From: Bugula neritina
Taxonomy: Eukaryota; Animalia; Bryozoa
NCBI GenBank assembly: GCA_964035545.1
Contig: OZ037769.1
Span: forward strand, 434,001-498,000
Direction: 5' to 3'
DNA length: 64,000 nucleotides
The position numbers were made by a program, and so were the translations under genes. Position 1 is the stretch's first letter, and each line of letters opens with the position of its first letter. Shown piece by piece: positions 1 through 64,000 of the stretch. The notes under the pieces were generated by a model. The model was not told the DNA's origin and did no database searches. It was given only the letters and a program-made list of their open reading frames with translations.

Positions 1-3000
1 CCTGCTGCTACTAGCACAACGTGTTCCAGCACTATGAGTACGTATTTGTACTATAACTGTTGTCTCTAGAATCGTTTAGCTATATTATAGTTATTTATCA
101 TATTTTTATAAAAAACAAGAACATGTACTATATGGAATTATTACTAGATATTTTATGTTTCTATATCTATTACTATATTACTTATATATAACTTCTAATA
201 ATTTTAAATAATTATTAATATAGTTTTAAATATAATAGCAATATATTTGATTAAACTTTTGCAGTGAGGTATGATAGATTAAAAATGACATATTTTTAGC
301 CGAAAAGACTGTTTGGTATAAAACTGCAGGTTTATAAACCAAAACTTTCTCCAAACAAAAGATGTTACAAAATAGGAAACATTTGAAGTTATTATATTTA
401 GATCGAGTTGCATTGTGCGCCTATTTACTCTGACATATATATAGCTACCTTAACTCAAAAGTAGAAATCCTAAATTAGTTAATAAAATATATTAACATAC
501 TATTTTGAAGTTAAATATATAATGCTGCGAACACTGTAATTAAATATTGATTTGAGTAGTATAAATAGTCTTGGATCAAATAGTGTGATTTTAAATAAAT
601 ATATCAATACAATTACCAGCTAATTGGTTTATTCCTACAGCTCCCCTGCCCCCTCTAGAAGGATGTTATACAGCAACAGTCACCTGGGAGAAGAACCGTT
701 GTGCCGTACAGAAGCAGATGGTAAGACTAGTCAACACCGAGAACAGGAGAGATTTGGTTCCAGCATACGTACAGGTTGTGGGTTGTTGCGACACAGACGG
801 CTGTGAGGTGGCTGGGCGCAAAGAACGTGAGAAACTAAAAATAGACATTGTTGGCTTGCAGACTTGATACACTGCAGTAGAAAATTAGCATCAAAAATAG
901 CTAACTGTTATAGTTGGTTCAAAGAACAAAGTATTTGCACACAATCAAATTGAATTTGATAAATATATGTTTTATCCACTATATATCTGTTTGAGGCACT
1001 TCTGCCATATAGAGTTGATTCATAAACTATTTGACGTATAAGATTGTATAATAGTGGAGATATCATTTCAACCACCAATTAGTATGATCTATATTATAGC
1101 TGTAAACTATAGTACCATACATGTTTGTAGAGAGTCACACCTGTAGATTTGGATCTGGCAAAAACGTGGTGAGTGTTCCATGTGCGTCGGACTGTTTCAC
1201 AATTCTTACCAACAAGAATGGCAAAGAAGAGTGAGTAAATGTGTTGAGCTATTTTTAGAACTTACAGTTTAGCTTCATGAAAATACAAGTTTTAATCAAA
1301 TTTCTAAGTAGAATGATAAAACTTTTTTTTTGATTGTGTTAATGAAGACCTATAATGTCGGAAATTAAAAGGAATATCAGTTACAGTGAATGTCACTGAA
1401 AGTTAGCAAAGGAACATCTCTTGCAATACTCGCGTTTAATTATGCCACTGAAAACTGTTTATATAGTAAATGTCTAGCAAGTTTGAAACATATGAGGTTT
1501 AAAGAAATTTAGGTTCGTATAAGAAAACTAGCAAAAGTATTTAGACAAAGTAAAATATTCTATTCCCTCTGGATGTAGAGTGATGCACGGGTGTCTCAGC
1601 GACTTCAAACACAAATACCTTGAAGAGTATGACGACGACGACGTCGAGTCATGTTCGTCGGACTACAGGAAGGGGATGTGTAAGGACGTCAAGTTTGGAG
1701 AACAATCAGAGGAAGTGAGTATGGTATAGCCTTTTTAAGTATAATTTAGTTTAAAGGAGTACTTTTCCACTGTCCCAACTTGCATGTTAGCTATACTCTA
1801 AGGAACTGAACTGACACCAGCAAAGTTTCCAGGATAGGAGATGATAACTTCACATGAGTTTATTATGTTGATTTACAATTTAGATTGTAAAACACTGATA
1901 TTCTAGCTTGAGAAAAGCTGTCAGAAATAAATTGTTCCATTGGCCATGTAAAAAATAATAAAATTGCAACATGCTTGCAAAAAGCAAATTTACCCAGAGG
2001 CTATTAGGACTGGAAGCAGAAAAATGATGTAGAAAGCACTAGTTAACCTTATTAGCTGTTTGGCTACATAAACGCCCTAAGGCTGTGCTGCTAGCATGGC
2101 CTGAAGCTATATAGTATATGTAGTATATATAGAGTAGTCTATATAATGTATAGAATAGTCTATAGTGTATAGTATAGTATATAGTGTATAGAATAGTATA
2201 TAGTGTATAGAATAGTCTATAGTGTATAGAATAGTCTATGGTGTATAGAATAGTATATGGTGTATAGAATAGTCTATAATGTATAGAATAGTATATGGTG
2301 TATAGAATAGTATATGGTGTATAGAATAGTCTATAGTGTATAGAATAGTATATGGTGTATAGAATAGTATATAGTATATAGAATAGTATATAGTGTATGG
2401 AATAGTATATAGTGTATGGAATAGTCTATGGTGTATAGAATAGTATATGGTGTATAGAATAGTCTATGGTGTATAGAATAGTATATGGTGTATAGAATAG
2501 TATATAATGTATAGAATAGTATATAGTGTATAGAATAGTATATGGTGTATAGAATAGTCTATGGTGTATAGAATAGTATATGGTGTATAGAATAGTATAT
2601 GGTGTATAGAATAGTCTATAGTGTATAGAATAGTATATAGTGTATGGAATAGTATATTATAGTGTATAGAATAGTCTATAGTGTATAGAATAGTCTATGG
2701 TGTATAGAATAGTATATGGTGTATAGAATAGTCTATGGTGTATAGAATAGTATATGGTGTATAGAATAGTATATGGTGTATAGAATAGTCTATAATGTAT
2801 AGAATAGTATATGGTGTATAGAATAGTCTATAATGTATAGAATAGTATATGGTGTATAGAATAGTCTATAATGTATAGAATAGTATATGGTGTATAGAAT
2901 AGTCTATAATGTATAGAATAGTATATGGTGTATAGAATAGTATATGGTGTATAGAATAGTCTATAATGTATAGAATAGTATATGGTGTATAGAATAGTCT

Positions 3001-3870
3001 ATAATGTATAGAATAGTATATGGTGTATAGAATAGTATATAGTGTATGGAATAGTATATTATAGTGTATAGAATAGTATATGGTGTATAGAATAGTATAT
3101 GGTGTATAGATTAGTATATAGTGTATAGAATAGTATATAGTGTATAGAATAGTATATGGTGTATAGAATAGTATATAGTGTATAGAATAGTATATAGTGT
3201 ATGGAATAGTATATTATAGTGTCTAGAATAGTATATAGTGTATAGAATAGTATATGGTGTATAGAATAGTATATGGTGTATAGTATAGTATATAGTAGAT
3301 AGTGAAGTCTACTGTATAATATAGTCATGACAAAAGTTGTTATATTGGCATGGATGAATTAAGAGCTGTTATAAATAATTTATAGTGCACATTACGCTGC
3401 ACATGCAAGCTAGCCCTGCCCAAATGTGTTTCTACTTTAGTATAAATATTAATATGTTTAATATTACATAAATATATAACAAACGCCAAATTAGAATTGA
3501 TTGTATATAACATAAACACTAACTTTTCTAAAAACATGCATAGAAAGTTTTGCAGGTTTAAAAAATATTAAATTCTCAACTCACAAACCCAATTCTTAAA
3601 AGAAGCATCAACTCATCAAATGATTGGAATTGAGAGCTAGATATGGTTATTAGCAATTTAAAACCCAGAGTCTTATGTATAGTAGCAGAGTTTCTTCTTT
3701 ATTCACTGCAGGCCTGTTTGAGATGCTGTCAAGAAGATAACTGTAACACCTGGACCTCTAAATTAGACCTGTTAGGGAAAGACTCTGGTGGTGGCAATAG
3801 AGCTCATTTAACTTTCCCTTCTTGCTTTGGAGTTATCTTTCTTGGATTATCTATTCTCACAATCTCATAA
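1..3870 (+). CDS. 3' part of a multi-domain Ly6/uPAR (three-finger, LU)-like GPI-anchored protein; 5' end outside window
   Basis: Phase-compatible exons 1-37, 641-826, 1131-1230, 1579-1714, 3712-3870 (GT..AG). The translation has two LU-type C-terminal motifs (GCCDTDGC, RCCQEDNCN) and intervening Cys spacing (HTC..PCASDCFT..HGC..SC..MC). It ends in a small-residue stretch plus hydrophobic tail (DSGGGNRAHLTFPSCFGVIFLGLSILTIS*), as in GPI signals. Exon 1-37 is the least certain. Confidence 0.75.
2110..3300. repeat. 19-bp minisatellite (TAGAATAGTATATGGTGTA variants), about 60 copies, in the last intron of the Ly6-like gene
   Basis: Directly visible tandem periodicity; accounts for spurious ORF 3059..3328. 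Confidence 0.95.
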
Positions 3871-4700
3871 GTGCTTTGTTTTACTATAGTTAATTTGCTA
3901 TATAATTCACTTCATCTCTTTCAACTAGACAATTTATTTTGCAAAATATTAAAGTTTTATTAAAAAGTTTTGTGAGTGTTATAATATTTTACTAATTGAG
4001 AAGTTGATGTTTTCTTTAAGCTGTTGTCTTTACAGAGAAAATTTTATGACGAATATGCTCAAAATATGTGAGTTATTCTGAAAATGCTTCTATTTTTTGA
4101 CAGCTACTGTTTCAATGGTGTGAATAAAGAATCCAATCATGAGCAAAGGATATGAACTTTTAAGCAATGTCAGTGATGCACATATTATGATGAATAATTC
4201 AGATGCAAGCATTGTATCTAATCAAAACTAAACAGCATATTTTATAAAGAGTACCTGTTACAAGAGTTTCTTCATGCAGGAGTATAAAAATGACTTTGTC
4301 ATCAGTCAGCAGGTGATTTTAGTACATGAAACTTTCAACAGCAACTCAACACTCACTATGATTAAATCAACCATGCAGTGCTATACATTAAGCTGTGGCT
4401 GACACTAAATATAAAAATAACTATTATTGAAAAAGTATAGAACTTCAAATGGTTTCAAAGATTATGCTGCCAATTTTTGCTTATCCAAAAGTTTCAATTA
4501 ATTTATGAACTAAAAGCCTAATTGAGCTGTAGCAATAGTTGGTACAATAAAGAAAAAGAATTTTACTATATATAATGGAAAAAAGTTTTACGTGACAATT
4601 TCACCGGTTTATATAAGTTTACATTCATTTTTTTGAAGCAACTTTAAACAATGATGATCACATTTTAGCTGTTTTGTTTCAAATGCTCTTCTACAAAACT

Positions 4701-5060
4701 TTATATCAACTGCCAGATTTTCAATTTCCAACTCACCAACTTTCAACTCACTTGGGTTTACAGAAGAATCAATAAGTTAACAAAAATGCACCAGCTAGCA
4801 TACATTTTCATCTATAATTGATGTGTTGCTATTAAACTAATGCTGCATGAGGGAATAGCATATCACATTCTACCCCACAGCAGATCTCTGAATATCAATA
4901 TATCCACTATAGTATATAATTCAGCTATAATAGCTACAAATCTTTCACATGTTGTGTGTTTGATAAATTGAGCAAAATTCTACTCTTTACTGCACAAAAA
5001 TTTATGTCAACTGCCAGATTTTCAGTTTCCAACTCACCGACTTTAAACTCACTTGGGTTT
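4701..5060 (+). repeat. About 60-bp imperfect direct repeat (4701-4759 and 5002-5060)
   Basis: TCAACTGCCAGATTTTCA(A/G)TTTCCAACTCACC(A/G)ACTTT(C/A)AACTCACTTGGGTTT occurs twice about 300 bp apart. Confidence 0.8.
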
Positions 5061-6052
5061 CCAAAAAAATCAGTGTGTTAATATTTAATTTATTCTGCAA
5101 CTGGTGAATGCTGCCATGGTTTATATAATTATGTAATGCATCCTTTAAAAATATAATGGGTTCAGTAAAATAGTATCTTACTGAACCCATTATATAGCAC
5201 ATATATATGTCAAATTATATGTCTATCAATTAGTATATATAATAAGCTTTGGAGAAGTATGCATGTATATATATAATTGACATATACATCTGTATAATAT
5301 GTAATATATGTGTGAACAACTGTGAATTTGTTACTCTGTAACTTTTTATTGCTTTGGTACTTAATTTTCATATTTTTGATAGAGGCACCATTCAGATAAA
5401 GGTCAACAACTTTAAATACAGACATTGCATCTATCAATTGGCAAGGAGAGGTCTTCTATAGGCAATACATAATAATTTGAGTTTTGTCTAATGAAAAATA
5501 TTATTTACAGAACTCTACCAAATTTTGAAAGTTTAATATATGTTTATTTCGAAAAAGCTTTTTGTTATTCAAGCTACAAAAATTGCGGATAAACAAGTTA
5601 TTATAATATATTGATACCATAATATATTATAATATATTGATACCATACTGAAAGCCCCAGGGCTATGCATGCAGTTATTCTAAGCAAAAAGCAATTTTAA
5701 AAGATACAAAATAGCAATGAATGCATAAAGCCTGATGTTGACTAATCTTTTTATGGTGAAACAGTTTAAATTTATATATAGAACAAAAACAACTGAGTAT
5801 AATAGGTACACCTAAGATAAATAAGGTAACCTCTACAACACAGAACATAAACTGAATGCATGAAACAAAAAGTGCTCATTGCCACAACAAATTTATTACA
5901 CTTTGTCAAGAGTAGTTCGAATCCAATGATTTGTTAAATGTGTCACACAATAGTAGTGATGACACATGTGACACATGTTGCAAATGTCACATGACACATG
6001 TCACATGACACATGACACATGTGTAGCAATGCACCGAGTGCTTTGAAGGTAA

Positions 6053-9164
<3,112 letters not shown>

Positions 9165-9420
9165 GACGAACTTTGTAGAGTGATGCGGGCACGTTCTAAC
9201 TTGCAATAGAACAGCAAGATAGCTTGTGAGCATGTTTGAAGTAGACAGCTGTATAAAACATTACAGTAAAATTGATTTAGTATATTAAATATTTATATAA
9301 TTTTCATATTATATGTTCGATATATTGAAATAAATCGGTCATCAATACATGTGACAGATCCTTTATGTTAGTGTGTCAAACGCATAGTGATGGTTGCTAT
9401 GGTATTAGATATATGTATGT

Positions 9421-9695
<275 letters not shown>

Positions 9696-10160
9696 CAAAC
9701 TGCTTTATAAGCACTTAACATCAGAGAGATATGAATAAATATTTTTATTATAGTATATAAGCAGTTAGTTATCACATGTGGTGAAAGATGTAAAGTTACT
9801 CTAATTTCATCTGAAGAGAACTGACCTTATTAACCCTTTCTCTGGAGAATATGCATAGAAGTAAATTATTTGTATCTGATTATATTTGGTTGGTGTCTGC
9901 TAACAACACACTTGCCTGCACAGTGCAAATAAAACAAGGAATAGCCGAGATAAATAATGTTGCTTTGACTATTTTATTTAAAACTAATGTTAAATACTTA
10001 TCATGGTGTACTCCATGTAGTCACATATCTTTTTAACACACCATAATTATAGTTTAAAGTACTACAATCATATTGAGAATAACTTTAAAGAGTAATAAAA
10101 TACAATACGGTACGTTAGCCATTCGGAACGGGTAGCCTAGAAGCAATAGTGTGTAGAGAC

Positions 10161-11300
10161 CAGGGTTGGGGTCAATTACATGTAAATGTAATTAATTACA
10201 ATTACAATTACATGAAGATTTGTCAATTACAATTACAATTATAATTACAGTTGAAAATAAATGTAATTAATTACAATTACAATTACATGGCAATGTAATT
10301 AATTACAATTACAATTACTTTTGTTCTCGCAAGGAATAAATAGAAGTTACTTCTAGGGTCCAACTACCAGCGGCAATGGTGAACCTCTTTTGTTTTCTAC
10401 AGTGATACTATTATGTCATTCCATACCAAATCAACCAACTTTCAAGGAGTCCCACATCTTTGTGTCTCAGATTTTGCTCATATTTACACTAAATGGACCT
10501 ACACATGTTCAGATTACCATTCGTGAATATTTCTGGCCTGACACAAAAACATTTTGAGAAATTACTACTTTGGTGAACAAAGGTTGGAAAATTTGTGATT
10601 TATACTTTTAGACCAATTTATATGTAATTTAAAATTTGATTAGGCGAGTATTTGAAATTTTTCAAAATTTGCAAAGATTTGTTCATATTCAATGATTTTG
10701 CACATATGCACACAAAGTATTCTGTAGTATGTGTTGCTACTAGTGCAAATTGTTGGGTATTATCAAATCACAGCAAATTTTAAGGCTCAGTCTGGAAAAT
10801 TGATTGAGATATAGACGTTTATAGATTAGTCTAAAAATAGAAATCACAAATTTTCCTCAAAATGTTTCTCAACTTTTGTCCACAAAAGTAGTCAGTTCTC
10901 AAAAAAAATTTGTGTCAGGTCAGAAATACTGAAGAAGAGTACTTGAGGCATGTGTAGGTCTATTTGGTGTAAACATTAACAAAATCTGAGACGCAAATAG
11001 ACGCGGGCAATTCGGTGAGCTGGCATGGAATGACCCTACTATATAGACCTAACTATCTGAACTTGTTATTTAACAGTAGGCATTGTAGAAAAAGGAGTTT
11101 TTTAAGATTTAAAAGTTTGAAGTAATTGACATGTAATTATAAAGTAATTGTAAAAATCAATTACATTAGATATGTAATTAATTACAATTACAATTACAAT
11201 TACATTTTTAAACCTCAATTACAAATTACATTCAATTACTTGAAAAAATGTAATTAATTACAGCCAATTACAATTACAAATTACAATTACCCCAACCCTG
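10161..11300. mobile_element. Non-autonomous hAT-like DNA transposon (1140 bp)
   Basis: TIR CAGGGTTGGGGT ... ACCCCAACCCTG; perfect 8-bp TSD GTAGAGAC at 10153-10160 and 11301-11308; subterminal AATTAC arrays at both ends; no transposase ORF. Confidence 0.9.
10413..11036. mobile_element. MITE with about 200-bp imperfect TIRs nested inside the hAT-like element
   Basis: Left arm GTCATTCCATACCA..GTCTCAGATTTTG..GACCTACACATG..CCTGACACAAA..TTTTGAGAA matches the reverse complement of the right arm ending TGGCATGGAATGACCC; TSD not clear. Confidence 0.78.
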
Positions 11301-12915
11301 GTAGAGACATACAAATATACTATATTATATATAGTACCAGCTTTGTGTTCATTTCTGAATAATTTCGAATTTTATAGACAATTGTGGTTGAAGTTTCTCA
11401 AGCCAATTGAGCTTATCGAGGTTATATATAAGTTGATTTTAAAACGGAACTAATTGGAATTACTTAAAATACTAACTGAAGTTTGCAAATTATTAAAAGA
11501 AACCAATTTTAGATATCATTTACTTAATTTACTTGGTAATCAATCAATTTACTCAAATTGTCTCAATCAATTTGCTTTTTTAATTTGACTGAGTTTTTCG
11601 ACATAAATAATTTTCTATGACACAGAAATTATTGCTCCAAGTCTTCTCTCCTCTCACCACGCCCATTAACCAGTTTAGATTTTTACTGCTCAAGAATCTA
11701 TATGATCTGCAGCTTGTATTCAGAATCTTGCATTGACTGAGATATATAATTTCTAACTCTGGTTTCGACATAATGCCGGTGCATATACAACTGGTGCAAG
11801 TATAAATTATTTATGCAACAAAAGTGATTCAATACACAGCATGCAGGTTCAAAAATCCTCAACTCATGAATAATCTAGCTGTTTTTTGGTTCATGAGATG
11901 CAATATATAATGATCTCTCAACTGTCTGCATATATTATGGTTAGGCACATAATTTATAATATACTTTAGGAGAAAAAAAAATTAAATTAGATATTTTAGA
12001 CAAAAGTGATAAAATGGTTTGTTGCGTTTATTTACTTACCTGCAACAGGCATCATTCATCTGTTTTTTGCAGTTGACTATTATTTTTGTGGCTAGGTTAA
12101 ATTAGTGGGGGGGGCTGCTGTTTTTCACCTCACCTTTGTTAGGTTATGTTGATACCCTGGGGCTATGCAGCAAATCTTTATCACGTTGTTGACACCAGAA
12201 ATCGTTGTGAAGTTTTTAGGCAAAATTCAACCTATGTTTGCCTCTTACTGTAACTCTTTGTAATATTTTATCATCATTTCAAAGCACTCTAATCAAAAAC
12301 TGCTATTATTTAAACCTACTTATAAAGTTTACTGAGCTCTGCATGCAAGACCGTACAAGTCATAGTATATGCAGATTGTACTCTATGAGTTTTTGCTCAC
12401 ATGCACTCCATATTATATAGCAGCAAATATTGTTAAATACTCCTATTAGTTTCATTATGTACTGATGGTTATTGGTTACTGTTCCTATATCTTACCACAT
12501 TTATACTATTCTATATATCTGTTCTCTATATATTGCTTAGCTTTTACCAGCTAACATAAACATAAACTATAGTTCAGCTGCTGAGTCTTAAGAGTCTAAC
12601 AAACAGCTTTCCATGCTTATAAATAATATATGATATTCTCTCAGAGGGATATTTATAGACTTTGGCAAAAATCAAATTTAGGATCCAGTTTTTGTTAATA
12701 TTTCATAACTCGATCAAATCATTGTGAGTCTAGGTACTTTTAAAAATAAAATCACAAATTTCTTCAGTTTTATTACATAATTTTTTGTTTAAAATAATTC
12801 TAGGTTAGTGGTAACCATATTTCTATTCACAAGAGTATTAAGAGGATAAAAACTAAATTAACGTTTGCATTTTTAAGGAAGTGGAATAGAAAATCAAGCC
12901 GATATATTTTTGTAG

Positions 12916-13157
12916 ATATTAAATGGAAGAACTCTAAGAATGCAGAGATTACTGTTGCCATGGAGACGAAGAGCATAGAGTAAGCTGGATCTAACAAGGA
13001 AGTTCTGTGTTACTATTGGGATGGAGGCATTAACCAAAACTATACTCTCATTACATGCTATCAGCCAATGGGAGGGCAGTTTGTCCAAATCCTCTTTAGT
13101 ATTAACAGTAAGCAATTGAACTTCTTTGAGGTCGAAGTTCATGGCACAATTTGGTAA
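12916..13157 (+). pseudogene. Pseudogenic copy of the last exon of the + strand PAN/F-type lectin gene
   Basis: Near-identical to 19009-19250 (SKNAEITVAMET.SIE..GSNKEVLCYYWDG..EVEVHGTIW*), but TAC>TAA gives an in-frame stop at 12981-12983. No upstream coding exons recognised. Confidence 0.85.
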
Positions 13158-13900
13158 TTTAAGCATAATGTAAGTTTCATTGAACAATAACATTAACTGA
13201 CACTGATTTATCACGCTATTTATGCTAGTTATATCTTCTATATGTAGCAAAACTATATTAAACACCAAATTTTTATTTGCTGTTGTAATTATTTTGTTAA
13301 AGCTACTGCGGTAGTATAGCTATACTTACATATGTTGTGAAGCTTTTATCTAGCATACATTTAGCAGTAACCATGAGCTAATAAGATTTGTGATGAGATA
13401 ATGTTCATTTTTGTGATTTTATTTATTAGAAGAACAATCATACATAGTTCTAAAAAGAATCATCTTTATTGTCAGCTGCAAATACCAAGAACACTATTTA
13501 TAGTTATAAAAACAAGAAATAAGACTGATCATTTCTTTTATTTTAAAAAAGATGTGCTTTCGACAACCAATGGAAATTGTTTGGACTACAATCATAACAT
13601 GATACAAACTTATATACAGAAATAAATTTAAAATCAATTATAGAAGTTGTAGTCACATGTATTCGAAAGTTACAAATAAGATGAATGCTACTTCTGACAG
13701 ATTTAGGTAGGCTTATGCATTTTGAGAGTCTGTACCCAATGCAAAACCTCATACAGAAGTAAAGCACTGCATAAAGTTTGCACTACAACCACCTAGATTG
13801 ATTTGTCATTGTAAAAAAACCGTAGATACCTTAAGCAGATATATTATTTACAGCTCAGGATCTATTTATGACACTATTGAACCCATCCAAGTCAACGCTA

Positions 13901-14245
13901 AGCCTAGGGCCACACGGCGCGTATTTTCGCATGCGAAAATTAAAATCACAAGTAGCAAAGGTGTCCACTGTGCGCGTTAAGAAAAGCTTCGCACTTGTCG
14001 CTCTGCATTTTCAACGCAAGTGCGAATCGTCTCTGTCGTCGTCACCTAATTGGCTGGTAGCTATTCAGCGAGCCCAATTTCTTTATTTAGTGCTATATTT
14101 CAGTAAATTGCGTTTTATTGAAAGCGAGTGCGATTTAAAAATTAAAGCTTTATTTATCACGCATCACTGACGCTACAGTGGACACCTTTGCTACTTGTGA
14201 TTTCAATTTTCGCATGCGAAAATACGCGCCGTGTAGCCCTAGGCT
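13901..14245. mobile_element. MITE with about 70-bp near-perfect TIRs (PIF/Harbinger-like or TA-targeting)
   Basis: AGCCTAGGGCCACACGGCGCGTATTTTCGCATGCGAAAATTAAAATCACAAGTAGCAAAGGTGTCCACTGT and its reverse complement ending at 14245; TA on both flanks. Confidence 0.9.
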
Positions 14246-14316
14246 TAATGTTTTTCTCAAGTGTACAAAATAAATTCCAAGCAATTGGTAAACCTTATAT
14301 ATATAGTTTGAGGATG

Positions 14317-15899
<1,583 letters not shown>

Positions 15900-17996
15900 C
15901 CTCAGGATGAATATTAATATGTAATGAAGTTGATTTCTAATTCCCAACAAACGAATGATTTCTTGTGTGTAACTTAATTTAAAATATAAACGTATGCGTA
16001 TACAAGTGTATACTGCAATTGACTTGGTCTATTCAATATTTATAGAGTTGTTATATAATCTATACACTGTAATCTATCTGCATACTGTGATATATTGGAT
16101 GTTACTATTCAGTAATGCTAATGATGCTATACACATGAAACATAAAGTATAAACAAACATAATATGATAATACAATACAGTATAATATTCATTTGATATA
16201 ATCAACAGGCTGTAAAGTTGCTTCAACTTCATTTGAATAAAAATTACTTTTTAACTCTTCTCTAGGGAATTTCAGAGAAATAAATTAACAGTAAATATTC
16301 AATAATGTTTGGATGGTGTCAATAACTATAGCAATACAGACGCTTGCTCTGTATATAAATATACACACAAAATCAATATCTAACCTAAATAATTTCTCTT
16401 TGGCTATTTTATATGTTAAACCAATGGTAATCACTTCATTGCAGATGCTATTTAGTCTATTGTCTCTTTCCATCATAGCGATTTTACATTCTAGATAAGT
16501 TGTATATATATAATAGAAAACATACATTGTAATATATTACAAAGTATATAGCATCAGTTTCAAACAAATATGTATGTTGGCAGACTCATCTGGTTGCATA
16601 ATTAGAGTGACCCCGGATCATTACAATTCAAGGGACTTATGTCCATAGCTATACTTGTAGACCTGCTGCTATGTTAGCTATATACTGCTTTGTTTTCAAC
16701 TTACAAAAGTGTTGTCCTTGTTGAGTGTTTGCCAAAATCTACAGATCCTTAATTGTTTTTTATTAACAAACTCTCTATAATAAGAACCCTTACATGAACA
16801 TGCAGTAAAGTTAACTGCTTATACAGTTTTCTATTTGATCAATAGAAAATTCCATATGTGCAAAGTTTCATACTTTGACCTGATAGCCTTGAGAGTTACA
16901 ATCTTTAAAAGTTAAGCTCATTTGTTTTTCAACAATCTATATAGAAATTGTCTGCTCATGACTGCTAAATATTTGTATTTGTTTCAATGAGATACAAAAT
17001 CAAGATCTCTCAACTGTCTGCATATGTTGTAATTAAACACGTAACTCGTGTTATATATAATTCTGTAATTTAAACACATTGATGTGTGGATATTATGTAG
17101 ATGCTGCAGTATCAGTATAGTCACTTACTGAGAATTTATTAATATTTTCTGCTTACAAATGCATATTTTAAAATGCTGAGAATGAAGCAATGCCATATAT
17201 TCCACTATTTTAATTGGAATAGCCTAGCTGGCAAAATAAATTTTGATTTTTAATGAAATAGAAATTTACATGATTGAGTCTTCAATTTTTATTTACATCA
17301 TATAACGCATTACTTAGTTTTTATTGTTATAGATGCAAAATGGAGAATATAAAGTAAAGAATCATAGGGTCTTGCTTTATACAATTTAAAGGCCTAATTA
17401 TATAAGTGTTATGTGTTTTACAGCAATTATTCACTAATCCCATGCAAGACAGTATAAGCGTACTTAAATAATTAGTTGGGGAATTATATATAACTATGCA
17501 GTAAACATAATAAGATAGTTTATACTTGAAGGTTTTTTCTTATTATAAATAACATATACTTTATACCTATATAACAATATTATTTAAATGTTGGCGTATA
17601 TATATTCAGTGGAAGGCCATATTGGTTTTCATTAAATTATGTCAAATTGTGTACACTATGCAGTACGCACGCACCAACAGATTAGGTTATGATTATTCAA
17701 TTGATAAACTTTCCAATAATTTTTTATCAGTGAATTAATCTATTACCATTTTTAGTTATGCGTGTGTTTCGGTGCAGCTTAGTGCATGACAGAAATTCTC
17801 ATAGTTAATAAATAATAAGTTTGCCAACTATTGTTTGTCTGGAAGCGAACATTAAAAATTTATCTCAAATTACCTTATATATCTAATGTAATAGGCCATG
17901 AGTGTATCTTACAGTTTATTGTAATGGCTGGTCACTCGATGAATGAATCTATAACCACAATAACGTTCAGTTGGTATAGCTAGTATATGTTCCAAT

Positions 17997-19250
17997 ATGA
18001 AGCTGGTTGGTGAGTTGATAGAATATATATGCTATATCTTTTAGCTTTTTAACTACTTTTAATTTTTACTGTTTACAATTAAAAGATGATCTTTCTGTAC
18101 AACATACACATACTACAGTACATCTGTATTATGTGATTACAGCAATACTAGGAATGCTGACAGTGACAGCTCTAGTCAGGTGTCAAGTGGGCCAACAGGT
18201 GTTTGTTAAGTACTCAGTGTTGGAAGATGGCTTCACTCTACTCACTAACTTTGTGGGATACACTCCTTCCCTTACCAGATGTACTCTGAAGTGTCTTGCT
18301 AGTGACAGCTGTCAGGCAGTGGTGTTTCAACTCTCTACAAGAAAGTGTCACCAGGTGTCAGAGGCAGGTGCTCCAGTATCATACAGTCCTGGAGATGTAG
18401 ATGAGAGAATATATGTCAAGCAGTCTGTGTTGAACACCTTGGACCACTTGCTGGCAAGAGGTTTAGTAGTTTTGGGTTTCATAGTGCAACAGTTTAGAGA
18501 CTAGATAAAACTATCTTTGTTGTTTGAATAAGCACGAAATAATGCGGCCTCTTTCAAAAACAACTTGCTCGGTTGATTAATTGAATACAGGTAAACCGGC
18601 GGATCAAAGTTCTACACCAATCAACTATAAAGGGGCAGAAAAGGCAAATGATGGGATATACGAGCTCATACCAGGAATTATCTCCCTCTCAGTTACTAAA
18701 GTTGAGCAGAGACCGTGGTGGAGGGTCAACCTGGAAAGGGTGTTTACAGTGTATGCTGTTCAAATACTCAATCGATACACGGGTAAGTAAGGATTGTCAA
18801 TATATATAAGACTCTGGACCCCACTGGAATTCCACTCTGAGACCTCCAACTTGATGACATATCTATTCTATTCAGAACAAGCTCAGAATAGAAATTTAAA
18901 CATTTTTGCTTGATAAAGTTTAGCTGGATAAAACATCATATGCTTGAATATTTGTAATTTCTGTAAAAAAGCAGGAAATTAAAGCAAAAATGCAATTGAA
19001 ACTTTTAGTGGACCCGGCCTGGAGGAAGTCTAAGAATGCAGAGATTACTGTTGCCATGGAGACGGAGAGCATAGAGTACACTGGATCTAACAAGGAAGTT
19101 CTGTGTTACTATTGGGATGGAGTCATTAACCAATACTATACTCTCATTACATGCTATCAGCCAATGAGAGGGCAGTTTGTCCAAATCCTCTTTAATATTA
19201 ACAATTGTTTGAATTTCTTTGAGGTCGAAGTTCATGGCACAATTTGGTAA
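17997..19250 (+). CDS. Secreted PAN/apple-like + F-type lectin domain protein, divergent paralogue (about 254 aa)
   Basis: Exons 17997-18009, 18143-18460 (318 nt), 18591-18782, 19009-19250; total 765 nt. Signal MKLVAILGMLTVTALVRC; PAN-like RCTLKC..SCQAVVF..KC; HLLARGKPADQSS..ANDG..PWWRVNL..LNR..GQFV..EVEVHG. Confidence 0.88.
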
Positions 19251-21034
19251 AATAAGTATAACGCCTGTTCCCATTGGATAGTAACATTTAATTGGTATTT
19301 TTTAAATAATAATGTATAAAATAAAATTAATGCGTTTTGCTATATAATCCAAGTAGCAATAATACCCCACTAACTCTTCATTTGATATGTTGTAACTGCT
19401 TTATCAGAAGATTTGAAGAAATGTGTATGCATGTTGCATTTTTTCATTTAGCAGCAACTGCCACGCTACTAAAACAGCATCTTCTGCTAATTAGACAAAA
19501 ACTCTGTTGTTGTTTAAAAAACCATTTTTGCAGTCATGCAGTTATAGAAATATCAGATAGAAATATTTTAAACATATAAGCTGTCAAAATAAGCTGCCAA
19601 CAATTCTGTTTAATTATGCACATGACGCTGCATGCATGTGAGTGAATGCATAATGTGAATTTTGGTTTTAGACTTCTTATTTTTAGATAAACTGTATTTT
19701 TTTCCTGTGCCTAAATGAATATCGTTTTAATTGAAATAAAAACATAATATGTATAGCTCATTTAAGAAAAGTTTGCTTTTTTTGTTTTTCATTTCCAACA
19801 CTTAACATATCTTATAAGAGTCATGGCATGTTAATATATTAAAAAAACTACTCATATACCAAGTATTGATTTTGATAGAACGAATCTTATATAGATATTA
19901 AAAATTAATGTTCCACAATGCATAATTCAATTTCCATCATGGTTTAATAATGATCACTAGATTGTGCTATATATGTCAAGTAATAGTCTATCCTAGCTTA
20001 GTTTCACATAAGTAATTATAATACTTTCTATACCTGCGAAACAAAAATATAGATAACTCTCTTTTATACTGTGAACGGTACTATGCATCACTTTATAGAT
20101 TAAATTGTTATTATACATCACCACGGTGACATATGTTGGAGATCTTGTTTGCTGGTCTGAATATATACTATGAGAACTATAAAATGATGTCAAACAATTA
20201 ACTGTATAGTTTGCAATTACACCCGCCGTGAAGACCTAAAACGCCTCTTGTCCAAATCCAGTAACAATATTTATGTAACATTCATAGCAGATACTAAAGA
20301 ACTTGTGGTATCTTAAAAAGTTAGTTAAAAAGTCAAATAATGGGATAACTGGTATGGCATAAATGAGATTTTGAGAACTGTTATACTTGTATATTTCTGT
20401 ATATGCATAGACATTAGAATTTCCTATTTTGTCGATACCATTGCGGTGGTAATAAACTGCAGTTGCCACACATCCTATAGTCTATAGTATAGTTCTTCAT
20501 ACTCTGCAATCAATTATTAATTGTAATCAACGCGTAGCTCATGCACACCTGTGTCAATTGCACCACACTCATTAATACAACAGTTTCCATTTGAAATAAT
20601 TTCATATTTATGTATTGTCACATATAGAAAAAGTTGCTAAGCATAATTACTTCGCTTTTGTATAAAAGTTAAAAATAATAAATTAAAATAATATGTCTTT
20701 GTTTTGATGATTAAAGAAGTTTGATTAAAATGTACCATAAAATTTAGAACCAACCTTTATTATTGCTATACATTTGATAGAATCATAAAGTTATAGATAT
20801 ACTAGGGATTCCTGTGATATCATCCAATTTGCTTATCATATACACAAGGATGAAGGTTATAAAAATTAGAGGAAAGAAGAATGCAAAGTTATGCATTCAT
20901 ATTTTTATAGCTGCTCCTCACCTCAATTTGTTATTAAAACTGCACTAAAAGTAGAAATGGATTATTTGTTAACAAACAATAACAATATAAAGTTTGATGG
21001 TCAACAATTAAGTAAAGAAAATATTTATCTAAAT

Positions 21035-24000
21035 TCATCTAGAATATAATATACTTTGGCAGCATTTGAATAGAATAAATCCAGTGACAGATACGACAAA
21101 TAGAGACGCTATGAGTATTCCCAACATCACCCCAGCTCTTCGGCCAATGCTGTAACAGAGAGAGTAAATCGTGATTATAAATTATTCTGCACACTGTAGA
21201 ATTGGTAACCTAGCTAAGACTCTTTTACAGTACATGCATAAGCTATAAAGTGTATGATGCACCAGCAAAGATGTAATTCTATAGAAAGGTGTAAAGGCAA
21301 AGGTAAGTGTGTGTGTGTGCGATTTTCAGTGTAGATGTAAACGTAAATATATGGGTATAACTGTAGCTAAAGCAGATATAGCATGTTATAGTATGTGTAG
21401 AGCTAAGTGTAGCTGGTGATGTATATATGGATGTAAGCATAGACACAGATGTAAGTGTAGATAGAGTAGATATAGCTATAGATGCATATATGTATATGTA
21501 TAAGTGTAGACACAGCTGTAAGTGTAGACACAGCTGTAAGTGTAGACACAGCTGTAAGTGTAGGCACAGATGTAAGTGTAGACATAGATGTAAGTGTAGG
21601 CACAGATGTAAGTGTAGACATAGATGTAAGTGTAGACACAGCTGTAAAAGTAGACATAAGTGTAGACACAACTGTAAGTGTAGACACAAATGTAAGTGTA
21701 GACACAGATGTAAGTGTAGACATAGATGTAAGTGTAGACACAGCTGTAAGTGTAGACATAAGTGTAGACACAACTGTAAGTGTAGACACAGATGTAAGTG
21801 TAGACATATGTAGATGTAAGTGTAGACACAGCTGTAAGTGTAGACATAAGTGTAGACACAACTGTAAGTGTAGACACAAATGTAAGTGTAGACATAAGTG
21901 TAAGTGAAGACACAGCTGTAAGTGTAGACACAAATGTTAGTGTATAGACACAGATGTAAGTGTAGACATAGATGTAAGTGTAGACACAAATGTAAGTGTA
22001 GACACAGCTGTAAGTGTAGACATAAGTGTAGACACAGCTGTAAGTGTAGACACAAATGTTAGTGTATAGACACAGATGTAAGTGTAGACATAGATGTAAG
22101 TGTAGACACAGATGTAAGTGTAGACATAAGTGTAGACACAACTGTAAGTGTAGACACAGCTGTAAGTGTAGACACAAATGTTAGTGTATAGACACAGATG
22201 TAAGTGTAGACATAGATGTAAGTGTAGACACAGACGTAAGTGTAGACACAGATGTAAGTGGAGACACAGCTGTAAGTGTAGACACAGCTGTAAGTGTAGA
22301 CATAAGTGTAGACACAGCTGTAAGTGTAGACACAAATGTTAGTGTATAGACACAGATGTAAGTGTAGACACAGACGTAAGTGTAGACACAGATGTAAGTG
22401 TAGACATAAGTGTAGACACAACTGTAAGTGTAGACACAGCTGTAAGTGTAGACACAGCTGTAAGTGTAGACACAGCTGTAAGTGTAGACACAGCTGTAAG
22501 TGTAGACACAGATGTAAGTGTAGACACAAATGTAAGTGTAGACACAGCTGTAAGTGTAGACACAGACATAAGTGTAGACACAACTGTAAGTGTAGACACA
22601 GCTGTAAGTGTAGACACAAATGTTAGTGTATAGACACAGATTTAAGTGTAGACATAGATGTAAGTGTAGACACAGACGTAAGTGTAGACACAGATGTAAG
22701 TGTAGACATAAGTGTAGACACAACTGTAAGTGTAGACACAAATGTAAGTGTAGACACAGCTGTAAGTGTAGACATAGATGTAAGTGTAGACACAGCTGTA
22801 AGTGTAGACACAAATGTTAGTGTATAGACACAGATGTAAGTGTAGACATAGATGTAAGTGTAGACACAGACGTAAGTGTAGACACAGATGTAAGTGTAGA
22901 CATAAGTGTAGACACAACTGTAAGTGTAGACACAAATGTAAGTGTAGACACAGCTGTAAGTGTAGACACAGCTGTAAGTGTAGACACAGCTGTAAGTGTA
23001 GACACAGCTGTAAGTGTAGACACAGATGTAAGTGTAGACACAAATGTAAGTGTAGACACAGCTGTAAGTGTAGACACAGACATAAGTGTAGACACAGCTG
23101 TAAGTGTAGACACAGCTGTAAGTGTAGACACAAATGTTAGTGTATAGACACAGATGTAAGTGTAGACATAGATGTAAGTGTAGACACAGATGTAAGTGCG
23201 GTATACTTACTCGTCCCAAAAGAGACAGCAATACTGTAGCCTGCTATTACCACAGCAGTACCTGTCCTGTATAGTGTTAGAGTTGGAGTAGGGGCACACA
23301 AAGTATCCGCGTGGCTCTGTATTATTATCTTCTTGAAGTGGCTCCTCTGAGTAACATACAGGTGGATCTGTAACAGAAATACTCAACTAGTGCGGCTCAA
23401 ATAGAAATGCTACAGTATGTTTATCTCATTAACAATTATAATAATAGGTTGCCTGGTTTTACATTCAATTTGAAACGCTTATATTATATAGTAGTGATGC
23501 TGAGTTAATAATGAAATATTCCTACAAGAGTTGTTTATTTCTTCTTTTTTATATCAAAATTATATTGCCTTGGTAATATCCTGGAGTTCTCACATACAAA
23601 ATTCATATTATTATTAAATTTTAAACCAATCCAAATTATGTATTATAACCAATATCAATATTTAATTTTATCTACACAATATAAACCATTTAAAATCATC
23701 TAACATTTGATTATGAAGCATTTCAGTAGTTACTTAACAGTTTTGGATATAAATCATATTCTTAAATTTACTAACTTTGCCACACTGTGCTGCCATTAAA
23801 TCTTAACTTAAGCAGAGGATTTTAAGGTTAGGAAATAAAGAGAAGACAACAGCTACTGTTTTAATTATTATCGTTGACTATAGCCTCAGTGCCCATGTGA
23901 CCTACAGTAGGCTATACTTGTGTGACATATACATTATACTTATGTGATATACAGTGCACTTGTGTGACATACGCAGTATACTTGTGTGACATACGCAGTA

Positions 24001-27000
24001 TACTTATGTGACATACAGCGCACTTGTGTGACATACGCAGTATACTTGTGTGACATACGCAGTATACTTATGTGACATACAGCGCACTTGTGTGACATAC
24101 AGTGTACTTGTGTGACATACAGTACATACTAGTGTGACCATTATAATAACTTTGACAGTTATATATTAGTAATTAAAGGCTATAGCTAGGTGCATAAAAC
24201 TCTGAATTGTCATCTGGAAGGGGATCGGCTGCATGGAGCCTTCTCAGCAAAAGTATTCAGCTGAAATAAATTGGCCAGGGTTGCCTATCTTAAGACAAAA
24301 TAATAAAACTTTTTACTGCATGCATATGGTATTATTAAACTACTGGGTGAGGAGAAGCTAAGAGATCTACTGAACTAAGCCCTGGTTTACCATCATCATA
24401 GTAGGGGCTGCTGTTGAACCTGGCCTCATATCTGCTGACCCCTCTGACACGCTGACCAGAGGCTATGGCCGTCTTCAAACCCGAGTATCTGGGTACACCG
24501 TGTCTCTTTCCAGCAAATCTTGTTCCAGTATACTGATTTTTACTGGGGACTTCTCTAATCTCCTCATTGGTACTAGATCCTTCCGTACCAGGAATGCTCT
24601 TAGTGTTACCGACACCTGGAAATCGTACAGGAAATAGCTATAGGAATGCCAAAATACCAGCCTCAACTTAAAGTAAATTGTCAGTTTAGACTTTTAAAGA
24701 GCTATCAAATACCAATATCTCTAACAATTGTCCTTAAAATTTGCATATTCAACTCCCTTCCGAGTATGGAGTCTTGGTGAAATAGTCTAACAACCAGCCA
24801 CAAAAATGAATAAATAATAGCGCAGGCTTAACACATGTATAATAAATATTATTTATTGTATAGCTAATAAAAGTTACATTTATATAATATGTAAATAAAT
24901 ATAATTAACGCTTTGCAGCTGATCACAGAATGAAAATTTATAGTAAACCTATAACACTTATTACTAACAACTGCTGTATCAAGTTTTGTTATCTTGTAAA
25001 TCAAGTATATTCAATTTTTTTACGTTGACACTAAAGTGATTTTTCCTTGATTATAATAATTCTTCTTGTAGTGTCAGTAAAACATATAAATATCATAAAA
25101 CGTTGTATAATGAATACTTTAAGTCTAGTGATGTGTGACTGGTGCTAACATTGCTATACCTGTAACCTGCTGGTAGACCTTATAAACAACTCAGCTAATG
25201 CCCGTTATAACTAACTATATTTAGTGTTTATCTGTTGATTAAGTCACGGAGGACAATATCACACACATGGTTAAATGTATACCCTCTATTTTATAAGTTA
25301 TGTTATTACGGGTGTGAAAACCTGCACTTATTGCATTGAGATTGGGTACTTAAAATGGACTTTTCACCCTCAGATATTCTTAGCCAAGCAAGCCATATCT
25401 TTACTTTCATGACTATCACTGAAAGTGTGTGGCTAAAATGGTGGTCTGTATTACAAGCTCAATTGATGCTAATATAGTCTTATGATTTGACATATAGTAT
25501 AGTAACTAAATATTGGCAAGTGAACTGTAAAGGGTGTATCTATGTGTGCAGTAGCTATAATATATTATGCTGGTATGTTATCTTTATAGACATGCAGCTT
25601 TCATCAAAAGCTTTGACATTTCTCACATATATGTTGATACTTATTATACAAGCTAGTAATTTATATATTTATACACGTGCAAGGGTTGACCTAAAGAAAT
25701 CCATTACTAGACATATCCCAATGTTATGAATTTGACTATGATATAGCATTGCGTGGTTGCCATGGATTTCAGCAATGCTTGCTCACGTGTTGGCATTATG
25801 TTTGTTAATCATTAAAAAGCCTAAAATATGTATCAGTGAAGCTGGAGAAACTCATGTCGTATGATTTATGATTTGGAACCATCAAAGAATTTCTGCTAAA
25901 GTTTGAAATATGGCTGTATTATTGAAGTCCTTAGCCAGCTTTGAAAACAGCCTTTCTAATAATAAGGATTCACACAGAGATATCCAAAATAAACTTCCAT
26001 AAGATATTTCGCTATATATACATACATATATACTATATTTTATATTATATAATATAGATGTTACAGCTATATAAGTATATAGTGACTATATAATGCATAT
26101 TCAAGGCAAATATAAGGAAACTTGAGTTAACTTTATCAATGCTGTTTGAAATAGTGCCGAGGTATATTGAGTAGCTTTAAATAAATAGGAAGATTACTGC
26201 ATGAAAGAATGTAGCTTCATATATATAACTATTATATACATTATTATAGGTTCAATGACTTATGAGACTTTGCAAAGTAGAGGAGATTCAACATTCAATT
26301 TAACAGCAAGAGCTGCAATTCTTTGAAAAGAGTTGAAGTTAAGTGTACTTGCTGGATTTCAATACATGTATCACGTGATGACAGGTCTAGTCACTGGATG
26401 CATGGTCTAATGTGAAAACCTGTTGTCATGGTGATTAAAGATGAAAAACTAGCTAGACCTATTTTATTAGTAGAAGTTGAACTAATTTAAAATGACCCAC
26501 TATTGTATGAGAGCAAAATAAATTCATAATCACTTTGACTTCCCTTATAAGTTTTACAAACCTGAAAACAGTATTTGTTTTTATATTGAATTAATGGAAC
26601 GCTTCATAACATTTTATGATTGCTTTACTTTGGCACTGATGTCCTCTTTACCAGCTCAATGTTATTTCCTTCATGCTGAATATTATTTTTATAAGTAATG
26701 TGATCAAACGATAGCCTCACATTTTATAACGGGGTTCTACTTATTTGATCTCAAATAACCTGTTTATATAAGCCAAGAAATATATAAATCTTAGCTATTT
26801 TATTACATAATTTCATAAAAAGAACCCTTTAAACTGGCAACATTTTTATAGTTAACTTGAGTCCGTAACTAAGTATAGCTGCAATGTACTGAGTAATCTA
26901 AGTTGACACACCCAAGGTTAGCTCATAACTCCTCACATTCCTGAGTGACTGCATGCATGATGAGGGTTCAATGCTTATATTTTATTCTGTTCATACTTGC

Positions 27001-28435
27001 TGGGTTTGCTCTATGTTATATTTCTGTGTGACTACGTATCTCTGTAAGACTATAATATAGTATCTCTGTAAGAATATAATATATAGTATCTCTGTAAGAC
27101 TATAATATAGTATCTCTGTAAGAATATAATATATAGTATCTCTGTAAGACTATAATATATAGTATCTCTGTAAGACTATAATATATAGTATCTCTGTAAG
27201 ACTATATGTATAAGTTTGTAAGACTATTATATAAGGTGTCTTTCTAGGTATTCTAATGCAAGAGTATGAATCATTGTATATGAGCTTGTGGTCATACCTA
27301 ATGGTTCGTTTTATTCAGATCATCTCACATAAAAATCCAAACTGTCTGCAGAATTAGATTCTATAGCAGGCCTTATATTAGCAATACTAATTTGATATTG
27401 TCTTGGCCTATTGCACCAACATCTGTTGTGGAGTGAGAAAGGGATTCTGAGACAAGTTATAGAAAGGATGTTAAGTAGAGCTTAGAATTTTCCCAATTTA
27501 TTTGGTAATTAAATACAAAGAAATGTCTAAGAAAACATTACAGAAGCTCTCACTAAATAACATTCAACAGCTATTTTTTAAGACCATTAAAAGCCTAATT
27601 TTTAATCTGACTTTTTATTTTGCCAATATTACCAGAAACTTACAGCTATATAGCTCTTGAGCTATATTAAAGCATTAAATCCGAAACAGCTATCAAATTC
27701 CTATAGTTACAATAAGTAGAAACTAAAACTTTCAAAAGCAACATGCTGTCATAAAGAATACAAATACAAAGTAATTAAACTTGAAGAAGCGCATTATTAT
27801 AGATTGTCACTCCAGTATACTACATCTACCTGGATCCTATGGTAGTTTTTTCTTTTGGTTTCAAATTATCTTGATTTTCAAAAGACAAATGTCTGCTTGA
27901 TATTAGAACTATATATTTGTAATACTCAATACTTTAAAATCTTAAGATACTGGGCTGTATACTTGAAACAGTAACAGAACCCTTTGGATTTTGAAAATAT
28001 TATATATGCACTTGAAAACTGAGTATAGTTTAGATATCAAAAATAAAAGGGAGTAAGTTCAAAGTAAACTATATGGACTATTTATTCAAAAGAAAACCAG
28101 CATTTAGGATGACTCTTCAGTTGTTATTTACTGTTGGTTATTCCAGAAAATTGACCTTTATACCCTAACAGGACAGAGCGGAGGTTGGTGAGATGAGGAT
28201 TGTAGAAAAGGGACAAACAATGGTGATTGTTTCACACTGGATAATTATGCAGCATGTCTATGTCCACTTTGCAGTATTTCAAGTTTTTACTCAGTATAAT
28301 CACTACTCTTGAATTTTAATAAAAATATAGTCAACAAAAACAGAAAAAGCTTTACAAAACTGTTTACACAAACAATTACTTTACATTCTTACCTACTAAT
28401 GATAGCACGAGGAGTAATCTTATTAAAATATCCAT
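21035..28435 (-). CDS. Shisa-like / CX-module single-pass membrane protein (about 179 aa)
   Basis: Exons 28435-28393 (MDILIRLLLVLSLV signal), 24615-24391, 23367-23211 (PPVC..GYFVCP..RYCCGNSRLQYCCLFWD), 21149-21035 (TM AGVMLGILIASLFVVSVTGFILF then KCC..YSR*). Total 540 nt, phases 1/1/2 consistent, canonical GT..AG. Absent from the ORF track. Confidence 0.75.
21500..23197. repeat. 18-bp minisatellite (GTAAGTGTAGACACAGCT) with 12- and 20-bp variants, in the last intron of the Shisa-like gene
   Basis: Directly visible; produces the CLHLQL, CRHSCK and VSTLT repeat ORFs. Confidence 0.97.
23914..24138. repeat. About 19-21-bp tandem repeat (ACTTGTGTGACATACGCAGTAT variants)
   Basis: Directly visible, about 10 units. 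Confidence 0.85.
27037..27205. repeat. 23-25-bp tandem repeat (TAGTATCTCTGTAAGACTATAATA)
   Basis: Directly visible, about 7 units. Confidence 0.85.
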
Positions 28436-30524
28436 GGGGCTCAGAATAGATTATATACTAAGTGTAAAAAGTAGAAAATTCTGGTAAACAGTGAGAAGCA
28501 GTTTGACGTCCAGCTTGATTGATTGCTATGAGCTAAATAAAACACAATTCCATACTTTTCATGCTTGAAGATACTTTAGCAAACCATTAGTCAATCAGTC
28601 ATTGAGAATGGTGACTGTAGCCCATATATATGTAAACTATTATACCCTCAACTCTTGGTGTGTAATGCATTCTTATTTCACATAGCTGGCAGGCAATTTA
28701 TCTTTCTATTATTTATTATAGTATACTAGAGACCTGAAAGTTTGAAAATAATTGTTTGTGGTTGTTTTAAGCTCAGCAATTCAACTCTGACACAATATTA
28801 GATAAACAACAAAAACATTGATTTTAGTTTTAGAATGTACAACACTCGTTGTGGAATAAAATGATTTCAAGAAATTTTATTACGTTTATAAAACTTTTTA
28901 TTGGTTGAAGCATATTTAGTATATATTATCTAATCCAGACACGAGCAGCAGTACCATGAGTACTGTTGTACCACATCTGTGCTCTTAACTAACTAACAAG
29001 TCCATTAATCATTTGTTAAATCTCCTATATACACCATACCTGCCATAATATTATTCTGTTATCACTAATTGCTTGCATTCAAAAATTTAACTTTCATTGA
29101 AGTTATGCAATTAGTTAATATAAAAGCAGATGCTATTAGAGTCAGTATTGTCCCAGAGTTTAATGCACATGAGATGCAACTTTGTAATGCAGACATGAAA
29201 AATTGCTACAAAATTAGGCCGTAACATTAAATATGCCAGTTGGTTAGAGATTGTCTGTAAATTGAATCCTTGATGAAGATTTGAATAATTATCTAAAGGA
29301 AAGAGCCGAAAAAAAAATTTCGTTGATTTTCTGGGTAAATCCTTCATCACATATTGGCTATTATAATAGGTAATAATTTTCAAACAAACTGCAAGGCTTT
29401 AGATGGGGAGGATAACTTCTCATTGATCTGATCAGTCTCGATCTATTATTTGATGGCAAAGCTGGAGTTTGAGGAAATTGTCTTGTGCATTCAGGTGACC
29501 CAATTTTATAGTAATTTCTTGTAGGTATTTTTAATTTTCATAAATCATAGTTTAACTGATATAAATAATTTGAGCAAATTGAGCAAATTAAAATGACAAT
29601 GTGTACATGAATCTTATGTAAACATTATTATAGAATTCCTTGCCGAACAGCTAGCTTCAAGAACTTCTCTGCTGAAACCACCAACTTCAGACATGTGTTA
29701 CCTTCTCTCTAAGGGAAGGCTGACAACTCCTACTATGTGACCATACATGACAAAAATATTATTTGTTCTTAATTGCATTGTCTTAACTAACTTTGAGATA
29801 GTAATATTATAGTTGTACTATAATATAAACTTAGTATACGTCACATTCATAAAATAAAATGAATGGATACATAGTCAAATTAAAATTTTTCTTTATAATA
29901 TACCTTTTAGCACAGAAAAAAAGTAAAAATATAAATATTAGAATAAATTTTGTGGGATTTACTCATTGCCCTGCACAAACGATGTTGAGTAGTTCCAGGT
30001 ATGTCTAGATATTTTATTGGAATGAGTTAAATATGCACATGCAGTTTGCTGAATAAAATGAAAGAGAATATTATCCTTTTGTCTAGAAAAACAGGCTAAA
30101 AGTTTTATTAGTGATTCCAATATTACAGTGCTTGTTAGCTTTACTGCTACAATACCACACAGGATAGTATCATTATTATATTAAACATTTGCGGTACCTA
30201 ATTATAAATGTGAAAACATTGCAAATAAATTAAATTATCTGCATATTAGATTTCGAATTTGTAAATTACTCATAATTTCAAAATATTCAGCAGTTTTGCT
30301 TTAATCGGTACTAACAGAAAAATGTTAAGATATAGCTACAGCAAAAATCCATTTTCGAAATGTTGTTTTTTTAACTTTTGCTCATTCAATAGCTTCATGC
30401 AAAGCATACTTAATTGAGTGAAAAAACAACCACTATTACACTATATACTATTCTATCAGTATATCCTTGCATCAATATATTTACTGGATTTGCTGTAAAG
30501 CTGCAGGCTAATTACTATTTGTAT

Positions 30525-31049
30525 GTGCTTGGTGAGGACAACTTCTTATATACATGGAAAATGTCCTGGAATAAGTGCACAATTATATAACCAGCTATTA
30601 GCTTGCATGTAATAATCTAGCGATCAGGTATTATTAGAACGTTATTGCTCTTTTGTTTAGCTGCTTTATATAAACTAAAAGCTTGATGAACAAAGCTGTG
30701 TAATTGTACACATTACAATACTAAACAAACAATACAATACAATAGAATATATTTTGTTAATACAACTCAAGGAATGTGCTTATAGCTAGTAAATGTGATT
30801 CAATTTATAGAATTTGTATTCACTTATTAAGTTTACAGGTTATTAGTCTCATTCAAGACATATAAAGAGGTGGGGAAATATTTCCATAATGCTCAAGCTA
30901 AGGCTAAAACATTATTGCAAGTATACTTCCTCTTTGAATAATATAGATTTATTTTAGCAATTACCCACTTACCTTTGAGAACTGAAGTACGCTAGTTTAT
31001 CTAATGGAGATTTAACTACCTTTACTTGCTACTTCATAACATGCAGAAG
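30525..31049 (+). promoter_or_regulatory. Upstream region of receptor A, duplicated upstream of receptor B (about 43535-44039)
   Basis: Long shared blocks, e.g. GATCAGGTATT.TTAGAAC, CAATACTAAACAAACAATACAATACAATAGAATATATTTTGTTAATAC.ACTCAAGGAATGTGCTTA and TTTGTATTCACTTATTAAGTTTACAGGTTATTAGTCTCATTCAAGACATAT. Regulatory role inferred from position only. Confidence 0.55.
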
Positions 31050-34000
31050 ATGCATTGGAGAGTTTCTACTCTCAGTTTGCTGGCTGTCCTGCCATTTGCA
31101 GAATATATATCAGGTAGTTGTTGAACATTTCTATTATAAGCTAATGCGTTCTGCACAAAAATAACAATGTCGTGCTCAGTTGGTTGCTTCATTTTATATC
31201 ACTCAAGTAGCTTTCGACATATAGTACTTTGAAACTTAAATGATAACAAAATAGCATAAACATTTTTCAAGCTTGTTGAGTTTTTTATAAAAATAAATGT
31301 TGACTTTTTTGTTTTAATATAATATGAAGTTATAAAACTTGGTGAGACTGTATACTGATATTAATGAATATATGCTCACATTACATGTTTAGTGATTATA
31401 TGACAGTCAATAATAATTAATATTTATTGTATACAATAAGTTTTATTGATAGCTATAGTGTTTGTATATTAACTTATTATAGCAACTATAATTTATCTTT
31501 AAATGATAGTACGATGCCTATACTTTTAACATTATTATTATAGTCTATAAACTAGAACTAGTTTATAGTTTATCAAGCAATGTGCATTATTATTATAAGG
31601 CTGATGTTGCAGCTTTGTGCGGCAAATGACCAAAATACTTGTTGAGTGCTTTGTAAATAATAACTATTATATAAATTCATACCAACAATTCATCGCATAT
31701 CAAAGCCAGTTAAAATTATGATGAGGTGGACAAGATAATCAAACAAATATAATGTTTTATGAGAACAGGAGTTTTACACAAACATGTTCTAAATATTTCC
31801 ATGTAATCAAAGTTCAAATTGTAGACCTACATTATAGTGGATCACTGTTTGACACATTTGGCTATATAGCTGCTTATATAACTATTGTAAAATATGACCA
31901 AAACTTGGATCTGTATTTCTCAGCCTCCACAAACTTAGCCAAGGGAAAAGCTGTATACAGCAGCACATCTACAGATTCTCATAGACCTCCAGCAGCAGTA
32001 GATGGAGAGAATAACTCCTACTTTAAGAGTTCAACTTCTGCTAATCAGTGGTGGATAGTGGATCTGGGAGGATCTTATTATGTGGGAGTCATTAAAGTGT
32101 ACAGCTCTCAGTGTAAGACATGTTTATTATAGATGAATCTCTAAAAGAAACATATTATAGTTTCATTGCTGATGCTCCATATATTCATGAAATGTGATGT
32201 TTGTTTGAAATGTAATGGTTTCAATCTCTTAATATTAATGCTATAATATTATAGAATCTTAAAAAAATGCAGCTCAAATACTAATTTACTCAGGTCTTCA
32301 AGCTGTACCTGATAGAAGTTTATGCTAATATATAAAATATTTGCTCAATTAAAAGTATATTATAGTAAATTCGATAATCTTTAGTAAGGTAAATAAGGTG
32401 TGCATGAAAAGTTTAAATATAGACTATGATGTTTGCCTTTTTATCTTTTAAAGAAAATTGGTTTAAGGTTTAAGTTGTACAATTTTGACAATTAAATCAA
32501 ATGAAAACTCAGCTTCCATGTAGTGATGGTGAAATAATTTACTAAGATTTGTTGTACAGTTTGCACAATCTTAGAGTCAGTGTGAATTTATTTGCAAGAA
32601 CCAGAAATTGTTTGAACATCTAAAATACATTATTATATAACAATGATTAAATGATTTGACTGTATAAACTGTGTCACTATTTAATTATGAAATTATCTCA
32701 AATAAGAATGACAGCTTGTGTTATTTACTGCAAAATAATTTAGTGCAATTTATACAACTCCATGGAATAACTTATAACTTCAAAATATTGCAGATGACAA
32801 GTTCCAGGAAGTCTCCATATTTCTATCAAATACTGAGACTGTATCAACCTCTCCCCTTGACCTTCCAACCAACAATGACTGGACAGAATCAACTTCACAG
32901 TTCAGTTTTACAGCAGATGGTGATGACTTTGTGACCTACATAACGTCATCACAAGATGGGAGTTTATCAGAAGCTAGACACGCTGCTGTGTACAGTACAA
33001 GTAGTGGTGGTTTAGTAATCAATGAAGTAGAGGTCTATGGTTATGGTGAGTGTTTCAGGTTATAATATAATATAAACTAGTTAGGAGGGACACACAATAA
33101 ATGTGTTGGTTTAGTAATTTGTTAATATTACATGACCATATCCCACTGTCACCATGCAGTAACTGTTTTATTTTCATTAGAAAACATTTCCCTTTTACTA
33201 CATTGTTTTAGATAAAATTTGAAAAATATTATTTTTTATGAAAATTATCTCAACATTTTAAATGAGAAACATATATTTAATTTTTTCATGTGTAAATTGA
33301 ATGAATATATTATATACAGTAACATATTTTCCATATTGCATATTTAACTCTATATAAATGACTGCTCTAAATCTATAAGCATTATATACAACTATAAATA
33401 ACATACTATACTGGGGTATATGTTGATGTATTATATAGAAGTATTGACTAGAAATGTGGCTGTTGGAAAGAGTGTTAGAAGTAGTTCAGTGAACCCTAAC
33501 AACAGGATAGCTGAGAAAGCTAATGATGGACTCATAAATAGCGATACCTTCTACAGATCTGAGAATATTGCTAATCAGTGGTGGAGAGTTGACCTTGACA
33601 CTCAGTACTTTATTGTGGGAGTTCTGATGTATAACCATGGCATTATAAGTATTATTTTCACTAAAGTCTAATCCGAGTATTACAGTCAGTGAAACACAAT
33701 TATTTCATCTTTATCTCATTGTGTTGTATTATATACAGTATGAATCATAAAAATTCGGTGGTATATTTTGTCTCCTGTAATAATCCATTACTTGATAAAT
33801 TGAGCTAATAATTGGAAATAGTTTTTTCAGCTGGTAATCATAAGCAGTGCTTTATATTTGTTTCCTGCAGCTTTCAAATTATAATAAAGAATCTGTAATT
33901 GCATTTGTTATCTTTTGATTTAAATTATTTGCTACAAAAAGGATTTTGCAGTTTATATATCTCGTATACAATACCATGCTAACTTGTTTTATGTAGTACT

Positions 34001-37000
34001 ATATTATATGTTGCCATGCATATGGATGGCTGTACGACTAAAAACTGAGATGTAGCTTATAGGATTGATTGTTGAAATGAGGTTTGCAGTATTTACTACT
34101 TATAATTTACTGCATTATAATAAGTTGCTATATACTATTGGTTATTTTAAGCATCACGTCTTCAAAAAGCTCACCTATTGGCTGCCAACACAGAAATAGA
34201 TCCTGACCCAGACAGCACTGAGTGGACTGAGTTATACTATCAAGATGAATATATTACTTATTCTATTCCCAACAACTACTTTCAGTATAACCCTATAGAT
34301 GAGGGAGATCCCCTCTCAGTATACAGATATGTTGCTCTTTACTCTACATATTCTGGAGGTCTAGTTATAAGTGAAGTTCTGGTATTTGGAATTGGTAAGT
34401 CTATAGCTAGCTAATATATAACATGATAATCAATGTAACAACATTGCACTGGAAAATTGCAAAATTTTCGATCCAATAGGAAATCTAATACAAATACTAT
34501 TTGAACAAATGACCACTGACGATATAAAATTATTCAAATGTTTAAACTAAAAGTTTAGCACCTCAAGAAGTTGATGAATTAAAGTAGTTATATATAAATT
34601 ATAATTTAATATTTCAGGAAAGTCAGAGTTGCTGGTAAAAACTCTGAGAGCAGAACTCAAAGACCCAGACTGTGTGAAAGTGAACTGGGAGACTCCTTTA
34701 ACTGACACCTACACTTTTCAATATCAGGTAAATTTAGACACGCAATATTTATTACATTTTCATAAAAATATATATGAAATAGTAAAAGCGGGGTATTAAT
34801 ATATAGATATACTTGTATGGGCATCAAATTCAGAACTTATTTACTTTTTGTAGATTTCGTGCAAGATTTTGACAAAATTGTTAGCCAGTTTTGAGTATAT
34901 ATGTAAGTATATTAATTATTATACTTATATATATATACTCAAAAACTGGCTAAAAATTAGTATATACAATATTATAGATTGTCGATATATTATTTACTTT
35001 ATATTTCATGCATCAAAAAGTAACTATATATGTATTACTGTCTATTTTATATAACAAGTGAAATATTATCATATATAGCATAACGCACTCAAATAGTAAC
35101 TATACCGTATATAATACTGAGTATATTATAACAGGTGAGATACGACTCTGGTTCCTGGAAGGACACAACTACCAGTCTATTTGATGAAGAATGTGGATTC
35201 TCAGCATACAAGGAAGTAGAAGTAGAAGTTAGAGTTGTTGGATCTGATAAAACTGAGAGTAAATCTCTCACCACTAACTGTGCAGGTAAATGTTAGAAAG
35301 GCCATTTAAAATATGACAACAGAACAGTACAGTATAACTATAGAACAGTTTTCAATGAAAAATTAAAAAAATTATAACATGATAACCAAATTGTATCATT
35401 TGTTAGCAAATAAAATATTGTGAACTATCAGATATTTATATGAGACCAATATTAATGTATTTTCTCATTTAATTTGCTTAACTAATCCATTTTGGTTAAG
35501 TTGCATTTTAATTCTCTGCAGTTTGATTAAAGTTGCTAAAAATATTACAGGTAATTGTTTGCATATAATATAAGCTTTTTTATTATACTGTGTTTATGCA
35601 GAACCGTCAAAGCCAAGGGAAGACAACTTACAACATGTAGAAGTTAACAACTTAGGAAGGAAAATGTGGAAATATTCTATTTCCTGGAAGGTTTGTGTTT
35701 ATTATTATTCCATTCTGCATTCCCTTAACATGTTGCCGTCATGGGAATATAGATCTTCTTAGGTTTTACTAGTTATATACTTGTTTATAAATGCCAGTCA
35801 TAAAACATTAATGAGATTTTATAGAGCTGTATAAGCTAGGTCATGTGTATTTTGAGCTAGCACAGCATGCTTACCATTTTATATATACTGCATATCCACC
35901 AGGCCCCTTCTGCCATAAACTGTGAGAGTATAACTGAATACAAGATAAGATATCCAGATGTGACATCAGAAGAAATAGTGACTACAGACACAAGTTATGA
36001 AGTGTATGTTGAGGGTGGAGTTGAGTTTACTCTCTCTGTCAGAGCTGTTAATAATATGGGTCTTCATTCTGATTATCTTGTCATTACAGAGACTTCTCCG
36101 AAACTTGGTAAGGAGTTTTATTGAATTGGGAAAAGAAATTTAACATCCTTTTAAATAAATCTATTATTTTATTGTACTTTTATCTATTAGTGCTGTAGGC
36201 TTTCTAATTTCTAGTGCAATGCTATATTTTCAGCGCCACAGTGGGGATCAGTTACTGTTACCATGGAAACACTCAACAGCTCCTGTGTAGAACTAACATG
36301 GAATAGACCAGAGTATCCTGGGGGTGACATCATAAGCTATCAGGTCTGTCATAATATTAAAACAGTATCAGCCATTTGTTTTTGAACTGAAACACTATTA
36401 AAAGTGAACCTGCTCAGTTGATTATTTCTACTTATGTCATCTATCTGTACTTGTTACAGTCATTACCTAAAAAAGTGAATTATTCAGAAAAACTCTACAC
36501 TGTATTCAGTATTTAATTAATGTAACATAAACAACTTTCAGCTTACGTGTACAAACATGGCCGCCATGGACAAGCTACCCTCAACCTCTACAAGTCATAC
36601 TGTATGTGGATATTCAGCTTATACTTTAGTTGAGTGTAGCATCAGTGCTGAGAACAAAGCTGGGTTTGGAAAGTCTACAGAGTTTAATCCTGTCTACACA
36701 AGCTGTGAAGGTTAGTTGTTGAATTACATCAGTTTCATAGTAAAATCCTCGTTTCATTTTGACTGTTTTACTGCATATGTGTGAGTTTTGGTTATTCTGT
36801 TTTACTTCAAGTTAAATTCTGTATTTCTTGATGTAATAAGTTTACAGATAATGATCTCATAATTACTATAAATTCAAGTGTTTCCATTCAGTACAATATA
36901 TATATAAGCTATCTTGCAAGATTTTATGATTTGGCTATTTTTAGCTATAATAAGTATGCAGTGAATCAAAAACTGTTAACTGTTTTAGCTCCTGTTTTAC

Positions 37001-39177
37001 ACCTGCCTGCAAATCTTTCTTCATATGTAAAACAAGAAATTTCTATGAATTCAATTAGAATATTTCTCAATATATCAGATGAGGTGAGTGAAGCTTTTAG
37101 ACCTGTTTGTTTTAAGTAATATACAAGCCAAATTGCTATTGTATTGGCAGCTCAAATATTATAACCTAATGAACATTTTGTATGTTAATATAATATTTTT
37201 TGTAAATTTAAGAAACTTAAGATATTGTAACTCTCAAAGTATTTTCAAACATGTAAATGTTGTCAGTATTGTACTTTGGGTAAAAAATCAAGCCATGTAT
37301 TAGACTGCAAGTTTTTACTTCGGAAATAAAATAATTTGCTCAACATTCTTATTTAACATGAATAGATATACGTTTTCCAGTTTTATTTTTAAGCATGCCT
37401 ATTATCACACAATAATCAATATGACTTTGTTGCTTTTCTAGAACGTAGCTTTAAACTGTGATGAGCTGACTCGGTTAGTATACAGAGTGGATACAGAGAG
37501 TGAGTATACAGATGTTGGTGAATATATAGAAGGTTTACAACCTGGTACAGAGTATACAGTGGAAATCAGAGCTGAGAATAATGCTGGCTTAGATACAACT
37601 CAGAACTTTGACATCGTTACTGCCGGTAAGAGCTTTATATCATAATATGCAACTTCATCACAGTTTAATCACATTATATTGATTTACTTCAAGTTTAGCT
37701 ATAAGCTTAGGGATCCTAATTCATACTAAATTTGTTTCATGTGTTGATATAAAATTGAGCAGAATTTTTTATAAGTTGAGATGCTTTTTTTAAAAGATGA
37801 AAAGTTTTACCATGTCAAATATATACATAGTTCAGCAATTTTAAACGTCTGAACTTTTAAACAAGAATGGTTCCTATAAATAAACATTTAAGAAATTTCT
37901 AAGAGCAATTCTTTAAAATTTTTGTATGAATCATAATTACAGAAATTTCAACTGTAAGCCCAAAGCAAACTGTGCTATATGAGAAAAGACTAGTTGATTA
38001 TATAGCTTAAGTTACCAAGAAATACCCTTTCAGATGTGGAGAGAGTATGTCCACCTCCCCCATCTGTTAGAAATGCTGAAACACTGAGCACTCAGTCAGA
38101 CAGGAGGATAGACTCAGTAGTAACATACCTCTGTCTGGAAGGATACTACCGGACAGGAAGTGCTCAGCTCACTTGTGTTGTGGAGGAAGGAAAAGCTGTC
38201 TGGTTAGGAGAAGTACCAGAATGTGATGGCAGCTCAGGTTTGATATGAGAGCTTATATAGTTGTGATAAAAGTTCTGTGAAGTGTTATACCAACTCTATT
38301 ATGAAGAATCTTTATTCAAAATGTATTTATATTTCACAACTATATAACTTTATCCTTTAAATTCATGTATCTCTGTAAAGCTTATGTCCTCACTGGGATT
38401 CCAACCTGAAACCTCCAGTCCGGTAAACAGGAGCACCAACCATCACACCACTGGGTCACTGAATAACCTAAACATTATAATGTCTAACTATAGTTACTGT
38501 AATTTCAAGTTGAATGGCACTAGAATAATCATTTATTGTAGTTTATTGTTATGCATTTACACCTGCTTTTTGAAACAGAAACATTTTCTTCTTTTTACTA
38601 TAGCCTACTGCAAAAAACTTTAACATATCAATTTTACAGCATATAAATACTCAGACTGTCAGCTTCGCTCACAGATGCACACTCTTCGTTTGTATTACAG
38701 TGATTAGTTTTCTAATGAACTTTTCTTACGACTTTAGAATACAGAACTGCTTTACTGTCTGTTGGAGTAGCGTGTGGTCTGGTAATACTAATCCTCACAG
38801 CCATCATATTCATACTGGTTAGACAACTCTATATCAGAAAGTACACTGACTCAGCTCAACAGAGCAAGTCCACTGATGAATACGAAGAAGTCGGTCCCAA
38901 CCATCTCCACCCTGTGATGTCACTTAATGAGTCAGTTGAGCTCCCAGTGGCTAGTGTACCACACGCTCCAGTCCCTCCAGTCTATGAGAGCATAGATAAG
39001 AGGGATACAGTTGCTGATGGTATTAAGGACTACACAGGACTAGAGAATGTTAGCCTCTCTTCCAACTATGAACATCTGAAAGCTAGGCAAAGCTGTAACA
39101 ACTATGAAAGAATGAATTATGATGACAAACCTAGACCACAGGCTGATAAAGTTTATGAAAATTGTGACAAAAATTAA
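31050..39177 (+). CDS. Receptor A: type I membrane protein, 2 F-type-lectin/F5-8C-like + 4 FN3-like + sushi (CCP) + TM + tyrosine-motif (ITAM-like) tail, about 904 aa
   Basis: Exons 31050-31113, 31924-32112, 32794-33045, 33439-33648, 34152-34394, 34618-34727, 35135-35285, 35602-35690, 35903-36107, 36234-36343, 36542-36710, 36989-37083, 37442-37625, 38034-38237, 38738-39177; total 2715 nt, open frame (alternative ATG at 31041). Motifs: NLAKGK..AVDG..QWWIVDLG; ANDG..QWWRVDL; FN3 W..P / Y...VRA.N; sushi CPPPP..YLCLEGY..LTC..W..PEC; TM ALLSVGVACGLVILILTAIIFILV. Confidence 0.88.
38385..38459 (-). mobile_element. Short tRNA-like SINE head, family 1, degenerate
   Basis: Minus strand CAGTGGTGTGATGGTTGGTGCTCCTG..GGAGGTTTCAGGTTGGAATCCCAGTG resembles the copies at 55584 and 63891. 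Confidence 0.55.
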
Positions 39178-39685
39178 CTATCAGTAAAGATTATATAACA
39201 AGTTTCTCAGCTTATATATATATAATGTGCAGACGTGATTTAAAACGCTAAAAAATATTATAACTCACATAAAAATTTCTCATTCACATGTACAGCATAT
39301 TTCACACAAGTCTATAAGCATCTATTTTAGCTCAATGCTATTTTTACCACAAATTTATTTTTAGAGAAATATTTAATGCAATTTACTTTAATTTTGAGTG
39401 TTGTTCTTCTTGTATTATTATATTTAACATTTTCCTATATGTAGTACTTATGCAATATAAACATTTTATTGTTACATATATTCCTAATATTACACAGAGA
39501 GAAATATTAGTGTTAGAGTGAACATTAGCTGACAACTAAAACAGCTCGTTTTTTGGATCCCTAAATTGACCAGCAGTGAATAGAAACTAGTGTCAGGTAC
39601 TGTTCACAGTGAATAGTATGTTAGATCAATGTTGATATAAAGAGTTGTGAAGTTGATTCTTTGTATTTATCACAATGAGCCAAGT

Positions 39686-39915
39686 TATGTTCAATGGTGA
39701 TCTTATATATGTTCAATGGTGAGCTTAAATATTTTCGATGGTGATCTTATTTATGCTCAATAGTGATATTATATATGTTCAATGGTGATCTTATTTATGC
39801 TCAATAGTGATATTATATATGTTTAATGATGATCTAATTTCTGTTCAATGATGATCTTAGATATGCTCAATGCTGAACTAAGTTATATTCAAAGCTGAAC
39901 TTATAAATGTTCCAT
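39686..39915. repeat. 22-bp degenerate tandem repeat (TATGTTCAATGGTGATCTTATA)
   Basis: About 10 visible units. Confidence 0.8.
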
Positions 39916-40220
39916 GCTGCTCTAGTTTTTGTTGGAAATAAGCTTCTGCAAAAATTATTACTAATCACTCTGAACTAACTTGTCATAACTTCTAACCAGT
40001 ATGAGAGTATAGTAATGTGGATTTTATTGTATATGATAGTTGGATATAAGAAATGCAACAAAAAATAACTTCTAAAGATTAAAATAAGAAAAAAAACATG
40101 AAAATAAGCATTTGCAGAATTTTTCTACGACTGTAAATTCAGTTAACTTTTCTCAATATTAGCAGAACCTGCTAAGACCATAGTGTGTGTCATTACATTC
40201 TTGCTCTGTAGTGTAGCGAT

Positions 40221-40520
40221 AACCAAGCAGTTGTGGTGTGTAATGGTTAGCACACCTGTGTGCAAGTCCGAGGTCTGTGATAGTAACCCAAGTACGGGAG
40301 GGGGGAGGGGGAAGTTTTATAACTAATTCTAGCGGTTAGTAAAGTGTGGTAGAACTCCGAGAGAAGTTGAGTGGCCAGGGAAGCTTGAAGGAGTAGTATA
40401 AGAAGGCAGCTGAGTTCTTGAAAAGTGGGTAAGGTGTAGTGTCGAGAGCACCCAGTGAAGCTTGTAATGTAGTGGTGAGTGGGCCTGCTTGCAGGCTGGA
40501 GGTCTCAGCATGATTCAAAG
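40221..40520 (+). mobile_element. Two degenerate tRNA-like SINE heads, family 1
   Basis: GTGTAATGGTTAGCACACCTGTGTGCAAGTCCGAGGTC (about 40237) and CCTGCTTGCAGGCTGGAGGTCTCAG (about 40484). Confidence 0.5.
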
Positions 40521-43500
40521 TTTTGTAGCGGTCAAATTCTTTGTGCTCCTATTCAGCATCTTTGAGTGCATGTTCTTAAAAAATGTTATGGGATCTACAA
40601 CAAAAGATAAAAGTTGGGTAATATTTAAACTGTATTAGTATGAGCAGTAAACATTTGGTTAAGATATACAATCACAAGCAGCTTATAAATTAAGTTCAAC
40701 TTTGAAGAAGCTGAAGTCTAAGGCCAAAACGAATAGTATCAATGATGTTAGCTATGAATCTTTCAGCATATTTTTAGCACCATTATACCAATCGTTTGAT
40801 TCTGAATAACCATACAGGCTTTGGCAAACTTATGATCATTATGTTGCGTAGTGTTTGGGTTAGTTTAAGCTTATCAAAATTTAGTAACAATTTCGGCCAT
40901 CATTTTATTTTACTTCTTTCTTAATTACAAATGCAAAAGCTGTTGGGCATATTTAGTTTAGTTAATAGAAGCTTCTCTGTATTAAAATTATCTCAAAATG
41001 TCAGTGAACCACAATTTAAGCTGGAGTCAGCATTTTATATGGACCCCTCATATCGAGATAACAGATATTGATAAGTTTCAATATGTCTATAAATTGAAAA
41101 ACAAATAAAGTACTACCAAGAAAAATATTGCTACTTAAACATGTTGTTATATTTAATTGTGCTGCGCAAAGATAAATAAAAGAATAAACTGGTAGCACGG
41201 AAGTTAATAAAAAAATTTGCCAACTCACCACTTATATTGGCATTTTGGTACTTAACTATAAAACAAGAAGCTAGCTTGGCAGCTGCTTAAGGCTAATAAC
41301 TGCTTGTAGGCTGCTAAACTGCATTATGATTATTAACAATATGAATAATTCTACAATGGGGGGGGGGGAGAATTTAAATTAATGAATTTAGCACAAATTG
41401 CTAGAAGGTGAAGTGGAAATAAAACGCTAAATTTTTTGAAAATAGATTGTTACAGGAAAACTTGTATCAAATTGATATAGGAATAGAGTAGTTTGGGAAA
41501 TATCAGTTAATGTGGTCTCTTAAAAGTTATAGTTGCACAAATTCAATTATCTGTCTACAGCAATAGTCATACTGATACTGTCATTGTGATATAAAATGAC
41601 AACGTTAGGCAAATGATTGAGCTTACCTTTTGCTGCAATGACAACTTCAGTTCCTAACTCTGAAAGAAAGTGATCATCTTCTATCTCTGAGAGGTAGCTG
41701 CATTCTTTACCCATGTGATGAAATGATTCAATGTTTTCCATGTTGTGAGGTTGTTTGGAAGCACAAATTCACTGAATCTCAAAGCACAACCTTTTAGTCT
41801 GAGCCTCTGGTGTTCACTATGCCGGCAGAATATTTCTTCTGTCAATAGCCATGAATGAAAACTATGTGCTGTTATGTAATAACCTTTGCTTTGCTCTGTC
41901 ACTGCTTGGTAAGCCAGTTTCTTGCCTTTGAATTACAATTTAAATATTTCCTTACTATAGCTCTGTTATGCAACATCTTCTTTTGTTCCACCAGGTAGTT
42001 TACACAAGTTTACACAAGGCTTTTGAAGTGGTTCACCTGATCCACAATTGACTATTCAGTAGCTTGTTTCATTGTTAATTTTAAGCTTCTTGTTTGAAAC
42101 ACATTTGCTGATAACTGAGTACATTGGAGTTTAATGGTGCATCTCCCTGATCTCTCTTTTACACACATTTTAAATTAGCTGGCTTTCCTTTCCATGAATG
42201 AAATTGCCTAGTGAAGCCTAAACTACCCATGCAAGAGATATGTGCAGTTGAAATTTTTTGTTGATAAATTCAACTTAAGTCTTTGATAAACGGAGTGGGG
42301 CAATGTTAAATAGTAGTCTGGTAACAAGCTATTTGAAAATGTCTTGGGTTCAAAAAAATTTCGAAATCATAAACAGCTAGTAGGTTGAAGGAGTTTCATT
42401 TCACTTATATGCTCCCCAGTTGGGTTGTATTTTTTGTTTTGGTACTAAGTATTATATACCTATATACCCTTATATAACGTTCATATCAATTGCTAAACAT
42501 AGAATAACCATTAATATGATATATTTGCAATAATATTTAAATTTTCCCAAATTTGTGTTGAAAAAAAGCATTAAATGCATTAATAATAACATTTTTTTCC
42601 AAAAAAACAAAAAATATAGAAAATGCAAAATTAATAAGTTTATTCAGAGCAAAGAAATTTATTTCTGTGCCAATTATAAAAAGCAATTGACTCAAATTTA
42701 TTTAAATACACATATATTTCAATAGTGTTCAAATAAATTGCATGTAAAATGTATAAATAGCATCTAACTGGGAAGCACCGATTGAAATGACCCAAATGTA
42801 GGGTTCAACTTCATCCTAGCTTCCTATAAAGGTTTGTGATCATCATTAGTGCACATGTGAACGAATAATGTTGTTAGGTGAACAACTGCCAATTGTTCCA
42901 TAATTCTTATGTAAATAAAATTTTGCTTGAACATATGTAGTTGTAGCATTGATCTCACTTTCTGCTCCTATCAACTACTGTTTAGCTTCATTTAGACCTA
43001 GGGATGATGATTACGTAATACTTGTGAAAAGTAGCTTTGACTTAACAACTAAGTGGTTTCAGAGCTACTACAAAATATTTTTCAGCTTACACTAATCGGA
43101 TTAATTTTCAATTTCATCAAAATAAGTGCAGGTCTAACAACTATTAGAGGTGTGGTGCAGGCTATACCGACAATAAAAGGCTCTTTGAACAACTTTAGTG
43201 CAAGCGCTGCACTAATATTTCTCTCTGTGTATATAACACTTTACTTTTTATATTAATAAATCATTGTACACATAAAACACAAATATTCTTGGATTTTTCT
43301 AAAAAGAAGGAAGCAAAATTAATAGGTATCGATATATTTGTAAAAATTATAGTGAATTACTGTCGAGTTAAAACTGAATGATAAATAAGGGACCCATGCA
43401 TATCCGAGAGTTGGCTAAGTGCACTTTTTAAGCAGTTGGTCAAAGGCCATGATTTTTCTGGGCTTTTCAGTCTGCACTTTTTAAATCAACTGCAGAAAGT

Positions 43501-44039
43501 AAATTGCTCAACAGTGCAACATCTGTCGTAAGTTTTGGGATGACAACTTCTCAAATATACATAATAAATCAAAATAATAGAAAATTATACCAGCTATTAG
43601 GTGCCACTTACAACAGTCTAGTGATCAGGTATTGTTAGAACTTTATCGGCTTTTGTTTAGCTTCTTTATATAAATTGAAAGCTTGATGATTGAAGCTGGG
43701 TGTAATTCTACACTTCACAATACTAAACAAACAATACAATACAATAGAATATATTTTGTTAATACGACTCAAGGAATGTGCTTAGCTAGTAAATGTGACT
43801 CAATGTATAGACTTTGTATTCACTTATTAAGTTTACAGGTTATTAGTCTCATTCAAGACATATCAATATCGGGAGGTGGGTAAATTTGTTTATTAGTGCT
43901 TAGGCTAAAGCTAGAAAGTTATTGCAAGTACTTCCTCTTTAAATAAGACACTTGCTACTGCATTCTAATATTAGTAGAGAGAGCTGAAATATGCTAGTAT
44001 ATATCAGAGAGCTCACTTGACTTGTCATACCCTCAGAAG

Positions 44040-47000
44040 ATGTATTGGAGGGTTTCTACTTCCAGTTTGCTGGCTGTTCTCCTGTTGTTTGGCTTCACAT
44101 CAGGTAAGAAAACCTGAACTCCTATAGAGTTCGCTATTTATAAATGTTCTATTATAGTTGTGTTGTATTATTCGTTACTTAGTCTTTAGTTTGATATGGA
44201 TAACAAAAAGGTTGGCTATGTGGTCAATTTATGACTATATTAACTGAAGTTTATTTGAAATGTGTTTATATCTCAATGAGTGTCACCCCCTTACATGCTC
44301 TTTATATGTGGCAGGTGACAGTAAATGATATGGATATGTTATAAAATAATGACTCAAGTGTGTTATTGATTTAACTTGAATAGTTTTCAATTGAATTATT
44401 ATAGTGTGCTCCTTTAAATCTGTCATTATATATAATCTAAAGCATGTGTTATAGTTGTCAAAAACTAACAGATATAGTTTATATTTAATAAAATGTCACA
44501 AATTGAAAGTCATATAGATTGCATGTTGTAAAGTATATTTTTAGTGCTTCAAATCGTTTATTAAATCAAAAAAAATGTTGCTAACCCGTAAGATTGCTCG
44601 CCATAGCAACAGCGAATTGTTACAAGTCTAACAAACAGTTTCCTATAGTATACCAGTACCAATTAGTTTATTATGCAAGCTCCTAGATAAGAGTCATGAC
44701 TGGTTTTGTGGTCATCATTATATTGACATACATGCAGGATCTAATGCCATTGCAACTCTATTGAATTTATAGGCTTCAGCAGAAATAACTATGATATAGA
44801 CATTGATCTACATATAAAGCTAATACAAGGATGTGGATATTAAAGTTAAACTTCGGTCTTTGAGCATACTGGCCCTTTTAACTTCTTTATCTGCAGATTC
44901 ATGCGCTTTTTCTCATTTATAATATTAACTTACATGACATTTTCAATAGTTTTTATAAATCGTAGCTTCTCTCACATCATAGAATGCAGTGTGCACTATA
45001 CGTTTAAGACCTGGCCAAGCTTGTTAATTGGCTAGAATAACAATGCTACCACAAGCTACTTGCTAAGCAATAATAACTGGTATTTGGGCATAAAAAGATA
45101 ATTTCATTGAACTTTATAAAATTTCTTTGCTTGCTGACTTTTAATCTAGTTTAAAATGCTTTGTTATTGTGAATTTAAAAAATATATGTTATGCTAGAAG
45201 CAAAAAGAATAATATTATATCTTATTCAACAGCATAATTTATAGAGGAAGTACAAGCTGAGACTTAAAAAACAGCATTTCCAGTGCTTTGTGGCTGTTGT
45301 TTGCACTAATTTATGGCTCTGGTCTTATTCGATGTATAACTATATTCCCAAACACGAGAAGTCCATTCAAACAATTGTACTTTAGTATATATAATTACTT
45401 CACAGATTTTATATTTAAATTACTGTTTGGTATAATAAGCTACTATAGCTGTTTATGCTTTCTATAGGTTAAAAATTAAGGCAATAGAAAGCATATGTCT
45501 ATTGTGACTCCCAAATTAATTAGAGCATTATAGGAGTAGTAGAGAGATAGAGATCATTGCATATGTAACTAAATTCTGCTTCTGTATTTCCAGCCTCCAC
45601 AAACTTAGCCAAGGGAAAATACACATACAGCAGCACATCTACAGATGAGTCTCATAGACCTAGAGAAGCAGTAGATGGAGAGAGTAACTCCTACTTTCAG
45701 AGTGCTGGTTCTGCTAATCAGTGGTGGAGAGTGGATCTGGGAGGATCTTATTATGTTGGAGTCATTAAAGTGTACAGTTCACAATGTAAGCTTTATGGGT
45801 ATATTTTTAAATGAAATATATGGTTGTATTTATATATTTACTTAATGAAATTAAAACCTGATGTTAGTTTTAATTCAATTTGTTTTGATTAAAGTTTTTC
45901 AGTATATAATTATGCATTGTATGCAGGGAGTAAAAACATTACAGTTTGAAGGTATTTTTGTCAGAGCTTTTTAAAAGTTTCCAGGTTATTTGGTCCAACT
46001 TTTCATGTCATGTCATCTACTGCTGCTAGCATGAGTTTGTGATACGATACCAGATCTTCTTTAACCACAGTGACCAGTATAGTAACAGTTATGTGTAGCC
46101 AAAGTTTGGGGTTGAACAATAAACTTTATCTTTTTTTATTTTTATATAAAGTAATATATTGGATCATTTTAAATTTATTTAGTTCACAACATCATGTTAT
46201 GACCAAACATTAAAGTTTTTTCAAAGTTTACAAAAAATTATTGCATATATGTGTTATTTTTATTTGCTTATTCTGATTATGCATAACATAAAAATGCTGG
46301 GAAGAGATTCCTCAATATTAAAGTGCAGGTCATTGTCATCTCATGAGCTAAATATATATATGTGCGACTGTGATAAAAAAAACTGTCACGCTTTCACACA
46401 CTAATTTACTAAAGAAAATTAAAAAAAAGCTTATATAACAAATCAACAAAATTTGATATAAAACCTTAATTATTCAGCTTGTGTTTCTTAGGGCAAGAAA
46501 CCATATAGATTAGCTGCCAAAATGTAAAAAATAGCTAAAAGCTATAGATCTATATATAGAGTGTATACTAAATTAATTAAAATTACCCAATTTACATTTA
46601 ATTTTTACTAATTTTTTCATTTATATATATAATTGTCCTACAAACAATAATGCTATATATATTTGTAATATTTTCACTGCAAACTATACTGAAATATATA
46701 AATGCTTATAATATATATGTAGGTACTATATATAAATAACTTAAAGGCTGTTCCAGATGTAGGCTTCTGCTTTTCCATGCTTATGAAATTTTAAAACATA
46801 ATTGCCTGATGTTGTCAGTTATTTTGTTATTTAAATACTTTATCTATGCTCAACGATAACATCATGAATCATTAAAGTTTTCAATTATTGCTTAGCAAAA
46901 GTGATGGATTCTCCAGAAATGCATGCAAACATTAAAGTCCAACACTCACTCCTAATTCTAAATAAAAATCTCAAATATTGTTAGCTGATATAATTTACTT

Positions 47001-50000
47001 ATTACTTATTATCTTTATAAATGCAAGTCTTACAAACAAAAACTGCTAACTAACTTAAAATATTTTTAAAAATTATTTGCTCAAATCAAATATTCTAAAA
47101 CATTGCAGATGACAAGTTCCAGCAAGTCTCCATATTTCTATCAAATACTGAGACTGTATCAACCTCTCCCCTTGACCTTCCAACCAACAATGACTGGACA
47201 GTTTTACCTTCAACATTCAGTTTGACAGCAGATGGTGATGACTTTGTGACCAATGTAACGTCATCACAAGATGGGAGTTTAATGGAAGCTAGACACATTG
47301 CTGTGTACAGTACAAGTAGTAGTGGTTTAATAATCAATGAAGTAGAGGTCTATGGGTATGGTGAGTGTGGAACTTTACTATATAATATATATCACATCTA
47401 ATATAAATTGTAATAACAATTATTATAAGTTTTTTTGTTTTTTAATATTGTTGCATGATGTACCATTCTATTCTAAAAAATTGAAGTTCTATATTATAGG
47501 CATTTTAAAAATTGTTGGTTTTTAAAATAGCAAAAGCATCAACATGTTTGCCACGTTTTCAGTCTTATAACTTTTATATTGAAAGAACAAGCAGGCCTAT
47601 TATATTATATATGTTTCACTTCACCCAATTTATTGTCTTTTTGTTTTATATGAATAATTATAGTGAAATTACATTTGCGACCTCCCAGCATCATGACAGC
47701 CTTTCACAAGCTATGAGCATAGATTTTTTTTACAATTTCTTTCATGCACATATACATTATTTCAGCATTTGGAAAATGATTTTCTAAATACATGCATGGC
47801 AGGCAAGTTGCATGAATAAATGCATCTTTTATTTTTACTGCCTACACTATAAATATAATATATTTATTTCCCAGAAATCATTGAAAGCTTGAGCAAAGTT
47901 GATGTTTGTTGTATTATAGAAGTATTTACTCTGAATGTGGCAGTTGGAAATAATGTTCGAAAGAGCTCACTGTTTCATGATAAAAGGAAAGCTGAAAATG
48001 CTAATGATGGAATTATAAATGGCAATGATTACTACAGATCTAAAAATAATGTTAGAAATCAGTGGTGGAGAGTTGACCTTGGCACTCAGTACTTTATTGT
48101 GGGAGCTCTGGTGTACAACCGAAAACCTATAGGTATACTTATTGGTTATTATACAATAAAAACTAAAACAAGTCTAATAAAATGAAAATAACATATGCCA
48201 TTAACCTACTGGTTGTTTTGTCCAAAATCAGCAGTTTATGGTGAGAGTTATCATATACAAACAAGTCAGACATTGAAGTCTCACAAAGTAATATTGTGAA
48301 TCATAGATAACCGTGTTAGGCCTGCTTACACCTTTATAGCTATATTGTAATTTAATGTTATAATTATATAGTCATAGGAAAAAGCTTTTCATGAAGTTCT
48401 GGTTTTTTCTCAAAGTGAAAATGCTTACATAGGTAAATAATCTATTGAATGAAAATATTTTTTTCAGCAGTTATTCAATTCTCTTACAGTAAAACCTTGT
48501 ATATTTCAAATATTACAGCCTTGAAAGTAATTGTATAAACTTTTGATTGAATGCCTATAATTGCTATAAAGAAAAATTAGCTTAACACCCTCATAAAATC
48601 ATAAAATATATAAGCTACAGCATGCACTCCCTCCATCTCTCACCAATTCATTTCTTACAAAATTCCATCAATTGTAAGAAGGGCTTAAACCCTTGTTTTA
48701 TGGCTTATAAAATTTTTTTTGTCTGGGCTCGAACCAGATGCTTACTATATGCAAACGCGCTAACTCCTATAGACCTTGACTGCTCCGTTTTGTGGCTTAT
48801 GTTATAATGTGTGTATATAGAGACAACATGGCAAAATTTAGTGTTTAGTGTAACTTAAATCTGGTAATCTAATATGCCATGGTTTTGGAACACACAGTTT
48901 AGCTTTTCATATGTGTAATATATATAAAATATTATATGTATAACTGCATGTATGAGTAATTGTAAAATTCATATAATAGCCTACTATCTTAATATACTTG
49001 ACATTTTTGCAACCAGACGGACTTTTTTGTGAGATTCTCATGTTATGCAGTTGCAAGTAAATCATAATTCAAGCTTTAGCAACGGCAACTATAAAGTCAT
49101 GAGAAATTTCAAGGATGTATAATAAAACGAACACCTTGTAATGCAACATGTAATTAAAATACGTTTTGGTGAAGGATTAGGTTCAGCATTTTCTTCCAAA
49201 TCACTGGTTTATAACTTATAGTTTTTTATTCATTATTTCTAGCACCACGCCTTCAAAAATCTTACCTATTGGCTGCCAACACAGACATAGATCCTGACCC
49301 AGACAGCACTGAGTGGACTCAGTTATACTATCAAAATGGAGAGATTACTCATTCTATTCCTAACAACTACTTCCAGTACAACCCTATAGATGAGGGAGAT
49401 CCTCTCTCAGTATACAGATATGTTGCTGTTTACTCTACATATTCTGACGGTTTAGCTATAAGTGAAGTTCTGGTATTTGGAATTGGTAAGTTTATATCTA
49501 GCTAATATATATAAGATGCTAATAAATGAGGCCACAATTGCACTAAAAAAGTGAAAATGGCAATCTTTATTATATATCCAATAGAAAATTTAATACAACT
49601 ATTATTATTATATTATTATTTATTTGAACAAATGGCAACTGACTAAAATTATTCAAAAGTTTAAAAATTTAAAAGTTCAGCACTCAACTAAGCAGATCAA
49701 TTATTAGTTATAAGAAATTATAATTTAATATTTCAGGAAAGTCAGAGTTGCTGGTAAAAACTCTGAAAGCAGAACCCAAAGACCCAGACTGTGTGGAAGT
49801 AAACTGGGAGACTCCTTTAACTGATACCTACACTTTTCACTATCAGGTGAATACATGTGTAACACTTTTCACACTTGTGATAAAGAAGAGTTGAAAAATT
49901 GGCTATACTATAGTAAATAAATTTTGCTGCATTTATTTAGCAATACTCCCTTTAATCTTTGCACATGAGAAGTTGATTCATTGTGTATATATATATATTT

Positions 50001-53000
50001 CACATTATAGTATTGTAATGTTAAGTGTCTTAGCTGCATCAAGTGAAGATTCTGTAATGTTTTATATTTTCACTTTTAAAGTAAAGTTTATATAGATTTC
50101 ATTTGAAAATTTATGCGTATAAAATAATAATATTTAAATAATTTTATGCTTGTAAATAAGGAAAGTCATCTTCTTGTTTAGTCTAATCACTTCATTGAAG
50201 AACTTAAAAGTTTACAGTAGAAGTATGCTTTAAATTTTAAACACTGAACAATTACTATAGTTGAGTTGTGATTTTTCGATGATTCTTTTTATCACTTAAA
50301 ATTATTGCTAAAATTGCTGTTTAATTATAAAGTTGTCAAAGTTCACAATACAAGTATCACAACTGGCAGACAGCAAATAAATTGTACACTGCAGCAAACG
50401 TAAATTTCTGCAGGAGATACTTTGATATCTGCAGCTACGTTGTATAATACGACATTATTAGGTCATATAATTAGCTTTATTTTTAGTTAATAAGTTTGCT
50501 TTAGAACTTATTATAAGGTGCTGTACTTTAATATAGCAAATATAGCATGCAGTTTGCATAGTTTATATAATAAAACAGCTTTTACCTTTTCTTCACCGCG
50601 CAGTCTGCATCCATCAGTTTAACTACATATACTAATGCATGTGTGTATATTATAACAGGTGAGATATGACTCTGGACCATGGAAGGACACAGATACCAGT
50701 CTATCTGATGAAGAATGTAGATTCTCAGCGTACAAGGAAGTAGAAGTAGAAGTTAGAGTAGTTGGATCTGATAAAACTGAGAGTACATCTCTTACAACTA
50801 ACTGTGCAGGTAAATGCTGTGAAATGATATAAAATGAATAAATGATAAACAAATTAAACAATTAAAAACTGCCCTTGAAGACTTTTTTGCCACGTGTGCT
50901 TGGTTAGCTACAGTTCATAGAACCATTTTGTAAGTAAATAAAATGTTCTCATTACATTTTAAATTTATGTAAAAGTAAGCATTAATATTTTTAAAATTAC
51001 CTTGTGAGTACTATTACATTTGAAAATTTGGCATTAGAAAAACTCAATAATTTATTACCAAGCTCTTAGTTTTCAAACTTGAAAATATTATATTACCTGC
51101 ATGGTATTACCTGTTTTTTACAAACAGGAATTTTCTTTGACTATAATATAGCTGTTTATGAATAAGCAGCATTGCTTAAATTTAATATAATAAGTCTTTT
51201 TGTTGTAAAATATCTATATATTTTATTATGAATGGAACAACTGTTATATACAGTATATAATTTTGATGCCCTTTTTGATGAAAAAGATGCTACTATGTTT
51301 TCAAGAAAGGCTTACATCATTTTTTCAAATTAGCTCGCTATCAAAGCACATTCAGATTCCATTGTATTCATGCAGACCCATCAAAGCCCAGAGAAGACAA
51401 CTTACAACATGTAGAAGTTACCAATTCCGGAAAGACAATGTGGAAATACACTATTTCTTGGAAGGTTTGTGCTTGTTTTGTATGCACATGAATAAAACAT
51501 ATTTGGGTTATATATTCAACCTGAGCGTGCCCTGATTAGTTAGAATTTAAATGCAGCTATACTTTCTATAGAAACTATGCTTTTACAATAAATACCTTGC
51601 TGATGTCAGCCATGAAACATTATTTAAAAAATCAGCTTGTAGCTTAGTAGTGTGTGTTGTTACTACTATATTATATATCAAATTATTCACTATATATTGT
51701 ATCCCCCAGGCACCTTCTGCCATAAACTGTGAGAGTATAGCTGAATACAAGATAAGATATCCAGATAAGACATCAGAAGAAATAGTGACTACAGACACAA
51801 GTTATGAAGTGTATGTTGATGGTGGAGTTAAGTTTACTCTCTCTGTCAGAGCTGTTAATAATATGGGTCTTCATTCTGATTATCTTGTCATTACAGAGAC
51901 TTCTCCGGAACTTGGTAAGGAGTTGAATTGGGAAAATACATCACATTTCCAACATCGGTTCAAATTCACACAAACTATTGTGTTTTTATATCTGTTAGTG
52001 CTTATAGGCTTTCTAATTTCTAGTGCAATGTTATATTCTCAGCGCCACAGTGGGGATCAGCTACCGTTACTATAGAAACACTCAACAGCTCCTGTGTAGA
52101 ACTAACATGGAGTAGACCAGAGTACCCTGGGGGTGACATCACAAGCTATCAGGTTTGTCGTATATAATAAAATAGTTTCAGTCACTTGTTTATAAACTGA
52201 AACACTATATTCAGAGTGAACCTGCTCAGTTGCTTCTTTCTACCTATTTTATCTTTTTGTACTTGTTACAGTCATTACCTATAATGGGGAATTATTCAGA
52301 AAAACTCTACACTGTATTCAGTATTTAATTTATGTAACATATATACAACTTTCAGCTTACATGTACAAACATGGCCGCCATGGGCAAGCTACCCTCAACC
52401 TCTACAAGTCATACTGTGTGTGGATATTCAGCTTATACTTTAGTTAAGTGTATCATCAGTGCTGAGAACAAAGCTGGATTTGGAGAGTCTACAGAGTTTA
52501 ATCCTGTCTACACAAGCTGTGAAGGTTAGTTGTTGAAATACATCAGTGTCTTAATAATAATATCATACTTACCATAAATTCAAGTTTTCCCATTCAGAAT
52601 AACATATAAAATATCTTACAAGATTTTATGGTGCAGCTGTTTAAAATTACAAGCTTAGTGACCCAGAGCTGTTAAATATTTTAGCTCCTGTTTTACACCT
52701 GCCTGCAAATCTCTCTTCACTTGTAAAACAACAAAGTTCAAGGAATTCAATAAGAATATTTCTCAATATATCAGATGGGGTGAGTGAAGCTTTGAGACCT
52801 GTTTGTTCCAAGTTATATACAAGCCACATTATAGCTATATTGTATTCGCAGCTTTTATATTAGCCAATAAAAATTATATGTTATTTTAATTGCTGTAAAT
52901 TTTAAAAACTTGATTTTGAAACATTTTGATGTTGTTATGTACTTAAATCAAAAATCAAGTCATCTATTAGACTACAAGCTTTGATTTCCGATACAAAACA

Positions 53001-56000
53001 ATTTGCTAAGCATTCCTATATAACATGAATAGATATATACGTTTTCTAGTTTTATTTTCAAGCCTGTCCATTATCATACAATGATCAATATAACTTTGTT
53101 GCTTTTCTAGAACGTAACAGTAAACTGCGATGAGCTGACTCAGTTAGTATACAGAGTGGATACAGAGACTGAGTATACAGATGTTGGTGACTATACAGAA
53201 GGTTTAGAACCTGGTACAGAGTATACAGTGGAAATCAGGGCTGAGAACAATGCTGGCTTAGTTACAAATCAGAACTTTGACATTGTCACTACAGAGATAG
53301 GTGAAGGTATGATCAGCTAAAATATTTTATTAAACTTAAAAAAATAATAAAAGTATAACAACTAAAGAACAGATTTCTTATTATAATATTCACATTTGTT
53401 TAATCAATGAACCTATTTAAGAGTACACAACTCTTAAGAAAAATGAGCTTGTAGTTGCATCAACAAAATCTCCAAAACCCGGTTCTTGCAACGGTGGATG
53501 TATCGGTGGAGTTATCGGTGGAGTTGTGGTAGGAGTGGTTGTAGTTCTGGTGGTGGTCTCAATTCTGGTGTACAGAAGAAGGTCTGTTATAGTTGTTCCT
53601 GTCAAAAATATATATACTGTATTTTTTATACATAAGTTCAGACTCTTGACATTATAGTTATAAAAATGTGTCATTTTATACCAGTAACATTGCAAGCATT
53701 TCTTTTAAGGAGTCAAAAGTTACGAGCTTCTTTTATTTATATAACCTACAAACAAGTGTTTTTGCATGTCTATAAATTTATTTGCAAATTAAAATAATTT
53801 TAAAAGCGCTTACGAATAGTTATTTGTGTTGAGAGATTTTCATCCAATTGAATAATAATTTAAACACATTAGGGGAAACCTGGGTGATATGAACCACCCG
53901 GGTGTTATGGACCATGCATGTTTTGCAGTGTCCAAGGTTACCAGAAAGTTGTAAAGTATCTTATTGGTTAGAAATAGGAATATCTAACATTCTGTCTACA
54001 TGTTTCAAACTTGTCTCTTTGTCTTAGAAAATAAAGACACATTTTCTCTTATTGCTCGTTTTCTTATAATTTTTCATAACTTTTGAGGATCTATTTTCTT
54101 TGAAAAAAAATTACCTGAAGTAAGGAGCCTGTATTTACAGGTAATGTGTGGGGGGATATGTATAAATACCCAAATAGTATATATAATACTTGTCCACTCT
54201 CTGTAGGAATTCAAAATTTTTGGTGACATGATTTTTGGGTGATATGGACCGCCACTTGAGGGGTGATATATGGACCGTGGACCATATCACTCAGCTAATT
54301 GAATTTTTCTTTTCATATACTTTTTTAAAGAGAAATAATACTATTTCTCAAGTATTTCAAACAATGCTAAAGCATTAAACCCTTAAATATTGATTAGACA
54401 ACATTATAGCCAATTGCTGTAGAATGTGTACTTGAAATATTCATACTCATGCAATGTATTTTAGATGCCAAGATATTCTTCCAAAAATATTTGAAATGCT
54501 TAGGGTTAGGAGACACCAAAAAAAGCTGTTACACACTTATTTCAGATCTATTGTTTTATGTTACTTTTTAATATAGCAAAATGCATTTTCAACACAAAAA
54601 AGCTGACTTTATGTGACGGAGTCTGTGGTGGCCCATATCACCCGAAATTTCAAAAAATCTCCGGGTGATATGGTCCACCAATTTTCAATCATAGCTCAGT
54701 CAAGCATCTGTATAGGAGCTTCAAATTATGTTTGCATGTTAGTAGAGATAGCACCCACATGTTGAAATACTAATTTTTAATCAACCATAGTCAGTATGGG
54801 CTGTGGGCTTAAGTGGCCCATATCACCCAGGTTTCCCCTATATAGTTTTTATGATCAGTTTTATATCTTCAGGTTTATGCTGCAGAGCAGAGTCTATATG
54901 TGAAAAGCAAACGTGTAATTTATTTATTTTCTAACTTGACAATATTATATTACCTTTTAGTTCATATTTCCAAACTTGCACAATTATATAACTTAGTGAC
55001 TTCACTTGTTCTTCAACAAAAATTTTCATGCTTGATTTAATCAGTTTAACTTATTTTTAGCCAAGTTGTCATTTTTATGGAATGTCTTGAAACATATTTT
55101 TTAGAACCCAAATTAGAGAGAATCAGAGCAAGCTTAAGAACATTTCTTTAGGTATGTGTAATAATTCTATCTCTTCAATACAGCATATTTCTGTCATATA
55201 TTTTGTTCCTATAAAAATCAAACTCTCTTTCATGCAATGCTAACAGATTTATTTGAATTGAAACCAAATTTTTTGCAGATGAGTCTGGTTATCAAAACAT
55301 ACAGCACATAAACAATGAAGTAGGTGATGCCGGAGTTGTCCTTCCTCATAGGACTCCTCGACTGGAAAGAGTAACAAATACAATAAGCATAGCCCCTGTT
55401 GAGCTGCCAGAGATGAGAGACTCTATGCTGCCTCCACAACGCCCTATACCAGTCAGCAGGCTAGCTGACTATATTGAGAACAACGAGGCCGGCATCATTG
55501 ATCAGTTCCAGGTGAGTCATGCAGTTGTCCTGATACTATGATTATGTATAAGTAAATAGTTACTGCATGTAGTGTTTAGATTATACCCAGTAGTTACAGT
55601 GGTGTAATGGTTAGCACGTCTGGTTGCAAGACTAGAGTTGTCGGGTTCAAATCTCACTGGCAGCAATTATTTTAAGGTTACTATAAGAGCATTTGTAGCA
55701 AAATAGTTTACTTTGTGTAAGTTGTACTGAAGTTTGTTATTGCATATTCTTTCAACTGAATTTATTATTATATAGCATATAAAATAATTAATACTGTGCA
55801 CACAATTCAATCTAATAAAAAGTAATGAAAGACTTAGCTGCAAAAACCTTATTCAAAGGAAATAACACAGTCTTTTATATATATCTAAAGTTGACTTTTA
55901 AACTGTGCGATAGACTTTGATAAAAAAATTAGTAGCTTATATAATTATAAAACTGAGATACATCCAAAAAATTGCTGGAAGGTCTATAAAACGATAACAT

Positions 56001-59000
56001 AATATAATATATATGCATATTTGTAGGAGTGTACCTTATTATGTTCAATGTTCAGAAACTTCTCTTTCTTTGTTTTAGTAACACATTAGACCAATTACTG
56101 CACCTTGATCTCATTGCTATTCTCTGAAATGAATTAAATACTATTTAATATTTGTTTCAGTTTTTCTTTCATAAAAATTATGCAAAATATTCATACAAAA
56201 ATTATTCTTTTAATATTCTTTACATGAATACTACAAACTAAATAATGTTAAATATTTACAGATGTTAGAAAAACTTCCAAAACCTAACATGAGTGTTGCA
56301 CAGCTGTCAGAAAATGGCGGAAAGTGCAAATACATTGGATTATATCCAGGTGGGTTTATCTATAATACATTGGATTATATCCAGGTGGGTTTATCTATAA
56401 TACATTGAATTATATCCAGGTGGGTTTATCTATAATACATTGGATTATATCCAGGTGGGTTTATCTATAATACATTGGATTATATCCAGGTGGGTTTATC
56501 TATAATACATTGGATTATATCCAGGTGGGTTTTTCTATAATACATTGGATTATATCCAGGTGGGTTTATCTATAATACATTGGATTATATCCAGGTGGGT
56601 TTATCTATAATACATTGGATTATATCCAGGTGGGTTTATCTATAATACATTGGATTATATCCAGGTGGGTTTATCCATAATACATTGGATTATATCCAGG
56701 TGGGTTTATCTATAATACATTGGATTATATCTAGGTGAGTTTATCTATAATACATTGGATTATATCCAGGTGGGTTTATCCATAATACATTGGATTATAT
56801 CCAGGTAGGTTTATCTATAATACATTGGATTATATCCAGGTGGGTTTATCTATAATACATTGGATTATATCCAGGTGGGTTTATCTATAATACATTGGAT
56901 TATATCCAGGTGGGTTTATCTATAATACATTGGATTATATCCAGGTGGGTTTATCTATAATACATTGGATTATATCCAGGTGGGTTTATCTATAATACAT
57001 TGGATTATATCCAGGTGGGTTTATCTATAATACATTGGATTATATCCAGGTGGGTTTATCCATAATACATTGGATTATATCCAGGTGGGTTTATCTATAA
57101 TACATTGGATTATATCTAAGTGAGTTTATCTATAATACATTGGATTATATCCAGGTGGGTTTATCCATAATACATTGGATTATATCCAGGTAGGTTTATC
57201 TATAATACATTGGATTATATCCAGGTGGGTTTATCTATAATACATTGGATTATATCCAAGTAAATTATTTTAAAACATTAAGGATTTTCTATTTGATATA
57301 CGTGCATTTAAATCATTTTCGTGTTTTTATATTTTCAGCACAAAGCTAGTAAGCTGAATGCCAAGAATCAATTATTTTTTAGTTTAGTTTCAATAAATAT
57401 TTAAGGCACTATTCTAGTCCCTTTATTTTTAGAATGTTTTCAATAATTAAAAATACTATTGTTCACTTAATAAACTGACAAGAAAGAAATATTGAAACAG
57501 TGGCACATAATCTTTAACATTTTGTTACATAATACACAATAATATGTTATTATATTGTTGTCTTTGAAACACCATAGTTATATGCGATACTCTAAACAGA
57601 GTTTGCAGGTTCTCTTTCCTACGCTCAGGTCACCTTTCTGCGTCTCTGTTTCAGAGGACAGTACCAGAGTAATACTAAACAGACCAAGAGAAGAAGGAAC
57701 TGACTTCATAAATGCCAGTTACATCCAGGTAGAGTATTCTCCTTCATGTAAATGCCTTTCAGATGAGTACTTGTTTCACCAGCAAAGTCTGTCTGTACTG
57801 TGTCTGTAATTTTTATCAATCAACTTTATGCTGAATTCACTCAACATAAAAAGTGCTACAGGTATGAAACACTTAGACAAATATGTTTTAATGCTCACTT
57901 CGCATAGTTCTATATCTATATACATCTTTACTACTATACTTGTTTGTTTAGTGCTATAACTATATACATCTTTACCAGTATACTTGTTTGTTTATAGGGT
58001 TACACCAGTGATGATATGTTTATAGCTGCTCAAGGTAAGGCTGTGTTAATATAACAACTCACCATTTCTAACATAGCATGCTCATGAATTCACTGCTATA
58101 ATAGCTAACCTGTTAATTCCTTTGTTATACACCAACTAATGTGTTTTGTTCTAAGATGCTATTAAGTTATAGTTTTAATTTTATTATAAGGCCTAATACG
58201 TTTTAACCTTTTTAAAATTTAATTAAGAGCAGCTTTATCGTTTTTGTATTTTAACTGCCGATCCGATTTGGCTTGGATAATCAGGTTAATTCTTTTGATT
58301 GAGCAACTATGAATAAAACATTGTGGCTTTTGCAAAGTGTATGTTGATATATAGTTATATCTGTTTCACCAGGTCCCCAGCCCGCAACCGTTGATGATTT
58401 CTGGCTAATGATATGGCAGGAGAGACCTAAGGCTATAATTATGGTGACAAATCTATTTGAAAATGGGAAGGTACAACAACTCCAAACGCTTCTCATCCTT
58501 TCCAAACTAATACATTTTGATCAGCATAAGTTCACCCAATACGCAAGACGAGTTATACACACGCATTTACATTATACCATTGTGCTATTGGTGCTATTTC
58601 CTTTGTTTTGTTTTTCTTCTTGTAGGCAAAAGCTGTACAATATTGGCCTGACCAATCAGGAAGCAGTTGTGTGTTTGGTGACCTCAAAGTAACCTTGACT
58701 ACCTGTGAATGTCTAGCTGATTACGTCATCAGAACTCTGAACATTGAAAAGGTACATCATCCCCTGAAGAGTTGGTTTACTGCTACTTCATCCTAAATAT
58801 TTATATATAACTGGTAAACAGTTTATGGTGAAATTATCTTAATCGATTGAATGTAAAGACAGCAAACACTAGCTAGTTTCACATTCTGTCATACATGTGT
58901 GTACTCTAAAACAAAGATATCTGTAATTATGAATAAAACGTTAATAACATTTGTTTTATTGAAGAAAAGACAGTTATTAAATCATAAATGTTTGATTTGA

Positions 59001-62000
59001 ATGAATTTTTTTCAGGAAGGAAAGTCCATGAGCATTAAGCAGTTCCATTACTTGTCATGGCCAGATCACGGCGTCCCACAATACATCAGCCCCTTCCTGA
59101 TATTTGTACGCAGAGTGATGTCAGTGACCAGCCGTATGACTGGCTGCTTAGTTGTACACTGCAGGTAAAGTGTTGTGTATAACAATGCAGGTAAAGTGTT
59201 GTGTATAACAATGAAGGTAAAGTGTTGTGTATAACAATGTAGGTATATAGTGTTGTATGTGTAACGCTGCAGGTAAAATGTTGTGTATAGTGTCTATTAT
59301 GTTTATACAATACATATAACTAACTATATTACTTATTACCCATCACTAAATAACAATAATATAATGGTGATAATAACAATCATATTTACCAAATATTCTA
59401 GGTACAAAATAAAATTAAGATAGCACAAAAAGATATTTAATGACACACTGAAAGATTGGGCTGCATATTGATCATCTATATTGATGCTGGATGTTTCCTA
59501 AAAAGTTTGAGAAAGAGCTTATAGAAGTTTCAACTCTTCAAAAAAGAGAGCTATTACACATTTTGTTACAGTGCAATGAAATATAACCAATTACTTTTTA
59601 TTCTATAGCCATGCATATGATAAGAAAAAAAAGTGAAATCGAAACTATTCTAATTGCGATTATATATATTAAAGTACTTGTCAACAAAACTTTGGGTGTC
59701 TATATTTTAGTGCTGGAGTGGGTAGAAGTGGAACATTCATAGCCTTAGACACTTTAGCTAAACAGGCTCAAGATAGAGGAGAAGTTAATCCTTTTGAGGT
59801 AGTGCGAGCTATGAGGAGAAGACGACCTTGCATGGTGCAGACCAAGGTCAGATAGGTTGTCTTTCCTTGTAAATAATACGCATATAATATGTTGTACATA
59901 TTGAAGGTATTTACAAATGATATAATGCTAAGCTGGATTTAGGTCTAGTAGAACTGTGATTCAAGACCGTATATGGTAAAATGATTTGCATGCTTATTTG
60001 AACAGTTGCTTCAAAATATTCCAAAACAGTTATTAGGCTTGACCTAGGGATTTGCAGTTTGAAAAGACCTGGTAAAGCAATCAAAGAATGTGCCCAGTAA
60101 TTTATAATAAAAAAGTCGTACTATAAACACTTTGATAAACTATTTTAGGAGCAGTACGTGTTCACCCACCAGGCACTGGAAGAGTATTTGGCTACAGATG
60201 AGTTCAGCTGTGAGGCTACGGAATTGGAAACAAAGCTGGCAGACAATAGTGATGATATCTACGTCAATAGGAACATCATATCAGAGGAGTTTGATGTAAG
60301 TTATTACGAGAAGATGTCTTCTTACTATATTGAAGGAATAAGCCACAACATCTACATTGATATACGCTGTTAAAGGAAACACATTTTAGGATTTAGTGTA
60401 TAGGAATTATTAGGTAAAAAGCAAGGTGGTCACAAGTAAATAGTATTTGCATTCCAATTGTTTCCACAATAAACTTGTATTATTTAGTAATAATATCACA
60501 TTATTTCTACTTTTAAACTTCAGAGAATTGAAACTCAGTTAAGACGGGAGATTCACAACTACTCAATAGGAATGGAGGAAAGTAACAGACATAAGAACAG
60601 GTTTCCTGATATCTTACCATGTGAGTCGGTCTGTTGTTGAATGGGAAATTTCTTTATTTACTGAAAGTTGCCATGTAGTATGTTGGCCTTGCTGACCAGT
60701 GCAGCTGTGACTTAGGTTTAGTTTTCACTAGGTGAACTTTTTTTTCAAAGCGAAATGACTATACTTCATAGAGCCTCCTGTAACCTTAACCTTAATTAAT
60801 TTTTACTAAACTAAGCTCTTTAAGTCTGTTTATTAATTTTAGTTTGAGACCAAGGTTAAAATGCTCACAAAACATAATTTATTTTGCTATGATTACAACC
60901 TAGAGACAGGCTTTCTCAGTTTTGTAATTACTGCTTCTCTCTTGCAAGTTTATAATAACCATCCCTTTGAGAAATCCCTGATGCATGAAAGGGGTTTTTA
61001 TTAAATCAGGCTAAAGACTTATTCAGGTAGGAAATAGGAGAAATTATGACTGGATGCTCTTCTTAACATCACCAATGAATGGCTTTTGTTGGGGCTTGAA
61101 CCCATGACCTCGTGCTTATAACGCTCTTACCCCTAGACCACGGCTGCTCCTTGCCATTACTGCTTCTACCTTGTACTTAATTGACAGTATTGCAAGAAGT
61201 GTGTCAGCATTGTATTATCAAATTTATAGGATTATATAAATATTTTTAATCTTTCAAGATGGTTGTAAAATGAACAAACCGAACTGTTTGTGTTGCAGCT
61301 TCCAGACATGGTATCTATGCTGGTGGTGTATACATCAATGCTGTGGTGGTGGATGTAAGTGTAAAGAATATTCTCTTCTATTCAGGCGCATGCTGTTGTT
61401 GCTTAATTTATTTGCATATAGTGCTCATTAACAGGAGCTGTTGGCATTAAGGTTATTCTAAAATGCTGTTTATATATGTTTTAGTAATGTGTTTTTCAGC
61501 AAAAATTTGTTTTACATGTTAATAAGTAATAATAGAACCTCCGTTTTCATATTTATTTTTTGCTTTTTATAGGCTTTATTGATAGTACCATTATCATTAT
61601 TCTTTAATTCTGATTTGAGAGTATTAACGGCTGTTGTCTGACTTGAAGTAGCAAATAGTCCAACAGATAATGAAGTTAGAGATATTTCATACTTTAGAGT
61701 TACCGCAAGAAGCAGAGTGTAATAGCTACTCAACTTCCTCTCTCAAACACTGTCAAGGACTTCTGGACTATGGTGTTGGAGCAAGAGATCAAGGTGGTGG
61801 TGCAGCTGGAAATGGGGGTTTGTAAAACAATATTCTCGCTTTCAAAGACATCAATGATCAAAAGATGTTGTCGTTACTGTGTACTATGATACTATTATAT
61901 AGGTGTCTCTATTTCTAGTAACATTCAAATTAGTACCGATGCAATTATGAAATCACCAGTACCTAAATTATAGCATAATATAATGTTTTATAATACCGAG

Positions 62001-63841
62001 GTACAACTTTATCTTTGTGTCGGTATTTTGAAAATGATATTTTATAGATAAGAAAAATTCATAAACAAATTAAAACAGTTGCATAAAAGTTTAATATTTA
62101 AGAATATTTTTTAAGTTCATGGCAAGAGAATTAAGCAGAGAATTTTATTGCAACAGGAGGACGTGTTCTATCCAAGCAAAGACACGGGATTTGTGGACTC
62201 GGACGGATGTATTGTGAGTCGCACAGGAAGTGAGAATGTCAAGAATGTGAAAATCATCAAACTGACGGTTAAGAGCATAAAGGTAATCTGGTTATTGATA
62301 ATTGTGTTTCTGTGAAACAAAGAGCCAAATATGAAACACATTTTAAATTAGAATTTCATTCAAACCACAATGATAAAAGCATTGTAGTTACTGGCTTATT
62401 AAAATGTGGCAGTCTCACATCTTAACACAGGTATAGTTGATGCAGCAAGCTAGTAAATTATTCACTGTATTGGCAGGTGAGCAACGTTACTCTGATCTGT
62501 ATCAACAACTGGTTAGATGATGGAAACTCTCCCTTCCCTAAACCTGCGTCTCTCCTCTCTTACCTGGGAACTCTGGAGAAATATCAACAGTGGACTGGAG
62601 ATGAGAAGATATGCATAACTGACTTGTAAGTCTCCGTCACATGCTGCCTCTTGTCACTTGCTGCCTGTTTCCTTTACACGCTTCCAGCTGAATTTATAGG
62701 TTTATGTGATACTCAGTTTAGAATTACTGTAAAATCGTGAACTTGACAGAAACAAGGAAGTACATACTGCTGGTTATCAACATTTTAAGAAGCTATCTTA
62801 AGTATCTATAAACCTGATGTTTGGGTCATTATTTTACTAGTAAAGTCTGCCAAACCAACATACCATATCATAACACATGCTAGAATCATTTTAAAGCATC
62901 CATCTGTTAGCATTCGACAACAAAAACAGTGACTGAAGCAAAATATTAATTTCATTTCACTTGTTTAGGATAATAAATTATTTGGTTCATCACTCAACTA
63001 CCTACGTATATCTCCAGGGATATTTCTAGACTTATTTTTCACTTGATGATTACGACATCAAATATAAAATATTTGCTTCAGGGATGGCAGCAGCAGATGT
63101 GGTCTCTTCATCTGTGCGTATGACGCTGTGGAGAAGCTGAAAACTGAACAGGAAGTAAATGTTTACAGCACTGTTCTACGAGCAAGACAAACCCGCCCAC
63201 AGTTTACTTCTAATCTGGTGAGTCATTTTGGCTTTTACTTTTCATTTCACTAAAAGCAAAAATTGTTATTTTTCTAACTAGGAATTATATTTAGAAGTCG
63301 CAATTGATCAAGAAAATAAGCAAATAAATGATAATAAATGAATAAATAGTAATAATTCAGATAAAATTTTCACATTTGTAAGTATGTATGTGGAACTAAA
63401 GAATTGTTTTTACTTTTTTTTAAATTTCAACTAGATTATTTCTGAACAAATAACTAAATTACAAAACATTGCCAGATATTGGTATTGGTATTGTTGCAGC
63501 TTTCATAATAAGGTACTAAGTTTGTTAGCCTTAATTCTACCAGAGTTGATGAATTTGGTGTATAGCTTCTTTAGCAATCCCATTACAAACATAGGTTGTA
63601 TTTTATGCATTATATCAAAAGAAAAGATTTTCAAAGGATTATCCTGTTTTCTTATTAGCTAGGATATATCAGTATTGACTCTCTGTATTATTGAATATAT
63701 GTATATATATTACTGATTTTCTATATTACTGACTATTTATATCTGTTGATGTTGTAGGAAAGTTACAAGTATCTCTACAACCTTCTGCAAGCTTACATTG
63801 AAGGCTTCTCTAAATATGGCAACTTCAAAGTTATAAACTGA
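44040..63841 (+). CDS. Receptor B: receptor-type protein tyrosine phosphatase with 2 F-type-lectin-like + 4 FN3-like ectodomains, TM, D1 and D2 PTP domains, about 1380 aa
   Basis: 31 exons: 44040-44103, 45594-45785, 47109-47360, 47920-48132, 49243-49485, 49737-49846, 50659-50809, 51376-51464, 51710-51914, 52043-52152, 52356-52524, 52685-52779, 53111-53306 (or 53300), 53422 (or 53455)-53581, 55105-55151, 55279-55511, 56262-56349, 57655-57728, 57998-58034, 58373-58470, 58626-58751, 59016-59164, 59711-59846, 60149-60295, 60524-60620, 61299-61354, 61698-61817, 62157-62282, 62477-62625, 63082-63217, 63758-63841. Frame open throughout (4152 nt with the first-listed boundaries). D1 motifs [50 protein letters not shown]; D2 [25 protein letters not shown]. 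Confidence 0.92.
48715..48786 (-). mobile_element. tRNA-like SINE head, similar to family 2
   Basis: Minus strand GGAGCAGTCAAGGTCTATAGGAGTTAGCGCGTT..GGTTCGAGCCC resembles the 5' end of 60961-61150 (GGAGCAGCCGTGGTCTAGGGGTAAGAGCGTT..GGTTCAAGCCC). Confidence 0.5.
53872..54838. mobile_element. Non-autonomous TA-flanked DNA transposon (Tc1/mariner/pogo-like MITE, about 970 bp) in the intron after the TM exon of receptor B
   Basis: TIR GGGGAAACCTGGGTGATATG ... CATATCACCCAGGTTTCCCC; TA at 53870-53871 and 54839-54840; internal GGGTGATATGGACC repeats in both orientations. Confidence 0.87.
55584..55665 (+). mobile_element. Short tRNA-like (GCA loop) SINE head, family 1
   Basis: A box TGGTGTAATGG, TTGCAAG loop, B box GGTTCAAATC; acceptor stem does not pair. 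Confidence 0.65.
56329..57260 (+). repeat. 35-bp tandem repeat (about 27 copies) spanning a PTP exon/intron junction
   Basis: Unit AATACATTGGATTATATCCAG|GTGGGTTTATCTAT; the first unit is the real end of exon 56262-56349. Confidence 0.97.
59161..59290 (+). repeat. About 26-bp tandem repeat (about 5 copies) duplicating the splice donor after the catalytic HC codons
   Basis: GCAG|GTAAAGTGTTGTGTATAACAAT is repeated with increasing decay. Confidence 0.85.
60961..61150 (-). mobile_element. tRNA-derived SINE-like interspersed repeat, family 2
   Basis: Second copy of 7234-7425; the minus strand has A box TGGTCTAGGGG and B box GGTTCAAGCCC. Confidence 0.72.
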
Positions 63842-63890
63842 TTTGGGGAAAATTTCAGATTCATATTTATATAATTTATTGTAAAACTTT

Positions 63891-63969
63891 TGCCCCACTG
63901 GGATTTGAACCCGAGACCACTGGCTTGCAAGCAGGTGCACTACCATTACACCACAGAGGCTATTGGGTA
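63891..63969 (-). mobile_element. Short tRNA-like (GCA loop) SINE head, family 1, 50 bp after the receptor B stop
   Basis: Minus strand GCCTCTGTGGTGTAATGGTAGTGCACCTGCTTGCAAGCCAGTGGTCTCGGGTTCAAATCCCAGTGGGGC; best-preserved copy. Confidence 0.65.
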
Positions 63970-64000
63970 AACTCATCAGTATATTTACTACTTGAACAAA

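Follow-up and report, generated by a model that had tools for sequence, protein, structure and literature searches.

Vertebrate paired receptors (KIR, Ly49, LILR, Siglec-5/14 and -11/16, SIRP, CD200R/R1L and the Xenopus FcR-like proteins) are encoded by adjacent genes, with near-identical ectodomains homogenised by gene conversion, variable N-terminal domains and differing cytoplasmic ends. To our knowledge, such receptors are described almost only as pairs of ITAM and ITIM members that borrow a soluble phosphatase. Receptor tyrosine phosphatases (PTPs) frequently act as activators of Src kinases, CD45 and RPTP-alpha being examples, and we know of ligands and substrates for few members of the class. 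In Monosiga, a 2008 study by Manning and colleagues reportedly described receptor kinases, receptor phosphatases and SH2 receptors with common extracellular regions, that is, one ectodomain joined to opposing phosphotyrosine modules. We know of no established allorecognition or immune receptor locus in bryozoans.

The Alr proteins of Hydractinia, a colonial animal, are clustered type I receptors with an FN3-like fold, ectodomains that are more similar within a cluster, and divergent tails with ITAM or ITIM (bioRxiv 10.1101/2022.03.04.482883). The fester and FcoR genes of Botryllus form neighbouring pairs with sushi domains, tails of ITIM, hemITAM or tyrosine-core type, and haplotype variation (PMC12065747). 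Among proteins with F-type domains, furrowed carries one alongside sushi domains and a transmembrane (TM) segment, and the review describing it mentions no FN3 or phosphatase partner for F-type lectins (PMC5712786). The Bugula genome paper reports weak Alr1 similarities only (PMC7576161).

Structure and arrangement of the A and B genes

We analysed a 64,000-nt window of Bugula neritina DNA (assembly GCA_964035545.1, contig OZ037769.1, positions 434,001 to 498,000), in which a preliminary description had recognised two adjacent same-strand genes, A and B, that share upstream DNA, a signal exon and 12 further ectodomain exons before diverging abruptly. Our analysis agrees on both counts. Self-BLAST showed that 30529-37621 is duplicated collinearly at 43535-53290, upstream DNA included, and exons 1-13 of the two genes have identical phases throughout and equal lengths in 10 of 13 cases (the exceptions, A/B, are exon 2, 189/192; exon 4, 210/213; and exon 13, 184/196). 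Nucleotide identity across these exons is 77-97%, and 536 of 645 amino acids (83%) are identical. With predicted splicing, the 15 exons of A encode an open frame of 904 amino acids and the 31 exons of B one of 1383, with GT..AG ends in 14/14 and 30/30 introns respectively. The four sequencing runs compared with the genes, none of them RNA, show no GT-AG junctions. Pfam matches and open frames lead from exon 13 into a sushi-TM-ITAM tail in A and into TM-PTP D1-D2 in B; in these predicted models one ectodomain is joined, at one phase-1 intron, either to an exon encoding the TM helix and ITAM tail or to a D1-D2 phosphatase (Table 1). The 3.7-kb element between the genes is an insertion, outside both genes proper.

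Table 1. Features of the A1 and B1 genes in window coordinates.
Feature	Start	End	Strand	Remarks
A1 upstream DNA	30529	31049	+	78% alike to B1 upstream DNA 43535-44039 (self-BLAST)
A1 exon 1	31050	31113	+	signal peptide
A1 exons 2-5	31924	34394	+	two F-type-lectin-fold (F5/8 type C) domains, two exons each; fucose motif absent
A1 exons 6-13	34618	37625	+	four FN3-like domains, exon pairs with phases 1-0-1
A1 exon 14	38034	38237	+	sushi, phase 1-1; absent from A2
A1 exon 15	38738	39177	+	TM helix 38749-38820; 118-aa tail with 9 Tyr; stop
A1 ITAM	39031	39078	+	canonical YxxL-x8-YxxL
Dispersed element, 3.7 kb	39491	43231	.	~21-bp terminal inverted repeats; between A1 and B1
B1 exon 1	44040	44103	+	signal peptide
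B1 exons 2-5	45594	49485	+	two F-type-lectin-fold domains
B1 exons 6-13	49737	53306	+	four FN3-like domains
B1 exons 14-16	53422	55511	+	stalk, TM helix and juxtamembrane region
B1 exons 17-24	56262	60295	+	PTP D1; intact WPD loop, HCSAGVGR P-loop and Q-loop; pTyr loop KCKY for KNRY
B1 exons 25-31	60524	63841	+	PTP D2; catalytic Cys to Asp, WPD to LDD (pseudophosphatase); stop codon ends at 63841

The domain assignments of the preliminary description were partly upheld. An exon-by-exon Pfam search placed F5/8 type C domains in exons 2 and 4; fn3 matched weakly in exons 9 and 13, exon 14 of A matched sushi (5.6e-10), and the D1 and D2 exons of B matched Y_phosphatase. The four FN3-like domains claimed earlier are suggested by the four 1-0-1 exon pairs, two of which score in Pfam. 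For the two F-type-lectin-like domains, the sequence points to a putative F-type fold: their N-halves match F5/8 Pfam and FBP32, the best PDB match of these domains, and their C-halves gave no match when the halves were searched singly. Neither A1 nor B1 has the fucose motif HX24RXDX4(R/K) in either of its two domains; the label 'lectin' is therefore unsupported and a fucose-binding identity was rejected. The cation motif h2DGx appears as AVDGE in domain 1 and is degenerate in domain 2. The sushi domain is present in A1 as claimed and was rejected as an obligatory part of A; A2 lacks it.

A second pair, A2/B2, had gone unnoticed; it follows B1 directly beyond the window, and the actual arrangement is A1-B1-A2-B2. 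A second cluster, at a distance of 0.8 Mb, shows the same predicted A/B design, with A and B counts that are not one to one, and further putative clusters lie at C3:7.1-8.14 Mb, C5:2.13-2.3 Mb and C1:3.2-3.5 Mb. A precedes B in both clusters, and in an independent sample A is followed by a B-type 5' end.

An assembly artefact, a refuting condition named in the preliminary description, or an A gene reduced to a pseudogene could be suspected from the A2 exon-7 acceptor, lost next to a long CA run, and from an altered donor in one sushi copy of another sample. Such an origin is very improbable: the source run contains A1-specific contigs with zero differences, three other samples from two studies have sushi and tail exons with diverged introns, and JGI samples include A forms with sushi as well as forms lacking it, while dS of about 0.14 is accompanied by purifying selection. 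A haplotype duplication was rejected on this dS together with structural differences common to other samples.

Gene conversion, selection and the two C-terminal ends

Ectodomains cluster in the tree by locus cluster and not by tail type (100/100), and A3 groups with B3 (96/96), with 94% DNA identity over 5 kb, introns included. Introns 1-4, 7 and 8 of A and B are unalignable, and the A/B exons are as similar as those of A1/A2; exon similarity is mosaic (28 type-wise versus 35 cross-type sites; runs p=0.0025). This mosaic, despite mostly unalignable introns, indicates that exon-level gene conversion between A and B has kept their ectodomain exons alike. Tandem paralogues undergo gene conversion whatever their function.

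The dN/dS ratios indicate that the A and B types are both under purifying selection, which is strong in the phosphatase (D1 0.04 and D2 0.08, at dS 0.13-0.15); values are 0.37-0.43 for the A tail, 0.21-0.30 for sushi and 0.3-0.7 for the ectodomain, in which the lectin-fold exons drift fast. No whole region is clearly above 1. Exon 3 alone reaches about 1 (0.9-1.4), on few sites, and proven positive selection was rejected. Exons in other samples differ by 5-15%, a figure in which alleles, paralogues and cryptic species are not separable. A full-library search with exon 5 returned just two fragments from the same animal and low-complexity noise.

The ITAM-like tail proposed for A proved to hold a canonical motif, unchanged in six cluster-1 tails, four of them from independent samples. 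Cluster-2 tails also carry an 8-spaced ITAM, despite giving no alignment with cluster-1 tails, and all A tails satisfy Yxx[I/L]x6-9Yxx[I/L]; shuffling yields an ITAM in about 1.2-1.5% of cases for each tail type. The A tail also matches the ITIM consensus once or twice, which counts against the paired-module reading. SH2 genes are plentiful in the genome, in which a Syk/Shark gene was not identified. A metagenome scan with the A tail gave no match; its look-alikes SCIMP, GAPT and LIME1 score under 0.9 and are a lead at most.

Exon shuffling at the phase-1 intron and neutral conversion between tandem neighbours could have produced a modular family in which A and B members have independent roles (adhesion, patterning of nerves or the growth edge, feeding) and work in different cells or on different substrates. 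F5/8-type exons number more than 100 in the genome, sushi exons dozens and PTP genes at least 26; neighbouring genes with PPxY-like tails end in the FN3-Fn3_PTPRU-sushi-TM module as well; and the unalignable tails and unequal A:B ratio of cluster 2 point the same way. We nevertheless consider this account unlikely, if appreciably possible, given the 8-spaced ITAM in both unalignable tails, the A-before-B order in both clusters and another sample, and the survival of both C-terminal types under conversion.

B has the signal peptide, single TM segment and PTP domains of a classical receptor PTP. Its D1 is predicted to be active, as Cys-x5-Arg, the WPD Asp, the Q-loop Gln and the pTyr-loop Tyr are all in place. 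Its closest solved relatives are of LAR/sigma, alpha and mu/kappa types, from single-exon matches that do not assign a subtype. The single ITIM-like site of B is retained in B1 and B2 and reads YQNM in P0012. As receptor PTPs often activate Src, an inhibitory label for B is unproven. B might instead cooperate with A, either by removing the inhibitory phosphate of Src in the manner of CD45 or RPTP-alpha, so that the co-clustered A tail is phosphorylated, or by being silenced on ligand-driven dimerisation, whereupon A fires. This is rather unlikely, since B bears no sequence mark of Src as substrate and CD45-type priming needs no shared ectodomain, against the established behaviour of D1-D2 receptor PTPs, the solved relatives of B, and the expression of CD45-like PTPs and ITAM machinery in Botryllus ampullae (PMC12065747).

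Cluster-2 A genes retain an RPTP-type juxtamembrane domain (Fn3_PTPRU) with a furin site, which suggests that this ectodomain derives from an RPTP. The same domain, the fast, mosaic evolution of the head domains and the repeated copying of ectodomains are also consistent with A as a counter-decoy that turns microbial exploitation of the B ectodomain, to dampen the host, into alarm (the logic of Ly49H/I and Siglec-5/14), or as a competitor that titrates ligand from B. We consider such a role for A improbable; it would be compatible with, not exclusive of, a paired module.

A candidate paired receptor module

The paired-receptor architecture put forward in the preliminary description gains support from the second cluster, the homogenised ectodomains, the canonical and invariant ITAM, the intact, strongly conserved D1 and the order kept in an independent sample. 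That A and B work as a paired receptor module has, in our judgement, close to an even chance. A ligand on the surface of a microbe or of a second cell would collect A and B in one contact, where Src-family kinases would phosphorylate the A tail and its ITAM and flanking YExx/YxN sites would dock Syk/Shark-like and other SH2 proteins. B, with a reach equal to that of A, would escape size exclusion at this contact and, through D1, strip phosphates from the A tail, taking the place of the ITIM-plus-SHP step of vertebrate pairs; output would be set by the fit of the ligand to the A or B variant. Divergence in the first introns and upstream regions of A and B may give them different expression. The likeliest setting would be recognition, innate or self/non-self, in an animal that is colonial and bears symbionts, and by its sequence the locus has the look of an on/off pair of receptors serving self/non-self recognition.

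A broader reading is tentative and on balance unlikely: a recognition system of bryozoans, evolved more than once and in several clusters, would use polymorphic ectodomains matched by conversion to set a receptor with an ITAM against one that is the inhibitory phosphatase in its own right. Invertebrates would then have a third molecular solution, of independent origin, for telling self from non-self or discriminating symbionts, and Bryozoa their first candidate. If the paired module is real, it would wire paired-receptor logic differently, through a receptor phosphatase whose ectodomain matches that of its partner, with a bearing on kinetic segregation, as phosphatase and activating receptor would be of equal height; A would be a candidate substrate next door to a receptor PTP. 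Bugula neritina is host of the bryostatin symbiont, and the clusters supply concrete genes for fusion, kin-settlement and symbiont genotyping.

Comparison with described receptor systems

The literature searched, in which most subscription papers lay outside coverage, contained no account of this architecture, of bryozoan allorecognition genes or of a sea-urchin 'PTPRLec'. Like vertebrate pairs, A and B are linked genes with similar ectodomains, conversion and an ITAM on one member. Vertebrate ectodomains are of Ig or C-type lectin type, whereas those of A and B combine F-type-lectin-fold and FN3 domains; unlike in vertebrate pairs, the ITAM of A lies in the receptor's own tail, below a TM helix with no charged residue, and B has its own D1-D2 phosphatase where the vertebrate partner has ITIMs that recruit SHP-1/2.

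With Alr the genes share a colonial host, clustering, an FN3-like fold, within-cluster ectodomain likeness and divergent ITAM tails. Alr heads are V-set/I-set Ig domains, inhibition is proposed to run through ITIM and SHP/SHIP, and none of the members described carries a PTP of its own (bioRxiv 10.1101/2022.03.04.482883). Fester and FcoR are Ig-based, a receptor and co-receptor with different ectodomains and no intrinsic phosphatase, whereas A and B have matched ectodomains (PMC12065747). No scanned exon of A or B matched an Ig domain, the head expected from homology to Alr or fester.

The head domains resemble F-type lectins (AAA, FBP32; Drosophila furrowed and CG9095) in a putative fold by sequence, a candidate cation motif in domain 1, a tandem arrangement and, as in furrowed, the company of sushi and TM; unlike these lectins, A1 and B1 have no fucose motif. 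B resembles classical D1-D2 RPTPs (LAR/sigma, alpha/epsilon, mu/kappa, CD45) in its FN3 repeats, one TM segment, predicted active-type D1 and dead D2, and cluster-2 genes keep the furin-site domain of that family; it differs in having a lectin-fold head, in a tandem expansion specific to the lineage, and in its non-catalytic siblings, which carry an ITAM and the same ectodomain. Monosiga is unicellular and reportedly joins its common ectodomain to a catalytic kinase, where A carries an ITAM tail.

Gene models and protein architecture of A1 and B1

Self-comparison of the window revealed a collinear direct duplication (about 30.5-37.6 kb versus 43.5-53.3 kb), and the DNA 5' of the start codons of the adjacent genes A1 and B1 is 78% identical. 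Both models are predicted from sequence, the runs compared being all DNA, and every predicted intron has GT..AG ends. Ectodomain exons 1-13 have identical phases throughout, equal lengths in 10 of 13 and 536 of 645 residues identical, in agreement with the preliminary description of neighbouring genes with common upstream DNA and ectodomain exons of mostly identical length. The two diverge at the phase-1 intron after exon 13, where A1 continues with a sushi exon (Pfam 5.6e-10) and a single final exon encoding a TM helix and a 118-residue tail, and B1 with a TM exon followed by the PTP domains D1 and D2. Database searches were run one exon at a time; exon-wise Pfam matches and the open predicted models bear out the sushi-TM-tail and TM-D1-D2 architectures first proposed. 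The unit of a minisatellite in B1 consists of the last bases of exon 17 and its GT donor, forming an array of repeated donor sites; the second B gene, B2, lacks it.

The A1 tail, originally noted for its tyrosine motifs, carries a canonical ITAM (YxxL-x8-YxxL) under the definition applied to Hydractinia Alr, and this ITAM is unchanged in all six cluster-1-type A tails (about 1.5% expected from shuffling). It is flanked by acidic YEEV/YESI and YEN sites, which we take, by established consensus, to be Src-SH2 and Grb2-like; one or two tail sites also match a loose ITIM consensus, and these vary among tails. In D1 of B the WPD loop is retained, as are HCSAGVGR and the Q-loop; D2 has Asp in place of the catalytic Cys. 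The WPD exon is nearest to LAR/sigma and alpha/mu-type structures, which is too little for a subtype call.

Pfam places exons 2 and 4 in F5/8 type C, and their best PDB match is the F-type lectin FBP32; the heads of A and B are predicted lectin-fold domains. F-type lectins are defined by the fucose motif HX24RXDX4(R/K) (PMC5712786). The heads fail this sugar-motif test, neither of the two domains in A1 or in B1 having the motif, and we rejected their identification as fucose-binding F-type lectins; the F-type-lectin-like heads described at the outset hold as a predicted fold and not as to sugar motif.

Repeated pairs and exchange between ectodomains

Further A and B genes were found in two places. 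The locus extends beyond the single pair of the preliminary description and reads A1-B1-A2-B2 (cluster 1), with the second pair directly past the window end. In A2 the sushi exon is missing, exon 12 is divergent (about 63%) and exon 7 has lost its normal acceptor, adjoining a long CA run, with a weak in-frame acceptor 57 bases upstream; the allele may be damaged here or the assembly wrong. The A1-B1 spacer is a non-coding dispersed element at a TA site, with about 21-bp terminal inverted repeats and at least 30 full-length copies genome-wide (93-96% alike).

Features of the locus and its surroundings (bare positions, window; C5, contig carrying the window; C1, another contig of the genome)
Feature	Position	Strand	Remarks
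A1	31050-39177	+	15 exons, 904 aa, predicted model
A1 ITAM	39031-39078		
A1-B1 spacer	39491-43231		3.7 kb
B1	44040-63841	+	31 exons, 1383 aa, predicted model
Minisatellite	56329-57286		35 bp, about 27 copies
A2	C5:500649-509273		
CA run, A2 intron 6	C5:505372-505671		beside lost exon-7 acceptor
B2	C5:510399-528570		intact
Two convergent FN3/Fn3_PTPRU/sushi/TM genes	C5:529.9-534.1 kb; C5:538-545 kb	+; -	right after B2; PPxY-like tails; flank two small four-TM genes; TRIM-NHL-like genes next
Two genes with cluster-2 ectodomain	C5:1.23-1.27 Mb		other 3' exon, extra FN3 repeats
Cluster 2 (A3, A4, B3, A5, further PTP gene)	C5:1.27-1.35 Mb		
Orphan A3-like tail with ITAM	C5:8.289 Mb		downstream of sushi match containing stops
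Two duplicated small genes	6053-8026; 14317-15611	-	PAN/apple-like, then F-type-lectin-like exon (open frames by eye)
Duplicated exon	12924-13194; 19020-19288		89% alike; resembles F-type lectin C-half
F-type lectin N-half match	near 28590-28775		
Short tRNA-like repeat	55584-55660; 63895-63969	opposite	no tRNA found by ARAGORN; probably a SINE head
A1-related sushi exon arrays, evenly spaced	C1:3.24-3.47 Mb; C5:2.22-2.26 Mb		about 20 and 3 exons; possibly further receptor arrays

In cluster 2, each of A3-A5 closes with a sushi domain, a TM helix and a tail bearing an 8-spaced ITAM of its own; this tail gives no alignment with the A1 tail. In B3, D1 is intact and D2 dead. The ectodomains, which carry an RPTP-type Fn3_PTPRU domain and a furin site, are 30-50% identical to those of cluster 1; compared with one another, their DNA is 83-94% alike. 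In a tree built from four homologous exon pieces (B4 left out), ectodomains of the same cluster fall together (100/100), as do A3 and B3 (96/96), so that tail type must have changed at least twice. These sequences would fit either an old A/B split with ectodomains evolving in concert or a separate swap in each cluster.

Between B1 and B2 the introns align at 74-90%, and between A1 and A2 several do so at 69-85%, but for A/B no alignment is obtained in introns 1-4, 7 and 8; the introns thus retain a record of block duplication. The A/B exons are as close as those of A1/A2 or B1/B2 (dS 0.12-0.19). Informative sites favour type-wise grouping 12:0 in the signal exon and divide into 28 type-wise versus 35 cross-type in exons 2-13, where they occur in runs (30 observed versus 40.5 shuffled, p=0.0025). 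Since exons are alike and mosaic though these A/B introns are unalignable, the pattern is that of gene conversion acting between A and B at the scale of exons. Adjacency alone suffices for such conversion, and the sushi-TM module also terminates other nearby genes, both of which would suit a modular family without functional pairing of A and B, an account we consider rather unlikely.

Selection and independent samples

At dS 0.13-0.15 between B1 and B2, dN/dS is 0.04 in D1 and 0.08 in D2; it is 0.41 in A tails, 0.3-0.7 in FN3 exons and 0.56-0.70 overall in lectin-fold exons (0.9-1.4 in exon 3). In the likely source run, contigs specific to A1 match with zero differences and separate contigs carry the sushi-less join of A2. 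Sushi and tail exons are present in three other samples (two studies), where the introns drop out. The only relatives in protein collections are on JGI contigs; the JGI samples hold four further A tails, three with a sushi exon and one A2-like without it, and five B juxtamembrane variants, any of which may be allelic, additional copies or from a cryptic species. Splice sites are intact in two of the three JGI sushi exons (dN/dS 0.21-0.30), and one JGI contig has an A tail followed by a B-type 5' end. Judged from these sequences, the A/B locus is real and under selection. An assembly artefact, raised at the outset, is contradicted by the divergence between copies, the A1-specific contigs and the exons in other samples; this or a pseudogene is barely credible.

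Proposed mechanism and relation to known receptors

The predicted genes demonstrate the wiring of A and B and their evolutionary signature; co-expression, ligand, substrate and sign of effect are inferred. We tentatively favour, at slightly under even confidence, a scheme in which A and B would engage identical or related ligands, the A ITAM would recruit kinases and SH2 proteins, and B, with the same reach, would strip phosphate from A, so that their balance would set a ligand-dependent threshold. Cooperative, CD45-like activation is unlikely, and a counter-decoy relation of the two is very improbable.

In the literature searched, no ITAM receptor is described that has its ectodomain in common with a receptor PTP, an arrangement likewise not recognised in the preliminary description; a choanoflagellate kinase/phosphatase pair is reportedly a precedent for a common ectodomain. 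By sequence, B belongs to the classical receptor PTPs. A and B would resemble vertebrate paired receptors in mode of working, and their logic is like that of the clusters of Hydractinia Alr and of Botryllus FcoR, but they are members of none of these, having neither Ig heads nor an ITIM-based inhibitory partner. A role as a switch is our proposal, and the well-supported predicted architecture of A and B suggests a variation on the paired-receptor kind.
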